Under the pieces are notes generated by a model, which worked only from the letters and a program-made list of their open reading frames with translations, was not told the origin of the DNA and made no database searches. The translations under genes were made by a program, and so were the position numbers. Shown here in pieces: positions 1-64,000 of a DNA stretch of 64,000 nt. The stretch comes from a virus (Duplodnaviria; Caudoviricetes). How positions within the stretch are numbered: position 1 is the stretch's first letter; every line of letters begins with the position of its first letter. Location: IMG/VR virus record IMGVR_UViG_3300031994_000004. One strand, written 5' to 3'.

Positions 1-280
1 CAAAACTTTACAGACTGCATCTTCAGTTTTGAAATGGTTTGATAAATTCCTTGACCTCAGTTATAATTCAGTTATTGAAGGCCGAGCTTGGTGGGTTTCC
101 GAACCAGTTCAAGATGATGTCAAGCAGTATTTGGAAAGTCAAAAAATCCGATCCGAATACAGTTCACAAATTAGTGAATTAGAGAATAAGAAAAGTAAAG
201 AAGAAACTCGTTTTAATGAATACGATAGAAAGTATCGTGATAACTTTGTAAGAGTAAGAACTGCCAAATCCGATTTCTAA
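1..280 (+). CDS. DF-tail protein, 5'-truncated by window edge
   Basis: Frame open from base 2; ends VRTAKSDF*. Confidence 0.7.
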   Translation, partial: KTLQTASSVLKWFDKFLDLSYNSVIEGRAWWVSEPVQDDVKQYLESQKIRSEYSSQISELENKKSKEETRFNEYDRKYRDNFVRVRTAKSDF

Positions 281-291
281 AGGAGACAACA

Positions 292-528
292 ATGTTTTTC
301 AAAAAGAAGCAACCAGTAGAACCACAGTACATCACCAAGGACAATAAACTTGTTGGTGTAAAAATGGGCGAAAAGGAATACAGAATTGCCGCCTATGACT
401 TAATGATGTCTAACAGTCCAGGACAGAAATCTATTTATCTGTTTGACAAGTTCGGACAGAAAGTAGCCTGGGACATTAAATCATTTGAAGAACTGGACGA
501 TATGTTGCGAAGTAATTTTCAGGGATAA
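292..528 (+). CDS. hypothetical protein
   Basis: AAGGAG RBS, 78 aa. Confidence 0.7.
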   Translation: MFFKKKQPVEPQYITKDNKLVGVKMGEKEYRIAAYDLMMSNSPGQKSIYLFDKFGQKVAWDIKSFEELDDMLRSNFQG

Positions 529-592
529 AATTTTGTCCTGCTGACTCTTTCGTAACTAATTTGTTCATAAATAGACTAAAGGAAATTTGATT

Positions 593-1042
593 ATGAAAGA
601 ATTAAGTTGTGGTTTTATTATTATTAACAGGAAAAATCCAAAACAAATTTTGGCTTGCCAGCCAAATGGTCGCAGACCAAATACTCCTGGTAACTATGAC
701 ATTCCGAAAGGTCACCGTGAAGCTGGTGAAACAACTTTGGAGACAGCTATCAGAGAGTTAAAAGAAGAAACTGGTTTCACGATTACAGACGAAAAGATTT
801 TTGACTGTGGTTTGTTCCAGTATCTTAAAAACAAAGATTTGTATGTGTACCTAATGTTTGTGGATTGTGATATACACGAACTGTACTGCGATAGTAAGTT
901 TGAGTTACACGGCAAAATGGTTAATGAAATTGTTGGTTACAAATGGACTGATGATTTTCGTTTGTTCTATAAGTCGCTCCAACCTATTATTCAGGAATGT
1001 TTAGAACACTATGATGAAGGTTATTATGAAGAAGTTAATTAA
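593..1042 (+). CDS. Nudix hydrolase (Ap4A-hydrolase-like)
   Basis: Nudix box GHREAGETTLETAIRELKEETG; N-terminal SCGFII. Confidence 0.85.
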   Translation: MKELSCGFIIINRKNPKQILACQPNGRRPNTPGNYDIPKGHREAGETTLETAIRELKEETGFTITDEKIFDCGLFQYLKNKDLYVYLMFVDCDIHELYCDSKFELHGKMVNEIVGYKWTDDFRLFYKSLQPIIQECLEHYDEGYYEEVN

Positions 1043-1172
1043 AATTACACTAGGTGTATTAGGAATTACTGCCGTTGGTTTTTTCGTCAAACAAGAAAAG
1101 CGCAGATTGAAAAATCTCAGGCGTAACATTGATGAACTGAACCGAAAGCAACCGCCGAAAGCACCCAAATAA
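1026..1172 (+). CDS. small protein with N-terminal hydrophobic helix
   Basis: MKKLIKITLGVLGITAVGFF...; below ORF-track cutoff. Confidence 0.5.
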   Translation: MKKLIKITLGVLGITAVGFFVKQEKRRLKNLRRNIDELNRKQPPKAPK

Positions 1173-1182
1173 AATTTAACCA

Positions 1183-1220
1183 AAAAATCTATTGACAAGC
1201 TCAATAGATTTTTGTATTTT
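1183..1220 (+). promoter_or_regulatory. sigma70-type promoter cassette with hairpin over -35
   Basis: TTGACA 1192, 17 nt, TATTTT 1215; inverted repeat 1183-1195/1201-1213. Confidence 0.7.
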
Positions 1221-1227
1221 AATGACT

Positions 1228-1860
1228 ATGAAACTAACAAATATAAATCCTGAAACAATAAATCAAATACAGTTTGAAATCGCTCAAAAAGTCCTGAACG
1301 ATTGGTTAGATGCCAGTGGTTTTGATTTAGTTACAGAACTGTATCTAACAAAATTCAAATCTAATTACATTACCTGGGAAGGTAGAATGAAGTTTTTGAA
1401 AGAACCTTGGCTTAGAAAATTTAAGACTATTCCGCAGTTACAAAATGACAAAGATTTGGATGTGGAATTAGTCCAGATACAATTTGTACGAAATGAAAAA
1501 GGTTGGTATTTTGACTTATCCGGTAGTTGGTTTCATTATTGGGAACTGTCTTGCCAGTGTTATGATTGGTTTAGAACTGGTGAGAAAAATCCGTATAATG
1601 TGTTCAATAACAGAGTTATGAACTGTGAGAAAAAGTCACTTCAAGAATGGTTTATGAAGTTTGATGAATATATGGAAAAATCTTTATTGAATTTCCGTAA
1701 AGGTTTCTCTATTGTGTTCAATAAAGAACTTGAAAAAGATATGGCAGAAATTAAGAAACTGAATGAAAAACTTCAAGAATTGAATGACGAAAAACAGAAA
1801 CTGTACAAGCGTGGAGTAGCAAAAATTGAAAAAATGTTTGCTATGGCTGAAGATTTTTAG
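1228..1860 (+). CDS. DF-tail protein
   Basis: Ends KMFAMAEDF*; no RBS, ATG 7 nt after the -10. Confidence 0.75.
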   Translation: MKLTNINPETINQIQFEIAQKVLNDWLDASGFDLVTELYLTKFKSNYITWEGRMKFLKEPWLRKFKTIPQLQNDKDLDVELVQIQFVRNEKGWYFDLSGSWFHYWELSCQCYDWFRTGEKNPYNVFNNRVMNCEKKSLQEWFMKFDEYMEKSLLNFRKGFSIVFNKELEKDMAEIKKLNEKLQELNDEKQKLYKRGVAKIEKMFAMAEDF

Positions 1861-1865
1861 TCCTT

Positions 1866-1930
1866 TGTAAACATTATTTTACATAATTTTACATTTTTCT
1901 ATTGACAAACTGTGTTTATTTTTCTATATT
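1866..1930 (+). promoter_or_regulatory. promoter cassette with TGTAAA-N6-TTTACA box
   Basis: Box 1866-1883; TTGACA 1902; TATATT 1925; GAGGTAA RBS downstream. Confidence 0.8.
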
Positions 1931-1959
1931 ATTGGTATAGAAAAAGAGAGGTAACAACT

Positions 1960-2214
1960 ATGACACAGTTTGAATATCTGCTTGAATGGCAACCAAGAAA
2001 CGCCGATTTTTGGCGGGTTTCAAATGTAACTCACCACATTTGCGAAGATTTCAATGATGTGGATGAGGCATTTGAGCATATTGCCGAACATAAATCTTTG
2101 TGGGATGATGAACGCATTTGGGCTTATCGCTTCGGCGAAGAGGTTGTTTTGCTCCACATGGAAAATGAAACTGAAGAAAAGAAACAAATTCTCAAAATGA
2201 AAGGATGGTGCTAA
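1960..2214 (+). CDS. hypothetical protein
   Basis: GAGGT RBS after promoter. Confidence 0.7.
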   Translation: MTQFEYLLEWQPRNADFWRVSNVTHHICEDFNDVDEAFEHIAEHKSLWDDERIWAYRFGEEVVLLHMENETEEKKQILKMKGWC

Positions 2215-2216
2215 TT

Positions 2217-3287
2217 ATGATTTACTACTATGGCGGCTCTTTTGACCCTGTAACTCTCGCTCACATTGAACTGTTTAAGGCTATTGCTAAGCAGCTGGGA
2301 GAAAATGACACTCTCCTGATTGGTGTTGCTAACAATGACGAAAAGAATTATAAGGCACCGATTGGCGACCGAATGGTTATGGTACAGAAGTTGGTTGATA
2401 CCAAGCTCAAGAATACCCAGGTCCGAATCATCCGTCAGGACACACGAACATACAAGTTCTTGCAGGACTACCAGCAACAGTGTGGCAAAACTGATTTCAC
2501 GATTTGCGTTGGTGAAGATGAATGGAAGTCACTCTGCGATGGAAAATGGGTAAACTGGGATTTGCTTTTAAAGCAGTATGAATTTATCGTTTTCAACCGA
2601 GACGAATCTGACGATATTGTCCTTCCGGCACATATTAACCCGAATGTTTGGTTCCAGTCTGCTGGAGATACCAGTGGTATTTCTTCTTCGGCAACGAGAG
2701 AAATTCTGTTCCGCTACCCGGATTGTCATTATGAACAAGTTAAGAATTTGGTAACTCACCAGACCTTCCGTTACATTAAGGAACACGAACTCTATTTCCA
2801 AAATGGTCCTGACTATGAAAAGAAGGAAAAGCAGTTCCTTGCGGAGTATGCTATCAAGAAGGCCCAGAATGGTTGGGGTGAACCTAGTGTTACCACCGAT
2901 ACAGTTGCGTATAATGGTGAGCAAGTACTGTTGATTAGGCGTGGCAATTTCCCATACAAGAACAGTTGGTGCTTGCCGGGTGGTTTCTTTGAAAAGGATG
3001 ACGAAGATTTGAACTATGGCGCAGCTAGAGAATTGCGTGAAGAAACTGGTTTGGATTTGGATCCGACGAAGTTTGAACAAATTAAGACATACGGACACAA
3101 TTTTGACCCTCGTATGAAGATTGTTGATACGGCATTTTCTGTTCGTGTTCCGAAGGCCAAAATGAGTAAGGCTGCTGGTGCGGACGATGCTGCTGAAGCT
3201 CGTTGGTTTGATTTGAATGATTTGCCGAAGCTCGGTTTCCATCACGAACAAATTATTAAGGATTTTCTCAAAAAGCGAGCTGACTAA
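2217..3287 (+). CDS. nadD: NadD-type NaMN/NMN adenylyltransferase fused to a Nudix (ADP-ribose pyrophosphatase-like) domain
   Basis: GGSFDPVTLAH, VGED and ISSSATRE motifs; C-terminal LPGGF...AARELREETG and AGADDAAEARWF. Confidence 0.85.
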   Translation: MIYYYGGSFDPVTLAHIELFKAIAKQLGENDTLLIGVANNDEKNYKAPIGDRMVMVQKLVDTKLKNTQVRIIRQDTRTYKFLQDYQQQCGKTDFTICVGEDEWKSLCDGKWVNWDLLLKQYEFIVFNRDESDDIVLPAHINPNVWFQSAGDTSGISSSATREILFRYPDCHYEQVKNLVTHQTFRYIKEHELYFQNGPDYEKKEKQFLAEYAIKKAQNGWGEPSVTTDTVAYNGEQVLLIRRGNFPYKNSWCLPGGFFEKDDEDLNYGAARELREETGLDLDPTKFEQIKTYGHNFDPRMKIVDTAFSVRVPKAKMSKAAGADDAAEARWFDLNDLPKLGFHHEQIIKDFLKKRAD

Positions 3288-3592
3288 TGACATTTGATGA
3301 AATCGTTTTAACTGCGGCTGAAATGCAGTGTTTGATTGTTCCTGATAGAGATGGAAGAAATTACACTCTATACTCCGAAATGGAAGGGAATGACAATAAT
3401 TCAGTCTGTTGGATTTACCCAAATGCGTTTAATGGTAAAGGTTCAGTTTCGTCTACTTATGATTTTCCACAGGTAGATAGTTTTGAAAATTTCACCAAAG
3501 AAGAACTGATTGCTAGAATTGGTTATATCCGAAATCTTCACAAAGAACGATACATTGAAAAACGACTTGAAAAGATGCAACAGGATTTCTAA
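3287..3592 (+). CDS. DF-tail protein
   Basis: Ends KRLEKMQQDF*. Confidence 0.8.
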   Translation: MTFDEIVLTAAEMQCLIVPDRDGRNYTLYSEMEGNDNNSVCWIYPNAFNGKGSVSSTYDFPQVDSFENFTKEELIARIGYIRNLHKERYIEKRLEKMQQDF

Positions 3593-3996
3593 TGGAAATT
3601 TTTAATGATTTGTTTACAGACGAAGAAAAGGTACTGTTAAAGCAATATGGTGCCTATATGAAGTCAGCTGGGTTTTATTCAGTTGGTGCTGATGTTAATT
3701 GTTGGCGCTTTAAATATGGAGAAAAACCTAAGGATTCATTTTGGGTAGTTGATTTATACTCAGGAGATAAGTTTAGTCCAAGAATCTATCAGTTCAGATG
3801 GGAATTTGATGGAATACATGACCCAACACTTATAACAATAAATGAAGGGATTCATAATGCGTGTTACAAGCCAAAGGACTTTGATGAATTTAAAAAGCGA
3901 ATTGACGAAACAGTATCAAAGTTTGGTGAATACAAAAAGTACAAAAAGCAACTAATTGAAAACAAACGATTACGAAAAATTCAGGCGGATTTCTAA
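3592..3996 (+). CDS. DF-tail protein (WVVDL subfamily)
   Basis: Ends KRLRKIQADF*; paralog of 3996 and 48478. Confidence 0.8.
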   Translation: MEIFNDLFTDEEKVLLKQYGAYMKSAGFYSVGADVNCWRFKYGEKPKDSFWVVDLYSGDKFSPRIYQFRWEFDGIHDPTLITINEGIHNACYKPKDFDEFKKRIDETVSKFGEYKKYKKQLIENKRLRKIQADF

Positions 3997-4376
3997 TGGA
4001 TAGAACTGCACACAGATTTAAAATCTATACTGACTTTATGAAGTCTTTGGGTATTGTACAGAAAGACAGTGGAGGTTATAATAACTGGCAATACGAATAT
4101 AAGCCTGGAGAGTTCTTTTGGATTGCCGATTTACAAAATGCTGATTATGAATTTAAAGCGAGAGTATATGATTTTTATTGGAAGTTTGATGGTGAATTAA
4201 CTGCCGAAGATTTGTATGATGAAGAAGGAGAATTATTAGTTGAATATGACACGAAAAATTTTATAGAATTTAAGAAACTCATAAAAGAAAAACTTGCGGA
4301 ACTGAAACAGTATGATTTTATTAGAAAACAACACATTGAAGAGGACCGTTTGAAAAAACTATCAAAGGATTTCTAA
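3996..4376 (+). CDS. DF-tail protein (WVVDL subfamily)
   Basis: Ends DRLKKLSKDF*. Confidence 0.8.
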   Translation: MDRTAHRFKIYTDFMKSLGIVQKDSGGYNNWQYEYKPGEFFWIADLQNADYEFKARVYDFYWKFDGELTAEDLYDEEGELLVEYDTKNFIEFKKLIKEKLAELKQYDFIRKQHIEEDRLKKLSKDF

Positions 4377-4648
4377 TGACTGAACCTGAGATGATTGTAT
4401 TATTTAATAAACTGGACTGCGTTCTAGTTCCAGGACAACATTTGACAGAAGTCTACACAATGGAAGATGAAACTGCGATGTGTGTTATCGCAAGCCGTTT
4501 CAGTATGGTTTGTTTCTATGATGAAAATTTACCTTTTAGTAAAGTAACTCCTGAGATTATAAAACAGAAAGTAGCAAATTTTAAGATTAGAGATAAAATT
4601 GCTGTTATTCAAGAAAGAATTGTAAAAGCACAAGAGGATTTCAACTAA
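4376..4648 (+). CDS. DF-tail protein
   Basis: Ends ERIVKAQEDFN*. Confidence 0.75.
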   Translation: MTEPEMIVLFNKLDCVLVPGQHLTEVYTMEDETAMCVIASRFSMVCFYDENLPFSKVTPEIIKQKVANFKIRDKIAVIQERIVKAQEDFN

Positions 4649-4977
4649 TGGAAGAAATTTTTAACAAATTAGTAATAGAATTTGGATTGACAGTTTCTGT
4701 TGATAGAAAAGGCGAAAAGTACGGAAAACTACCTGGATTTGCGGGATTTTTGATTGCGTTGGTGCCGACACACGATTATATTATGGTGGCAAAGGAAGTT
4801 TCAAAAACTGACGAAGGAGATTGTTTTTATTTTGGTGCGAATGGTTATAACGATTATGACACAGCAAAAGTAGCAGTTTCCGAAATGATTTTAAAAGCAA
4901 AAGAAATGAATGTAAACAAAAAGATACAAAACTTGGAAACAGATTTCAAGTGTAAACAAAATTTTACATTAAATTGA
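4648..4977 (+). CDS. DF-tail protein with extension running into promoter box
   Basis: KKIQNLETDF followed by KCKQNFTLN*. Confidence 0.75.
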   Translation: MEEIFNKLVIEFGLTVSVDRKGEKYGKLPGFAGFLIALVPTHDYIMVAKEVSKTDEGDCFYFGANGYNDYDTAKVAVSEMILKAKEMNVNKKIQNLETDFKCKQNFTLN

Positions 4978-5016
4978 CGATTTTTTATTGACAACCCTCT
5001 CAATTTTTTCTATATT
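4951..5016 (+). promoter_or_regulatory. promoter cassette with box
   Basis: Box 4951-4968; TTGACA 4988; TATATT 5011. Confidence 0.8.
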
Positions 5017-5041
5017 ATATTGTATAAACGAGAGGTAATAA

Positions 5042-5278
5042 ATGACAAGAGAATTTTTCGTAATCAAGAATCAAAAGGGACAACTGGTTCAAAATTGGAC
5101 CTTCGCTCCAAATGCATTTATTACTTTTTGTAAGAGCCCTGAATGGGCTATGAAATTTGAAACAAAAGAACAGGCCGAAAAGCGACTGGACTATTTCGCA
5201 AAGAATAAGTTCAAGAATGCGTTCGGCTTAAAAATTACCAAAATCCAAGAAAACAAATTCTATAAGGAGATAAGATAA
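5042..5278 (+). CDS. hypothetical protein
   Basis: GAGGT RBS; resembles 23500 and 53887 (AMKFETKEQAE-type motif). Confidence 0.7.
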   Translation: MTREFFVIKNQKGQLVQNWTFAPNAFITFCKSPEWAMKFETKEQAEKRLDYFAKNKFKNAFGLKITKIQENKFYKEIR

Positions 5279-5838
5279 TGGAACTTGAACTTGACGAAAA
5301 CAAAATCCAGTACGTAGTAATTGATGCACAGCCCGACTTTATTGACGGCTCGTTGGGTAACAAGAATTTCAAGGACAAGCTGGGTTATATTGCGAACAAG
5401 ATTCGTGATGCAAAGCGTCCGGTGATTTTCACTCAGGACACGCACGATGAAAATTATGCGAACACTCTTGAAGGTAAGAAGCTCCCAGTTCCGCATTGTA
5501 TCAAGGGAACTCCTGGTCATAAGGTCGCATCTGAATTGACCAGTGTTCTCACAAAGACCCCGATTTTCATTGAAAAGAACACATTTGGTTTCACTGGTTG
5601 GAAGGAAATCCTTGGAACGGCCGATGACATTGATGTGATTTACATTATGGGAACTGTGAACCCGATTTGTCCGGTCGCAAATGCTATCGGTCTCAGAGCA
5701 CTTTATCCGAACAAGCGAATTATCGTTGATTATGCTGGTTGTGGTTTTATGGCCGACGAAAAGGGTGACGAAACCTTCTGCCGCGCAGCTACGAAGTATG
5801 TTCTCAATATGCAGCAGATTGACGTCATCAATGACTAA
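5278..5838 (+). CDS. pncA: nicotinamidase (isochorismatase family)
   Basis: VIDAQPDFIDGSLG, QDTH, PHCIKGTPG, EKNTF and catalytic Cys in NPICP. Confidence 0.85.
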   Translation: MELELDENKIQYVVIDAQPDFIDGSLGNKNFKDKLGYIANKIRDAKRPVIFTQDTHDENYANTLEGKKLPVPHCIKGTPGHKVASELTSVLTKTPIFIEKNTFGFTGWKEILGTADDIDVIYIMGTVNPICPVANAIGLRALYPNKRIIVDYAGCGFMADEKGDETFCRAATKYVLNMQQIDVIND

Positions 5839-5872
5839 CCACTAACAACAAACTAATAAGGAAAAAACAACT

Positions 5873-6685
5873 ATGGAAAATACTGAACTCAACTACAACG
5901 TTATGCCCGGTGGTCTCCTTAATGAAACGCTTCGTAAGCAGGCAGTTGAATGGATCCGACACTATATGAAATCTACTAATGGACGAAAGGCCGTCATTGG
6001 TATTTCGGGTGGTAAGGATTCCACTGTGGCAGCTGCTCTCTGTGTGGAAGCACTCGGGAAAGATAACGTCATTGGTGTTATGATGCCAAATGGTGTTCAG
6101 TCCGACATTAAGGACTCGGAAAAGATTATTGACTTCCTGGGAATTAAGGGTTTGGTTGTAAACATACAGTATGCATATATGAACCTGGTGAACCAGATTA
6201 ACGAAAAGAACATTTCTAGCCAGGCGCAGATCAATATGCCACCGCGTCTTCGTATGACTGTTCTGTATGGTGTTGCCCAGAACATTGGTGGACGTGTTGT
6301 GAACACCTGTAATCTTTCGGAAGATACTGTTGGTTATGCTACTCTTTATGGTGACAGTGCCGGCGACTTCAGCCCTCTCGCTCGTCTGACAACTGAAGAA
6401 ATTGTTGGTATTGGTGATGCCCTTGGCCTTCCGCATGCCCTTGTTCACAAAACCCCGAGTGATGGTCTGTGTGGTTTGACCGACGAAGATAATCTCGGTT
6501 TCACTTATCACGAAATCAACGAACTTGTTCGTAAGGGTGTTAAGGGTCCGCACTATGACGAAATCATCAAGAAGTATAAGGCAAACAAGTTCAAGACTGA
6601 CATGATTCGTGTTCCGGCATTTGAACCAACAAATCCAATTCTTCCTAACCACATTCATGAACTTGAAAACGCAGGAGCAATCTAA
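5873..6685 (+). CDS. nadE: NH3-dependent NAD+ synthetase
   Basis: GISGGKDS, PRLRMTVLY, NLSEDTVGYATLYGD, KTPSDGL...DEDNLGFTY. Confidence 0.92.
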   Translation: MENTELNYNVMPGGLLNETLRKQAVEWIRHYMKSTNGRKAVIGISGGKDSTVAAALCVEALGKDNVIGVMMPNGVQSDIKDSEKIIDFLGIKGLVVNIQYAYMNLVNQINEKNISSQAQINMPPRLRMTVLYGVAQNIGGRVVNTCNLSEDTVGYATLYGDSAGDFSPLARLTTEEIVGIGDALGLPHALVHKTPSDGLCGLTDEDNLGFTYHEINELVRKGVKGPHYDEIIKKYKANKFKTDMIRVPAFEPTNPILPNHIHELENAGAI

Positions 6686-6969
6686 TGCAATTTAAAGACT
6701 TCATTGACATTTCAACCAAAGCTGGTTGTAAGATTGGAAGTAAAACAGACTTCCTCACTAACAAACCAGTTTATACTGTAGAATACAACGGAAGGACTTA
6801 TGCCACTGCAAAATGGTTTGAGGCAGACAAGAAAATGGCTGTGACATTTAGGGATGAGTATCTCAAGTGGTATCAGACCATCATTTTTACTCAGTATGGT
6901 TGTGTTGAAAAGAAATCTGACTATGCGGAAAAATTGGCAAGGGTCATCAAACAAAATAACAAGGAGTAA
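6685..6969 (+). CDS. hypothetical protein
   Basis: TAATG coupling to nadE. Confidence 0.65.
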   Translation: MQFKDFIDISTKAGCKIGSKTDFLTNKPVYTVEYNGRTYATAKWFEADKKMAVTFRDEYLKWYQTIIFTQYGCVEKKSDYAEKLARVIKQNNKE

Positions 6970-6973
6970 TAAA

Positions 6974-7276
6974 ATGAAGAAGTCAAAGACTGTTCCATCT
7001 ACTAATGAACGATTTGCAGTTGTATGGAATTGGGAATCTGATATGAAGATTCTTTTTGTAGAAAATACATTTGACGAAGCTCTCGCAAAGTTCAAAAAGA
7101 AGTTGAAGCCATTCCTTAAAGACAATGAAGGTATTGAAGGTAAATTTGATATGGAAACCTACATTAAGGAACATCCAGACCAATGTGACGAAAGTCGCCA
7201 GGGTGGAAACATTCCTTATATATTTGATTACAACTATGGCGAAATGATTACCATCATTCAAAAGATTAAGGTCTAA
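6974..7276 (+). CDS. hypothetical protein
   Basis: AAGGAG RBS before ATG 6974. Confidence 0.65.
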   Translation: MKKSKTVPSTNERFAVVWNWESDMKILFVENTFDEALAKFKKKLKPFLKDNEGIEGKFDMETYIKEHPDQCDESRQGGNIPYIFDYNYGEMITIIQKIKV

Positions 7277-7290
7277 AGGAGAAATAAACT

Positions 7291-7680
7291 ATGGGACTTT
7301 CTTCACTCAGTTGGCTTGTATTAGCGGGTAGTGTGTGCCACAGCATTGGTATCGCATTTATCCTTATGGCAGTTATCGCTTTCATCATTGGTGGTTTGTT
7401 TGTAATAAACTTCTTTGATGCTGGTGATAAAGAAAAACAGCAATTTAGTCATCGTGCTGGTATTATTGCGTGGGTGTTCACTCTCGTTTTCGCCACGATT
7501 GGTGCTTTAATGCCGAGTGAGAAGGCCGTTTATATGGTTGCTGGCATTGAATTGGTGAACCAGTTCAGTAAGACAGAAACTGCTAAGGAACTCGGTGATA
7601 GCGGGATGTCTATCGTTAAAGACATTACTCAGATCATCCACAATTACACGATTGACGATGACCGCGACAGGAGAAGATAA
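7291..7680 (+). CDS. membrane protein
   Basis: 2-3 hydrophobic helices; paralog of 36144 (P-x-x-x-x-x-Y-M motif, IVKDI/LIKDV). Confidence 0.7.
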   Translation: MGLSSLSWLVLAGSVCHSIGIAFILMAVIAFIIGGLFVINFFDAGDKEKQQFSHRAGIIAWVFTLVFATIGALMPSEKAVYMVAGIELVNQFSKTETAKELGDSGMSIVKDITQIIHNYTIDDDRDRRR

Positions 7681-7682
7681 TT

Positions 7683-8144
7683 ATGGATAAGAAAACTGCA
7701 ATTAAGCAAATTACCAAAATGGCAAAAAGCGACCCGCAGAAATATGACCTGTCAAAGCTCAATGACGCTATTGAAATGATAAATAACGCAAAGGACGTGG
7801 ATGCTCTTTTGATTTTGGGTAAACCACAGGATGCTATTCTCCGCCCTAATTTGTATGACTTCGCACAGGACGAAGTTGACAAAATGAAAGATGCCATTGA
7901 AAGCGCTGGTTATGCAGTCAAAGAAGTTCAACGAATGACACAGGACGAAAACGGCCGAGACGATTATGCGTTTGTTTTAAAAGACGAAAGTAAGAAGGTT
8001 GTTTGGATTTCCAAAATGCGTCCAATGTGGCATGATGGTGATTATAACCTTCTCGCAGTTGGTTTGAATTTCCCTGCATTGTCATTCCAGACTATGGATG
8101 AACTTATTGAAAAGACAGTTTATATGCTTAAAAGGGATGATTAA
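7683..8144 (+). CDS. hypothetical protein
   Basis: 153-aa ORF, RBS. Confidence 0.7.
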   Translation: MDKKTAIKQITKMAKSDPQKYDLSKLNDAIEMINNAKDVDALLILGKPQDAILRPNLYDFAQDEVDKMKDAIESAGYAVKEVQRMTQDENGRDDYAFVLKDESKKVVWISKMRPMWHDGDYNLLAVGLNFPALSFQTMDELIEKTVYMLKRDD

Positions 8145-8145
8145 A

Positions 8146-8379
8146 ATGAAGAAGTTAATGATTAGTTTGGCGATTCTCGCATCAGTCGCATTTGCGTCAG
8201 ATAAGACTGTGTTTGACATTTGTAATGACAAAACTTGTTACACACAAATTCTTGAAAATGTAAAGAGCTGGGAATGGAAAACAGATAATGCTGACAATAA
8301 ATTTGTTCGCATTTATTTCTATGATAAAAAGGTTCTTGACATTACTGGACGAGAACTAACAGTTAAAAAGAGAAAGTAA
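8146..8379 (+). CDS. secreted small protein
   Basis: Signal peptide MKKLMISLAILASVAFA. Confidence 0.65.
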   Translation: MKKLMISLAILASVAFASDKTVFDICNDKTCYTQILENVKSWEWKTDNADNKFVRIYFYDKKVLDITGRELTVKKRK

Positions 8380-8415
8380 TGATTGACAGAGAAACACTAG
8401 GAGGACGGTACTAAT

Positions 8416-8904
8416 ATGGCTTATCCACGTAAGAAAATGACTATGGACGATGCTATTAAGATAGCAAAGAAGAACGGTTACAAAATTCAGGGCAAAGCAA
8501 AACAGAAGCTACCATCATTGTTGGGACCTGTATATGAACTGTTTGAAAGCAGAGAATCAATGTTCAGGCGTATCATTAAGGACTTGAATTTCAAAGTAAC
8601 AAAGCGCGGTGATTTCACTAGCGGTAATTTCTGTGACGAAGTTCACGATAACAAAGAAATTACTATGATTATGATGAAGACTGAACCGTGTTTCTTCGGC
8701 TTATTAAAGAATACAGAAGTCTATATGCCAGAGGGATTTGAAGTCCGTCAAGGTGAATCTGAATACTACATTCACCACACAAAGAAGGACAACATTAAAA
8801 TTACAACCTTCTCTCAGGGCGAAAAGCAGTTGAAGAAGTTGCTTAAGGACTATAAGAGATGCTTGGACGAACTGAAGATTAAGGAACTACAAGAGGATTT
8901 CTAA
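8416..8904 (+). CDS. DF-tail protein
   Basis: Ends LKIKELQEDF*. Confidence 0.8.
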   Translation: MAYPRKKMTMDDAIKIAKKNGYKIQGKAKQKLPSLLGPVYELFESRESMFRRIIKDLNFKVTKRGDFTSGNFCDEVHDNKEITMIMMKTEPCFFGLLKNTEVYMPEGFEVRQGESEYYIHHTKKDNIKITTFSQGEKQLKKLLKDYKRCLDELKIKELQEDF

Positions 8905-8905
8905 A

Positions 8906-9772
8906 ATGGATTTAGTTGATATACTTGGAAATACTTTTGATTATTTGTTAGAAATTCCTAACAGAGTTAAGAAGTGTGTACACGAACAAGCTACACACGA
9001 AGAAAGGAATAATCTAATTGAATACAAACGAAAGAAAGCCATTATAGACAAACTAAAAGAAAAGTATGGATTGACTGGTTCCGGTGATGATGCTGGAGAA
9101 GGGTGGTGTAACATTGAGCTTGAATTACACGATAAAAAATGGAGTGTAATTTTTTGCCAAAATAAAACTATTCATATAAGTAATGAAAGTTATTTCAGTT
9201 ATTTTCCAGATTTTAAATGGAAATGGCCTGAACCAACTGACATGAATTCACGATGGGCATATTTGCCAAAAGATACTCCTGACGATTATTATTTAACTTG
9301 GGATAACCCAGTACCAATTAAAGAAGATGCTACATTTGAAGAAGTAGAAGCAATTTTACTTCGTTTAATTGAACGATTTAAAGAACTTAAATCTGAATAC
9401 AAAGAAAAGAAAGCAGCAGATGATTTTGACACAACTGCCGCTCTGTTTGAAAGTCTTAAATCGCATTATCATTTAATAGAACCTGAAAATTCTATAAATG
9501 CCACCAGATATGCTTACTCACCTGACATTAGGTATTTCGTGATTTCGTATTGTAAAGCACGAAACAAAATTTATGTTCCGTCTGGTTTGGAACAACAAGA
9601 AATAGTTTTGGGTGGACTGGAATCATTTACATTACCAGATTGTTGGGAAATGAAGTGTAATGAACAAACTATAACTGCTACAACATTTGATGAATACAAA
9701 AAGTATCTTGATGGTATTTTGAAACATTACAAGACCATAGAACAAAGTAAATGGGAAAAGTACGATATATGA
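8906..9772 (+). CDS. probable fusion of two DF-type modules
   Basis: Internal KEKKAADDFD near 9400-9430; ends SKWEKYDI*. Confidence 0.65.
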   Translation: MDLVDILGNTFDYLLEIPNRVKKCVHEQATHEERNNLIEYKRKKAIIDKLKEKYGLTGSGDDAGEGWCNIELELHDKKWSVIFCQNKTIHISNESYFSYFPDFKWKWPEPTDMNSRWAYLPKDTPDDYYLTWDNPVPIKEDATFEEVEAILLRLIERFKELKSEYKEKKAADDFDTTAALFESLKSHYHLIEPENSINATRYAYSPDIRYFVISYCKARNKIYVPSGLEQQEIVLGGLESFTLPDCWEMKCNEQTITATTFDEYKKYLDGILKHYKTIEQSKWEKYDI

Positions 9773-10341
9773 GAAAAGAACTTACAAAGAAAGAAAAAGA
9801 AAATCTACTCCAAATGAACCATTTATTAGAGCGAGAAATTGCTAAGTGGCCTGAATGGAGAGGTTTGGCAGACCTCACTTTATCTTTTGATTACACTAGA
9901 TTTCAAACTAGAAGAGCAGATAATTATAGTGAGAAATTAGATAAAATTTCGTTAAACCATCATTTAGACAGTACTTATATTTTAAGTGCTATGAACGTGG
10001 ATTTCACTGACAATAGAATACCTAGTAATTATAAAATGACTGTTGATATACATCCTTTTCAATGGCGTCCAAATCCAAGTAAAGGTATTTTACAATTTGA
10101 ATCTGAAATTGCTGCCGCTAATCGTATTTCAAAGAAAGTTGAAGATGATGACCTGTTAGATTGGGTAAGAATTGAAATGAAAAAGAAGGCAACTGAATTT
10201 GACAATGCTTGTAAATTCATTGAAAGTCACGAAGACCAATTTAGACAGTGGGAAGAAATGCAGAGACAAGCAAACATCTTCTATAATAAAATACAAAATA
10301 ACTTTAATGCGGAGTTAAGAGCGAATGGAGATTTTAAGTGA
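9769..10341 (+). CDS. DF-tail protein
   Basis: Ends ELRANGDFK*. Confidence 0.7.
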   Translation: MRKELTKKEKENLLQMNHLLEREIAKWPEWRGLADLTLSFDYTRFQTRRADNYSEKLDKISLNHHLDSTYILSAMNVDFTDNRIPSNYKMTVDIHPFQWRPNPSKGILQFESEIAAANRISKKVEDDDLLDWVRIEMKKKATEFDNACKFIESHEDQFRQWEEMQRQANIFYNKIQNNFNAELRANGDFK

Positions 10342-10765
10342 TATAATAGAATTTTTATTTAACCGTAAGAAAAAACAAAATGATGAAATCAGAACTGCGA
10401 TGGAACTAATTAACCCATACAAGTTTTTTCAAGAATTAGCAGATTATGCTCAGTCATTAGGTTTCGCAGTCGCAGAAGGTATTAGAGATAGTGGTTTTTC
10501 TTTAGAAGAACCAAATTATGCTGCACATGGTATACAGTTTAAAATGTATGGTATGATTGTAGCAGTTGGTTTAAATACTATATTGACTGATCGTTATACT
10601 GCAGGAATCTATTTTACAAGTGGTAAAGAAAGTGGTGGATTTGCAGGACCATTCACACTTACTACTTTAAAAAAGTGTAAAGAAGATTTATATAAATTAG
10701 TAGTAAGACTAAAAGAAAATCATCAACAAATTAAATTAGATAGCATTAACGAAGATTTTGTATGA
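10325..10765 (+). CDS. DF-tail protein
   Basis: Ends IKLDSINEDFV*. Confidence 0.8.
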   Translation: MEILSDIIEFLFNRKKKQNDEIRTAMELINPYKFFQELADYAQSLGFAVAEGIRDSGFSLEEPNYAAHGIQFKMYGMIVAVGLNTILTDRYTAGIYFTSGKESGGFAGPFTLTTLKKCKEDLYKLVVRLKENHQQIKLDSINEDFV

Positions 10766-11124
10766 CATTAGAAGATTTTTTCCAACAGTTACACGATTTT
10801 GGTATTTCAATGAATTTGAATGTAGATGAACTGTATGGTGATACTGCACTTCAGTACAAAATAAATCAAAATCAAAATTACAAACCGAATTATGTAAAGA
10901 ACGGAATTGAACTTGATAACAAAGACTGCTATATAATTTTTATTGCCATCTATCAACGAGAAGAAAATCAAGTCCGATATATGAACTGTGAACAACATTT
11001 AAGACTTTGTCAAGTAGACGAAGAAGGATTGGAACTGTGTAAACAGTGTATTTTAGATGGTATAAGAATACGAAAAGAAGAAGATAACCAATTAAGATTA
11101 GATAACATCAATAAAGATTTTTAA
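10762..11124 (+). CDS. DF-tail protein
   Basis: Ends LRLDNINKDF*. Confidence 0.8.
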   Translation: MTLEDFFQQLHDFGISMNLNVDELYGDTALQYKINQNQNYKPNYVKNGIELDNKDCYIIFIAIYQREENQVRYMNCEQHLRLCQVDEEGLELCKQCILDGIRIRKEEDNQLRLDNINKDF

Positions 11125-11186
11125 GTTCAACTTGAAACAAAATTGGTAAATGACATATAGCCAAATGAGCTTTAAATTACTATATT
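11123..11186 (+). promoter_or_regulatory. variant promoter cassette (AAGTTCAACTTGAAACAAAATT upstream motif)
   Basis: Motif shared with 41394 (near-match at 36561); TAGCCA 11158, TATATT 11181. Confidence 0.55.
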
Positions 11187-11220
11187 AAAATTAAACAAAA
11201 CAATGGAGATTAAAAAACTT

Positions 11221-12567
11221 ATGGAAATTAAAAACTATATTGACTTTCTTTCACAGAACAAGACAGAACGTGAATGTGTAGCATTTGCGGAACGTGAACT
11301 TCGTAATCACGGTTTCAAGTCTCGTAAAGAATTTGCAGATTTGTCTAGCGGCGATAAGGTCTATTACAAGAATAAGGACAAAAACATCGCTGCTTTTATC
11401 ATTGGTAAGCAAGGACTTAGTGGTAAGGGTTTGAATTTGCTCGGTGCTCATATTGACTCCCCACGATTGGATGTAAAGACTCAGCCGCTTTATGAAGATA
11501 CTGGTATGGGTTATTTTGACCTTCAGTATTATGGTGGCATTAAGAAGTACCAGTGGACTGCTCGTCCTCTCGCAATTCACGGTGTAGTTTGTAAGCTTGA
11601 CGGTACAAAGATTCCAGTAAAACTTGGTGATACTGGTAGTGGTTACACATTCTGTATCACAGACCTTCTTCCACATTTGGATAAGACACAAGCTGACCGA
11701 AAGGCTAGCGAAACCATCAAGGGCGAAAAGTTGGATTTGCTTTTGGGAACTGTAAAAATTGAAAAGGGTGAAGACGAAGATGAAGAAAAGGACCCGGTCA
11801 AGGCAAACATTCTCAAAATTCTCAAGGACCAATACAACATTGAAGAAGACGATTTTCTTTCTGCTGAATTTGAAGTAGTTCCAGCTGGTGAAGCATCATT
11901 TGTTGGTATTGACAAGTCTATGGTTGGTGGTTATGGTCAGGATGACCGCGTTTGTGCTTGGACTTCTTTGATGGCTCTCATTGATGTTGCCGACGAAAAT
12001 GAAGTTCCTGCTCGCACAAGTGGTTGTGTTCTAGTGGATAAGGAAGAAGTTGGTTCTATTTGTGCTACTGGTTCCGAATCCCGTTGGTTGGAAGATGTAC
12101 TTTCCGATCTGACCGGTGACTGCGGGCACGTAGAATTTGGTCGCATTTTGGCAAACACTAATATGCTCAGTTCCGATGTGTCTGCCGCTTATGACCCGCT
12201 CTATGGTGAAGTTTCTAACAAGGAAATGACCTGTAAGCTTGGTGGTGGTTTTATGCTTTCCAAGTATAATGGTGGTCGCGGTAAGGGTGGTGGCGCAGAT
12301 GCTAACCCGGAATTTATCGCTGCCGTTCGTAAGACATTGAACGATGCTGGCACCAAGTATCAGTTTGATACTATGGGTAAGGTAGATGTTGGCGGTGGTG
12401 GAACGATTGCTTCTATCGTCTGCCGTTTGAACATCAATGTTATGGACGCAGGTGTTCCAGTGCTCAATATGCACAGTCCAATGGAAATCACACACGTAGA
12501 TGACATTACCAGTACTTACGAAGGTTATAAGGCTTTCTTGAAGTCCGACCTTACGATTTTTGACTAA
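11221..12567 (+). CDS. M18 family aminopeptidase (ApeA/ApeB-like)
   Basis: GAHIDSPRL, YYGGIKKYQW, GQDDRVC, DKEEVGS, SSDV, GGGGTIA, MHSPME. Confidence 0.92.
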   Translation: MEIKNYIDFLSQNKTERECVAFAERELRNHGFKSRKEFADLSSGDKVYYKNKDKNIAAFIIGKQGLSGKGLNLLGAHIDSPRLDVKTQPLYEDTGMGYFDLQYYGGIKKYQWTARPLAIHGVVCKLDGTKIPVKLGDTGSGYTFCITDLLPHLDKTQADRKASETIKGEKLDLLLGTVKIEKGEDEDEEKDPVKANILKILKDQYNIEEDDFLSAEFEVVPAGEASFVGIDKSMVGGYGQDDRVCAWTSLMALIDVADENEVPARTSGCVLVDKEEVGSICATGSESRWLEDVLSDLTGDCGHVEFGRILANTNMLSSDVSAAYDPLYGEVSNKEMTCKLGGGFMLSKYNGGRGKGGGADANPEFIAAVRKTLNDAGTKYQFDTMGKVDVGGGGTIASIVCRLNINVMDAGVPVLNMHSPMEITHVDDITSTYEGYKAFLKSDLTIFD

Positions 12568-12714
12568 CTGAAAACTCGGCATATACATACCTTATATGAA
12601 ATGGTTATTTTCTTAAGTTTAAAATTTTGAAAATAATTATTTCATTTGATTTAATTTGTTATATTTGGATATAAATAAAACAAAATTGTTAAACCAATAA
12701 ATTGAGGTGAAAAT

Positions 12715-12931
12715 ATGCAAGATTACGAAGTTATTGAAGGTGAAGACATCCTTTCCAATAGTTTGAGAGCCATTAAGCAGTACATTCCACGCAAGTTGGA
12801 TGAAGCTATTAAGCACGCTCCCACACGGAGATAAGTCTACCCCACAATATCAGTTGAACGCCGCATTTAATGAAGGTTATAAGAAGGCCCTTGAGGACCT
12901 CGCAACATTCATTAAAGCTATGGGTGTCTAA
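12715..12931 (+). pseudogene. small gene broken by a +1 frameshift (or programmed shift, or assembly error)
   Basis: GAGG RBS; zero frame stops at 12834 after ACA CGG AGA; +1 frame continues GDKSTPQ...FNEGYKKALEDLATFIKAMGV*. Confidence 0.55.
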
Positions 12932-12937
12932 AAACAT

Positions 12938-13036
12938 TTGTTTGACTTAGCCCACTGTCAAACGAGGCATAATACACGAACGTGGTTATGTTTAAATTTT
13001 AGTGGGCATTGTGATACTGAATTCAGATCACAGAGG
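12938..13036 (+). promoter_or_regulatory. structured 5' leader of hsp20 (possible pseudoknot or thermometer)
   Basis: Stem 12940-46/12957-63; loop GCCCACT pairs with AGTGGGC 13001-07; stem 13010-13032 abuts the GAGG RBS. Confidence 0.45.
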
Positions 13037-13043
13037 TTAAAAA

Positions 13044-13517
13044 ATGATTAACACAAATAACATTTTTGGAAATCCACTTGAAGCTATGACACAGCTTGAA
13101 CAGGCTATGAACGGAATGTTCGGCGGTACGAAAGAAGCTCCAGTCATTAACACAAAGATTGATTTTCCGATCGACATTTATACTGAAGCAGACGGCACAT
13201 TAGTATTTGAAGTCGCTGTAGTTGGTATGGGTGCTGACGAAGTCAAGGTTACTGTAAAGAAGGAAAATGGTAGAAATACTCTTGCCATTAAGGCTCAACC
13301 AAAAGAATTGAGTGACGAAGACAAGAAGGCCATTGAAACTCGCAATTACGAAGGTGGAATTAAGAAGATTAAGAAGGCCACAAAGCTTGAATTTTCTCGC
13401 TTGATTCCAATGAACTTTGATGTTGAAAAGACAACAAAGACAGTTGAAAATGGTCTTTTGACTATTCGTATTCCTGTTAAGGAAGAAGAAAAGCCAGTTG
13501 AAATTGAAATTCAGTAA
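13044..13517 (+). CDS. small heat shock protein (Hsp20/alpha-crystallin)
   Basis: FPIDIY...FEVAVVG, ENGLLTIRIP, C-terminal IEI motif. Confidence 0.85.
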   Translation: MINTNNIFGNPLEAMTQLEQAMNGMFGGTKEAPVINTKIDFPIDIYTEADGTLVFEVAVVGMGADEVKVTVKKENGRNTLAIKAQPKELSDEDKKAIETRNYEGGIKKIKKATKLEFSRLIPMNFDVEKTTKTVENGLLTIRIPVKEEEKPVEIEIQ

Positions 13518-13538
13518 TTAAGATTGGAACAAATTAAC

Positions 13539-15262
<1,724 letters not shown>

Positions 15263-15285
15263 TAAATGGAACTAAAGGAGCTTTT

Positions 15286-15645
15286 ATGAAACTAACTGTT
15301 GAAAATGCGGTTGAGATTGCGAAAAAATACAACTTCGCTTATGACGAAGATTTAGGAGAAATTGTTATTCCTAGTAATATCTGGATTGATGATGACGATT
15401 TGGGTTTTATGCGACTTGAAACTGGTATTGATGGTCTTGAATTTAATTGTGCTTATGAATTTGGAATTACAGCATTGAAAAGTGGCAAATTTGGGTTTCA
15501 TACTTCTACATTCAGGAACATTACAACAACAGAAGAATTTGAAGAAAACATTAAAAACTTTTTGTATTTTATTGAATTAGTAAAACCACTTGAAAAGAAA
15601 TATGCTGAACAAGTTAAACTGAATAAGATTGATGGAGATTTCTAA
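15286..15645 (+). CDS. DF-tail protein
   Basis: Ends VKLNKIDGDF*. Confidence 0.8.
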   Translation: MKLTVENAVEIAKKYNFAYDEDLGEIVIPSNIWIDDDDLGFMRLETGIDGLEFNCAYEFGITALKSGKFGFHTSTFRNITTTEEFEENIKNFLYFIELVKPLEKKYAEQVKLNKIDGDF

Positions 15646-15938
15646 TGGTTGAAAATCCTTTAGCAGAACAAAGATTACGAACAATGTGTATGAACTGGTG
15701 TTTCTTACATGACCAGGGGTTTTTAACTACTTTGGATTTGGAAGGTTATAAAAGACTGAGATGTAATTTATACAAAAAGGTTAGAAGTCATCCGCAGTTT
15801 GAAACATTAGTTAAACCTGCTTATGAAGAATTTAAAAAGACAAATGGTGGTGAAGACGATTTCAACAAATGCCAAACTTTTGTGTTTAAACTAATGGATT
15901 TGATTAACAGAGAAGATAAAATTCTTGAGGATTTTTAA
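15645..15938 (+). CDS. DF-tail protein
   Basis: Ends REDKILEDF*. Confidence 0.75.
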   Translation: MVENPLAEQRLRTMCMNWCFLHDQGFLTTLDLEGYKRLRCNLYKKVRSHPQFETLVKPAYEEFKKTNGGEDDFNKCQTFVFKLMDLINREDKILEDF

Positions 15939-16312
15939 TGCTCACTCCTTCCGAAGCTATTGAAGTTGTTCGTAAACTATCTGGGTTTATGTATGTGGAT
16001 ATGGATGGGTATCTTCCTCCTGACCATACTTTGTTTGCTATTACTTTACATGACCCAGATTTTTATGCAAGTGCTACTGTAATTGAGTATCAGTTTGATA
16101 AAACAACAAATGATTTAACTCAATGCTACAGCAGAAAAATTTTTAATGTATTCTTTGTTTTACACGATAAAATTTATTCTAGTTTTAATCCCGAAAATAC
16201 TACGATAAATAATAAGGAAGATTTAGAAAAGTTTTTATTAGATGTTAAATATAAATTAAAACTTGCTAAAGAAGAATTGAGATTGTCTAGACTTACAAAG
16301 GATTTTGAATGA
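15938..16312 (+). CDS. DF-tail protein
   Basis: Ends LRLSRLTKDFE*. Confidence 0.8.
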   Translation: MLTPSEAIEVVRKLSGFMYVDMDGYLPPDHTLFAITLHDPDFYASATVIEYQFDKTTNDLTQCYSRKIFNVFFVLHDKIYSSFNPENTTINNKEDLEKFLLDVKYKLKLAKEELRLSRLTKDFE

Positions 16313-16740
16313 TTACAGTTGATGAATTTAAACAATTAGCGACTGAAACAGGTTTAATGTTTTGGGAAAATGAAGCATTATTTTATAAGAGAGAAACAAC
16401 TTATTATCTAAGTTATCCAATGCCGATGTTTAGAGAGAACTGCGAAGATGATGAAGATTATAAAATGAAAAGCGCTGTAATCAGTTTAGCCCCATACAAA
16501 GACCCACCTGAAATTTACATTTATGGTAATATACTTTATGATTTTGACCATCTTGATAAACTGGTTGAAGGTAAAGAAATTTATTGTTACAATATGATTT
16601 CTGCTTTGGAATACGATGACGGACTACAATGGAACGATAAAACTTATGAAGAAATTAGGGACGAAGTTCTAAAAGTAAAGAAAATGATTTTTGATAAACA
16701 ACAGGAGATAAATCTTGAAAAAATAAAAGGAGATTTCTAA
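16309..16740 (+). CDS. DF-tail protein
   Basis: Ends INLEKIKGDF*. Confidence 0.8.
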   Translation: MITVDEFKQLATETGLMFWENEALFYKRETTYYLSYPMPMFRENCEDDEDYKMKSAVISLAPYKDPPEIYIYGNILYDFDHLDKLVEGKEIYCYNMISALEYDDGLQWNDKTYEEIRDEVLKVKKMIFDKQQEINLEKIKGDF

Positions 16741-16741
16741 A

Positions 16742-16900
16742 ATGTTAAAATCCCATTTTTGCCACACCAGAGAAGAAGTTGCCCGCTACATTAACGAACA
16801 GAAAATTAAACGAGAACAAATCCAAAGTATTATTTGGATGGATAGTCAAAAAGGTTTCGCTGTATTTTATTGGGAAACTCCCCAATTATTGAACGAATAA
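16742..16900 (+). CDS. small hypothetical protein (52 aa)
   Basis: GGAG RBS; MLKSHFCHTREEVARYIN... Confidence 0.55.
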   Translation: MLKSHFCHTREEVARYINEQKIKREQIQSIIWMDSQKGFAVFYWETPQLLNE

Positions 16901-16966
16901 TGTAAAGAAAATTTTACAATAATTTCCGCAGTTCCCATTGACAAACAATGGGAATTTTTCTATATT
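16901..16966 (+). promoter_or_regulatory. promoter cassette with box and hairpin
   Basis: Box 16901-18; TTGACA 16938; TATATT 16961; TTCCCATTG/CAATGGGAA. Confidence 0.85.
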
Positions 16967-17001
16967 TACTTATGTAAACGATAAACCAAGAGGTAACAAA
17001 T

Positions 17002-17523
17002 ATGAATCCTTTCTATGTAACTCGCTGCTGGAACAATGAACTCAAGAAATGTGTGTATAAGGTTTTGGAACGTCGTTGGTTCCAGCTTGCTCGTTATCTC
17101 ATTGGGATTGGTTCGGTAACTGACGCAGCAGAAGAAGAATATGAGAAAAATGGTTACAAGTTGGAACGTCTGCCGCGTGAAGAACGAATTGTAAAATCCA
17201 AGCGTGAAGCTATGATGAATAACGCATTTGGTTTGGGTTACGCAGATGGTTTTCTGTCAAAGACCTGGGCTATGTTCCTACACGATGGCCTTATCCAGCC
17301 CCGCGACGGATGGGAACGTTCCTTCTGTTATCGTTGGGATGGTGGTAAAACATATTATGAAAGAGCACTGGGCAAGCATGGCTACGTACTGACCAGGTAT
17401 GGCATTAGCAAGTATATGGAAGTTCTCCCAAAACTGAGTGAATACAGAAAGCAGGCCGAAATTCGCTGTGCTAAAAAGAATGGGATTGAATTTAAGGAAT
17501 CCACTATCTTTTCTGAATGTTAA
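17002..17523 (+). CDS. hypothetical protein
   Basis: GAGGT RBS. Confidence 0.7.
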   Translation: MNPFYVTRCWNNELKKCVYKVLERRWFQLARYLIGIGSVTDAAEEEYEKNGYKLERLPREERIVKSKREAMMNNAFGLGYADGFLSKTWAMFLHDGLIQPRDGWERSFCYRWDGGKTYYERALGKHGYVLTRYGISKYMEVLPKLSEYRKQAEIRCAKKNGIEFKESTIFSEC

Positions 17524-17545
17524 TAAATTTTTACAAGGAATAAGA

Positions 17546-17884
17546 ATGAAAAACTTCACAAATAAGCAGCTGAAAGTCATTGAAAAAACAGTTCGTGAAC
17601 AATTACTTGCTATTGTAGGCAAAGCTTATGAATTTGGCTGGGGTGATTATCTTTCAGGTGAAGATGGTGAATTGAAAGGAATTTTGCCAAAGAAAATTGA
17701 AACTAAAATTGAATCTATTGATGTTCCTCGCCATCGTGACGGCGAATGGGGTGAAGATATGTATGTAAATTTGGTAACTGGACAAACTATAACAGTTAAA
17801 TTGAGTGATTTGGAACGTGGTATGTGTAAGGCTCATTATGCTTACAAATACATAGAAAATGTTTTTTCGCATCAATGTAACTAA
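17546..17884 (+). CDS. hypothetical protein
   Basis: AAGGA RBS before ATG 17546. Confidence 0.65.
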   Translation: MKNFTNKQLKVIEKTVREQLLAIVGKAYEFGWGDYLSGEDGELKGILPKKIETKIESIDVPRHRDGEWGEDMYVNLVTGQTITVKLSDLERGMCKAHYAYKYIENVFSHQCN

Positions 17885-17941
17885 ATTTTTACACAATTTT
17901 ACAAAATTGTTATTGACGAACTGAAGAAATATAACTATATT
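17876..17941 (+). promoter_or_regulatory. promoter cassette with box
   Basis: TGTAAC-N6-TTTACA; TTGACG 17913; TATATT 17936. Confidence 0.75.
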
Positions 17942-17975
17942 TTCTTTAGAAACAAACAACAAAAGAGGTTTAAGA

Positions 17976-18806
17976 ATGGTTGATAATTTTGCTCTCATTG
18001 AAGAATATATGGCAAAGCAGGCTATTACTTGGAAAGAAGGCGATTGCTACTATGTGCAGTTGCTCCGTCGCCAGGCGGATGACCCGATGATTGGTGGTGT
18101 GAAGGACAAGAAGTATCACGGCAATATGCACAGCCGCTCTATCAAGGACTATCTCATCAAGTCAGTTGACCATCTTGAAGATGTCAAGCAGCAGATTATT
18201 GAATTTTGTAAGCTTGAAAATGTGAGAGCATACATTCGTCTGAACAAGCGCAACTATAAGAACATTGCACTTCAAATGATGAAACACATCGCTGAACAAG
18301 CTGCTAGTGGTGAAACTTACTCTAGTCCGTTCCATCTCGTTTCATCTGCTTGTGGTGAATGTTGCCAGGCTGGTGACGATAAGACTTGGATTGTGGACCT
18401 GGATAAGGAATACCTTCCGTATGAAAATGAAATCATTGACATGATTTGTCAGTGTATGCCAATTTCCGCAAAACTCCAGGAAATCTATGACTCCACCAAT
18501 GCTGAAATTCATAGCACTGGAAACCCGTGTGGTGTGTCAATGGAAGAAATCAAGCAGAAGTATGTGGCTGAAAATTTCTTCATTGTGCCGACTAAGAGCG
18601 GAAAGCACATCGTGTGTAAACCGTTCAACAGGGATACATTTAGCCATGTGCCTAATGCTGATGCTATCGCAAAGGCAAAGAAAGAAGGCAAAGAACCGAA
18701 AATGGGTCTCTGGGAACAGTTCTGTAAGTCTCGCGGCATTGAACTGAAGTGTATGGACATCCATAAGGACAACCCGACAATCCTGTATGTGCCTGACATG
18801 CAGTAG
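17976..18806 (+). CDS. putative archaeo-eukaryotic primase (AEP) superfamily-like protein
   Basis: WIVDLD (motif I-like), TKSGKH (motif II-like), IHKD (motif III-like). Confidence 0.5.
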   Translation: MVDNFALIEEYMAKQAITWKEGDCYYVQLLRRQADDPMIGGVKDKKYHGNMHSRSIKDYLIKSVDHLEDVKQQIIEFCKLENVRAYIRLNKRNYKNIALQMMKHIAEQAASGETYSSPFHLVSSACGECCQAGDDKTWIVDLDKEYLPYENEIIDMICQCMPISAKLQEIYDSTNAEIHSTGNPCGVSMEEIKQKYVAENFFIVPTKSGKHIVCKPFNRDTFSHVPNADAIAKAKKEGKEPKMGLWEQFCKSRGIELKCMDIHKDNPTILYVPDMQ

Positions 18807-18822
18807 GGAGGACCTGGTTCTA

Positions 18823-19176
18823 ATGACTGAAGAAGAATTAAAAACATTTTTGCTTGCCGAACTAAAACCATTTGTTAATAAAGTATTCTGGGACTCAGAT
18901 GGTATGTGGGCATCTGGAAAAAACAGTACATATATCGCATATTACAAGCGTGATGTTTCTACTGCTAAACCAGGTCTGTATATCACAAAATTTATAAGTG
19001 ACGATGGAGCAGTTGTTAATGAGAAAGGAGTATTGTATTGGGGTTCCTGGCCTGAAGAATTGAAAGTCAGTCTAAATGATGATGACGAAATTCGCAGGAG
19101 AGTTTACAACATTATCAAACGGATGAAAGAAATTGAGAACAACAAAAGAATGAAGAATATACAGAAGGATTTTTAA
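18823..19176 (+). CDS. DF-tail protein
   Basis: Ends KRMKNIQKDF*. Confidence 0.8.
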   Translation: MTEEELKTFLLAELKPFVNKVFWDSDGMWASGKNSTYIAYYKRDVSTAKPGLYITKFISDDGAVVNEKGVLYWGSWPEELKVSLNDDDEIRRRVYNIIKRMKEIENNKRMKNIQKDF

Positions 19177-19559
19177 TGGGTAAGAAAACCAGTAATGTTT
19201 CGGATAAAGTAATTAGTTTGGGGAAAACTCTAATTGAGTTTGCTAAACAGTGCGATTATGTATATTCCGAAACTAACAACATTTATACTTATGGCCTGGA
19301 CATTGTTGCTAGACAGTTTAATCTTGGGGATAAATATGCTTCAATTTTCAGTTTAGGACAAGTAGGAAAACATAAGTGGGAAATTGGTTACTGGAAATCT
19401 TATAAAGACGAAGATCTATCTTATCATTACTTCAAAGATAACGAAATGGACTACAATAAAGAAGTTTCTATCTGGACAAAATATATTCAAAATTTTAGCA
19501 AAAAGATAAAGAAAAAATCTATATTTGAGCGAGAACAGAAAATTAAGGAGGACTTTTAA
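19176..19559 (+). CDS. DF-tail protein
   Basis: Ends REQKIKEDF*. Confidence 0.8.
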   Translation: MGKKTSNVSDKVISLGKTLIEFAKQCDYVYSETNNIYTYGLDIVARQFNLGDKYASIFSLGQVGKHKWEIGYWKSYKDEDLSYHYFKDNEMDYNKEVSIWTKYIQNFSKKIKKKSIFEREQKIKEDF

Positions 19560-19900
19560 TGACTTATACTTTTACAGAAGACGAAATAAAAATTTTTCTT
19601 GACTGGTCAGTTTATGCTCAGGGCGAAAAGAGCCATTTGGAACCTGAAGAAGAACAAATGATTAGACGATTGAACAAGATTGTTCGCAAAGATTTTGATG
19701 AACTTGATAATGAAGGAAAAGTTTATCGTTTCTGTGAAGAAAATGAATATCCGATTGGTTGGTATAGTCCCGCATATTCTTCGGGAGACCACAACACATA
19801 TTTCCAGATTGAAAAAGAAGGTAAGGAACCTTTGAACATTAACACGAATACTGATTACAAACAAGTTATCAAGCAGATTGTGAATTATTTTGAGGACTAA
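19559..19900 (+). CDS. hypothetical protein
   Basis: TAATG coupling. Confidence 0.65.
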   Translation: MTYTFTEDEIKIFLDWSVYAQGEKSHLEPEEEQMIRRLNKIVRKDFDELDNEGKVYRFCEENEYPIGWYSPAYSSGDHNTYFQIEKEGKEPLNINTNTDYKQVIKQIVNYFED

Positions 19901-19901
19901 A

Positions 19902-20360
19902 ATGAAACCAGTTTATCTTTACAGAAAGAACAAGGAAATGAATTGTGTGACAGCTATGATTGGAGCTGAAGTCAGAAATGCTATTCAAAACTGGCGTAAG
20001 GCAAACAAACTTCCACTTGACTTTCATGTTCCGACCTTGTGTGTTTACTACACAAAAGAAATTATGAAAACGGCTTTGATTGAAGGTGTAACTGACGCAA
20101 ATCCAAAGAACCCACATTTGTTTGAACTGTGCTTGGTGGATAATGTGGAATTTGTCAGTCCCAGAGATGAACTTGGTTTTTCAAAAACACAAGAAGAACG
20201 ATGGAAAGATTTTTTGGATTTTGACAAGCACGATTTAATCTTTTGGAGTCCACTTGGCGGGTCCATTGGTGTATGTGATTGTTTGAGTGGAAATGCTCCT
20301 GTCATTCAAAAGCAAGTTGACGAAGCAATTAAGAAAAATTATTTTAACTTGTATGTGTAA
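19902..20360 (+). CDS. hypothetical protein
   Basis: GAGG RBS. Confidence 0.65.
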   Translation: MKPVYLYRKNKEMNCVTAMIGAEVRNAIQNWRKANKLPLDFHVPTLCVYYTKEIMKTALIEGVTDANPKNPHLFELCLVDNVEFVSPRDELGFSKTQEERWKDFLDFDKHDLIFWSPLGGSIGVCDCLSGNAPVIQKQVDEAIKKNYFNLYV

Positions 20361-20362
20361 TT

Positions 20363-20731
20363 ATGACAAAAGATGAACTGAAAGATTATTGTTATTCTGT
20401 TGGTTTGATTGACACCAAAAATCCTGCGTGGGCTGAATCTAAATACACTAAGGGATATAGATACGGTGATAAATTTGTAAACTCTATGGATTTTATTGCT
20501 GGATGGGATGAAGATAAACAGTGTGTTGTTGTAGCCAAAAGTTGTGTAATTAACGAAGCATTCGTATATGAAGGACCGATCCGTATGGATGGTGCTGAAG
20601 CTGTTTATAATGATGAAGAAATTAAAGCTCGCATTAGTGAGTTAATCACATCGGTTCAAGAAAACATTAAGTTCCTTAAATGGAAACAAATGAAAAAGAA
20701 AATTAAGAAAATGGAAGGAGATTTTGAATGA
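20363..20731 (+). CDS. DF-tail protein
   Basis: Ends KKIKKMEGDFE*. Confidence 0.8.
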   Translation: MTKDELKDYCYSVGLIDTKNPAWAESKYTKGYRYGDKFVNSMDFIAGWDEDKQCVVVAKSCVINEAFVYEGPIRMDGAEAVYNDEEIKARISELITSVQENIKFLKWKQMKKKIKKMEGDFE

Positions 20732-21015
20732 GTTTAGACCAATTTATGCTCTGGCGTTTTAGAATGCTTGAGGGTGTTTTGGACGGAATAAAATCTTGGA
20801 ACCTTAATGAGTGTGTATTCAATGATGGCAGTAAGATTACTTATGACATTAAGAATGAACTAATCACGATTGAAACACCGAAGAAAAGCGACATTATGTT
20901 GTTCGCAAATGTAACGAAAGAAAAGCTTGCCGAATTTGGATTTAAAGAAAGAGGTCCTGAAACCCGACATGCTGCCTCTTACGATAAGGGAACTTATACT
21001 TTCCAATACAAGTAA
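20728..21015 (+). CDS. hypothetical protein
   Basis: ATGA coupling. Confidence 0.6.
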   Translation: MSLDQFMLWRFRMLEGVLDGIKSWNLNECVFNDGSKITYDIKNELITIETPKKSDIMLFANVTKEKLAEFGFKERGPETRHAASYDKGTYTFQYK

Positions 21016-21027
21016 AGGAGAAAGACT

Positions 21028-21300
21028 ATGACGTACGCAGTTATTTTTACCCGTAACGATGGATGGACTGGTGTAACTACGATTGAAGCTATTAAGCCAA
21101 CCTATGACAAAGCTATGGTTGAAGCAGAAAAGCAAGTAAAAGACATTATGAAAACCCAACATCTTAAGGGCTCAGTTCAAGATAACATTAAGAATGGAAA
21201 GATTGAATTTGAAGATTCCGATTTCTTTGACAGTAGAATTAAGGCAAACTTTGTTTTCACAGAAAGCAAGCTTGAAGTTCTTATTCAGGAGCTTCCATAA
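21028..21300 (+). CDS. hypothetical protein
   Basis: AAGGAG RBS. Confidence 0.65.
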   Translation: MTYAVIFTRNDGWTGVTTIEAIKPTYDKAMVEAEKQVKDIMKTQHLKGSVQDNIKNGKIEFEDSDFFDSRIKANFVFTESKLEVLIQELP

Positions 21301-21521
21301 TGAAACACTATTACGATAAGGATAACAAAGAACTAAACAGATATGTAATCACAGTTCCTATTGATGGTGAATTGTGGTACTTTAAGAGATATGCGAAAAC
21401 AGAAAAGGAAGCAAAAGCAGATTTCATTCCATTTCTTTATATGGCATACAAATTATTTGTTAAACCCGAAGATGTAACTGTAACTGAAGACCCAAGTTTC
21501 CCAATGGCATACAATGGATAG
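21300..21521 (+). CDS. hypothetical protein
   Basis: TAATG coupling. Confidence 0.6.
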   Translation: MKHYYDKDNKELNRYVITVPIDGELWYFKRYAKTEKEAKADFIPFLYMAYKLFVKPEDVTVTEDPSFPMAYNG

Positions 21522-22356
21522 TTTTAACAGACCAATTTATATCATAACCGGCTTAATGGGCAGTGGAAAATCTACTGTGGCTAATTTCTTCAAGTTAAGA
21601 CACTTTGAAGTTCTTAATATGGATGAAATTTCTAAGGACATTATGTTAACTGACGCCGATATGAAAGTCGCACTGATTTCCGCATTTGGTAAAAATGCGA
21701 TTAACGAAGATGCTTCCTACAATATAGATTATATCAAAGGTGTTTATTTTGATCCGCTATTTGATACTGAACGAGAACAGTTTGAACACGATTTGGATAT
21801 AAAAATCAGAGACATTTTCTTATCACCAAACAGGTATTTTGATGTTGAAAAAGAAGGTGTGCCACTGATTATGGAAATTCCTTCTTTTAATCTGAAGAGA
21901 TTTGAAAGAATTTATCACTGCTTTTTCACTGAAATTAAATATGTGATAAATGTAAGCGCCAATTATAAGGACAGAATGGATAGAGTACACCAGCGTGGAT
22001 TGTCTGATGAAGAAATTTCTAATCGCAGTAGACTTCAAACTGATTACAGTTATCCACAAAATCAACCTGATATAGTTGGTGATAAATTCTGTAATATAGA
22101 TAATGTTGGCTCGGTAGAAGAACTCTATGACAATGTAACTAAACTGATGGAACATCCAGATTTCTTTGACGAAAAAACCAAAGACAAAATCTTTGACGAT
22201 TATATGAGTAATATGCCGAGTTATGTAAGAGCGAATATGAAATGTTATGTTTATTACAATTCTACTGGTTGTGGCAGTTGCCCATGTCCTTGTAAGAGTT
22301 CGGATAGACATTTTGAAGAAACTGTTAAATCCAAATTGAAGGTAAAAAATGCTTAA
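21514..22356 (+). CDS. coaE: dephospho-CoA kinase-like P-loop kinase with Cys-rich C-terminal extension
   Basis: ITGLMGSGKSTVA, LNMDEISKDIM, RMDRVHQRG, IDNVGSVEEL; tail C-x7-CGSCPCPC. Confidence 0.65.
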   Translation: MDSFNRPIYIITGLMGSGKSTVANFFKLRHFEVLNMDEISKDIMLTDADMKVALISAFGKNAINEDASYNIDYIKGVYFDPLFDTEREQFEHDLDIKIRDIFLSPNRYFDVEKEGVPLIMEIPSFNLKRFERIYHCFFTEIKYVINVSANYKDRMDRVHQRGLSDEEISNRSRLQTDYSYPQNQPDIVGDKFCNIDNVGSVEELYDNVTKLMEHPDFFDEKTKDKIFDDYMSNMPSYVRANMKCYVYYNSTGCGSCPCPCKSSDRHFEETVKSKLKVKNA

Positions 22357-22487
22357 TTTCTTGTGTAATTTGTTTATGTTGTTTTTCACAGTTCTAATGA
22401 CCTTGATAATGATTCCAATTTGCTTGGTTATTGCTGCGATTGACTTAATTCCTTTTCCCGACATTTTTAAAAGTTCGGATGATGATG

Positions 22488-22542
22488 AGTAAATAAAAAT
22501 TTACAAAAAATCTATTGTTTTTCTCTAAAAATTTGCTATATT
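22488..22542 (+). promoter_or_regulatory. promoter cassette with box (short spacing)
   Basis: AGTAAA-N6-TTTACA; TTGTTT 22515; TATATT 22537. Confidence 0.6.
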
Positions 22543-22565
22543 AAATAGAAAAGAAAGGAACTTAT

Positions 22566-22949
22566 ATGGAAGATTTACTAGGCAGAGAAAATGTAAATTT
22601 CTCGCTCGTTAAGCCTGAAGAAAATGACGAACGTGCGAAGAAATTTAAAGAACAGAGAATGACAAGGGGTTTTGATGATTCCGAAACTTGGAGTTTGGAT
22701 ATAACGATTGCCAAATTTCTTGTCCCTCGTTTGAAGGCTTTTAAGGAATGTGATAATGGTTATCCATCCCGTCTAACAGAAAAGAAGTGGAACAAAATCC
22801 TTGATGAAATGATTGAAGGATTTGAACTGCACTGCACTAAAGACGAATGGGAATTTGAACCGGACCTTAACGCACGAAATGAAAAGTTTGCAAAGGTCAA
22901 TAAGGCACTAAAACTATTCTCAAAACACTTTTACGATTTATGGTGGTAA
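22566..22949 (+). CDS. conserved phage hypothetical protein
   Basis: ETWSLD...PRLKAF...W..ILDEMI..F...YDLWW pattern. Confidence 0.7.
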   Translation: MEDLLGRENVNFSLVKPEENDERAKKFKEQRMTRGFDDSETWSLDITIAKFLVPRLKAFKECDNGYPSRLTEKKWNKILDEMIEGFELHCTKDEWEFEPDLNARNEKFAKVNKALKLFSKHFYDLWW

Positions 22950-22950
22950 T

Positions 22951-23154
22951 ATGGAAGAACTTAAAAAGATAGTAACTGACATTTTTAAAGGTTCACTCAA
23001 ATACTTTGTACCAACAATAGCTGTAGCACTAGCAGTTTGTGTTCCATTTGCGACTGCATATTATTTAGGTGCTTTAGCTTGTATAATTTCATTGGTTATT
23101 CTTGTGCCACTTTTGATTAGCACAATTAACTATTGTATTGAAAATCACATTTAA
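22951..23154 (+). CDS. small membrane protein
   Basis: Two hydrophobic segments. Confidence 0.6.
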   Translation: MEELKKIVTDIFKGSLKYFVPTIAVALAVCVPFATAYYLGALACIISLVILVPLLISTINYCIENHI

Positions 23155-23499
23155 ACTAATAAGGAGATAAATATGACTCAAGATGATTTGGAATTGATGC
23201 TCGGTAAGGACGAAAAGGTCGCAGAACAGATTAAGGACTATCTGCGTAAACATCTTTCGGACCTCTCAAAGGACACCGGGATGACCAAAGCAGAACTGGA
23301 TGATTACATTGAAAGATTGATGGTGGCATAATATGAATGTGGATAAAGTAGCAAAAATTATCAGTGAGTATTTAACCTGTGTATTGAGCTTAGCTTTATT
23401 CACCTTTTTGTTTAGCCTTCCTTTGGAATGGTGGAGTTTTCTAATTTACTCCGTCATTTTATTTGGATTTGTTAAACTTTCTGTATGGGCAAGTGAACG

Positions 23500-23697
23500 A
23501 TGAAATACACGATTAAATTTGATTTTCCAACAGGTCCAGCATATCCGAGAGTGGGCGGTGGTTTTGATAACGAAATTTCAAAAGACACTCGCACTTGGGA
23601 TGACGCAGTTATTGCGGCTAGATTTGCTGAAGATATGTGCGGAAAATATGGATATACAGTATTACCGGTAGAAGATAATGATAGTTCTAGAAGTTAA
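23500..23697 (+). CDS. hypothetical protein
   Basis: ATGA-coupled ORF. Confidence 0.6.
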   Translation: MKYTIKFDFPTGPAYPRVGGGFDNEISKDTRTWDDAVIAARFAEDMCGKYGYTVLPVEDNDSSRS

Positions 23698-24040
23698 ATT
23701 TGTTTCAAATGAAAATGATTTTGTTAGTATGAGCGCAGATGTTCTTGGTAAAACGAGAGATATGCAAGCTCTTGCTGAAGAAAAAGAATTTGAAGATACA
23801 ATTATCCCAGTTGCTATGAACCAAATTAACGAACTGTATAATAATGTTAGTCTGGTGAACAATGAAAACCTATGTATAGATATGATGAATGTTTTGGTTG
23901 CCAGAGCCAAAAAATTTAATTATATTTTAAAGAGATTAGGTCAAAACGATAAATACCCTGGTGTTTATCAGTTAGAATTTGGGAAAGCAAATGATAGCAG
24001 ATTTATGGGAAACAATAAAACAATCGGCAAAAAAGTATAA
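23678..24040 (+). CDS. hypothetical protein
   Basis: 120-aa ORF. Confidence 0.55.
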   Translation: MIVLEVKFVSNENDFVSMSADVLGKTRDMQALAEEKEFEDTIIPVAMNQINELYNNVSLVNNENLCIDMMNVLVARAKKFNYILKRLGQNDKYPGVYQLEFGKANDSRFMGNNKTIGKKV

Positions 24041-24239
24041 GGAGAATGGTGCTTATTTAGCTTACGATGTGAACGCAAATGAAGTTTCTGTCTGGAAAGA
24101 AGGATATGAAGAAATTTGTTATTACAAAGTAAATCTAAATCAGCTCATTGACCTTGGATTTGATTACGATGTCTTGGCGAACCTGGTATTTTTGAACTTT
24201 ATGAATAGTAAGGACTTATATGAAAAAGCAGACCATTGA
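23991..24239 (+). CDS. hypothetical protein
   Basis: Overlapping ORF chain. Confidence 0.55.
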   Translation: MIADLWETIKQSAKKYKENGAYLAYDVNANEVSVWKEGYEEICYYKVNLNQLIDLGFDYDVLANLVFLNFMNSKDLYEKADH

Positions 24240-24474
24240 GTTTATGGCGAAAATGAAGAACTTTGAAATCAAGCGTAAGCTTGAAGAATCCGAAGAAGAT
24301 ACTCTGAAAAGATACCATAAAACCAAGTTGAATATGTGTTACGATTACTTGAAGTTGTTAATTAGTATGAACAACGGCAGCGACAATTTGAAGGAAGATT
24401 ACATAGAAATTAAGAAACTCACAACTGAATTTGAAAAAGATTTTTTGAGGTGGAAAGATGCGAAAACTCATTGA
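24220..24474 (+). CDS. hypothetical protein
   Basis: AAGGA RBS. Confidence 0.6.
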   Translation: MKKQTIEFMAKMKNFEIKRKLEESEEDTLKRYHKTKLNMCYDYLKLLISMNNGSDNLKEDYIEIKKLTTEFEKDFLRWKDAKTH

Positions 24475-24889
24475 CATTTTTAAAGGCCTACTTAATTATT
24501 TAAATCCATTCAATGCGAAATTTTTACAGTCCGATTGGTTAAAAGAAAAAGAACTGTTTGACCGCAATTATCATCATTATGTGTTGACTGAACATTGTAG
24601 AACACGAATGAAAGAAAGACGAATAATTTACAGAGATTTGAATCTGGCTTTTAAGTATGGTAAACTCATTGGAAATCAAATCCTGTTAGACATTAGCCAT
24701 ATTCCAGATGAATGCTTTCAGGGACTAACGAACCAACAGATTAAACATATTTTGGGTCATTTGCCGCTTGTCATTACGATTAAGCCAGGCACGAAGATTA
24801 TTACAACTGTGTATAAGGGTAATAATACTTTGCGTGATAAAGATGACATTAAAATGTTAAACGAAATTTACAAATCTATGGAGAAATAG
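24458..24889 (+). CDS. DUF4258-like (BECR-fold RNase-like) protein
   Basis: LTEHCRTRMKERRI...AFKYG...IITTVY. Confidence 0.55.
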   Translation: MRKLIDIFKGLLNYLNPFNAKFLQSDWLKEKELFDRNYHHYVLTEHCRTRMKERRIIYRDLNLAFKYGKLIGNQILLDISHIPDECFQGLTNQQIKHILGHLPLVITIKPGTKIITTVYKGNNTLRDKDDIKMLNEIYKSMEK

Positions 24890-24890
24890 G

Positions 24891-25049
24891 ATGTCAGTAC
24901 TTGTCAGGACTTTGCTCATAAGCGTGTTTTTACTTATGTTGATTGGTTGTAATGATAATACTACAACTGCCCCAGAGTGTTCAAGTACTGGCACTTATAC
25001 GATTATTTCTAGTGATGGTGAATACAATACTGACTATTGTATAAAGTGA
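24891..25049 (+). CDS. small putative lipoprotein
   Basis: Hydrophobic leader ending LIGC. Confidence 0.5.
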   Translation: MSVLVRTLLISVFLLMLIGCNDNTTTAPECSSTGTYTIISSDGEYNTDYCIK

Positions 25050-25055
25050 GGGACT

Positions 25056-25526
25056 ATGAAAAAGATACAGATTCTCCCGAAATATAAGTTTGATTATTTT
25101 ATGCAGCAGAACGGCTGGAATGATTTGAACATTCCGTCTGACACAGCATTCATTTCTATTTGTTGTAAGAAGAACATAAAAGAAAATTATTTGAGAGATT
25201 TCAAACACAGAGAAGACTTTCATTGGTTTAAACGAAACCACCCGAATGTTCTAAATGTGGATTTTGACGATGTAATTCAACCCGAAATTGAAACCAGATG
25301 GGGTATGGCTTACGGGATTGACGATTACACAGCTAAAGAGATTGTTCAGTTTGCCTTAGACAATATGGAAAAGGACACACTAATGATTCACTGTATGGCA
25401 GGTAAAAGCAGAAGTGTAGCTGTCGGAAAAGCATTGAGTGAATTATTGGATTGTAAGTTCACTTGTTTTTATGGAACTGACAATATGAATGAATTTGTTT
25501 ACAAGAAAATAAAGGACAATATATGA
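25056..25526 (+). CDS. protein tyrosine/dual-specificity phosphatase-like protein
   Basis: CX5R loop IHCMAGKSRS; FDD acid loop. Confidence 0.8.
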   Translation: MKKIQILPKYKFDYFMQQNGWNDLNIPSDTAFISICCKKNIKENYLRDFKHREDFHWFKRNHPNVLNVDFDDVIQPEIETRWGMAYGIDDYTAKEIVQFALDNMEKDTLMIHCMAGKSRSVAVGKALSELLDCKFTCFYGTDNMNEFVYKKIKDNI

Positions 25527-25732
25527 TTTGTATGGAAGAACTAACTGCGACAATTAAAAGACTTCAACTGTTGAAAGATAATACAGATAGTCCTGAAGAA
25601 ATTGTGGCAACCGATTTAATGATTACTAACCTTACCAATTTGGCTAGACAGTTCGGTATGTTGCTAGATTCTCCTGAATTTAAACAAATGGTAGAAGAAT
25701 ACAAAATAAATTCAAAAATAAAGGATGATTAA
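25523..25732 (+). CDS. hypothetical protein
   Basis: ATGA coupling. Confidence 0.55.
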   Translation: MICMEELTATIKRLQLLKDNTDSPEEIVATDLMITNLTNLARQFGMLLDSPEFKQMVEEYKINSKIKDD

Positions 25733-26036
25733 GATTATAGACAACATAACAGTTATTCTTTGGCGATGGACTCACAGAATTAAAAAGACTAATTGGATTC
25801 ACGGTCATCAGTTGACAACTAAAATTTACGCACCTCAATGGTGGTTTATTTGGTGGCATTATTACTGGTATGACATTGGTTATCAGGCAGTTGCTCCTGA
25901 AACATTTGACACAATGGCAGCCGCTTATGATTTCGTAACTCCATATTGGATGCCGGAAAAAGAATGTAAACTAGAATTTTACAAAAAGCAGGACGAAATT
26001 GACAAAAAGTTAGACGAAGCTAATAAAGATTTCTAA
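25725..26036 (+). CDS. DF-tail protein
   Basis: Ends KKLDEANKDF*. Confidence 0.75.
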   Translation: MIKIIDNITVILWRWTHRIKKTNWIHGHQLTTKIYAPQWWFIWWHYYWYDIGYQAVAPETFDTMAAAYDFVTPYWMPEKECKLEFYKKQDEIDKKLDEANKDF

Positions 26037-26038
26037 TT

Positions 26039-26104
26039 TGTAAATTTAATTTTACAAAACTTCTCTAAAATCTCATTGACAAACAATGAGATTTTTTCTA
26101 TATT
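26039..26104 (+). promoter_or_regulatory. promoter cassette with box and hairpin
   Basis: Box 26039-56; TTGACA 26076; TATATT 26099; AAAATCTCATTG/CAATGAGATTTT. Confidence 0.85.
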
Positions 26105-26129
26105 ATAATCATACAAAAGAGGTAACATT

Positions 26130-26456
26130 ATGGATTTAAATACATTTCTTCCAATCGCAAAGAAGTTTGGCTTGCTTATAAACAAATGCCATAACGGAAA
26201 TGTGGAGTTTTATATTGACAAAAACAAATTTAATACTCCATATAACGGTTGGGTTTGTACTTATTACAAGCAGACAAATAAAATGGGAAATCCCAGAATG
26301 AAAGTTTGGAAATTGGGAAATGATGTAGATGGTTTTGATTTATGCTGGGGTTCAAATATAAATCTGAGAGATGATTTGATTTTTGAAAAGCCCAAATTTG
26401 TAGAACGGGCCCTGACAGAAATGTTTAAGAGATTGGAAAAATTCAAAAGGAGATAA
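26130..26456 (+). CDS. hypothetical protein
   Basis: GAGGT RBS. Confidence 0.7.
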   Translation: MDLNTFLPIAKKFGLLINKCHNGNVEFYIDKNKFNTPYNGWVCTYYKQTNKMGNPRMKVWKLGNDVDGFDLCWGSNINLRDDLIFEKPKFVERALTEMFKRLEKFKRR

Positions 26457-26460
26457 CAAA

Positions 26461-26643
26461 ATGGATTGGCTTAAAGCTCAACAAATTAGAACAGGTATTC
26501 CACAAAACGCAACTGTCGCAGATTTGATTGCGATTTTACAGAAACTCCCGCAAAATTGGCCTGTAGTAAACGCAGACGAAGGACCATTGTGTGAAATTGT
26601 AGTCGCAACTGACGGACGGGATAAACAGGTACAAGTTTACTAA
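26461..26643 (+). CDS. hypothetical protein
   Basis: TVADLIAILQKLPQ small phage-type motif. Confidence 0.6.
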   Translation: MDWLKAQQIRTGIPQNATVADLIAILQKLPQNWPVVNADEGPLCEIVVATDGRDKQVQVY

Positions 26644-26652
26644 GGACAGAAA

Positions 26653-27039
26653 ATGACATATACTTTATATCTGGCTCTAATAGTTCCAATTTTCTTAGGT
26701 GCGATTATTAGTTTAATTTGTGCTATTATATCGGTAGCTTGGGATGATGATGAAAGAAATGTCTGTGTTTATGGTTATGTTGGGATTGGTCTTGCCGTAA
26801 CTGGGTTTATGATTGTTATTCTTTCACCTGACCGACCTACAATAATTGAAAACAGTTACTACAAAATTCTTAATTCTCGCCCGGAATGTGTGAAGGATGT
26901 AGTGGATAACGATTTTACAACTGTTTCATTGGATTGTGCTGAAAAATACATTGACTACAGGACAGATTCTTTGAAAGCAGCAAAAGATTATTTTGAAATC
27001 AAAGAACAGATTTTGAAAAAGTTGAAGGAGACAAAGTGA
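26653..27039 (+). CDS. membrane protein
   Basis: Two TM segments. Confidence 0.65.
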   Translation: MTYTLYLALIVPIFLGAIISLICAIISVAWDDDERNVCVYGYVGIGLAVTGFMIVILSPDRPTIIENSYYKILNSRPECVKDVVDNDFTTVSLDCAEKYIDYRTDSLKAAKDYFEIKEQILKKLKETK

Positions 27040-27293
27040 ATAAAATAATTTTGGCAACGGCAGTTGCTCTCATTGGGTGTAGTGGTGGTGAAACTACATC
27101 ATCGCCAAAGTGCGAATCAGTTGACTTGACATTTGAAGATATATCGTGTGTTCCAGGTCCGAACTGTAAATACGGAACATACGCAACTGATTGGTTGAAT
27201 GGGGCTTGTGTGAAAGCAAAACTTGGTAGCGGTCATGATTGCGACAGTTATCGTTCAAATTACATATTAACTATTAACGAATGCGAGGAATAA
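27036..27293 (+). CDS. putative Cys-rich lipoprotein
   Basis: Lipobox LIGC. Confidence 0.6.
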   Translation: MNKIILATAVALIGCSGGETTSSPKCESVDLTFEDISCVPGPNCKYGTYATDWLNGACVKAKLGSGHDCDSYRSNYILTINECEE

Positions 27294-27295
27294 AA

Positions 27296-27487
27296 ATGCA
27301 AAATGCTATTAAGAAGTATTTCTTTTTGACCCTCCCCATTTGCCTTATTGGGTGTTTCTTAATGATTTTACTTGAGAAGATGTGGGAAACTAACTTCGGC
27401 CTTATCCCATTCTTCATTTGGGGTTTTCTCAGTGCTTACATTTCCGAAGGTGTAAACAACAAGCTTAATTTGTTCCCAAATGAATAA
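27296..27487 (+). CDS. small membrane protein
   Basis: Two TM segments. Confidence 0.55.
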   Translation: MQNAIKKYFFLTLPICLIGCFLMILLEKMWETNFGLIPFFIWGFLSAYISEGVNNKLNLFPNE

Positions 27488-27815
27488 AACGATTTTTACA
27501 GAAATTTGCACTAAATACGGGTTTCGTGTTGAAAAAGAAATTGCCCCGTGGAATGATGGCGGTGATTGGTATGTTGCTTATATGCCAAGCGACAAATTCA
27601 ATGTAGCAGTTGCGGCTTATGACCCTGAAGATGAAGATGTTGCCACAATTTGTATTTCATTGAAAAAGAAAAATCTTCCAGTCAAAATTAAAGTTGCTAA
27701 CACAAAAGATGTAAGAACTGTGGAAGATTTGGAACGAGCTTGTATGGAATTAAATGTAAAATTCAAAGAAATGTTAGAACAAATTAAACTAGAACAAATT
27801 AACTCAGATTTCTAA
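27480..27815 (+). CDS. DF-tail protein
   Basis: Ends IKLEQINSDF*; paralog of 28653. Confidence 0.8.
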   Translation: MNKTIFTEICTKYGFRVEKEIAPWNDGGDWYVAYMPSDKFNVAVAAYDPEDEDVATICISLKKKNLPVKIKVANTKDVRTVEDLERACMELNVKFKEMLEQIKLEQINSDF

Positions 27816-27827
27816 AGGAGAATAAAA

Positions 27828-28166
27828 ATGCTTACAACATCTACTATTGACTATATGCCAAAAATCCTGAAGTCATTTAGAAAGTACATTGAGAAATACG
27901 ATTGTACTTATACGATTTCAAAGAGTGAGTCATTTCCTGGCGAAATATGTTATACTCTAATTTTCTATCACGCAGGTAGTAATATGCCATATCTGTTGGT
28001 AACTCAACACGATTCTAGCAAGCACGCAACTATCTATGTGAACAAGTACGCAGATAACTGGTCTAAGAGCGATTGTAAGCTTCGTGAAGAATGTGTCATT
28101 TCAAATAACATAACAGAATTTATTAAGGCCATTCGTGAATGTTCCATTTCAGGAGAACAAAAATGA
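27828..28166 (+). CDS. hypothetical protein
   Basis: AAGGAG RBS. Confidence 0.65.
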   Translation: MLTTSTIDYMPKILKSFRKYIEKYDCTYTISKSESFPGEICYTLIFYHAGSNMPYLLVTQHDSSKHATIYVNKYADNWSKSDCKLREECVISNNITEFIKAIRECSISGEQK

Positions 28167-28390
28167 TTGACAATTACGATTACCCACTTCACGATGAAGA
28201 ACACGAAATCTTACCGAGTGGAATAAAACTTAAGAAGTCATGTCCTGTATGTGAAAAAGGAGCTTCACTGATAAGTCAGTTCGGTTATCGTGTTTATATC
28301 TTAAATAATAAGCTCTGTTTGGAAGGACCAGATGGAATTTGTTGTTCTGATACATTAACAACTTGTCCAAAATGCGGGAGAAGTCTATGA
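28163..28390 (+). CDS. zinc-ribbon protein
   Basis: CPVC...CPKCGRSL. Confidence 0.6.
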   Translation: MIDNYDYPLHDEEHEILPSGIKLKKSCPVCEKGASLISQFGYRVYILNNKLCLEGPDGICCSDTLTTCPKCGRSL

Positions 28391-28653
28391 AAGAATACTT
28401 ATGGGAAGTAGTAAAGAATACGGGAATGATTGTTGTCGGCGTTTCTGTTTTAGCACTGTATTTTATAGGATTGATTTTCTCAGTTTGTATTGCGTTACTA
28501 CCAATGTTCGTAGGAATTTATCTGAACGATTGTTTAGGATTTGATAAGTTGACTGTTGGAATTCCTTCGTTTATTATTACTATCCCGTGGGCCGTTGCGT
28601 GGTTTACGCTTCTCTCAAAAATTGACGATAAATTTAAACTGGGAATTTTCTAA
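28387..28653 (+). CDS. membrane protein
   Basis: Hydrophobic segments. Confidence 0.6.
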   Translation: MKEYLWEVVKNTGMIVVGVSVLALYFIGLIFSVCIALLPMFVGIYLNDCLGFDKLTVGIPSFIITIPWAVAWFTLLSKIDDKFKLGIF

Positions 28654-29003
28654 TGGCAAAACAGGACATTTCAAAAGAACAATTTATTCAAATCTGTACT
28701 GAGTATGGATTTGAAATAAGAGAACTTTCCGAACCTTGGAGAACTAATGGTGTTTGGTATGTTGCTTTCATTCCTCATTATGACGCAGCTATTGCCGGTC
28801 ATGTACCTGAAGACCACGAAACAAATGTTTGTGTTAAATTAGATTGTTTGTATGATGGTCCTGTACATTTTCAAACTAGAACAACTTGCCAACCTAGAAC
28901 TGTAGAAAAATTTAAATTCTTTTTGGGAGAAGTAAATAAGACAGTTAAAAATCATATTGTAAATATGAAACTCAGCAAAATGCAAGAGGAGGACTTTCAA
29001 TGA
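28653..29003 (+). CDS. DF-tail protein
   Basis: Ends MKLSKMQEEDFQ*. Confidence 0.75.
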   Translation: MAKQDISKEQFIQICTEYGFEIRELSEPWRTNGVWYVAFIPHYDAAIAGHVPEDHETNVCVKLDCLYDGPVHFQTRTTCQPRTVEKFKFFLGEVNKTVKNHIVNMKLSKMQEEDFQ

Positions 29004-29407
29004 GATGGTTAGACGATAAAATCTATACTAATGATATGCTTGAAACGATTGACAAAGAAAAGTTTCCTTTGACATACAAAATGTGTAGTAAGAACAAGTT
29101 TGATACTGGTTCTATTATCGTCCGTAAACTGATTGACCAGGAGATTGACCATCCCATCTGGATTGCGATTTATGAAGAAAGAAAGCCGCAACAATTCCAT
29201 ATTTACTCATTGGAAGTTTATAAAAGTTATCAGTTACAAGATTATGGAAGAAGGGCATTGACAAAGTTCAAAGAAAATGCTAATTTAATAACACTATGTA
29301 GTCTACCGGAAACAAAGGTATTCTACGAAAAACTTGGTTTCAAAGAAGCAGACGAAAGCGGACTTCGTTTTATTTGGAGAAAAAACTTCGGGAGAAAAAA
29401 CAAATGA
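29000..29407 (+). CDS. GNAT-family acetyltransferase
   Basis: IYSLEVYKSYQLQDYGRRAL (motif A variant), FYEKLGF. Confidence 0.7.
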   Translation: MRWLDDKIYTNDMLETIDKEKFPLTYKMCSKNKFDTGSIIVRKLIDQEIDHPIWIAIYEERKPQQFHIYSLEVYKSYQLQDYGRRALTKFKENANLITLCSLPETKVFYEKLGFKEADESGLRFIWRKNFGRKNK

Positions 29408-29766
29408 AAACAACAATTCAAAAGGCAACTTATACTGGAAAGAAAACTGGCGTTCTATTGGAAGTAGAATCTGCTAGTTATTTCAATGATGGTATTAACA
29501 ACCCGAACATTACAGTTGAGGGTACGGCACCGTGTCGGAACAAACGCAGAATTACTTTAACATTAAATGCACCACTTCAACAGTCACAAAGAAGAAGTGA
29601 TTTGTCAAATTTTTTATCTTCTAATTGTGGTGCTTTTGGTATGAGTTTCGCAAAATTTCTTAATGAAGATAAATTTAAGAAGTATGGTGTTTACATTGAC
29701 GGCAATTTTTACAAAGTAGCAACTTTGGATGATTTGCTTGAAGTCAAAAAGGCTATGGGTATCTAA
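29404..29766 (+). CDS. hypothetical protein
   Basis: GGAG RBS, ATGA coupling. Confidence 0.65.
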   Translation: MKTTIQKATYTGKKTGVLLEVESASYFNDGINNPNITVEGTAPCRNKRRITLTLNAPLQQSQRRSDLSNFLSSNCGAFGMSFAKFLNEDKFKKYGVYIDGNFYKVATLDDLLEVKKAMGI

Positions 29767-29975
29767 TGGAAATCGTAATTATAACTGTAGCAGCATTTGC
29801 TTTGATTGGTTTTATCGTTGGTAAAATTATAGACCACTGTTGTAAGCATGAATGGGAAACAGACGAGGTAGTTCATGTCTGCGACCACAATGATTTCTTT
29901 GGTGATTCAAATTATGACAGATACTACTTGCGCTGTAAGAAATGTGGAAAAGTTAAAATAAAGAATATGAAATGA
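29766..29975 (+). CDS. small membrane-anchored Zn-binding protein
   Basis: N-terminal TM; CKHEW...CKKCG. Confidence 0.6.
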   Translation: MEIVIITVAAFALIGFIVGKIIDHCCKHEWETDEVVHVCDHNDFFGDSNYDRYYLRCKKCGKVKIKNMK

Positions 29976-30442
29976 TACGTTGGGTTATTACAAAGCACAA
30001 ATATAACGATTATATGTATATGTTTGACCTTAGAGATTTTTGTGTCAAGCAGATGCGAGATATGGAAACAAATATAGCTTATCTTACAACAACACTAACG
30101 CCCTCAAAGGCGTTTTTCAAAGATGTAAAAAAGAAAGTAAAAGAAAAAGGAATTAAGTTCAAAGACAGATGGGTCCGTTATTTTACAACAGAAAATGGAA
30201 GTCATTTCGTTTACGGGTCTTATAGAGGACATTCAATTTTACGCGGTAGAACAAACAACATTGTTATACTGAATGATTTTAATTGTTGTCCTGAACAAAT
30301 ACAAGTAGAAATGGCAAAATGTTATATACCTATGTGGGCGAGTGTATTGTGTACTACAGTTATTATTACAGTAGACGAATCAAAACCAAACGGAAAAATT
30401 ATTGACGATTTAATAAAACAATATGGCTGTTCACACACCTAA
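29972..30442 (+). CDS. degenerate fragment resembling a large terminase ATPase domain
   Basis: ENGS...LRGRTNNIVILNDF...VIIT resembles T4 gp17-type ENGS..RG....DE..; no Walker A. Confidence 0.45.
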   Translation: MIRWVITKHKYNDYMYMFDLRDFCVKQMRDMETNIAYLTTTLTPSKAFFKDVKKKVKEKGIKFKDRWVRYFTTENGSHFVYGSYRGHSILRGRTNNIVILNDFNCCPEQIQVEMAKCYIPMWASVLCTTVIITVDESKPNGKIIDDLIKQYGCSHT

Positions 30443-30761
30443 TACAATAGAAAGTTTAAGGATTGCTTGTGCTGAAAAAGGTTGGGATGGATATGATGCC
30501 GAACCAATGCCAGAGATTGTTTTTAAAAGAGCTGAAACAATTCAACCTTATATACCAAAGTATTTTGAACTGTTTCCTGGTGCTGATGGTTCACTACAGT
30601 GGGAATGGCACGAACACAGAAAGAACGGTCACTGGGATATAATAGAAGTTTATCCATCGGAATTTTATTTTACAGACAATGAAGATATAGATAAAGAATT
30701 TAACACACCAGAAGAAATTATAACTTATTTAAAGGAGAAATACAAATGTTTGGCTGGTTAA
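30423..30761 (+). CDS. conserved hypothetical protein (WDGY motif)
   Basis: GWDGYDAEP...FPGADGSLQWEW. Confidence 0.65.
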   Translation: MAVHTPNTIESLRIACAEKGWDGYDAEPMPEIVFKRAETIQPYIPKYFELFPGADGSLQWEWHEHRKNGHWDIIEVYPSEFYFTDNEDIDKEFNTPEEIITYLKEKYKCLAG

Positions 30762-31537
30762 AGAAAGCAAAAGAAACAATAAATCCACCTGATATGCTTG
30801 ATAGAGTTAAAGCATATCTAACTGAGAATGCTCCTGATATTCTTGAAAAATATGAACTCCATTATTATCCTTCGGATTTTCTAAATTCCGGTGTAGAATT
30901 TGAAAATAAGTTCTATCGTAAGGAAAAGCATTGGGAAAAGGACAATACATTCGGTTTCCGTCTGCGTGATTTATGTGGCGGTTGCGTTAATGAATATGAA
31001 ACTATAAATGGTATGGGTTCATTCAGTTCTGTTATTGAAAGTCTTACTATTTTCAAGTCTGACATTAAAAATGATTGGTCTGCTCTTGACAAAAAGATTG
31101 AAATTATGCGAAAGACCGACAAAGAATTTAAAGAATGTTTTGCCGAAGCAAGAAAGTATTTTGATTTGCTAGATGACAATGGTTTGAATGGAATGAACTT
31201 CTCAATTAACTGTATGGATGGAAAGGTTTATAGCATTTCAGTTGTTCCTGGAAATTTCAAGAAGTTCTTTGAGTATGTTAAGCCACAGTTACATTCGGAT
31301 AAAGAAATTGAAGCATACGAAGAATACTGTTATAAGCAATTTAAATTGAATACTGATAAGTGTAATTTAGATGCTTATGGTCCTTCTGTTGCTTTGGATT
31401 TACCATTTGCCTGGCGTCAAGAATTGACAGAACAAGAAAAAATTGACAATGACCCAGATTATGTTTCGGCTAATGCAAGTTGTCAGGATGTGCTTGACAG
31501 AATTAAGAAAACTACTATTGACGAAGAAGACGAATAA
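30746..31537 (+). CDS. hypothetical protein
   Basis: AAGGAG RBS, 263 aa. Confidence 0.7.
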   Translation: MFGWLKKAKETINPPDMLDRVKAYLTENAPDILEKYELHYYPSDFLNSGVEFENKFYRKEKHWEKDNTFGFRLRDLCGGCVNEYETINGMGSFSSVIESLTIFKSDIKNDWSALDKKIEIMRKTDKEFKECFAEARKYFDLLDDNGLNGMNFSINCMDGKVYSISVVPGNFKKFFEYVKPQLHSDKEIEAYEEYCYKQFKLNTDKCNLDAYGPSVALDLPFAWRQELTEQEKIDNDPDYVSANASCQDVLDRIKKTTIDEEDE

Positions 31538-31546
31538 ATCTATATT
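31518..31546 (+). promoter_or_regulatory. sigma70-type promoter inside upstream gene end, probably giving a leaderless mRNA
   Basis: TTGACG 31518, 17 nt, TATATT 31541; ATG 31553 has no RBS. Confidence 0.6.
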
Positions 31547-31552
31547 AGAACT

Positions 31553-32143
31553 ATGAACTACTTTATTGAACAACTAGAAGAAGAAATTGTGGCACTGAAG
31601 ACATTCGGCGCCACCATTGACAAGTTATGTGAACTGGCTAAAATGAAAGGTCCACATAACACGATTGATGAATGGGAGAAACCAGAACTCTTTGACTGGA
31701 CTAGACACGATACTTTGTTCAGTCAACATTACAAAGATGACACACTTCCTTGTTTGAAGTGGACATCAGTCAATGATTATTGTATGTTCCATACTTTCAC
31801 AGATGGAAAGAATTACTTTAATTTGAATTTGGCAGTTGGTCAGGGCTCGGAAGTATGTTTCTACATTCTTGATGAAGGTCAAGTTACAGATGACATTAAA
31901 GCAAATTGTTCTCAGATTGTAGCTGTTAAGCAATTAGCAGAAGACAAAGTAAAATTTTTGGAACAGAAACTTGCTGAAATGAAGGTAAAAGACCAGTCTA
32001 GAGAAGCAATAAAGAAAGACCTTAAGACAAGACTAGACACAGTTAGATTGGTAAAGAATCTTATGGATGATTTGGGATTGTCTTTTGACGATAACTCAAA
32101 GACCAAAGTTATTGGTTGGGAAAAAGAATACCGAAATCTATGA
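31553..32143 (+). CDS. hypothetical protein
   Basis: 196-aa ORF. Confidence 0.7.
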   Translation: MNYFIEQLEEEIVALKTFGATIDKLCELAKMKGPHNTIDEWEKPELFDWTRHDTLFSQHYKDDTLPCLKWTSVNDYCMFHTFTDGKNYFNLNLAVGQGSEVCFYILDEGQVTDDIKANCSQIVAVKQLAEDKVKFLEQKLAEMKVKDQSREAIKKDLKTRLDTVRLVKNLMDDLGLSFDDNSKTKVIGWEKEYRNL

Positions 32144-32832
32144 AATACGCTTTAATCGGACATAACATTGAATACTCAAAATCTAAGGAATGGTTTGAAA
32201 GCCAGGGTGTAGAGTATGAAGTATTTGATACAGACGATTTGAAAGGAACGATTGAGAAAATCAAAGCGGACTCGGAGATAGGTGGTTTCAATGTTACAAC
32301 TCCTTACAAACAAGAAGTAATTAAATACTTGGATTTTGTTGAAGGAGATTCTGTTAACTGTGTAAAGAAATTATCTGATGGTTCTTTATGGGGTAAATCC
32401 TTTGACGGAAGTGCTTTCTGTTTAGAACTTTCTCATCTGTTAGACAGTCACGATGATTGGGAATTAACCTTTCCAAACAAATGTGCTATACTTGGTAATG
32501 GTGGAGTAGTTCCAGTAATTTACAAAGAATTAGCTGAGAGTGCTGAAGTAGTAGATATATTTGCTAGACATCCAAAGGATAAAGAATACCCATTGACTGA
32601 ATTTAATGCTAAGCGTTATTCTTTGATTGTCAATACTATCCCGTTCAAAGCAAACATTGACATAAACTTTAATAATAAGTCTAAGTTCATTTATTTTGAT
32701 TTGAATTATGCTGATGATAGATTGGTGAAAAAAGCAGAAAAGAATAAACACTGTAGTTGGTCGGTTAATGGATTGGATATGTTAGAAACACAAGCAAGAT
32801 TTGCTTTAAACTGGTGGAGGGAAGATGTCTAA
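32140..32832 (+). CDS. aroE: shikimate dehydrogenase-like protein
   Basis: YALIGHNIEYSKS, GFNVTTPYKQ, SVNC, ILGNGG, IVNTIP, DLNY, GLDMLETQA. Confidence 0.8.
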   Translation: MKYALIGHNIEYSKSKEWFESQGVEYEVFDTDDLKGTIEKIKADSEIGGFNVTTPYKQEVIKYLDFVEGDSVNCVKKLSDGSLWGKSFDGSAFCLELSHLLDSHDDWELTFPNKCAILGNGGVVPVIYKELAESAEVVDIFARHPKDKEYPLTEFNAKRYSLIVNTIPFKANIDINFNNKSKFIYFDLNYADDRLVKKAEKNKHCSWSVNGLDMLETQARFALNWWREDV

Positions 32833-33043
32833 AAGACCAGATTGTTGTAAAGATTGTATTCATAGTTTTACAGGACATTGTTATGGTTGTGGCGCTTATG
32901 ACCCAACTGATGAAGAATGGGTAGCTGAAAACGAAGAAAAATCTGATTGGTTGTGGCAAAAACAAGCAAAAGAATATGCTGAAAGAATGAAGTTCATTGA
33001 AGAACAACAGAAAAAAGAAAAGCAGGTAAAGAATGAAGATTAA
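32825..33043 (+). CDS. small Cys-rich protein
   Basis: CCKDC...CYGC. Confidence 0.55.
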   Translation: MSKRPDCCKDCIHSFTGHCYGCGAYDPTDEEWVAENEEKSDWLWQKQAKEYAERMKFIEEQQKKEKQVKNED

Positions 33044-33176
33044 AAGAGTACTTTTAATTCCATTTATTTTGTTAGCAACGGTTGTTTTATTGCCGATAAT
33101 TGCTATATTTTTCTTGTTAATGATGTTGGAAGAAGTAATTTCAAGCACAATAGAATGGGTTACAAACGAGGAATAA

Positions 33177-33674
33177 ATGGAAACTGTAGACCTACATAGA
33201 GGTAGTATAGATTTTATTTTTGAAAATTGTGAGTGTATCACAGTTGATATGTGGGCTATTAAGTACTTTCACTTTGATGTGAAAGAAGAAAGATGGATTT
33301 GGGATAAAGACCATAAGAACTTTCTTAAAACAAATCAAGTAGACGATTTCAATTTGGTACTTGATGTATCTGACCCAAGACATTTTTCACAAACTATTAG
33401 ATTGGCTGACCCAGATAAAACCATAGAAGAAATGGGAAAATACTGTATTGACAGATTGACTAATTCCGATGACATAAGTGGGTTTACGATAAATGGAAAA
33501 GATTATACTGTTCCTTGGAACAGACACGAAAAACCAACTGATGTTGGTATTCCGCTTATTTCAAATACATACCAACGAAATACTGCTTCAGTTAATAAAT
33601 GTGGTGAAAAAACTTTACAAATTAAGATAAAGGAAGAATCAGATGGATCTGGAGAAAATCAAGAAAAACATTGA
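33177..33674 (+). CDS. hypothetical protein
   Basis: GAGG RBS; FIFENCE motif. Confidence 0.65.
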   Translation: METVDLHRGSIDFIFENCECITVDMWAIKYFHFDVKEERWIWDKDHKNFLKTNQVDDFNLVLDVSDPRHFSQTIRLADPDKTIEEMGKYCIDRLTNSDDISGFTINGKDYTVPWNRHEKPTDVGIPLISNTYQRNTASVNKCGEKTLQIKIKEESDGSGENQEKH

Positions 33675-34146
33675 TGCTTCATTGAGCGAACACGATTTAA
33701 AAGAACTGCGTGATTATGCTGGTTCTCGTTTGGAAGAAGTTCGTAAACAGAAAGAACTCAGTAACAAAGCCGAAGTAGAAATTAAATACAAGGGTAAGTA
33801 TATCCTTTGTTATGGAAAAACTATGCAAATGATTGGCGGAGTTAAAAACCAAAATGACATTAAAATTGTTTATGTAGAAGATACTGATTTTCAAGGTCAT
33901 GGGTTTTTCCGCTGTAAAGCAAAAATTATACAAATTAAATACAATGACGAATACAATTTAGTCAATCACATCGGTGCTGAAGATTATGGTGAAGTCTATG
34001 TTTCATTTGAACACGATGACCAGTATTCATTTTATGAAAATGACATTGAAAAAATTTTGACAAAAGATGAAGTCATTGAAATGTTAGACGAAGCAAAAGC
34101 TGCTCAAATAGATATGATGGATGAATGGAAAAAATGCTTACAATAG
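33643..34146 (+). CDS. hypothetical protein
   Basis: 167-aa ORF. Confidence 0.65.
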   Translation: MDLEKIKKNIDASLSEHDLKELRDYAGSRLEEVRKQKELSNKAEVEIKYKGKYILCYGKTMQMIGGVKNQNDIKIVYVEDTDFQGHGFFRCKAKIIQIKYNDEYNLVNHIGAEDYGEVYVSFEHDDQYSFYENDIEKILTKDEVIEMLDEAKAAQIDMMDEWKKCLQ

Positions 34147-34562
34147 TACCAACAAATTATAAGGTTAAATTTGACAAGCTGCTTTCATTTAAGAAAGACA
34201 AAACAAAAATGCTTGCCAAATTGAAGGAATTGGTTGTAAAACAGAAAACTTTTGAAGAAGAAAGTATGTTATACAACTATAAGGGAAAGGACAAAAAATT
34301 AATCTGGTCCTGTATGGAATTCTTTTATGAGAATTTGTGGAATAAGGAATTTCGTGAATTTATTTACAATGACGATAAAGACAGTTGGGAAAACTACCAT
34401 ATACAACTGAAATGTAAAAATAAATTTACAGAAGTTACGATTGTTTACGGAATTGGGGCATTTTGCGTAATTGCTCCATTAGCCAAACCAACTGACAAAT
34501 CCAAAATTCTTGACTTGGATAAAGTTGTCATTGGAAAAACTGAAATTTTCTACGATTTGTAA
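34134..34562 (+). CDS. hypothetical protein
   Basis: Stop lies inside the promoter box. Confidence 0.65.
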   Translation: MLTIVPTNYKVKFDKLLSFKKDKTKMLAKLKELVVKQKTFEEESMLYNYKGKDKKLIWSCMEFFYENLWNKEFREFIYNDDKDSWENYHIQLKCKNKFTEVTIVYGIGAFCVIAPLAKPTDKSKILDLDKVVIGKTEIFYDL

Positions 34563-34623
34563 ATAAAGTTTTACATAAAACTATAATAAAATCATTGACA
34601 AGCTCAATGATTTTTTCTATATT
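34558..34623 (+). promoter_or_regulatory. promoter cassette with box and hairpin
   Basis: Box 34558-75; TTGACA 34595; TATATT 34618; AAAATCATTGA/TCAATGATTTT. Confidence 0.85.
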
Positions 34624-34648
34624 ATGACTATACAAAAGAGGTACAACT

Positions 34649-35029
34649 ATGAACGAAAATCTTGAAAAACTCCTGAAAATGGCAAAGGTCACCACCACAC
34701 AGAACATTGAGGTTCGTGAAAACTTCATTATGTTTAAGAATGGTGATAGTGGTTTTTATCCGCTTGCCAAAATCTATGACAAGTATATTGAAGTTCTTTG
34801 GTTGGAACTGAATGACATTGAAATGGACCTGTATGTTCGCCGTGATAATCGTGGTGAATACGATTGGCTGGCCCGCGTTCCGTATGAAAATCTCAATGAA
34901 ACTGAATTTGAAGTTTACGCAAAGGATTTGCGTGAAACGATGTTCACGAATTACAAAATGGCTAAGGCCGTATCGGCCGCACGAAACGCATTTTGGAAAA
35001 CTTACCACGCAGTTATGGAGGGTAAGTAA
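34649..35029 (+). CDS. hypothetical protein
   Basis: GAGGT RBS. Confidence 0.7.
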   Translation: MNENLEKLLKMAKVTTTQNIEVRENFIMFKNGDSGFYPLAKIYDKYIEVLWLELNDIEMDLYVRRDNRGEYDWLARVPYENLNETEFEVYAKDLRETMFTNYKMAKAVSAARNAFWKTYHAVMEGK

Positions 35030-35340
35030 TGGGACTTATTAAAGAAACTCTCAAAGAAGCATTTGAAGACACAAAGCTAGAACTTGGTGTTGCTAAACCA
35101 GATTGGTTGGTTAGTTATTTGCCTAAAATCGGACTTATGATTTGGTGGGCAGTTGTAGTAATTTGGTTTGTTAGTGTTCAGTTTATGATTCCAATTAAAT
35201 TGTTTATGTATGGAAAAATGAATGATTCACTGGCACATACATTTGGAGCAGTATTTATTATTTTGATTGGATTTATCATTAACACTTTTCTGTTAAATTT
35301 CACAATGAAACTTCACGATAAAATTATGGAGAAGAAGTAA
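35029..35340 (+). CDS. 2-TM membrane protein
   Basis: Hydrophobic hairpin. Confidence 0.65.
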   Translation: MGLIKETLKEAFEDTKLELGVAKPDWLVSYLPKIGLMIWWAVVVIWFVSVQFMIPIKLFMYGKMNDSLAHTFGAVFIILIGFIINTFLLNFTMKLHDKIMEKK

Positions 35341-35343
35341 ACT

Positions 35344-35595
35344 ATGGAAGATACAACTGGAACAGAATTCAAAGAAGAAAAGACTGACAAAGTCATTTAT
35401 ATGCATATATTTGCAATTTTCATTTCTATCTTCGGCACGGTTTGGTGTTTGAGTTATGGAATTTTCAAACTGGTAAATATGGAAGCATTTTCTGCAGTGT
35501 TCAACATTCTCTTGGGTGCTGTCAATGGAACTTGCTTAATTGTAAACATAACTTCATTCATTAAAAGGAGATTCAAAATTGGACAAACTGCGTAA
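35344..35595 (+). CDS. 2-TM membrane protein (array member)
   Basis: LGAVNGTCLIVN. Confidence 0.65.
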   Translation: MEDTTGTEFKEEKTDKVIYMHIFAIFISIFGTVWCLSYGIFKLVNMEAFSAVFNILLGAVNGTCLIVNITSFIKRRFKIGQTA

Positions 35596-35779
35596 ACAAA
35601 TTAAACAGACACAGATTATCTCTATGAGTCTATCTGTGATTGCTATGGTGTTATGTACCTCTATTGGTATTCACACTATTATAACTGGAAGAGTACTTGC
35701 TGGAACAATTTGCGTAATTTTAGGACTTGCTAATGCAATTTGTTTGGGTAACAATTATTCAAATTTCAAAAAGGAGTAA
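35579..35779 (+). CDS. 2-TM membrane protein (array member)
   Basis: AAGGAG plus TTG start; LGLANAICLGNN. Confidence 0.6.
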   Translation: MDKLRKQIKQTQIISMSLSVIAMVLCTSIGIHTIITGRVLAGTICVILGLANAICLGNNYSNFKKE

Positions 35780-35782
35780 ACT

Positions 35783-35974
35783 ATGATTGCTTTAACTATT
35801 GTCGGGGTTGCTGTAACTGCCATCGCATTTATCTTCTGTACCTCTGTTGGTATCAAAATGATAATGGATGATTCTCCAGGTATTGGACTCTGTAACATCG
35901 CTATGGGTGTTGGTAACCTGTTGCTTTGTATCTGTAACATTGTACGATTGGTAGGTCAGAGTGCAGGTGCTTAG
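35783..35974 (+). CDS. 2-TM membrane protein (array member)
   Basis: MGVGNLLLCICN. Confidence 0.6.
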   Translation: MIALTIVGVAVTAIAFIFCTSVGIKMIMDDSPGIGLCNIAMGVGNLLLCICNIVRLVGQSAGA

Positions 35975-36131
35975 TTTGATGGCATTAGTAGCAGCCATTG
36001 GTTGTGCTTGTGGTGCTATTCTAATTCGTAAAGATAACAAGCAACTGTTTTGGATAAATACAGTTCTCGCAGTAGCAAATGGTGGACTTGCTATTATGGG
36101 ATTTACAGGTATGTTCACCAATTTCACATAA
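35961..36131 (+). CDS. 2-TM membrane protein (array member)
   Basis: LAVANGGLAI; below track cutoff; start uncertain. Confidence 0.5.
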   Translation: MQVLSLMALVAAIGCACGAILIRKDNKQLFWINTVLAVANGGLAIMGFTGMFTNFT

Positions 36132-36143
36132 AGGAAACAAACT

Positions 36144-36551
36144 ATGTTTAAGACACTATTATTCGTATATCTCGGTGGTGTATCACAAGCTGCTACAGTA
36201 ATCTGTGCGGTATTCTCATCCATCTTTATTTTGGCTGCGATTGGTTTTTATATCGGTTCGTTCTGTTATGAATGTTATAAGGACGAAGAAGAAAAGAAAA
36301 TGCGAGCCATGTTCTCAAAGATGGGAAAGTGGTTCTGTATCATTGGTGTTGCTATGGCATTTACAGGAGTTGTTCTTCCAGACAAGCAAGTATGTTATAT
36401 GGCGGCTGCCGTTTCTTCAGCAGAATACATTACACAGGAAACTGAAATCGGTAAGGCACTTAACGAAACATCTGTTGGCTTGATTAAGGATGTCGGCAAG
36501 ATAGTTCACGATATGGCGAACACAACAAATAAGGTAACTGAACATGAGTAA
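36144..36551 (+). CDS. membrane protein
   Basis: Paralog of 7291. Confidence 0.7.
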   Translation: MFKTLLFVYLGGVSQAATVICAVFSSIFILAAIGFYIGSFCYECYKDEEEKKMRAMFSKMGKWFCIIGVAMAFTGVVLPDKQVCYMAAAVSSAEYITQETEIGKALNETSVGLIKDVGKIVHDMANTTNKVTEHE

Positions 36552-36560
36552 TAGATAGAT

Positions 36561-36624
36561 AAGTTCAATTTCAAACAAAATGTATAGCAAAACTATTGCT
36601 ATACATTTAAACTTTTATTACATT
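36561..36624 (+). promoter_or_regulatory. variant promoter cassette with hairpin
   Basis: AAGTTCAATTTCAAACAAAAT; AAATGTATAGCAA/TTGCTATACATTT; TTGCTA-17-TACATT. Confidence 0.55.
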
Positions 36625-36639
36625 TAAATAAGAGAAACT

Positions 36640-37140
36640 ATGGCATTAACAACTTGGGGTAAGAAAATGGCCGCAAAAGAACATAAAGTAATTGATGCTG
36701 AAATCATTGGTCAGCCGAAAAAGAAGATTCCACTTAAGAAAGACAGTCTTACATTGAACATTTTACTAATCACAGTTCTTGTATTGTTGATTGGTGGTGC
36801 TGGATATGCGATTGGTAGATATACTGCACCTGAACCAACTGTAAAAGTTAAGAAAGTAATGACTGATACAATGGGAAATGAATGGTTCACTATCAAGCAC
36901 AAAGTTGATGATATGGACACGCCTGAAGAATTCAAGGGAACTAGATTCTATGCTGGGTTCCTTGACTTCAAGAATATGCGTGACCGAGTGAGAGCGTTCA
37001 CAGATGTAACTCATTTTACGATTGGTTGCTCTGGTGATATGTTTAGTGCAGAAGGCCAATTATGGTGTACAAATGATTGGATAATTAAACTATCCGAAAC
37101 TATACCGAATGAAATTTTAACAAAGTATTATAAGAAATAA
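36640..37140 (+). CDS. single-TM membrane protein
   Basis: ILLITVLVLLIGGAGYAIG. Confidence 0.65.
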   Translation: MALTTWGKKMAAKEHKVIDAEIIGQPKKKIPLKKDSLTLNILLITVLVLLIGGAGYAIGRYTAPEPTVKVKKVMTDTMGNEWFTIKHKVDDMDTPEEFKGTRFYAGFLDFKNMRDRVRAFTDVTHFTIGCSGDMFSAEGQLWCTNDWIIKLSETIPNEILTKYYKK

Positions 37141-37586
37141 TGGAAGAATTGGTTTACATACAACATATAAAAAATTCTGTATTTGCTACAGGATGTGCAC
37201 CTACATTAAAGGTTCACTTGTATGCAATTCGTTTGATTGTAAAAATCTTATTGAAGTTCGCATTACAAGAAAAAAAGATTTTTATATTTTTTGGGTTAGA
37301 TTTGCTTTTATGTTTTATACCTAATAAATTAAAAAATTTGGAAAATAAAATAACCTGGTGGCGAGATAAGTATTTGAATTATTTAATAAGTAAAGACTGG
37401 ACAAAAATTGATTCGTGGTATTTCTTGGATGACGATAAATGGAATGACTATTTAAAGGAACACCCTGACAGAAAAGAATACTTTGAAAAACGCAGAAAAA
37501 TGGATTCCAAATTACTTGAAATTTATTTAGACCAGGAGCGAGTTGATAGTAACTTTATGGAGAAGTATACTAAAAGATATATGTGA
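37140..37586 (+). CDS. hypothetical protein
   Basis: TAATG coupling. Confidence 0.55.
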   Translation: MEELVYIQHIKNSVFATGCAPTLKVHLYAIRLIVKILLKFALQEKKIFIFFGLDLLLCFIPNKLKNLENKITWWRDKYLNYLISKDWTKIDSWYFLDDDKWNDYLKEHPDRKEYFEKRRKMDSKLLEIYLDQERVDSNFMEKYTKRYM

Positions 37587-37768
37587 GGTTCATTATGTTG
37601 TTAAAAACTGAAGACAAAAAAGACTTGGAACTTTCATTTAGACCTGTTGCAGATCCGACAGAAATAATAAATGAGAAAACAGACAAAAAAGACATAATAA
37701 TTACTATATTTCTATATGTAATGATGGCAGGAATTATAATCTATAACTTGATTTAAGGAGAATAAACT

Positions 37769-38563
37769 ATGAGTGATACATTCGGTGATAGAATGAAAAT
37801 GTATGAAGGCATTGAAGCACAACGTGCGTTCATGCCAGGACTTCCTATTTGCGTAAGAATTGACGGTAGAGCATTCCACACATTTACACGTGGTATGCAG
37901 CGCCCTTATGACAAAGCAATGGCTGATGCTATGATTGAAACTATGAAGTATCTAGTTGAACAGACTTATGCTTGTATTGGTTACACTCAGTCCGATGAAA
38001 TTTCTTTGATTATCAGAGACGATGTGGAACCGCTTTTCGGTGGTCGCATTTCTAAATTGACTTCAATTCTCGCATCTATGGCAACTGCCAAGTTCAATGA
38101 AGTTATCCACAAGACTTATCCTGAAAAGCCTTTGGCTCAGTTTGATTGCCGATGCTGGCAGGTTCCAAACAGAACTGAAGCAACTAACGAAATTCTCTGG
38201 CGTGAATACGATGCGACAAAGAACTCTATTTCTATGGCAGCTAGAGCTTACTATTCTGACAAACAACTACTTGGAAAGAACGGAAGTCAAAAGCAGGATA
38301 TGCTTATGGATAATGGTGTAAACTGGAATGATTATCCAGCATTCTTCAAGCGTGGAACTTATGCTCAGCGCAAAGTCATTGAAAGACCAATGACAGATGA
38401 AGAATGGGCAAAAATCCCTGACAAACACAAAGCAAATCTCAGCAGAGAAACACCAGTGAAACGCACAGTTATTCAAACATTGGATATGCCTGTTTTCACA
38501 AAGGTAACAAACCGAGTGGATGTAATCTTTAATGGTGCTGAACCACAGGTGGAAAATGAGTAA
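37769..38563 (+). CDS. thg1: tRNA(His) guanylyltransferase Thg1-like protein (3'-5' polymerase)
   Basis: RIDGRAFHTFT, YTQSDEISL, GGRISKLTS, FDCR, WREYDATKNSI. Confidence 0.9.
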   Translation: MSDTFGDRMKMYEGIEAQRAFMPGLPICVRIDGRAFHTFTRGMQRPYDKAMADAMIETMKYLVEQTYACIGYTQSDEISLIIRDDVEPLFGGRISKLTSILASMATAKFNEVIHKTYPEKPLAQFDCRCWQVPNRTEATNEILWREYDATKNSISMAARAYYSDKQLLGKNGSQKQDMLMDNGVNWNDYPAFFKRGTYAQRKVIERPMTDEEWAKIPDKHKANLSRETPVKRTVIQTLDMPVFTKVTNRVDVIFNGAEPQVENE

Positions 38564-38807
38564 TAATGAATTTGATGATTTCATAAATCAAATATATCAT
38601 AACCCTAGTGGTGGGAGTTATAGACCATCTGCACTTGGTTCTGCCCGTAATAAGACCATTGAAGATATAATAAAATCTATTACTGAACAAGCAGACAAAT
38701 ACTGTGAAGAATTAGAACAGAAACGAAAAGGAAAACACGAACCAAAATTCACAGATGAAGAATTTAATAAGACCTGTGAAGAATTAGGCCTAGTGGAGGA
38801 TAAGTAA
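38556..38807 (+). CDS. hypothetical protein (unit gene A, copy 1)
   Basis: FTDEEFNKTCEELGL. Confidence 0.65.
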   Translation: MSNNEFDDFINQIYHNPSGGSYRPSALGSARNKTIEDIIKSITEQADKYCEELEQKRKGKHEPKFTDEEFNKTCEELGLVEDK

Positions 38808-39109
38808 TGTTTGATATAGATAGCTGGCTCAGCACTCTTAATGAAGATTACCATCGGCCGAAAAGCACTCTCCGTAAATTTAAACTTGGTAATTTAGATG
38901 TTAGAGTATGGAATTACGATAACGAAGAATTACAGATTGACGAAGTAAAATTTCAAATCACTCCTAATGGAGAATTGGATGTTCATATTACTGGACAAAC
39001 AACACTTCATACACTACAAGAACTAAGTGACACAGTTAATTTGTATAGAAAATCGTACAAAGTAATGATTGAAACAGCTAAACAACTTAAATTATTGGGA
39101 GATTTCTAA
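38807..39109 (+). CDS. DF-tail protein (unit gene B, copy 1)
   Basis: Ends KQLKLLGDF*. Confidence 0.8.
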   Translation: MFDIDSWLSTLNEDYHRPKSTLRKFKLGNLDVRVWNYDNEELQIDEVKFQITPNGELDVHITGQTTLHTLQELSDTVNLYRKSYKVMIETAKQLKLLGDF

Positions 39110-39342
39110 TGTCTTTTGATTTAGATGAAGCGAAAAACTTACTTGAAGAAAATGGTTTTAACCTTTTTGGTTCAGCTAATTTATCAAAAAAAGATGCTGA
39201 TGATGAATTAGAAAAAGAAAAATTCACTGAAGAAGAATTTGAAAAAGCTTGCGAAGATTTAGGCCTTGAAGATTGTGGTGAAGAAACTGACGATGTGGAT
39301 GATTTCTTTTCTCGGTTACAATGCCGAACCATACAGGAATAA
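39109..39342 (+). CDS. hypothetical protein (unit gene A, copy 2)
   Basis: FTEEEFEKACEDLGL. Confidence 0.65.
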   Translation: MSFDLDEAKNLLEENGFNLFGSANLSKKDADDELEKEKFTEEEFEKACEDLGLEDCGEETDDVDDFFSRLQCRTIQE

Positions 39343-39360
39343 TAACTGGTAGGTAGAATT

Positions 39361-39687
39361 ATGGCAATACCATCACAAAGTGAAATGTTTAAGAGAGTAT
39401 GTGGTTATACTCTGGGCCGTGATTATAGTAGAAGAAGAACATCTTCATTAAAATTTCTTAAAATTGGAGATGCTATGCTTCAAATTGAGAATTTGTATAA
39501 TAAGCAAATTCGTGTACAGAAAGTTTCTTTTGAGATTAACCCTGATGGAAAAGTTTCAACACATGCTGGTGGATATGAAATTATAAACACTATTGATGAA
39601 CTAAAGGATATGGTTAAACGATACAGATTAGCTTATCAAGAAATGAAAGCACTGGAAAAGAAATTGAAGTTCCAAGGAGATTTTTAA
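39361..39687 (+). CDS. DF-tail protein (unit gene B, copy 2)
   Basis: Ends KKLKFQGDF*. Confidence 0.8.
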   Translation: MAIPSQSEMFKRVCGYTLGRDYSRRRTSSLKFLKIGDAMLQIENLYNKQIRVQKVSFEINPDGKVSTHAGGYEIINTIDELKDMVKRYRLAYQEMKALEKKLKFQGDF

Positions 39688-40187
39688 TGAAACAAATTAA
39701 GTATTTGTTCATTTCGCAACCAATGAGCGGTTTAACGAATAACGAAATTTTGGATGTTAGACAAAAAGCAACACAGTTCATTTCGGATAAGTATCCTGAC
39801 AATGAGATACTTGTTTTGCCAAGTTATAAGGAACAACCTGACAATACTTACAATGCAACAAGCGCAGTTAATTTGTTGGGAAATGCCATTAGTCTTATGG
39901 CAAAAGCGAATGTAATTTACTTTGTTCCTGGCTGGCAAAAATCTAGGGGTTGTCAGATTGAAAATGAAGTAGCCCGTAGATGGTTAGAAGAAACAGGAGT
40001 TGAACTCATTGAAGATGGAATGGAAAAGGTTGATGTTGAATTAACTCCTGAACAATTAGAAATCTTAAAATCCGAAGCAGATAAAGCAGGTATGTCAGTT
40101 CATAAGTTCATTAACCTTAAACTGAAACAAGCAATGACTGACGGAACATTGGAAAAAATTGCTGAAGAAATTAAAAAATGCAGTTAA
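39687..40187 (+). CDS. DUF4406 / nucleoside 2-deoxyribosyltransferase-like protein with RHH-like tail
   Basis: FISQPMSG...IYFVPGWQKSRGCQIE; C-terminal VELTPEQLEILKSEADKAGMSV. Confidence 0.65.
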   Translation: MKQIKYLFISQPMSGLTNNEILDVRQKATQFISDKYPDNEILVLPSYKEQPDNTYNATSAVNLLGNAISLMAKANVIYFVPGWQKSRGCQIENEVARRWLEETGVELIEDGMEKVDVELTPEQLEILKSEADKAGMSVHKFINLKLKQAMTDGTLEKIAEEIKKCS

Positions 40188-40525
40188 CATTTATCCAAAA
40201 TAGGGATTTCATTTGTCATTGGCCTGGATGTAGATTAAAAACAAAGGACAGAAACCAAATTGAATTTCACCATATCGTCCCGAGAGAATTACACCCGAGA
40301 TTGAATCAGGGAGTTACTTTGAGTTTTTGTCCTTCACACCACAGAATGATTTTTCACCCGGAAAGCACTAAAGGTCCGCATAGTATAAATAGTCCAAACA
40401 AATTACAAATTTTGAACATTTATCCAGTGGCACCGAGTGGTTATGCTGTTGAATACAAACGATTTAACGATGAAATCTTCTTTGAATTTTTTGAAGGCGA
40501 TTATAGAAATGGAGAAGTAGAATGA
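40178..40525 (+). CDS. HNH endonuclease-like protein
   Basis: CHWPGC, EFHHIVP, CPSHHRMIFH. Confidence 0.7.
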   Translation: MQLTFIQNRDFICHWPGCRLKTKDRNQIEFHHIVPRELHPRLNQGVTLSFCPSHHRMIFHPESTKGPHSINSPNKLQILNIYPVAPSGYAVEYKRFNDEIFFEFFEGDYRNGEVE

Positions 40526-40807
40526 GCGGTAGTAATGATTATATAGTATGTAGTCGGTTGGAACGATACAAGTACAGTTTCCAGTAATGATTTAGGTACT
40601 TGGTCTTATCAACCATATACTTTGCGTGGTTCACAAACCACACAAGCAAGCAATACAGTAGATATAGGTATGGAAGAAAAACCACCTGTTTGTACAAATG
40701 AAGAATGGGAAAAATTCTGTGAAGAGGAGGGATTGGAAGATGGCAACGGCTACAGTACATACGCAAGTAACATCTACACAAACGCAACAACAACACTCTC
40801 AGCATAG
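40522..40807 (+). pseudogene. unit gene A copy 3, needs a +1 shift at AGT CGG T (40555)
   Basis: ATGA-coupled start with GGAG RBS; zero frame stops near 40587; +1 frame carries CTNEEWEKFCEEEGL. Confidence 0.5.
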
Positions 40808-41223
40808 TAATGCGACAGTAAGCAGTATTTCCATTTCAAATGGTACAGTTTCAAATGGTACTGGAACAATTAAAATTTCCAATACAATTTCCAATTTAGG
40901 GAATTACTATACTACTGCTAGCCCAAGTATTACTAATGCGGTGTGGAGTGTTTATACAAACTTTATGAAACCAAAATCATTTAAACTTCGGTAATACAAC
41001 TGTTTGTATTTACAACTGCGACAATAAGTACTTCATTGTTGATAATGTGCAGTTTTCATTTGCAACACAAGGTACAAATGTTACATTGATGGTTGGAACT
41101 TGTGGAACTACAAATTTGTCCAGTTTAGATGAAGTAAGAAATTATATAAAGTCAATGAAGATGTATTACTTAAAATGTAAGGAATTTGAAAAACAACTTG
41201 AATTAACTTCGGATTTCGCATAA
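40740..41223 (+). pseudogene. unit gene B copy 3 (DF-tail), needs a +1 shift at CTT CGG TAA (40989)
   Basis: tttaaacttCggtaat versus tttaaacttggtaat in paralog 38807; +1 frame GNTTVCIYN...KQLELTSDFA*. Confidence 0.65.
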
Positions 41224-41393
41224 ATAAAATATGGGAATTATAATACTTTGTACGATAATGATTTTGTTTTGTTCAGCAGTTCTTTATACACTGTTGAAAG
41301 ATAGAACTTTTGACCAGTCTAATGTGATTGGGATGGTTTTGTGCAGTTTAACAATTTTATTGTCAACTGCGACAATTATTATGAAAATAATGT

Positions 41394-41467
41394 AAGTTCA
41401 ACTTGAAACAAAATTTTATAAAGTTTAAAATGGACGGGTTTACAACTTGCCCATTTTTTGTTATATT
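41394..41467 (+). promoter_or_regulatory. variant promoter cassette with hairpin
   Basis: AAGTTCAACTTGAAACAAAATT; TTTACA 41439; TATATT 41462; AAAATGGACGGGTT/AACTTGCCCATTTT. Confidence 0.65.
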
Positions 41468-41496
41468 ATAGATAGAACTTAAATGGAGAACACTTA

Positions 41497-42207
41497 ATGA
41501 AGATTAACTCAAACTATCAAGATTATTATGATTCTGCGTTAGGGTCATTTTTGGGCTCCGAAGTTGTAATAAACAGAAAAGAAAAAGAAGTAGAAATTGG
41601 TAAAACTGAATTTCCAATTTTGTGCTATAATCGTATTCCAGATTGGCAAGCTGAAAAGCAGACTGTAGAATTTAATGGAAGAAAAACCACTAAAGGTTAT
41701 CCAATTACTTTGATTGGTTTTTGTGGTCAGTGGTTTTTTCATTGGCAAAAAGGTCATTTGACTGATGATTTCCGAGCTGTCACTGAACACCAGTATGTAA
41801 CCTATGACGAACTATTGAAGGACCACCAGGAACATACAATTTGTTATCAGTGGATGAAGTCTTGTAAAATTGAAGAACTAAATGACCCAAATAAAATCAA
41901 AGAATGGAATACTGACATTTTTGAAAAGTACGGTCCTGTGATTGTTATTCCTGAATACGAAGGAATCAACAAGTGGCACATGAATACTCAACACGAAACA
42001 TACAAAGCACAGTTATTCCCTAATTTGAAGAATTACGGATTTCAGCAGATGAAAGACCCATTTACTGCATTGTGGGAACTGGAACATTGGTATGACACAC
42101 ATGCCAGACCAGACGAAGCTATTGTTCCTGTTGGGGATGATTTGACCAGATTGAAAGCATACGGATTTGACGCAAAAACTTCATTTAGAAAATCTAAGGA
42201 GAAATAA
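41497..42207 (+). CDS. conserved phage hypothetical protein
   Basis: MKI...DYYD start; IGFCG; ends GFDAKTSFRK. Confidence 0.75.
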   Translation: MKINSNYQDYYDSALGSFLGSEVVINRKEKEVEIGKTEFPILCYNRIPDWQAEKQTVEFNGRKTTKGYPITLIGFCGQWFFHWQKGHLTDDFRAVTEHQYVTYDELLKDHQEHTICYQWMKSCKIEELNDPNKIKEWNTDIFEKYGPVIVIPEYEGINKWHMNTQHETYKAQLFPNLKNYGFQQMKDPFTALWELEHWYDTHARPDEAIVPVGDDLTRLKAYGFDAKTSFRKSKEK

Positions 42208-42464
42208 TGGTAAAAGTAAAAAGATTTCTAACTGTTTCGTTAGTCACATTAACTCTATTTTCATTGGGGATTGGTTTCCTGAGTATTAGAGCATTTACTT
42301 TATTGGGTTGGTTAATGCTAAGTCTTCAGATTGAATTGGGTATTTTTATTTTCGCATTAGCAGTAATCGGAATTATTCTCGGTTATTGTTGGGCAACTGA
42401 CGGAGACGAGGACGAATCATTTATTGACTATTCTAAAGATTTCATTGAATCTATTTTGGACTAA
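42207..42464 (+). CDS. membrane protein
   Basis: Hydrophobic segments. Confidence 0.6.
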   Translation: MVKVKRFLTVSLVTLTLFSLGIGFLSIRAFTLLGWLMLSLQIELGIFIFALAVIGIILGYCWATDGDEDESFIDYSKDFIESILD

Positions 42465-42466
42465 TT

Positions 42467-42697
42467 ATGCCGAAGTATTGGGGTGAAGGACCACACGAAA
42501 TGTATCACAGGAAAGAAGATGGACTGTGGTATTTTCCTGGTTCTATAAATGGATATGAAACACTAGAAGAAGCCAAAGAAGGTTATCGCAGACGAGAAGG
42601 AATGCTTAGTTGTAATTCATCTGATGTGGATAGTTGTCTAGCAGTTATTGCTATGATAGTTTCATTAGTTTTAGGTTTCATAATCATTGTCTATTAA
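42467..42697 (+). CDS. C-terminally anchored small protein
   Basis: C-terminal TM. Confidence 0.55.
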   Translation: MPKYWGEGPHEMYHRKEDGLWYFPGSINGYETLEEAKEGYRRREGMLSCNSSDVDSCLAVIAMIVSLVLGFIIIVY

Positions 42698-42706
42698 GGA
42701 GAAAAT

Positions 42707-43084
42707 ATGATTTATTTAATCATTGCAAGTATTGTTGTTTTTATGGTTTGCTTGGGCCTCATTCTACAAAAGCAAGCAAATGACGAACAGAAAGTTAGAG
42801 ATAGGCCCTGGAGAGTTGTAAAGAATGCTCTTGGTCAGTATCTCTTACAGCATTATTGTAAAAAAGAATTTGTTTATATCTCAGATAGAGATATGACACG
42901 ATATGAATGGAAGTGGGAAACTATAAAAACATACGAAGATAAAGATGAAGCTATTGCTATGTTGAATTACAAACTGGCAGAATTTGAAAATGAAGAAAAA
43001 GAAAAGAAACAAAAAGAAAATGATAAATTAGCAGCAAAGAAAGAAAAAGAACTAGCAGAAACTATCGTTGAGATTATTAAATGA
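42707..43084 (+). CDS. N-terminally anchored protein
   Basis: AAGGAG RBS; N-terminal TM. Confidence 0.65.
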   Translation: MIYLIIASIVVFMVCLGLILQKQANDEQKVRDRPWRVVKNALGQYLLQHYCKKEFVYISDRDMTRYEWKWETIKTYEDKDEAIAMLNYKLAEFENEEKEKKQKENDKLAAKKEKELAETIVEIIK

Positions 43085-43569
43085 ACATTAAAGAAACTAT
43101 ACAAAGGAAATTCCACATGGGACTGTTTAGATACTTAGGTAAGTTTGAAGAGTTATTCAAACAGGAAATTAACTGTGATAACATTTATACAAACTGTCTT
43201 TATTCAAAAGAACTTTTCCCAGATAAATGGAAAGGTATTTTGGAAAGTATGGGTGTTAAAGAAGATACACCTATATTTTCTGTCGGCCATGTAATAAATG
43301 GAAAACGATATGACGTTGTTACATTGTGTCCTCCAAAAGGTTCTGATTCTTATGTAGATTATTTCTTTAAGAAAGGTTCTATTTGGACTAGAAATATATG
43401 TAGAGCAGATTACAAAAATGATAAAGAATTTTGTAAAGAATTAGATGTCGCTTATCAAGAATTACAGAACTTGTTCTCATTTCTAAAACTATTTGAAAAG
43501 CAGATGGATGAAATGAACAGACTGATTAAAATTCAAAGTGACGAAAATAAGGAGATTAAACCATCGTGA
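43081..43569 (+). CDS. hypothetical protein (possible eroded DF tail)
   Basis: NRLIKIQSDE near the C-terminus. Confidence 0.65.
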   Translation: MNIKETIQRKFHMGLFRYLGKFEELFKQEINCDNIYTNCLYSKELFPDKWKGILESMGVKEDTPIFSVGHVINGKRYDVVTLCPPKGSDSYVDYFFKKGSIWTRNICRADYKNDKEFCKELDVAYQELQNLFSFLKLFEKQMDEMNRLIKIQSDENKEIKPS

Positions 43570-43731
43570 CTTATTCTCATACAGTTAAATTTATGTGTTC
43601 CAATCAAACTTACGAATTTACATTAGAAGACGAAAATAACGAAACTGAATATAAGAAAATTATGGCTCGGGTAAAATCCAAAGTATTTGACCAGGCTAAC
43701 ATTGAAGTTCTTTCTGTTGTAACTAATAAAA

Positions 43732-43797
43732 TGTAAAAATTATTTTACACGATTTTGGCTAAAAATCATTGACAACCATCGTGTATTTTGCTATATT
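43732..43797 (+). promoter_or_regulatory. promoter cassette with box
   Basis: Box 43732-49; TTGACA 43769; TATATT 43792. Confidence 0.8.
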
Positions 43798-43831
43798 TAC
43801 TTATGTAGAAAAGAAAACAAGAGGTTTAAAA

Positions 43832-44128
43832 ATGGATTTAACCACACTTAATGACAAAATTGACAACATCGTTAATCGTTACCCGGCTATCCACGTGAAT
43901 GTGGGAACGAATAACGGTCGCCACGAAGTGGTTTTGAGTTTCCATAATACGAATAATCATTTTGCTTTGATTGGTACAGTTACGCTTGACTTTTTCGCCG
44001 TGGTAAATCCGCTTACCTGTTGCGATAATGTGGATATGAGTTTTCTGTGCCGCTCCACATACATTGTAGAAAGTATTGAAGGCGAATGGCGAACTGCTAT
44101 GGAAGAAATTGTGAAGGAATTTGAATAA
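43832..44128 (+). CDS. hypothetical protein
   Basis: GAGGT RBS. Confidence 0.65.
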   Translation: MDLTTLNDKIDNIVNRYPAIHVNVGTNNGRHEVVLSFHNTNNHFALIGTVTLDFFAVVNPLTCCDNVDMSFLCRSTYIVESIEGEWRTAMEEIVKEFE

Positions 44129-44322
44129 TGGCAGACGAAAATAAAGAAAAGCCGGTTCTCGGCGAAATGATTGCGAATTTTCCTGTGGAAGAATTGAAGA
44201 AAGCAATGCTTCATATTGACCGATTTGATGAAGATGTTGTAACTGAAGAAAAGACCAAATCGGCTGAAGTTGAAGAAAAGCTGGAAGAAGTCTCACAGGA
44301 AATTATAGAGGATAATTTGTAA
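44128..44322 (+). CDS. acidic small protein
   Basis: TAATG coupling. Confidence 0.55.
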   Translation: MADENKEKPVLGEMIANFPVEELKKAMLHIDRFDEDVVTEEKTKSAEVEEKLEEVSQEIIEDNL

Positions 44323-44454
44323 TGAATAATGAACAGAAGAGTGGCTTCGGATGTTTGCTATTGTTCATATTTCTCATAATGTGTTGTAATGGCACAATTA
44401 GTCCTGGTCTATTTTTCGTTCTCGTATTTGTGTACTTATTCTTTGGGTAAACTA

Positions 44455-44892
44455 ATGAACTATAAGAAACTTTATAATAAATTCTGTAACTACTATAAGA
44501 AACTTGGGCGAAGTTACAATGACCCTCGTTTCACTGTCCACCATATCCTGTGTAGGTCTATGGGGGGTTTAGATACAGATGAAAATAAAGTTGCTATGAC
44601 TCCGAAGGAACATTATATTGCCCACAGAATTTTAGCACACGTTTACAAGAAACGAAATCCCGAAATTTGTTATCTTTTGAACAAGTTTGCAAATGGAATG
44701 AAAGGAACGGATTCACCGAAGTACTCAAATTTCAATTTCTACTTGAACCAAATTTTAACATTTAAGAAAAACGGAAAGCCAAAGAATTATGATTCTTACT
44801 GCGATGCACTTCGTGAAGAAATCATACATTTAATGGAACTGCCGATTGACAAACAAAAAATTACTAACAAACTGATGAATGCTTTCATCTAA
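44455..44892 (+). CDS. HNH homing endonuclease-like protein
   Basis: VHHILCRSMGG..TDENKVAMTPKEHYIAHRIL. Confidence 0.75.
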   Translation: MNYKKLYNKFCNYYKKLGRSYNDPRFTVHHILCRSMGGLDTDENKVAMTPKEHYIAHRILAHVYKKRNPEICYLLNKFANGMKGTDSPKYSNFNFYLNQILTFKKNGKPKNYDSYCDALREEIIHLMELPIDKQKITNKLMNAFI

Positions 44893-44926
44893 CAATAACC
44901 CCTAACAAAAAGGAAAAAACAAAACT

Positions 44927-46207
44927 ATGAATACAAAAGCAAAGGTATCACTTATTCTTCTCGCCATCGCGGTTGTCATTTGTGCGTTCTGTGCAAAGAA
45001 GCTCGTTGGCTACAAGCAGTCTACGGAATTGCTCGTTAAGCAGTCACCGTTCGGAACACTATCCTGCGTAGAAGGTCAGGGTCTTTATTTCCGAGGTTTC
45101 GCATCCATCTATCACTATGATTTGGCGAAGTCCTTCTATTTCAACTCCAGCAACGAAAAGGTTAATGGCGAAGGTTGGGAAGGTGACGAAGATGACGAAG
45201 ATGACATTTCCGTTACGCTTTCACGAAATGCTAACGCAAACATCTCCGGCTATCTTTTGTATGAATTGCCGACTGATTGCGATAAGTTGATTGAACTCCA
45301 TAATAACCAGAAGAATGATAAGGGAGTGAAGCATAATCTTGTGCGAAATGCTGTTCTCTCTGCGGTACGAAAGACTGCTCCATTGTTTACGGCTGAAGAA
45401 GCTAAGGTTACGAAGATTGCTGAGTTCCGCCGTCTCGCTGAAGACCAGTTGGTGGATGGCGAATACCTGACAACTACCGAAGTTCTCAAGGAGAAGGCCG
45501 GTGAAGATGAAGTAGATTCAACTGGCAAGGTCATTAAGAAGGCCGAAGTTCAGGAATACCGAGTTACCAAGCTCAAACTGGATGCCAATGGTCATCGTAT
45601 TCTCACGAAGAAGTCCGCACTCTCTCAGTATGGCATTGTAGTTAAGCAGCTTGAAATTCAGAGTGTAAAGCTGGATAGTATGGCACAGCGTCAGTTGGAC
45701 ATTGTGAAGGAACGTGAAATGCAGCGTGTGTCTAATGCTACCGCTGCTGAAACGGCAAAACAGAAGGCCATTACCGCAGAAGCAGAAGGTAAGGCAAAGA
45801 TTGCTGAAGCAAAGGCAGCTCAGGAAGTCCAAAAGATGACCGAAGTTACCCAGGCTGAAAAGGAACGTGATGTCGCAATTCTTAATGCGGAACGTGAAAA
45901 GGAAGTCGCTCGTCTAAATGCTCTCAAGGCCATTGAAGATGCAAAGAGAATTAGAGCCGAGGGTGAAGCTGAGGCTGCTGCTAACCGAGCAAAGGTTATC
46001 GCTGGTTTGACACCACAGGAAAAGGCGGAATGGGACTACAAGACGAAGGTTGGTATTGCCGAAGCTCTTGCTAAGTCCGAACACCCGATTGTTCCTACCA
46101 TTATGATGGGTGGTGCCGGTGACGGAAAGAATGGTGCTACCGCACTTGATGCTGTTGGTATGAAATACTTGATGGACATTGCTGATAGAATTTCTAGCAA
46201 CAAGTAA
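44927..46207 (+). CDS. SPFH/band 7 (flotillin-like) membrane protein
   Basis: N-terminal TM, VKQSPFG, long AEA/AQ-rich coiled coil, VPTIMMGG tail. Confidence 0.75.
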   Translation: MNTKAKVSLILLAIAVVICAFCAKKLVGYKQSTELLVKQSPFGTLSCVEGQGLYFRGFASIYHYDLAKSFYFNSSNEKVNGEGWEGDEDDEDDISVTLSRNANANISGYLLYELPTDCDKLIELHNNQKNDKGVKHNLVRNAVLSAVRKTAPLFTAEEAKVTKIAEFRRLAEDQLVDGEYLTTTEVLKEKAGEDEVDSTGKVIKKAEVQEYRVTKLKLDANGHRILTKKSALSQYGIVVKQLEIQSVKLDSMAQRQLDIVKEREMQRVSNATAAETAKQKAITAEAEGKAKIAEAKAAQEVQKMTEVTQAEKERDVAILNAEREKEVARLNALKAIEDAKRIRAEGEAEAAANRAKVIAGLTPQEKAEWDYKTKVGIAEALAKSEHPIVPTIMMGGAGDGKNGATALDAVGMKYLMDIADRISSNK

Positions 46208-46220
46208 TAAAAACCATTTG

Positions 46221-46263
46221 AGCCCGAACAATGTTGCGAAATGTTGTTTGGGCTTTTTTCTTT
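46221..46263 (+). terminator. intrinsic terminator
   Basis: AGCCCGAACAA...TTGTTTGGGCT followed by a T tract. Confidence 0.7.
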
Positions 46264-46277
46264 AAAACGAAGGAATT

Positions 46278-46595
46278 ATGGATATGAGACTGAGTTTATT
46301 CTTAATTATTGTCGCATTTGTTTTGTTTGCTTTTGCAGATCCATTTGGCTATCAAGTTAATTCACCAATTAAGTCAGTTCCAAAAGAACCATCTGTATTT
46401 AAAGAAAAACCACTTGTGATTACTGATGAGTCAGTTCTCGCACCAAAACCAGAACCAATTCAACACGAAGAACCGGTTAAAGAAATAACCAATGATTTTG
46501 ATGAATGTGTGGCAGATTGTAAGGCAAACAATGTTTCAAATTCTATAATTGAATTTTGTATTAGAGAAAACTGTGGGAAGATAAACAATGATTAA
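46278..46595 (+). CDS. secreted protein with C-x3-C-x12-C-x3-C tail
   Basis: Signal peptide; tail shared with 47001. Confidence 0.65.
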   Translation: MDMRLSLFLIIVAFVLFAFADPFGYQVNSPIKSVPKEPSVFKEKPLVITDESVLAPKPEPIQHEEPVKEITNDFDECVADCKANNVSNSIIEFCIRENCGKINND

Positions 46596-47004
46596 AAGAA
46601 GTGAATTTATTATTGGTTTGGTTATAATGTTCTTCTTGTTTCTGTTTGTCAATGGACTTATTGTCAGCGACATTAACGAAACTATGCGAACATTGAAGCG
46701 TCCAGTAGTTCTACACGATACAACTTCTGTTATGCGATATATTGACAGATACATTCACGATACTACTGTTATCACGCAGACCAAAACTGAATACATTGAA
46801 AAGGTTTCTTTGATTGGTAAAATGCAAGATTATGCTGAAGAACAAGGAACGGTTATCAGAATTGAAACTGATGAAAATTTGTTAGAATTTGATGCTAAGT
46901 TTGTCAAGATTCAATGTAATGGCAAGTTGATACCTGATGAAGATGGTGATTTGAATGAATGTGCCGGTGATTGGGTAATCACTGCAAAGGAGGAACTTGA
47001 ATGA
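46588..47004 (+). CDS. membrane-anchored protein
   Basis: N-terminal TM; HDTT repeats. Confidence 0.6.
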   Translation: MIKRSEFIIGLVIMFFLFLFVNGLIVSDINETMRTLKRPVVLHDTTSVMRYIDRYIHDTTVITQTKTEYIEKVSLIGKMQDYAEEQGTVIRIETDENLLEFDAKFVKIQCNGKLIPDEDGDLNECAGDWVITAKEELE

Positions 47005-47348
47005 AGAAGATAATGATTTTAATTAGTTTGTTTGCTGTTATGAGTTTTTCTTGCGATACTTATTGTAAGGAAAAACTTGAACGAATCGCAACATCACTTG
47101 AACGAATTGCGAACATAATGCAGAAGGAATACAATATGAAACTGGAAAATAAAACTACAGTTCGTGAAAGTTATCCAGCACCAGTTAAGAATTATGACAT
47201 ACAAGTTAACGGTCGCTCATTAAAAGCAGTTCCTACTTCTTCTATTTTTACTGAAGACGAATTTTTGACTTGTAAGAGCGAATGTAAGGAACGATTTAAA
47301 CTCTATACAGAAATTGAAGATTGTATTAAAAGATACTGTGGAGAATAA
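47001..47348 (+). CDS. secreted protein with C-x3-C-x12-C-x3-C tail
   Basis: Signal peptide MKKIMILISLFAVMSFS. Confidence 0.65.
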   Translation: MKKIMILISLFAVMSFSCDTYCKEKLERIATSLERIANIMQKEYNMKLENKTTVRESYPAPVKNYDIQVNGRSLKAVPTSSIFTEDEFLTCKSECKERFKLYTEIEDCIKRYCGE

Positions 47349-47680
47349 TGACTTACAAAGAATACAGAGAAACTTGTTTAAAAGCTGGGCTTCAGTTTGA
47401 GATAAAAGATTATTGTACTGATTCACCAGCTTTTGGTTATAGTGCTTGTTATCTTTATGATAATACATTGTATGTAATAGCAAGATTTTTTAAATGTGAT
47501 GGGAAATTGTATCACAATAATGTAAATGATAGCAGTCCTGGTATGGCAGTTATGCCATTTATTAGTAAGAACTGCGTTTTAGGTGGTGAACCTTTAATTA
47601 AGTTCATTGAGCAAAGTAAATGCGAAATCAAAAAAGATAAGATCAAAAAGAAACTTAAAGAAATGCAAACAGATTTTTAG
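47348..47680 (+). CDS. DF-tail protein
   Basis: Ends KKLKEMQTDF*. Confidence 0.8.
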   Translation: MTYKEYRETCLKAGLQFEIKDYCTDSPAFGYSACYLYDNTLYVIARFFKCDGKLYHNNVNDSSPGMAVMPFISKNCVLGGEPLIKFIEQSKCEIKKDKIKKKLKEMQTDF

Positions 47681-47682
47681 TA

Positions 47683-47711
47683 TTGACAGTGGCGGGATAA
47701 TTAACTATATT
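47683..47711 (+). promoter_or_regulatory. sigma70-type promoter (no box)
   Basis: TTGACA 47683, 17 nt, TATATT 47706. Confidence 0.7.
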
Positions 47712-47730
47712 ATAGTAAAGGAAAAGAATT

Positions 47731-48468
47731 ATGAAAACTATTAGACGTGGCGTATTTGAAACTAACTCTAGCACAACACACTGTGCTACTTACACAAAAA
47801 CATACAAGCATATCGCAGATATCCCGTTGCGAGATAAAAAGGAATTTCCTACACTCAATGCTGACGGAACATTGGATGTTGAACTGTTCGTTTATTGGGA
47901 TATGGAAGTTCGTGAAAGGGATGACATTGACCTTTCAAGTGTAAAAACAATTATTGAGTATCTTGCGGCTCACGCAGTTTTCTCTTGTCACGAAACGCTG
48001 TGGAGTAGAAAGAATAACGAAGTAATTTATCACTATAAAGATAATCACGCAAATCTGGTTCGTGATGTACAGAAAGCTTATCAAACAGTTGGATTGAAAG
48101 CTCCGACTGATGTTCGCCCATATTTCCTGGATGTAGGTGATAATAAGATTTACATTACTGAAGACAACATAAACAAGTGGTTCTTCCCATTTGAAGAATA
48201 CCCTTGGTTTGACAAGAAATCAGAATGGGATAAGTATATTAAGAAGACCCTTAAGAACAATCCTGATTCAGCTAATTGGCCTTATGCTAAGCACTTCATT
48301 GGAATGTGCGGTAATGATTTGTGCAGTTCTAGTTATGAATCCGCAACACAGTATTATGACGATATGGCTCACGGTTGGGATGGCAGTGACGATGAAAGCG
48401 AAGAAGATAACATAACAACCAATGATATGCTGACTAGACAGATGTCATTGAGCTTCTATCATACTTAA
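47731..48468 (+). CDS. hypothetical protein with N-terminal RRGVFETNSSTTH motif
   Basis: Distinctive N-terminal motif; two genes upstream of a radical SAM. Confidence 0.7.
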   Translation: MKTIRRGVFETNSSTTHCATYTKTYKHIADIPLRDKKEFPTLNADGTLDVELFVYWDMEVRERDDIDLSSVKTIIEYLAAHAVFSCHETLWSRKNNEVIYHYKDNHANLVRDVQKAYQTVGLKAPTDVRPYFLDVGDNKIYITEDNINKWFFPFEEYPWFDKKSEWDKYIKKTLKNNPDSANWPYAKHFIGMCGNDLCSSSYESATQYYDDMAHGWDGSDDESEEDNITTNDMLTRQMSLSFYHT

Positions 48469-48477
48469 GGAGAAATT

Positions 48478-48948
48478 ATGAATAAGTTAATTATTAACGA
48501 TATGCCAGAACTGTATGCCAAATTGAAGCCATACATTGAGTATCTTGAAGGTCTTGGATTTTATCCTACCAGAACAGATTTTACATATTTCCATCCTGGT
48601 GATGACGATAACTATGAATACTTCAACGGTTGGAATTACAAGCGTCAAGATACAACTGCGTCAGGTGGTTATCGTGAAGACTGGGTTGTAGATTTGGCAA
48701 GTTACACAAAAGAACCAAAGATTGAAGTTTATACACACAAAATCGTAAAAGCACCGAAGTATTATTTCGGTGGTGATAAGAATGTTTATCCATACATCAT
48801 TCAGAACCCAAATGACCAAGGCCATTATGAATCAAAAATTGTGGATAACATAAAAGATTTCAAAAAAGAAATTGGTAAGTATTTGAAGTTGATTAAAACA
48901 TTTCAAGAAAGGGCAAAGAAGCATGATTTGGAAAAAGACTTCACCTAG
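48478..48948 (+). CDS. DF-tail protein (WVVDL subfamily)
   Basis: Ends KKHDLEKDFT*. Confidence 0.75.
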   Translation: MNKLIINDMPELYAKLKPYIEYLEGLGFYPTRTDFTYFHPGDDDNYEYFNGWNYKRQDTTASGGYREDWVVDLASYTKEPKIEVYTHKIVKAPKYYFGGDKNVYPYIIQNPNDQGHYESKIVDNIKDFKKEIGKYLKLIKTFQERAKKHDLEKDFT

Positions 48949-49885
48949 CATTATTGCGAAATATGACAATGGTAATCACCGGGTTACTTTGTTCTCAGAT
49001 GGAACAAAGCTAAAGGAAACTATTAACCCTGACGATGACCATTTCACATACGAATTCCCAGAATCGTTTGATTTGAAAATCACAGATTACTGCGATGCTG
49101 GTTGTGCTTATTGCCACGAAAACTCCACGAAGAAAGGCAAACACGCAGATCTTTATGCTATTAGAGATATGTTGGATAGTTGTAAGCCCGGTACTGAAAT
49201 TGCTATCGGTGGTGGTAATGCTATGGAACATCCATCTTTGTGGGTTTTGGTCGGTAAAATGAAAAGTAACGGACTGATTCCTTCTATCACAGTCAACCAA
49301 AAACATTTACAGAAATACTTTCAGTTAATAAAAACCTTGGACTTCGCAGGAATTGGTGTTTCCTTGACAGATCCTTCAAACAAGAAGGATATGCGTTTGA
49401 TTGACGAACTTGGCAGTAACGTCGTAATACACACGATTGCTGGCGTTTTAACTCCCAAGGACTATTCTGTATTGAGAGATAGAAAAGTTCTAATTCTCGG
49501 TTACAAGGATATCAGACGCGGTCACGATAATTTGACTAAACATACTGCCGAAATTCAAGCAAACATTGAACAACTGAAGAAAGATTTGCCTATGATTGCG
49601 AAAAATGCCCGCGCAGTTTCTTTTGACTGCTTGGCACTAAAGCAGTTGAATCCAAAGGAATGTTTGGGAATGACTGACGAAGAATTCGCAAACATTTATC
49701 AGGGCGATGACTACGAAATGTTTGACAAAGACGGAAATTTGACAGTTGGCACAATGTTTATTGACGCTGTTAAAATGGAAATTGCTAGAAGTAGTATTGC
49801 ACCAATGGATAAAAGATACAAATTCACTGGTAGTGAAAAGATAAGTGAATTGTTAGCAAAGAGCTGTGAAGGTTATGAAAAATGA
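48923..49885 (+). CDS. radical SAM protein
   Basis: CDAGCAYC (CxxxCxxC), IAIGGGN, SITVN. Confidence 0.85.
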   Translation: MIWKKTSPSIIAKYDNGNHRVTLFSDGTKLKETINPDDDHFTYEFPESFDLKITDYCDAGCAYCHENSTKKGKHADLYAIRDMLDSCKPGTEIAIGGGNAMEHPSLWVLVGKMKSNGLIPSITVNQKHLQKYFQLIKTLDFAGIGVSLTDPSNKKDMRLIDELGSNVVIHTIAGVLTPKDYSVLRDRKVLILGYKDIRRGHDNLTKHTAEIQANIEQLKKDLPMIAKNARAVSFDCLALKQLNPKECLGMTDEEFANIYQGDDYEMFDKDGNLTVGTMFIDAVKMEIARSSIAPMDKRYKFTGSEKISELLAKSCEGYEK

Positions 49886-50222
49886 TACTATTACAATAAG
49901 GTGTAGTGTTAGAAAAAACCTATTTAAAAGACTTGGTGACTTAGCTGGTTTGACTTATCTTGAAAAGTACAAATTCTACAAATTCTTTGAAATGATAACG
50001 AACGATAAAGTTGACAAGTATAGACAACATAAAAATTTAACTTATTATGAAGCGTGTTGTGAATACTGGTTGTATATAATGTTCGGCTGGACAGAATATG
50101 ACGAAGAAAAATATGCCGAGTTATTGGAAATGCCAATACTGGATTTATATGATAAACTAAGTTTAGCTTATAAGAAATATCTGGAAAAAGAAAAATTAGA
50201 AAGTATTAAAGAGGATTTTTAA
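49875..50222 (+). CDS. DF-tail protein
   Basis: Ends EKLESIKEDF*. Confidence 0.8.
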   Translation: MKNDTITIRCSVRKNLFKRLGDLAGLTYLEKYKFYKFFEMITNDKVDKYRQHKNLTYYEACCEYWLYIMFGWTEYDEEKYAELLEMPILDLYDKLSLAYKKYLEKEKLESIKEDF

Positions 50223-50563
50223 TGATTGAAAATCACTTTGATTATAACATAACTAGAGAGAAAATCACAAAAGCATTTGATGTCAAACCAGGTCATCCTG
50301 CTTATGCTCCAATTTGTGCTTTTTTAGATTATAACGATAAAGAAATTAGAGAACAGTATGCTATGAAACGAAATTTGGAAATGGGGTACTGGAATTTTAT
50401 CTCTAAGTATGTTTATAATAAACTATTAAAGTTTGAATACGATACTACTGATTTTGCTAAATTCAAAGCTATGAGTGAAGAAGAACTTGAGGCCTTTCGT
50501 GATATGCGATTAAAAGAATTTATGGCAGAACGAAGACTTAACAAAATTAAAGAGGATTTCTAA
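50222..50563 (+). CDS. DF-tail protein
   Basis: Ends RRLNKIKEDF*. Confidence 0.8.
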   Translation: MIENHFDYNITREKITKAFDVKPGHPAYAPICAFLDYNDKEIREQYAMKRNLEMGYWNFISKYVYNKLLKFEYDTTDFAKFKAMSEEELEAFRDMRLKEFMAERRLNKIKEDF

Positions 50564-50946
50564 TGGCTGAGAAAAAAGAGTATTTACCTGAACTAATGAA
50601 GTTAATAAAGAAGTATGGTTTGACTTTTGAAGACGAACCTGGTTCAGATTACATACGAATTAACCTTCCTAATTTAATTGTTCCAGATGATAGTTTTGCG
50701 GACTTGGATAGAGATGATGATGAGTTAATTTATTATAAAGAACTCTCATTGTCTTATGACGCAGAAACTAATACCAGTCATATAGAATTTGTTGGTGATG
50801 GTTATAATAGTACTGGTTGTGTGAGTGGATTGAAGAAGTTTGAAACTGTTGTTAAGAAACTAATTAAAGTTGCAGATGTGTATAATTCAATGAACAAGCA
50901 GTTGAAAAGTAAGGTTAAAGAAATTGGAATTGCGGAGGACTTCTAA
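50563..50946 (+). CDS. DF-tail protein
   Basis: Ends KEIGIAEDF*. Confidence 0.8.
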   Translation: MAEKKEYLPELMKLIKKYGLTFEDEPGSDYIRINLPNLIVPDDSFADLDRDDDELIYYKELSLSYDAETNTSHIEFVGDGYNSTGCVSGLKKFETVVKKLIKVADVYNSMNKQLKSKVKEIGIAEDF

Positions 50947-51332
50947 TGGTTTACATTTGGGCATCTAATAGACATAAAACTGTCATCAAACAACTTAATG
51001 GTTCTACATTTAGATTGGATGAACTTGTTCAAATACAAATTGATGCATTTACTCAAAATTTATCCTTCACTTTTGTCACAGACGAGAATGACAAATATAC
51101 ATTTGATTTGGATGTAAAAGTAGACCACGATGAAAGATGCTCTTTGCGTTATTTTGGAATAACAAGTCCACAAAAACATTTCGCTACTGGAATTAACGGT
51201 ATGAAAGGTAAAAATACAATGGAAGACTTGAACGAATTTATAAATTCCGAATTAAATCCAATAAGAGATGTATTTGATAAGAAATTTAAAGAAGAATGTA
51301 AGTTAAATTGTATAAAAAAGGATTTTGAATAA
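50946..51332 (+). CDS. DF-tail protein
   Basis: Ends CKLNCIKKDFE*. Confidence 0.8.
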   Translation: MVYIWASNRHKTVIKQLNGSTFRLDELVQIQIDAFTQNLSFTFVTDENDKYTFDLDVKVDHDERCSLRYFGITSPQKHFATGINGMKGKNTMEDLNEFINSELNPIRDVFDKKFKEECKLNCIKKDFE

Positions 51333-51706
51333 TGGGAATACCTATGCATCGGGTGAAAAATAAACCAGCATTTACTTGTTATCCATATACAGAATTGAAC
51401 TGGGTTTATGATTTTTCGCTCAACAGTATTGAACGAAAAATGTATTTACATTTTATGGATAGATTAAAACCAATTTGTGAAGAACATGTCGGCGAATGGA
51501 CTGATATGTTTAATTGTTGGGACCCGTTCGGATCTGATTTAGAGATTGTTGTTTGGCGAGTACTTATTCTATTGGGATATAAGCATTGGAACCAGTATTA
51601 TTATGCTAAAATGGATGATGATACTTTGTTCGCAATTTTAAACAAACGAATCAAAGAATTTAAATGCCAGAAGAAAGTAGAAAAGATGGAGGCAGATTTT
51701 GCATGA
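51332..51706 (+). CDS. DF-tail protein
   Basis: Ends KKVEKMEADFA*. Confidence 0.8.
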   Translation: MGIPMHRVKNKPAFTCYPYTELNWVYDFSLNSIERKMYLHFMDRLKPICEEHVGEWTDMFNCWDPFGSDLEIVVWRVLILLGYKHWNQYYYAKMDDDTLFAILNKRIKEFKCQKKVEKMEADFA

Positions 51707-52037
51707 ACCTTGGATAAGTTCAAAGGAATTAAGAGATGTTGTGGATAAATTTTATAATACCGTCATATTAGACAGCGAAAGAAATAAAAAATTAGCCAAA
51801 TGTATAGATGAAACTGAAATTAAAGAAATGCAGAACCGATATAAAGCATTATGGTGGAATGAAGCTGTAACACTTGTTATTATGGAGAAGATTTTAGGTG
51901 TAACTCATTTTTCCGAACCAGTATTTAGTCAATTCATAAACTTGACTAATAACAAACTAATTGAGATAATTGACTACGGGATAAAAGAGTATCAAGTTAG
52001 GAACAAATTAAATAAACTTGAATCAGATTTCATCTAA
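51699..52037 (+). CDS. DF-tail protein
   Basis: Ends NKLNKLESDFI*. Confidence 0.8.
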   Translation: MHEPWISSKELRDVVDKFYNTVILDSERNKKLAKCIDETEIKEMQNRYKALWWNEAVTLVIMEKILGVTHFSEPVFSQFINLTNNKLIEIIDYGIKEYQVRNKLNKLESDFI

Positions 52038-52087
52038 ACAAAATTATTATCCAAAACTATTGACAATAAAAATTTAAAATCTATATT
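52036..52087 (+). promoter_or_regulatory. promoter cassette (A-tract variant)
   Basis: AAACAAAATT 52036; TTGACA 52060; TATATT 52082. Confidence 0.7.
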
Positions 52088-52115
52088 TAATTAAAAACTA
52101 AAAGAGGTATTATCT

Positions 52116-52640
52116 ATGAAAATTGAATTGAATTTGACTTCTGCCTTCACTCTCCGTAAGAGAATTAAGGAATTGGGTAGAGTAAACGAACAAGTCCTTG
52201 CATTTAGCAAGTATGTTGTTGAACCAGAACAAGTTGACGAAGAACTTGAGAAGTTTGAAAATAAGAATGTTTATGACACATTTATGTTGTGTTCAAAGTG
52301 TGGTGATGAAGCATACAGACTTCAAAATTTAATTGACGAACACAATAACAAGGGTAAGGTTGTATTGAATCAACTCAATGCGATTAACAAGAAGATTGAA
52401 ATTGCGACCCGTTGTGCCAATGCTCTCAAAGTGAATCGTACACAGAAATCTCGTAACCCTGTAACCGGTAATTGGGAAGTAACTAAGTTACAGAAGATTA
52501 CTGATACCGATTTTGAAACAATTTTGGATGCTTTGACAAAGGAAAAGATTCGTGCTGAAGACGAATTGTCAAAGATTAACTCCAAAGAAACATTCACATT
52601 TGAATTGGATGACGAAATCTATAAGAAGATTTACGGCTAA
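52116..52640 (+). CDS. coiled-coil protein, DIP1984-like
   Basis: LTSAFTLRKRIKEL...LQNLIDEHN...AEDELSKINS helical pattern. Confidence 0.45.
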   Translation: MKIELNLTSAFTLRKRIKELGRVNEQVLAFSKYVVEPEQVDEELEKFENKNVYDTFMLCSKCGDEAYRLQNLIDEHNNKGKVVLNQLNAINKKIEIATRCANALKVNRTQKSRNPVTGNWEVTKLQKITDTDFETILDALTKEKIRAEDELSKINSKETFTFELDDEIYKKIYG

Positions 52641-52645
52641 TTTTT

Positions 52646-52950
52646 AGACCGAGTTACTGAAACGATTTGTTATTGGCTTTTATCTGGGAATTTGCCTTTC
52701 GCAAAAAGTCGTACGATGAAATCGGATAGTGATTTACACATTTCAAACGCTGAGTAACCATCTGTTTGATATGCTGAAGTCTCGGAGACGATGATAACCA
52801 ACTTAAAGCTACAAAATTTTAAGATTGTAAAACTGACAATTCTTAATTTTAGTTTGTTTCAATTATTTCAGTGACACTTATTAAAAAAGAACGAAACAAA
52901 AAGTTCTCTGGTAATTCCAAAACAGTTCTTTTGAAAAAGGTCTTTTTATT
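52646..52950 (+). ncRNA. candidate structured RNA (about 300 nt)
   Basis: Long ORF-free gap; AGACC/GGTCT ends plus T tract; GTTACTGAAA 52653 pairs with TTTCAGTGAC 52866. Confidence 0.4.
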
Positions 52951-52955
52951 TTATT

Positions 52956-53156
52956 ATGAATGAATTAGATAGAAAATCATTAGAATTATTGAATGGTAAT
53001 CCTTTACCAGATTCCATTGTTAGATGGTTGCCTGAATGTTCCATTGAAGAACTTCAGTCAAGACAAAAAGTTATATTAGATAAATTAGCCATATATGCCG
53101 AATGGCTAAATGAAATTGAAGAAACTTTAAAATACAAAAAGGAAAATCATATATGA
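52956..53156 (+). CDS. hypothetical protein
   Basis: 66-aa ORF. Confidence 0.55.
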   Translation: MNELDRKSLELLNGNPLPDSIVRWLPECSIEELQSRQKVILDKLAIYAEWLNEIEETLKYKKENHI

Positions 53157-53611
53157 TAGTAAAAGCAAATGTTCTAAACAAAGATGGTAAGCGTGGTACC
53201 GAATGGTTCCTGGTACGCTTTGACCATACCCCAGTAAAAGATGTAACCAAGCGTCATCGCAGAACCGGTCTCTGCTCAATTTTCTATTTGACAGATGACG
53301 ATTACGATGGTGGCGAAAACTTTGCTTCTCGCATTTGTGGCGAAAAGAATAAGTACTTCGTGACTGATGCCAAGGTAGTTTGTTCGGAAAAGGATAACTA
53401 TGTAAAGGCTTATGCCAGAAATGTTACTATGAAGAAGGCTATCCAGCAGATTATGACAATGCAGTCTAATGGCGAATTGTCCTGGGATTTCACATTTGAT
53501 AATGAAACCTTCAAATCTTTCATTACCACATTGAATAAACAGCATCCGCACGGTAATGCCGCCGCTATGAAGTTGCTCCAAAATAGCAGTTATCGTCATA
53601 ACAAAAAGTAA
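53153..53611 (+). CDS. hypothetical protein
   Basis: CSEKDNYVKAYAR motif; ATGA coupling. Confidence 0.65.
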   Translation: MIVKANVLNKDGKRGTEWFLVRFDHTPVKDVTKRHRRTGLCSIFYLTDDDYDGGENFASRICGEKNKYFVTDAKVVCSEKDNYVKAYARNVTMKKAIQQIMTMQSNGELSWDFTFDNETFKSFITTLNKQHPHGNAAAMKLLQNSSYRHNKK

Positions 53612-53673
53612 ATAAAATTTTACAAAGAAGGAGACAATCGGGTATTGACAAAATGCCCGATTTTTTCTATATT
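53607..53673 (+). promoter_or_regulatory. promoter cassette with box and hairpin
   Basis: Box 53607-24; TTGACA 53645; TATATT 53668; AATCGGGTATT/AATGCCCGATT. Confidence 0.85.
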
Positions 53674-53886
53674 ATAGAAAAACAAAAGAGGTAACAATAT
53701 GAAAATAGAATATGTTGATGATTTTAAAGGACTCCACTGTTCTGTTTGTAAGAAAGATTTGGAAAATGAAAAGCAGATTGTTGTATCTGAACAAATCTTT
53801 GGAAAATACCTCTGTTTGAATTGCCATTATGACAGGTCTAAAATTCATTCTGGGTTTTAAACTGAATAAGTAAAAAGGAGTTTACA

Positions 53887-54144
53887 ATGGAATGGCTGCG
53901 TAACGCAAATACTTTCTCCAAATTCACAGTTTATAGTAGATGGGGTTACTGGTGCATTAAGAGTGTTCGCGGGACTGGAAAATGGTTAAAGACCTATGGT
54001 GGCAGTCCGAACAAATGCCAGTGGACTCGTAACAAAGCAGAAGCTCTCATTTTCGGCTCTGATGACAAGGTGGTTGATTTCATTAAGCAGTTTGAACATT
54101 GTGAAGTTGATACCTGGAAATGGGATGGCAAAAATGTTACTTGA
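53887..54144 (+). CDS. hypothetical protein
   Basis: AAGGAG RBS. Confidence 0.6.
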   Translation: MEWLRNANTFSKFTVYSRWGYWCIKSVRGTGKWLKTYGGSPNKCQWTRNKAEALIFGSDDKVVDFIKQFEHCEVDTWKWDGKNVT

Positions 54145-54397
54145 AATAAAATTTTATTACGATGACGGCACAGTTTCACACGATTTAATAGAATGTGAAA
54201 ATCCTACCAAGTGGGAAGGAAATACAGTTCTAACGAATATGGCGAAAAAAGCAAAGTTTCAAACTAATGCGTTTAAGCATAAAATTGTAAAGATTGAAAA
54301 GAAATGTGTGCTGGCGTGTAAAACAAAGAATTTCAAACAACATAGCTGGTGTTCCGGTGAAGGTTATGTTTGGCCTGCCGAATGGTGGAAAATGTGA
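54134..54397 (+). CDS. hypothetical protein
   Basis: Overlap coupling. Confidence 0.55.
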   Translation: MLLEIKFYYDDGTVSHDLIECENPTKWEGNTVLTNMAKKAKFQTNAFKHKIVKIEKKCVLACKTKNFKQHSWCSGEGYVWPAEWWKM

Positions 54398-54792
54398 AAA
54401 GAAGTACTTTTGAACAATATGTAACAGAATACTGCGAGGATTTGGCACTTAAAGAAAATTCTCATCAATACAAGCGTTGTAAACATGCTTGTGTACTGAC
54501 TTATAATGATGCGATAATTTCCAGTGGTGTAAATTCAAAACTGTTCAACGATTTCACGAAACAGTATAATGATTTGAAGGCATTACACGCAGAACCTGTT
54601 GCAATTATGAGAGCGATGAAACATCACAGCAAGATTATTCATAAATGCGAACTGTGGGTTTGTCGCAACAATGAGATTTCAAAAGAAAGTCGTCCGTGCC
54701 CGATGTGTATGCGAATTATTAAGGGATTTGGAATTAAACGAATTCATTACACAACTGGTGCTGGTGAATGGAAAGAAGAAACTTTAGATTAA
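54382..54792 (+). CDS. Zn-dependent cytidine/dCMP deaminase-like protein
   Basis: LHAE and RPCPMC motifs; start uncertain (54382 or 54394). Confidence 0.8.
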   Translation: MVENVKRSTFEQYVTEYCEDLALKENSHQYKRCKHACVLTYNDAIISSGVNSKLFNDFTKQYNDLKALHAEPVAIMRAMKHHSKIIHKCELWVCRNNEISKESRPCPMCMRIIKGFGIKRIHYTTGAGEWKEETLD

Positions 54793-54803
54793 GGAGATAA
54801 GTT

Positions 54804-55190
54804 ATGGCAGCAATGACACCCGAACTAAAAGCACGATATAAAGAACTCGGAATTCACAATAGTTGCTGGAAAGGCCCGAATGGAAAGACATATACAGTTT
54901 GTCGCGGTGGCGAATTTTATATGCACACGATCTGCGAAACATACGTTCCACGCAGATATGTTATGGGAAAACAACAATGTAAGGCACAAGGACTTGACCC
55001 AGAAGAAATGGTAAAATACATTGAGTATAAGGCACTAAGGTATCACAGTTCTTATGGTGGCGGTGGTTATGAAAAAACAATTTCATACAATACAGTAGAA
55101 GAATTTAACAAACTGTGGGCTATGTTCCAAATGGGATATAAAGACGCTGAAATGCGAAACAAACTAAATAACATCAAGGAAGATTTCTAA
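54804..55190 (+). CDS. DF-tail protein
   Basis: Ends NKLNNIKEDF*. Confidence 0.8.
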   Translation: MAAMTPELKARYKELGIHNSCWKGPNGKTYTVCRGGEFYMHTICETYVPRRYVMGKQQCKAQGLDPEEMVKYIEYKALRYHSSYGGGGYEKTISYNTVEEFNKLWAMFQMGYKDAEMRNKLNNIKEDF

Positions 55191-55720
55191 TGGCTAAACT
55201 GACCGAAAAAGAATTAAAAGAAAAGTGGATTGAAAACGCCTGTGACTATCTGGCGAACAAAACCAGGAATGAACAGACATTCAAGTTCAATTCTGATACA
55301 GAAACGAATGGCTACTGTGGACGTTCATTTCACGAAAAGGTCGGAGAACCTTGGGTTCGTGGTGTTTACAAGTGGTGTGCAGTAAACATTAACAATAACT
55401 TTGTTGTGTTCTATTGTGGTGAGCGAGAAGCACAAACTTATTTGAAAAGTAAGTTCAACAATGACCCACCTGCGGCTTGTATCACTCTTGACGAATGTAA
55501 GTGTTCCGACATTAGCAAAGAAGATAAAGGCTTGCTTGACAAGATTTATGATGAAATGTGTATGCGTATTCACGGTATGAATGAACAAATTAACAGAATG
55601 TATATTCAGTGCGAAAAAGAATTTGAAATTCAGCGTGAAAGTGAAACTATGTTTGAATTTTTGGAATCAACCGAAGAACAGAAGGAAGACCCCGGAGAAA
55701 ATGTTAAATCTGACGAATGA
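55190..55720 (+). CDS. hypothetical protein
   Basis: TAATG coupling. Confidence 0.65.
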   Translation: MAKLTEKELKEKWIENACDYLANKTRNEQTFKFNSDTETNGYCGRSFHEKVGEPWVRGVYKWCAVNINNNFVVFYCGEREAQTYLKSKFNNDPPAACITLDECKCSDISKEDKGLLDKIYDEMCMRIHGMNEQINRMYIQCEKEFEIQRESETMFEFLESTEEQKEDPGENVKSDE

Positions 55721-56291
55721 AAATGTGATTGTTGTGAGTGATACTCACTTTAGACACAAGAAATTGTGTTTTGGTGAACAAGAACACTTTGACAGAACCC
55801 GTAATTACAAGTTTGCATCTGATATGGATGCCGACATTATTGCTCAGTGGAATAAGAACATTGGAGATAATGACATTGTAATCTTTTTGGGCGATTTTTT
55901 GATGAATACTCCTGTAAAACAGACCGAAGAAGTATTCTACCAGTACTACAATGCTTTGAATAAGGGCAAGAAAATGTACTGGATTTGCGGGAATCATGAC
56001 CATCTTTTGAGAAAGAAGATTGGTTGGGATAAGCTTAATATGAGTTATCATTTGGAATTTATGAAGGATAATCGTTTGTATGTAATACAGCACGAAGACT
56101 TTATTGAAAACCAAAGACACATGCCAGTTTGTGAATATGACAGTAATGTTGTGTTCGTTCACGGGCATACTCACGAATCAAATAAACTTTCTCGTTTCCA
56201 ATACAAGGGAATGAACCTTGTACAGAACTGTGTATGCTGGGATGCTTGGTATCGTCCAGTAAATGTAAATGAACTGGAGGGTTGTGTATGA
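55701..56291 (+). CDS. calcineurin-like metallophosphoesterase
   Basis: SDTH, LGD, GNHD, HGHTH. Confidence 0.85.
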   Translation: MLNLTNENVIVVSDTHFRHKKLCFGEQEHFDRTRNYKFASDMDADIIAQWNKNIGDNDIVIFLGDFLMNTPVKQTEEVFYQYYNALNKGKKMYWICGNHDHLLRKKIGWDKLNMSYHLEFMKDNRLYVIQHEDFIENQRHMPVCEYDSNVVFVHGHTHESNKLSRFQYKGMNLVQNCVCWDAWYRPVNVNELEGCV

Positions 56292-56548
56292 TAAATACTG
56301 GTTGGATTCCTGGTTATCTTCAGCGTTGTGGTGAAATGCTTCGTGAGCATTACAAGAATAAACGCAACAAACAGACTTTATCCGAAACGGAGTATTTCAA
56401 TAGAGTAATGAAGTATGTTGATATGCATCCGAAGAGGGACGAAATTCTGTCTGATTTGAAGGTAGATGCTCATATTCTTGCTGAATGTTATGATGAAGGT
56501 CATCCACCTGAATACTGCTATGCTCAGTTGCTAAAATTGTATTTTTAA
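56288..56548 (+). CDS. hypothetical protein
   Basis: GGAGG RBS. Confidence 0.6.
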   Translation: MINTGWIPGYLQRCGEMLREHYKNKRNKQTLSETEYFNRVMKYVDMHPKRDEILSDLKVDAHILAECYDEGHPPEYCYAQLLKLYF

Positions 56549-56560
56549 AGGAGAATTAAA

Positions 56561-56947
56561 ATGAGAAAAATTATTTTATGTGTATTGTTGTTTGCGAGTT
56601 TTATCTTCGCACAAAATTGCCACCCAATATCTGATGAATTAAAATCTGATATAAAAGATGATATGTGGGAAAGTAAGCATGTAATAATGCTAGTTCAAAA
56701 TGGTGTAGAATGTGATAATGGTATATTTTATAATGTATATTATCCAACAGAAACAATTAGTTCAGCATGTTTTTATGAAAACTGGAAATTAAATGAAAAA
56801 ACTGCTATATTTAATTACAATGGAAAGCATGGCATTACATTTTTAAAATTTGATGAATTTGGAATGAAAATTTCTGATACAGAAATAGTAACAACTTCTA
56901 GAACTTGTGAAAATTTGTATAAGCAGTTTAAGAAAGAAATGAAGTAA
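56561..56947 (+). CDS. secreted protein
   Basis: Signal peptide MRKIILCVLLFASFIFA. Confidence 0.65.
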   Translation: MRKIILCVLLFASFIFAQNCHPISDELKSDIKDDMWESKHVIMLVQNGVECDNGIFYNVYYPTETISSACFYENWKLNEKTAIFNYNGKHGITFLKFDEFGMKISDTEIVTTSRTCENLYKQFKKEMK

Positions 56948-56961
56948 GTCATAAATACAAT

Positions 56962-57609
56962 ATGGCAATAGACCCACAATTATATCTTGATATAGCAGCT
57001 AACAATGTGGACCCGATGGTGTTTGAGTTTGATGACTTAGGCGACGGTCCAGGTCCAATGTTCGGTGGTATGGGTGTAAAGATTACTGGAACTTATGGCG
57101 GTGCACCAGTTGATGTATGCCGTGGTCCTTGTATAAGATACACTCCAATGAAAACTGCTGAAGAAATTGAAGCCGAACAACAAGCAGAATACGAAGCAGA
57201 ACAAGCTAGAATTAAATTAGAATACGAAACTTGGACTAATAAATTCAAAGCAAATCATTATACAACAGAACTTTCTTTTATCTTTGGTAATTTGAACAAG
57301 CAACAGTTGAAATGGATAAAGCACATTCTTGATACTGACGAAGATGCTACTTACATTTATGCTGGAAACAAAGATAGAAGCGAATTTTTAAGTATAAACG
57401 ATGTCTGCGCCCATGTCACAAAATCCAAGATCAAAAATGGAAAACTTGTTTGTGAGATTGAATTTGATTACACAGATCCGGGTTTAAAACTTTTTCGTAA
57501 TTGGCAGAATGGATTTGCCCCAAAGTTGAATTTAAATACTATATTTGTGTATGATGAAAAGGACCCAAATTTACAGAACTTAAAATTTCTTTGCTTGGAG
57601 TTTGTATGA
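56962..57609 (+). CDS. hypothetical protein; C-terminus resembles a degenerate prohead-protease domain
   Basis: SINDVCAHVTKSKIKNGKLVCEIEFDYTDPGLKL. Confidence 0.4.
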   Translation: MAIDPQLYLDIAANNVDPMVFEFDDLGDGPGPMFGGMGVKITGTYGGAPVDVCRGPCIRYTPMKTAEEIEAEQQAEYEAEQARIKLEYETWTNKFKANHYTTELSFIFGNLNKQQLKWIKHILDTDEDATYIYAGNKDRSEFLSINDVCAHVTKSKIKNGKLVCEIEFDYTDPGLKLFRNWQNGFAPKLNLNTIFVYDEKDPNLQNLKFLCLEFV

Positions 57610-58040
57610 TAATCAAACGGAACGATTTTACAACTTATTTAGAAAATCATATTACGAAAGAACAAAATCAGGTATTACAAAGTGTACCTGGTTTTCGTGT
57701 AAAGTATATAAATGTGCTTTCTATTTTAACTGAAATGATGGAACGTAATTATCACTGGACAAATAATAAAGCTTGGGAAAGCGATTTTTACGATTTTATT
57801 CCTGAGACATTCAAAGAGTATTATAAAGAAACACTGCCTGGGAATTTTAGAGTTAATTTCTGTGTTCAGTTTAATCATTTACCAGCTGAATGGTTGTATA
57901 ATTATACCAGTATTCTAAATGAAAGTTTATTTGACTTTATAAAATCAAGCAACTATGCAGATTTCTATAATATAGAATATCTGGTTAAAACGATTGAAAA
58001 CATTTTAAAAATTGCTAAATTTAAGATAGATGACTTCTAA
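57606..58040 (+). CDS. DF-tail protein
   Basis: Ends AKFKIDDF*. Confidence 0.7.
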   Translation: MIIKRNDFTTYLENHITKEQNQVLQSVPGFRVKYINVLSILTEMMERNYHWTNNKAWESDFYDFIPETFKEYYKETLPGNFRVNFCVQFNHLPAEWLYNYTSILNESLFDFIKSSNYADFYNIEYLVKTIENILKIAKFKIDDF

Positions 58041-58422
58041 TAGTGAACTTATATTTCAACGATTGCTTGAACTCCAAAAAGTATCTTATGAATTTAATCT
58101 AGTAACGAGATACAACAAATCCGGATATTTTCAAGCATTTTATACATTACACCCAAATGATTTAAAATCATATTTAAATCAAGATTTGGGTATTGGTGGA
58201 TTTGTTATAAAACAGTTTTTCTTTTTGGGTATCAGAATAAACAAAGATTTTAGATTTAGAATAAAAACAAAACTTGTATATAGTGATTTTCCATTAAGTA
58301 AAGTTCAAAAAATTGACGATATAGAAGATTTGAGAACGTATATCAAAGAATATATAGCTTATACGAAACGAAATTTAATGAATGTTAAACTAGAGAAAAT
58401 TCAGTGGGATTTCAATGACTGA
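58030..58422 (+). CDS. DF-tail protein
   Basis: Ends VKLEKIQWDFND*. Confidence 0.75.
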   Translation: MTSNSELIFQRLLELQKVSYEFNLVTRYNKSGYFQAFYTLHPNDLKSYLNQDLGIGGFVIKQFFFLGIRINKDFRFRIKTKLVYSDFPLSKVQKIDDIEDLRTYIKEYIAYTKRNLMNVKLEKIQWDFND

Positions 58423-58717
58423 AGATGAAGTAAAAGCATTTTTCACCAAATATAATCTTAAAATACTTGGAGTAGATAAAGAAAACATTTGGCCTTGTGT
58501 GATTGGAAAAAACGATATTAAATTGGGTTTTGTAAACAAAAAGAGGACAATTTATAGACAAGTATTTTATATTTCACTTGTAGATAGGTTTGACTGTGCT
58601 ATAATGTTTGATGATTATAAAAAATGTTGTAACTTCTACGAAACCGAAACTGATAAACATTTTAAAGAATTAAGAGAATTCCGAAAAATTAAACTATTAC
58701 AGGAAGATTTTGAATGA
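58415..58717 (+). CDS. DF-tail protein
   Basis: Ends RKIKLLQEDFE*. Confidence 0.8.
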   Translation: MTEDEVKAFFTKYNLKILGVDKENIWPCVIGKNDIKLGFVNKKRTIYRQVFYISLVDRFDCAIMFDDYKKCCNFYETETDKHFKELREFRKIKLLQEDFE

Positions 58718-59502
58718 TACATTTAGTTTGTTTAACAAAACCATATAACGAACTTGATTTTAAGATTTGGTACAAATGGCATAAGTTACTTGGAATTGAC
58801 AAAATCCATATTTTCCACAATGACAGTGATTTACGAATTGACAGACTGATAAATCCGCCTGATGAATATCAGTATATCAGTGGGTGGCCGAACCAATGGC
58901 AACTCTATAATGACATTTTGAATAAAAATACTCTCGGTTTCAAGAATGAAGATATAGTTATTTTCCTTGATGATGACGAATTTTTGTGGATTGACCAGAA
59001 AGAACCACTAGATGCTCTTTTAATGAAACAATTTAGAATGTTAGATTGTGTTATGGTGCCGCAAATTCTAATGAGTACAAAGGATGTGACTGAGCAACGT
59101 AGCACTAATCTAATTGAACACAGTTATTACAGAAGAAACGATTTAGCGAACCAGGGCAAATGTATACTTTTGTATAATGACAGAAACGAATACGATTTTA
59201 CAAAAGAAGAACAGAATGAACGAGGTCATATTCCGTTTATAAATGGAATGAGATTTAGTGATGTTGTAGGAAGTGACTGCTCCAAAACCACTTATGGCTT
59301 GGTCGCTTATGACGCTCCTGTGCGTTTATATCACTATCATATCAAATCATTAGACGATTGGAAACACAAACTTGCACGTGGAAGTGCTGCGAATACTGCC
59401 CAAATCTATGACGAGGATATAACTAAAAATAAATGGTATGGAGATTATTCAGTTATAGACCTAACAATGTTGAATACTGCGAAGAAAATTGGACTTTTGT
59501 AA
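58714..59502 (+). CDS. GT-A fold glycosyltransferase (GT2/GT92-like)
   Basis: WHKLLGIDKIHIFHNDS, IFLDDDEFL (DxD), LYHYHIKS. Confidence 0.75.
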   Translation: MIHLVCLTKPYNELDFKIWYKWHKLLGIDKIHIFHNDSDLRIDRLINPPDEYQYISGWPNQWQLYNDILNKNTLGFKNEDIVIFLDDDEFLWIDQKEPLDALLMKQFRMLDCVMVPQILMSTKDVTEQRSTNLIEHSYYRRNDLANQGKCILLYNDRNEYDFTKEEQNERGHIPFINGMRFSDVVGSDCSKTTYGLVAYDAPVRLYHYHIKSLDDWKHKLARGSAANTAQIYDEDITKNKWYGDYSVIDLTMLNTAKKIGLL

Positions 59503-59552
59503 ACAAAGTTTTACATAAAATCTATTGACTTTGTTCAAAATTTTTCTATATT
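59498..59552 (+). promoter_or_regulatory. promoter cassette with box (short spacing)
   Basis: Box 59498-515; TTGACT 59525; TATATT 59547. Confidence 0.75.
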
Positions 59553-59579
59553 AATGATATAGTGATAGTGAGGTAAACT

Positions 59580-59966
59580 ATGAAAATGGATAAATCTACA
59601 TTTTTTACGATGGAAGATATAGAAAAAGACTGGTCTGATACTTTTATAATAAGTACAGCCATTCGTGAACGTGATGATTACATTAAGGAATTGGAACAAA
59701 TTAAATACAAATATGAATTTGGTAAACATTTTGACCAGATTCATTCTTTTCTCTTTGAACTAGATTTTTGGGAAATTAGCGAACTAATTGGAGAAGAATT
59801 TGATAGGAAAATCACATTTAAAAGTAAAAATGGTTGTTTTGTGCTAAATTGTAAATTGGACGGTAATACAGAAATTTACAAAATCCAAAGAATTAGTGAA
59901 ACTGAATATTTTGTAGAATGTGGTTTTGATACGATTTTCAGCGAACTGGAGAAATTGGAGAAATAA
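59580..59966 (+). CDS. hypothetical protein
   Basis: GAGGT RBS. Confidence 0.65.
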   Translation: MKMDKSTFFTMEDIEKDWSDTFIISTAIRERDDYIKELEQIKYKYEFGKHFDQIHSFLFELDFWEISELIGEEFDRKITFKSKNGCFVLNCKLDGNTEIYKIQRISETEYFVECGFDTIFSELEKLEK

Positions 59967-60111
59967 AAAATGCTTAAATATGGTGGATTACTATTAGCAC
60001 TATCTGGTACTTTTATGCCATACGAAAATTCTTTTCAGTATGCCATTGGCGGTGTTCTTATTTTTGTAGGAACAATGATTTTCTTAAACACTAAACATAA
60101 GGAGAAATAAA

Positions 60112-60420
60112 ATGTTTAAAGATGAACTGTTCGCATTACAAGAGAAAGCCAATCCTCGTAACAACAACTTGCAGCATATAGTTGCGGAGTTTAAGGAGAC
60201 GATTAGAAATTGCGTGAAGGATGGTTTCTGTAAAGACAATAAAATGTCATTTCCTATTGCTGGTGGGAAAATTTCATGTAAAAATCCTCTATACCATGAA
60301 CCTACATGTTACATTGAAGACCTATCCGCTGTTGAAAAAATCTTCAAGAAAGAAGGTATAGATATGGACTGGTCTTATGACAGGACACACTTGAATGGAA
60401 CTTTAACTTTTAGGTGGTAA
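60112..60420 (+). CDS. hypothetical protein
   Basis: AAGGAG RBS. Confidence 0.65.
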   Translation: MFKDELFALQEKANPRNNNLQHIVAEFKETIRNCVKDGFCKDNKMSFPIAGGKISCKNPLYHEPTCYIEDLSAVEKIFKKEGIDMDWSYDRTHLNGTLTFRW

Positions 60421-60424
60421 AATA

Positions 60425-60895
60425 ATGTCAGATAAAGAACAACAACTGCTTGATTTGTTTGAAAAATACAAGGAAGACTTAGACGGTGGTAGACTCGAAG
60501 CTCTTTTTGAATTTACTGAAGAGTGTGAAAAAGAATTAAAGCAAAGTCCTAAGTATGGAAAAATTACTACTGCAATTATGCACTCTTATATTATGAGTGC
60601 TTATCAAGTAGGACGCAAGCGAGCAGAAGACTACTATAAAGCACTAAGGAAAGATGAAGAAGAACACAGGTTCCATTTGACTTGTGAAGAAACACCACCA
60701 GATGGCGAACTTGTATACTGTGTTGGTAAAGACCACTGTACACAGAAGGAATTGTCTGGAATCTATTTCTATCATAGTGGATATTGGTGGACTGATGAAC
60801 AGCGCAAGTCTGACGAATGTTGGTTTGATGGGTCAGGAATAAATGATTATGTATTTTATAAATGGATGAAACTTCCAAAAGACAAAAATGACTAG
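60425..60895 (+). CDS. hypothetical protein with DUF551-like C-terminus
   Basis: EETPPDGELV...WMKLP. Confidence 0.55.
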   Translation: MSDKEQQLLDLFEKYKEDLDGGRLEALFEFTEECEKELKQSPKYGKITTAIMHSYIMSAYQVGRKRAEDYYKALRKDEEEHRFHLTCEETPPDGELVYCVGKDHCTQKELSGIYFYHSGYWWTDEQRKSDECWFDGSGINDYVFYKWMKLPKDKND

Positions 60896-61196
60896 AAAAG
60901 AATTTAAAGAAAAATTATTTTCTTATTGTCAGTCATTGGGTTATACAATAACTGAACATTCGGTTGAATTTGAACCGTTTGGACCTTCTTTATTTTTATT
61001 TTCAAAATTTGATAGTTCATTTCATTATACACCAATACCTCCAAAAGGAAAAGTAACAACATTAAGAGGAATAAAAATAGATTATAATGAAGGAACATTA
61101 GAGATATATAAACATATTGCTAAAAAATGGTGTATGATAACAAAAGAATATAAAATAGAACAGAAACTTGAAAAAATTGGCAAGGATTTTGAATGA
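60888..61196 (+). CDS. DF-tail protein
   Basis: Ends QKLEKIGKDFE*. Confidence 0.8.
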   Translation: MTRKEFKEKLFSYCQSLGYTITEHSVEFEPFGPSLFLFSKFDSSFHYTPIPPKGKVTTLRGIKIDYNEGTLEIYKHIAKKWCMITKEYKIEQKLEKIGKDFE

Positions 61197-61465
61197 CAAG
61201 AGAAGAGTTTTTAAAAGCAATAAACGAATATAATATAAAAGTTTCTGCTTTACATAATTTGTATTATAAAGACATTGAAAGTCCAATAGTTTTATATGAT
61301 TGTAAATGTTATAGTGATAAAATACTGTATTTTGTTGTACAATCAGATAAAACATTTATAAATTCTTATGACGATTTATGTAAATTTTTTAAGAAAAAAC
61401 AAATAGAATATAAACAAAGTTTTATAAAAAATAAATTAAAAGAAATTAGTATAGATTTTGAATGA
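61193..61465 (+). CDS. DF-tail protein
   Basis: Ends NKLKEISIDFE*. Confidence 0.8.
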   Translation: MTREEFLKAINEYNIKVSALHNLYYKDIESPIVLYDCKCYSDKILYFVVQSDKTFINSYDDLCKFFKKKQIEYKQSFIKNKLKEISIDFE

Positions 61466-61468
61466 GGT

Positions 61469-61810
61469 ATGAATATGACGTTAAGAGAAGAGATGGAATT
61501 TGAACTTAGATTTTTCAAAAAATGTTTTGATGAAATTTTAAAAAATAATTCTGATTATAGAACAAAAATTTATAGAAAAAATGGAGTTCTTAATCTTTCT
61601 ATTATAGAAACATTAGATGAAGAACCTGAAATGGAAATTTATATATCATATACAAAAAATAAATATGATTCAGATGATTTTATAGTTAATGTTGAATTTC
61701 CATATTCTTATGATGATAATTATAATAATAAAGTAATAAAAATTTCTTATGCAGAAATTGATAATATACCAGATTTTTGTGCGGAACTTGCAAAAGATAA
61801 TTTAAAATAA
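61469..61810 (+). CDS. hypothetical protein
   Basis: GAGG RBS. Confidence 0.6.
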   Translation: MNMTLREEMEFELRFFKKCFDEILKNNSDYRTKIYRKNGVLNLSIIETLDEEPEMEIYISYTKNKYDSDDFIVNVEFPYSYDDNYNNKVIKISYAEIDNIPDFCAELAKDNLK

Positions 61811-61842
61811 GTTGATAAACTTAATAAAGATATTGGGTTAAA

Positions 61843-62154
61843 ATGAGTTACTTAGATGAAAAACTCCAAGAACTATTAAAAAGTTATGGATTGTATTGTA
61901 ATTCAGTAGGTAATTGGTTTACAAAACAATTACCAGATTCTCGTCATAATTGGATTGTTGCCGAGTATAATGATGATAATAAATCAATTTATATTGTTGA
62001 TAAGATTTACTTAAAAAATAATGAGATAATGTTTGGCGACTGCGTGAAATTAAAAAAGATTAATGACATCAAAAATAAATTAGGGCAGTTATTCAAAGAC
62101 ATTAAACAAATTAAAGTTGCACAAAAAATAAATGAATTTAAAAAGGATTTTTAA
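61843..62154 (+). CDS. DF-tail protein
   Basis: Ends QKINEFKKDF*. Confidence 0.8.
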   Translation: MSYLDEKLQELLKSYGLYCNSVGNWFTKQLPDSRHNWIVAEYNDDNKSIYIVDKIYLKNNEIMFGDCVKLKKINDIKNKLGQLFKDIKQIKVAQKINEFKKDF

Positions 62155-62156
62155 TT

Positions 62157-62363
62157 ATGGATATATTGGAACTAAATCAAAAAATATCAGAAGAAATAAG
62201 AGCAATAGTATCTATGTTTGGTAACATTAGTGTATCAGAATTTAATGTTAAAGTAGACAATGACAAAATTAACATAAGTTACAAAACAGAATATGGAGAA
62301 TCTAAATGTGAAAAAGATGATTCTGGTAAACGTATTAGAACACATAAATTAAAACTAAAGTAA
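62157..62363 (+). CDS. hypothetical protein
   Basis: Stop lies inside the promoter box. Confidence 0.55.
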   Translation: MDILELNQKISEEIRAIVSMFGNISVSEFNVKVDNDKINISYKTEYGESKCEKDDSGKRIRTHKLKLK

Positions 62364-62424
62364 ACAAAGTTTTACATAAAACTTATTTAAAACCATTGAC
62401 AGTTGTCAGTGGTTTTTCTATATT
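62359..62424 (+). promoter_or_regulatory. promoter cassette with box and hairpin
   Basis: Box 62359-76; TTGACA 62396; TATATT 62419; AAAACCATTGACA/TGTCAGTGGTTTT. Confidence 0.85.
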
Positions 62425-62459
62425 TACTTATGTAAACAACAAAACAAGAGGTAGCAAAA

Positions 62460-62759
62460 ATGAACATTTCCAAAATCAAAGAAATATGCGACAAGCTCCC
62501 GGATGTTAAGCCGCTCCAGCTCAAATATGGCGAACCGAAATCTCAGTTCATTCGTGAACTTGCAAAGAAGCATAACATTCCTCTTGCTGATGCGGCAGAT
62601 TTTGGTAACATTGAACCTGTTGTGATTGACGAAAACGCAAAGAAGGTTGATTTTGACACTACTGCGTTCTTCTCTAACCAAAATCTTGTTATGTTTTTGG
62701 ACGAAATGTACATTAACGGAATTACTGGTGAAACCTTTTTCAATGGGGAGAACAACTAA
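62460..62759 (+). CDS. hypothetical protein
   Basis: GAGGT RBS. Confidence 0.65.
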   Translation: MNISKIKEICDKLPDVKPLQLKYGEPKSQFIRELAKKHNIPLADAADFGNIEPVVIDENAKKVDFDTTAFFSNQNLVMFLDEMYINGITGETFFNGENN

Positions 62760-62956
62760 TGAATTTTACACAAAAACAAATTAACATCATTTCTAACGCA
62801 CTTCTTTGTTATAAAGATGAAAGTTATGAAACGGAAGATGAAATGGAAGATTTGGAAAAGTTGATAAACAAGTTTTCCGATTTGGAAGAATTGCCTGCCC
62901 AAGTTCATAAGATTATGGAAAATCTTAACAACATTTCAAATGTTGAGGTACACTAA
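62759..62956 (+). CDS. hypothetical protein
   Basis: TAATG coupling. Confidence 0.55.
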   Translation: MNFTQKQINIISNALLCYKDESYETEDEMEDLEKLINKFSDLEELPAQVHKIMENLNNISNVEVH

Positions 62957-63489
62957 TGCAAAAACAGATTTTAAAGAAAGCAAAACACGAACTACAAACG
63001 GCCTGGAGACGTGCTATGGAAGATGCCGGTTTCTATAAGGCCATTGAATACTCCGGTTGGTCTGCGTGGCGAGATAGTTATTCAACGAAGTGTAGATTTC
63101 AGTCTGCTGATACTGTTGGTGATTACAGAAGAATGCAAATTTACACTGACTATAGCCCAAACACCCGTAATGCGGAACTGTTGTTTGGCTTGGAATATGA
63201 CGAGAAAGTAGATAAGTTCTATATTGCGTATGTTTACAAGCCGAAGCCATCAGGAAATTATCCACCGAACAAGGAAGATGAAGAAAAAATTTTTATGAAT
63301 TATTTGGATTTTGATTATTTCAGGTGGCGTATCACTAAGGACCAAAACGCAATTTATAAAATGGTTTTTCCGAACTGGGAAGGCGATTTTACTGCGAACA
63401 AAAATCGTATTTGTTTGGATTTTTGCGGCTATGTTTCTAAAATGGTTGGTGCGTGGATGAGAGAACGAAAAATGACTGAAGATTTCTAA
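62956..63489 (+). CDS. DF-tail protein
   Basis: Ends RERKMTEDF*. Confidence 0.75.
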   Translation: MQKQILKKAKHELQTAWRRAMEDAGFYKAIEYSGWSAWRDSYSTKCRFQSADTVGDYRRMQIYTDYSPNTRNAELLFGLEYDEKVDKFYIAYVYKPKPSGNYPPNKEDEEKIFMNYLDFDYFRWRITKDQNAIYKMVFPNWEGDFTANKNRICLDFCGYVSKMVGAWMRERKMTEDF

Positions 63490-63555
63490 TGTAAATAAAG
63501 TTTTACATAAAATTGTTGTATTTTCATTGACAAACTGTATAATTATTTCTATATT
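63490..63555 (+). promoter_or_regulatory. promoter cassette with box
   Basis: Box 63490-507; TTGACA 63527; TATATT 63550. Confidence 0.8.
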
Positions 63556-63580
63556 ATATGGTATAAAAGAGAGGTACAAT

Positions 63581-63826
63581 ATGAAATACAAATACAAGGA
63601 CCACTACAACCGAAAATACAACTTTATGGTTCGTGCCAGATTTAATTCTGTTGATAACGCAAAGCAGTTTATGTGGGATAACGATGAATTTGTTGAGAGC
63701 GAACAAGAAGACCACGCTGAAGATTGGTTGATTTTCTTTGTCAAGAATAAGACTGTTCTCTTTAAGCTTTACAAGCTGCTCACTGAAAACGAAACTGTTG
63801 AGTATTTTGAATTGGTCAGTAAGTAA
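63581..63826 (+). CDS. hypothetical protein
   Basis: GAGGT RBS. Confidence 0.65.
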   Translation: MKYKYKDHYNRKYNFMVRARFNSVDNAKQFMWDNDEFVESEQEDHAEDWLIFFVKNKTVLFKLYKLLTENETVEYFELVSK

Positions 63827-64000
63827 GGAGAATTTATGACATACTGGTTTGTAAATGTTGATGGCAAGTGGTCTAAACCATTCACTTACTATCCTGTCGC
63901 AAAATACAATTCCACAAAGAAAGATGTGAAGATTTACGAAGTTAATTTGGACGAACTGCCAAAGAAAACTCTCGTATGGAAGTCTAAAATTTAACAACAA

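Follow-up and report, generated by a model that had tools for sequence, protein, structure and literature searches.

A conserved C-terminal tail, putatively an interaction handle, on an expanded repertoire of small early proteins from an uncultured rumen T4-like jumbo phage

Why do so many small proteins encoded in one stretch of phage DNA share the same ending? The stretch (the window, 64,000 nucleotides) belongs to a 210,185-bp contig, estimated to be 56% complete, from an uncultured rumen T4-like jumbo phage. An earlier note had pointed to some 40 ORFs with a common C-terminal tail in Asp-Phe (DF), and this was borne out: 40 proteins from plus-strand ORFs of the window end in DF followed by zero to two residues, whereas just 4 of the 210 non-coding-strand ORFs do. 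Such an ending is found in 39 of the 154 genes of the non-overlapping gene set of the window, and tail-bearing genes number 40 of ~154 once 4648–4977, in which nine residues follow DF, is counted. The scan of the whole genome and related phages that the earlier note had proposed revealed an even larger set, 129 of the 423 genes of the contig (~30%), and located the tail on 18–25% of the genes in three related phage contigs; in a distant 355-kb jumbo phage, 2 of 446 genes are DF-ending, which is chance level. The tail genes are a lineage-specific, massively expanded set encoding small early proteins. Pfam, PHROGs, the PDB and cultured phages yielded no match to the tail, and we found no published description of it.

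The C-terminal DF motif is real, but it is ~16 residues long and not 10 as first described, with conserved basic residues further upstream: hydrophobic-K(−14)-x6-[KR](−7)-L-x-K-[ILM]-x-x-D-F. Located almost exclusively at the C-terminus, this longer motif occurs in ~124 of the 129 DF-ending genes of the contig; since the contig is 56% complete, the complete genome probably holds ~200 tail genes. Among the 129, K is found at −14 in 111 and K or R at −7 in 116, with L at −6 and I, L or M at −3 likewise conserved. Across 357 tails, K−14 is present in 94%, K/R−7 in 86% and D in 100%. Residues beyond F are present in 44% of tails. These extensions are short and polar or acidic (E, K, ND), rarely 3–20 residues, and the residue directly after DF is missing or polar in nearly all tails.

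Tail genes in the window

All genes described here are on the plus strand, and bit scores are those of the tail HMM except where given for the N-terminal module (N-module) described below. The tandem runs listed in the earlier note are real. The first begins with 3287–3592 (101 aa, KRLEKMQQDF, 17.2 bits) and continues through the tandem paralogues 3592–3996 (134 aa, KRLRKIQADF, 18.3 bits) and 3996–4376 (126 aa, DRLKKLSKDF, 16.0 bits; N-module 12.8 bits), a BLAST pair, to 4376–4648 (90 aa, RIVKAQEDFN, 11.7 bits) and 4648–4977 (109 aa, 12.2 bits), whose KKIQNLETDF precedes the nine-residue extension; the protein at the equivalent position in L019 also ends in DF plus an extension. The second contains 8416–8904 (162 aa, LKIKELQEDF, 10.6 bits), 10325–10765 (146 aa, IKLDSINEDFV, 15.0 bits) and 10762–11124 (120 aa, LRLDNINKDF, 14.4 bits), which carries the N-module and is followed by a 78-nt gap. 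The third consists of 15286–15645 (119 aa, VKLNKIDGDF, 16.0 bits; N-module 17.0 bits), 15645–15938 (97 aa, NREDKILEDF, 12.1 bits), 15938–16312 (124 aa, LRLSRLTKDFE, 12.8 bits) and 16309–16740 (143 aa, INLEKIKGDF, 9.3 bits; N-module 16.5 bits).

Further along lie 18787–19176 (129 aa, KRMKNIQKDF, 15.6 bits), 19176–19559 (127 aa, EREQKIKEDF, 9.9 bits), 20363–20731 (122 aa, KKIKKMEGDFE, 14.7 bits; N-module 16.7 bits) and 25725–26036, which has a Trp-rich head (103 aa, KKLDEANKDF, 9.7 bits). The proteins encoded by 27480–27815 (111 aa, IKLEQINSDF) and 28653–29003 (116 aa, MKLSKMQEEDFQ) are paralogues with 35% identity, and 38807–39109 (100 aa, AKQLKLLGDF, 8.2 bits) forms a BLAST pair with its paralogue 39361–39687 (108 aa, EKKLKFQGDF, 10.2 bits); ORF 40698–40994, which the earlier note had grouped with the latter two, has no terminal DF. 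The shortest member is 41047–41223 (58 aa, EKQLELTSDFA, 12.0 bits), and 47348–47680 (110 aa, KKLKEMQTDF, 14.2 bits; N-module 21.8 bits) and 48478–48948 (156 aa, KKHDLEKDFT, 10.2 bits) stand beyond it.

Four proteins of a helical type are found in the next run, 49866–50222 (118 aa, EKLESIKEDF, 20.8 bits), 50222–50563 (113 aa, RRLNKIKEDF, 17.4 bits), 51332–51706 (124 aa, KKVEKMEADFA, 14.8 bits) and the last gene of the run, 51699–52037 (112 aa, NKLNKLESDFI, 19.9 bits), together with 50563–50946 (127 aa, VKEIGIAEDF, 11.4 bits; N-module 20.2 bits) and 50946–51332 (128 aa, CKLNCIKKDFE, 15.1 bits). After 54804–55190 (128 aa, NKLNNIKEDF, 18.6 bits) come 58030–58422 (130 aa, VKLEKIQWDFND, 17.7 bits) and 58415–58717 (100 aa, RKIKLLQEDFE, 11.4 bits; N-module 23.6 bits), and then 60888–61196 (102 aa, QKLEKIGKDFE, 18.4 bits), which carries the N-module and is the first row of family alignment A5, 61193–61465 (90 aa, NKLKEISIDFE, 7.8 bits; N-module 19.5 bits), 61843–62154 (103 aa, QKINEFKKDF, 10.9 bits; N-module 21.9 bits) and 62956–63489 (177 aa, RERKMTEDF, 9.1 bits; no Pfam match).

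About four members of the window are weak, with tail-HMM scores below 6 bits: 1–280, the 3′ portion of a gene for 216 aa whose start lies 370 nt before the window (RVRTAKSDF, 5.7 bits, with K−14 and R−7 present); 1192–1860 (222 aa, MFAMAEDF, 2.4 bits; no Pfam match); 9751–10341 (196 aa, AELRANGDFK, 4.6 bits); and 57591–58040 (149 aa, KIAKFKIDDF, 2.8 bits).

Constraint at the level of the peptide

The tail is a peptide-level constraint, as had been proposed from its varied codons, because variation at its synonymous sites resembles that elsewhere in the genome. Synonymous codons at K−14 match genome usage (p = 0.98), all six Leu codons are used at L−6, and the Asp (98 GAT to 26 GAC; p = 0.003) and Phe (70 TTT to 54 TTC; p = 0.05) codons are mildly skewed. 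The single strong exception is codon −1, which tends to end in G (GAG 26 times versus 3.8 expected); together with the GA of the Asp codon this G supplies a GGA Shine-Dalgarno element at −9 relative to the next ATG, which in many genes overlaps the stop codon. Both features favour a reading in which the tail is conserved for a signal in the nucleotides or in translation (a ribosome-binding site, translational coupling, a recombination junction or an effect of the nascent peptide at termination) and not for a function of the peptide. That reading is almost certainly wrong: the broad variation at the remaining synonymous sites largely refutes it, genes without the tail show the same coupling to the next gene, anywhere from 0 to 13 codons separate DF from the stop, and the tail is retained where the next gene is distant (10762–11124 and 51699–52037).

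The tail was retained in 27 of 27 orthologue pairs, with a tail identity of 50% exceeding the head identity of 38% (p = 7e-4). For 27480–27815 there are 31 metagenomic relatives (64–96% identity), and all 20 of the full-length ones aligned keep the tail. In the related lineage G3, K/R at −7 is relaxed throughout the tail set, a coordinated shift of the kind expected if a lineage-specific reader exists.

Heads and terminal helix

The claim that the heads are mostly unrelated did not survive: 34–50% of members share a recognisable N-terminal module, that of one hyper-divergent alpha+beta family in which the helix MTxEEF..KYGL opens the protein, a five-stranded sheet follows and a helix of 30 residues closes it. 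A profile search for this family in a library of 1.84 billion proteins gave 124 clusters, which are full-length small proteins, nearly all of them DF-ending. Neighbouring tail genes are paralogues (BLAST pairs), and the set appears to have expanded by duplication in tandem with subsequent divergence. In the AlphaFold2 model of 27480–27815 (pLDDT 86; helix 3–12, five strands, helix 81–110), the terminal helix is placed with confidence as an unbroken part of an alpha-beta5-alpha sandwich that resembles the frataxin, YjbR and type III secretion chaperone folds. The model of 50222–50563 has six helices and zero strands, at low confidence (pLDDT 56). Variable heads on a constant tail describe the set in part: the two predicted heads differ, there is more than one head class, and the tail residues are equally conserved with or without the module, but 34–50% belong to a single family. 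In that fraction of the proteins the helix is integral to the fold, a counterpoint to an interaction handle, and its conservation could be partly structural and inherited.

The tail is the end of a helix of ~30 residues, and in the 357 tails Pro and Gly together exceed 2% at almost no position between −28 and −2. Over these tails, the direction of the helical hydrophobic moment changes from ~282–297 degrees (−30 to −8) to ~95 degrees (−7 to +1), which, on a straight, ideal helix, puts the tail hydrophobic stripe (−10, −6, −3, +1), bordered by the near-invariant K−14, K/R−7 and D0, opposite the body-packing side. We infer that the stripe is exposed on the helix surface.

The shared module, the DF-ending family clusters, the paralogy of adjacent genes and the place of the helix in the confident model all favour the view that the tail is purely a structural or folding element, with all members descended from one ancestor, the helix and its capping D-F the best-kept part of the fold, and no partner. 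We consider this unlikely. Structural constraint usually keeps hydrophobic patterns rather than specific charged residues, whereas here the charges at −14, −7 and D have been kept and all else has decayed; the hydrophobic stripe of the tail does not run in phase with the one that faces the body; and head class has no influence on tail conservation. Three proteins have a strong N-terminal module and no tail, among them 26130–26456 (108 aa, N-module 15.3 bits, ending RLEKFKRR). Conversely, the tail is found on the low-confidence all-alpha prediction and on four proteins anchored by an N-terminal transmembrane segment; all four lie beyond the window, to which the earlier statement that no recognisable membrane protein carries the tail was confined.

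The amphipathic segment, with its heptad-like spacing and a stripe edged by the charged positions K−14, K/R−7 and D0, could also mean that tails bind each other, forming homo- and hetero-oligomers among 100+ paralogues in a combinatorial network instead of converging on one hub, and early promoters probably drive co-expression of the whole set. Such a network is quite improbable: a stable coiled coil would normally need more than the three to four hydrophobic positions on offer, and a symmetric pair would bring like charges at −7 face to face.

Candidate partners of the tail

The reading we favour, at an even balance of probability, is that the tail is a putative shared helical protein-interaction handle on small early proteins. 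Tandem duplication and fast divergence most likely built the set, part of it still recognisable as the alpha+beta family, and selection keeps the final 16 residues of the terminal helix constant. Through the exposed helix, a wide variety of early proteins would dock on a single shared surface, that of one phage or host partner or possibly of other tail proteins.

Sigma70-type early promoters lie upstream of 104 of 112 tail genes compared with 175 of the 250 remaining genes. For more than 100 co-expressed proteins to compete for a single site would be an odd design, a second counterpoint to the handle. The early region also encodes GroEL, Hsp20, an M18 aminopeptidase and an SPFH protein, and C-terminal degrons are an established principle; the tail of these early-class genes could accordingly be a degron or stability timer, through which a host or phage protease or chaperone clears or handles early proteins after the early phase. 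We give this a slim chance. The C-terminal degrons known from bacteria are recognised at their free end and are short, with a non-polar or basic character, unlike a 16-residue charged helix that so often extends past F, and neither an AAA+ protease nor a PDZ protein turned up in the set of proteins scanned.

The phage is T4-like, with polymerase, UvsX, gp32 and gp46/47 genes identified, and T4 clamp ligands have interchangeable hydrophobic-acidic C-termini in common (PMC2988020). The tag, which terminates in hydrophobic-x-x-D-F, might thus be a sliding-clamp-binding motif that tethers many early proteins to a T4-type clamp (gp45), like the C-termini of T4 gp43, gp33 and gp55. D-F is also the core of a probable clamp motif at the PIP-like C-terminus of the phage polymerase (GLDDFFV) and the ends of the adjacent DNA methyltransferase and two small proteins (GLNDFFE, SFEDFFV, SILDFLN). 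The register in those four proteins is hydrophobic-x-D-F-[FL], however, and the tag is without the second hydrophobic residue of the polymerase tail. A clamp gene was not found in the 56%-complete contig, more than 100 clamp ligands before the onset of replication would be hard to rationalise, and we regard a clamp tether as improbable. The T4 epitopes are carried on flexible linkers (PMC2988020); the tag, by contrast, terminates a rigid helix of 30 residues and has conserved lysines 7 and 14 residues upstream.

The tail motif and what constrains it

The window is the reverse strand of positions 49654–113653 in a 210,185-bp IMG/VR contig with an estimated completeness of 56%. Asp-Phe followed by zero to two residues ends 40 plus-strand ORFs of at least 40 aa in the window, compared with 4 of 210 ORFs on the opposite strand. 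When gene calls are made non-overlapping, the window has 39 such genes among 154 and the contig 129 among 423. Aligned on the Asp (position 0; Phe, +1), the 129 contig tails have Lys at −14 (111 tails), Lys or Arg at −7 (116), Leu, Ile or Met at −6 (91), Lys at −4 (55) and Ile, Leu or Met at −3 (105), with D-F invariant. The Phe is the last residue in 72 tails; the other 57 add one or two residues (E, K, ND etc.). Matches to a tail HMM lie almost exclusively at C-termini, the few internal ones being tails that a short acidic or polar stretch extends. The 288-aa product of 8906–9772 has a tail-like segment in its middle (residues 156–174, 7.5 bits; ends in DDF) and may have arisen by fusion of a tail protein to additional C-terminal sequence.

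The earlier note argued from codon variation that the constraint acts on the peptide, and this was borne out: synonymous usage inside the tail is broadly genome-like. At K−14 the AAA:AAG ratio is 68:43 (67.9:43.1 expected), all six Leu codons are used at −6, and both codons occur for Asp and for Phe, slightly skewed. Codon −1 alone departs strongly: it ends in G (GAG 26 times versus 3.8 expected). This G and the GA of the Asp codon together place GGA at −9 of the next start codon, where the Shine-Dalgarno purines of the phage's other genes lie. A ribosome-binding site is therefore embedded in the tail, yet it is not the explanation of the tail. Tails are retained even where no gene follows closely (e.g. 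10762–11124 and 51699–52037). The synonymous-site and spacing data led us to reject both a nascent-peptide effect and a DNA-level signal as the cause of the tail.

DF tails are also present in contigs carrying a NadD-Nudix protein 63–67% identical to that of this phage. Over whole records, a tail profile of 26 positions matched 108 times in this contig, 9, 19, 29 and 25 times in four related partial contigs, and once, at chance level, in a 93%-complete 355-kb jumbo phage (G001). The latter has only 32 of the 423 contig proteins in common; it serves as the negative control, but has too little in common to help identify a co-occurring reader gene. By our own gene calls, 72/283, 34/171 and 32/178 genes end in DF in three relatives, compared with 2/446 in the distant 355-kb phage. 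Reciprocal-best orthologues in relatives were obtained for 27 contig tail proteins; D-F is kept in 27/27, in one pair followed by six further residues, and identity is higher in the tails (50%) than in the heads, the protein bodies upstream of them (38%; p=7e-4). In the most divergent tag-bearing relative (G3), the basic residue at −7 is relaxed across the set (K 19, N 14, L 12 of 71), with K−14 and D-F maintained. Relatives fetched via the radical-SAM gene were too distant and lacked the tag. A strict degenerate DNA pattern for the tail recovered three viral contigs only, being too narrow to gauge its distribution.

The array at 47300–52200 is represented in contigs from sheep and cattle/bovine gut RNA libraries, the contigs being no proof of transcription. 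One contig from a sheep gut RNA library matches the window only at 50208–50225 and 50547–50566 (18–20 nt each). Each match runs across a gene junction and includes the last codons of a tail, and the two are separated by ~270 nt of unrelated sequence. This pattern could represent a swapped gene cassette or just a paralogous array.

Heads and the terminal helix

With the tails removed, BLAST (E 1e-3) gave rise to 116 components among the 129 proteins, and the few clusters consist mostly of neighbouring genes, indicating tandem duplication. On inspection of the sequences, an N-terminal helix of the form M-T-x-E-E-F-x-x-hydrophobic-x-x-K-Y-G-L/F recurs. In five-fold cross-validation of a head-only HMM, held-out members outscored non-members (p=6e-8), 34 of 118 lying above the non-members' 95th percentile. 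With a profile built from 30 typical members, a search of 1.84 billion representative proteins recovered 124 clusters at E <=1e-3. All but one of these are 74–135 aa long, nearly all begin with the family helix, and 119 of the 124 have D-F no more than 9 residues from the end. An N-terminal HMM trained solely on those database proteins picks out 34% of the contig's tail proteins when 5% false positives are allowed, and 50% when 10% are. The cross-validation, the database clusters and the recognition by the N-terminal HMM indicate that the largest head class is one hyper-divergent family. The heads, called dissimilar in the earlier note, are thus dissimilar by BLAST, but a third to a half of them share an N-terminal module.

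The N-terminal HMM also strongly matches three proteins without a tail. Conversely, tail proteins without the N-terminal module have K−14 in 80% and K/R−7 in 89% of cases, versus 86% and 91% with the module, so that these residues are as conserved in the one group as in the other. Four tail members, all outside the window, have an N-terminal transmembrane segment. Taken with the models described below, this makes the tail separable from any one head. A head-only HMM of one three-member subfamily recruited no further members on iteration, and longer, fused versions of the family were looked for with no hit, which is weak evidence. A second set of small proteins, at ~26–41 kb of the contig in window orientation and outside the window, starts M-K/Q-L-D-E-A-x-x-I-L-x-x-N-G-Y; its N-terminal helix resembles that of the tail family, and none of its members has the DF tail. 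All 124 tail members lacked a Pfam match above a family cut-off, the ten members searched against PHROGs had no significant match, and sequence searches of the PDB with the tail and family profiles gave no meaningful match.

AlphaFold2 modelling of the 27480–27815 product, with an alignment of 20 orthologues and two paralogues as input, gave a structure (pLDDT 86, pTM 0.78) comprising a helix (residues 3–12), five strands and a long helix (residues 81–110). Three unnamed viral clusters in the ESM Atlas match the model at TM 0.80–0.83, and a feature search of the same resource also returned unnamed viral clusters only. The nearest named folds are YjbR/MmcQ, DUF1801, YbjN and CesT-like proteins (TM 0.47–0.57), and weak PDB structure matches (Z up to 6.9) include DR2400/YjbR, a TriTu immunity protein, type III secretion chaperones, frataxin and the MotA C-terminal domain. 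The predicted two-layer α+β head appears to be a common arrangement and no pointer to function. The model of the 50222–50563 product, assigned to a 'helical type' in the earlier note, is of low confidence (pLDDT 56) and was used for secondary-structure class alone; it has six helices, the last spanning residues 86–112, and no strand.

The terminal helix was analysed over 357 tails, of which this contig supplied 123, relatives 123 and the database 111. Pro and Gly together amount to <=2% at nearly every position from −28 to −2, which fits a helix of ~30 residues. Hydrophobic positions recur at a spacing of 3–4 residues (−29, −26, −22, −19/−18, −15, −12) and then shift phase to −10, −6, −3 and +1, and the helical hydrophobic moment turns from ~282–297° (−30 to −8) to ~95° (−7 to +1). 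In a straight helix, this turn would direct the terminal stripe away from the face that packs on the body, with K−14, K/R−7 and D0 along one edge of it. Judged from sequence, such a stripe would be the signature of an exposed interaction surface. The alternative that the tail has a purely structural role we consider doubtful: the shared ancestry of many members is in its favour, but it explains poorly the invariant charged residues, the phase shift, the family members that lack the tail and the tails on heads outside the family.

Phage lineage and inferred early expression

The contig encodes a family-B T4-type DNA polymerase, a DnaB-like helicase, RNA ligase, NAD-dependent ligase, gp46/47-like nuclease subunits, UvsX and gp32, as well as NAD salvage enzymes, GroEL, Hsp20, an M18 aminopeptidase and an SPFH protein. 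The polymerase is only 27–31% identical to those of cultured T4-like phages, which points to a deep, uncultured T4-like lineage. A nucleotide search of cultured phages with two window stretches gave no match, and a protein search of 50,697 cultured-phage records with one tail protein gave no homologue. Window genes lie nearly all on the plus strand, at a coding density of ~95%.

The pattern TTGAC[AT]-N16-18-TA[TA][AT][AT]T has 47 matches on the contig coding strand and 1 on the other. For 104 of 112 plus-strand tail genes, versus 175 of 250 other genes, the nearest upstream promoter-like motif is of this σ70 type and not of the T4 late type (TATAAATA), from which we infer that the tail proteins are early proteins. 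Strong σ70-type early promoters of the form TTGACA-N17-TATATT are found, for example, at 34563–34648, 59503–59579 and 62364–62459, and a conserved AAGTTTTACA(T/A)AAA box often lies upstream of them. The σ70-type promoters and GGA Shine-Dalgarno sites argue against a Bacteroidota host. The orthologue of the 50222–50563 product (P0040) is named in a public record as a Methanobrevibacter MAG protein; this assignment is most likely a binning artefact, since the promoters and ribosome-binding sites are of bacterial type.

The early region also holds a proteostasis cluster consisting of the M18 aminopeptidase (11203–12567), Hsp20 (13044–13517), a GroEL-type chaperonin with no GroES seen nearby (13584–15197) and the SPFH/Band 7 protein (44927–46207). 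A Thg1-like tRNA-His guanylyltransferase (37769–38563; PF04446, E 3e-32) is among the early genes. Elsewhere on the phage contig, a 593-aa protein (L005:8028–9809, minus strand) with a xylanase domain of family GH10 (E 3e-51) may be the product of an auxiliary metabolic gene, which would fit a rumen habitat.

Readings of the tail and comparison with known systems

We hold with moderate confidence that the set is a lineage-specific expansion of small early proteins with a constant exposed handle, most likely one that binds something common. The bodies would diverge or be replaced, and selection would keep the helical handle the same across the set. A more specific reading, which we advance tentatively, is a phage-wide address tag, in which a single phage or host reader would take hold of ~200 different early proteins at their exposed K...K/R-L..[ILM]..D-F face, treating them as one class for recruitment, sequestration, timing or delivery. 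Such a reader would co-evolve with the tag between phage lineages, and the relaxed −7 position in G3 suggests co-evolution of this kind.

Searched by term, jumbo-phage reviews and a recent paper on 360–402 kb T4-like gut phages show no mention of such a motif, and neither does the T4 late-transcription review of Geiduschek and Kassavetis (2010; PMC2988020). Nearly a third of the phage's genes, none annotated in databases, have this one conserved module in common, so the tail offers a single experimental entry point to more than 100 unannotated proteins at once. If it docks on one partner, that partner would show by what means early host-takeover proteins are organised or delivered in a large T4-like phage, and the tail would be a portable tag for that system. 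If it is only structural, few lineage-specific paralogue expansions recorded in phages would match the set in size, and it would show cleanly how heads can diverge beyond recognition while the terminal helix stays fixed.

The modelled α+β head, five strands between a short and a long helix, can be aligned with frataxin, YjbR/MmcQ, YbjN, type III secretion chaperone-like folds and the C-terminal domain of T4 MotA, and its topology is compatible with a two-layer sandwich that has an N- and a C-terminal helix on one face of an antiparallel sheet. The scores of the 27480–27815 model against these folds (TM 0.50–0.57, Z 4–7; Z 5.8–6.9 for the best matches) are such as common arrangements give. The sequences show no similarity, and those families have no conserved C-terminal extension.

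In degrons of the ssrA type, an AAA+ protease or adaptor recognises the very C-terminus, which is short and either non-polar or basic. The tag differs from known C-terminal degrons in composition, and the proteins scanned included no recognisable phage AAA+ protease; a degron, like tail–tail binding or a nucleotide-level signal, carries lower odds than the other readings. The SSB C-terminal tip (D-D-D-I-P-F) is disordered, serves as a docking hub for many partners and is read with its free carboxylate. The tag shares with it an acidic residue followed by Phe, but is helical and basic (net charge ~+1) and has residues after the Phe in 44% of tails, and so does not conform to the SSB type.

Many variable bodies with one short constant terminal module are also found in poxvirus ankyrin/PRANC proteins, T4 internal proteins with capsid-targeting sequences and encapsulin cargo peptides, none of which is related in sequence or fold to the tag proteins. 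The T4 capsid-targeting sequence is N-terminal and cleaved off, and the early class of the tag genes argues against capsid loading.

PIP boxes and related clamp peptides follow Q-x-x-[ILM]-x-x-[FY]-[FY]. The tag's [ILM]-x-x-D-F resembles the last five positions and likewise has basic flanks, but an invariant Asp occupies the first aromatic position and the Gln is not conserved, so that the tag departs from the PIP pattern. The canonical PIP-like L-D-D-F-F form is present elsewhere in this phage, in the DNA polymerase (GLDDFFV; L006:5731–8490, minus strand) and the adjoining N6/N4 DNA methyltransferase (GLNDFFE; L006:5049–5747, minus strand; Pfam PF01555). With a 117-aa and a 130-aa protein (SFEDFFV, L004:9431–9784; SILDFLN, L005:14344–14736; both minus strand), these are probably the phage's real clamp-binding tail set; a clamp-tethered methyltransferase, if true, would be unusual in a phage.

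A close parallel lies in the T4 family, where gp43, gp33 and gp55 carry C-terminal hydrophobic-acidic clamp-binding epitopes that are interchangeable between proteins and joined to the body by a flexible, divergent linker (PMC2988020). Here too, in a T4-like phage, different proteins terminate in a common short hydrophobic-acidic peptide built around D-F, placed in essentially all cases at the extreme C-terminus as [ILM]-x-x-D-F; the T4 epitopes are read by one partner, the gp45 clamp. That the tag is itself a sliding-clamp-binding tail draws on this parallel and on the phage's own PIP-like tails, and we regard it as improbable: the clamp family PF02916 was not found in the 56%-complete contig, and the register is different, hydrophobic-x-x-D-F followed by nothing or a polar residue, as against hydrophobic-x-D-F-F in the polymerase, so that the second hydrophobic residue is absent. 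Unlike the T4 epitopes, which belong to three or four replication and transcription proteins, the tag spans 16 helical residues, among them conserved lysines at −14, −7 and −4, is carried by more than 100 small early proteins of unassigned role and, in place of a flexible linker, prolongs a rigid helix that is continuous in both models.
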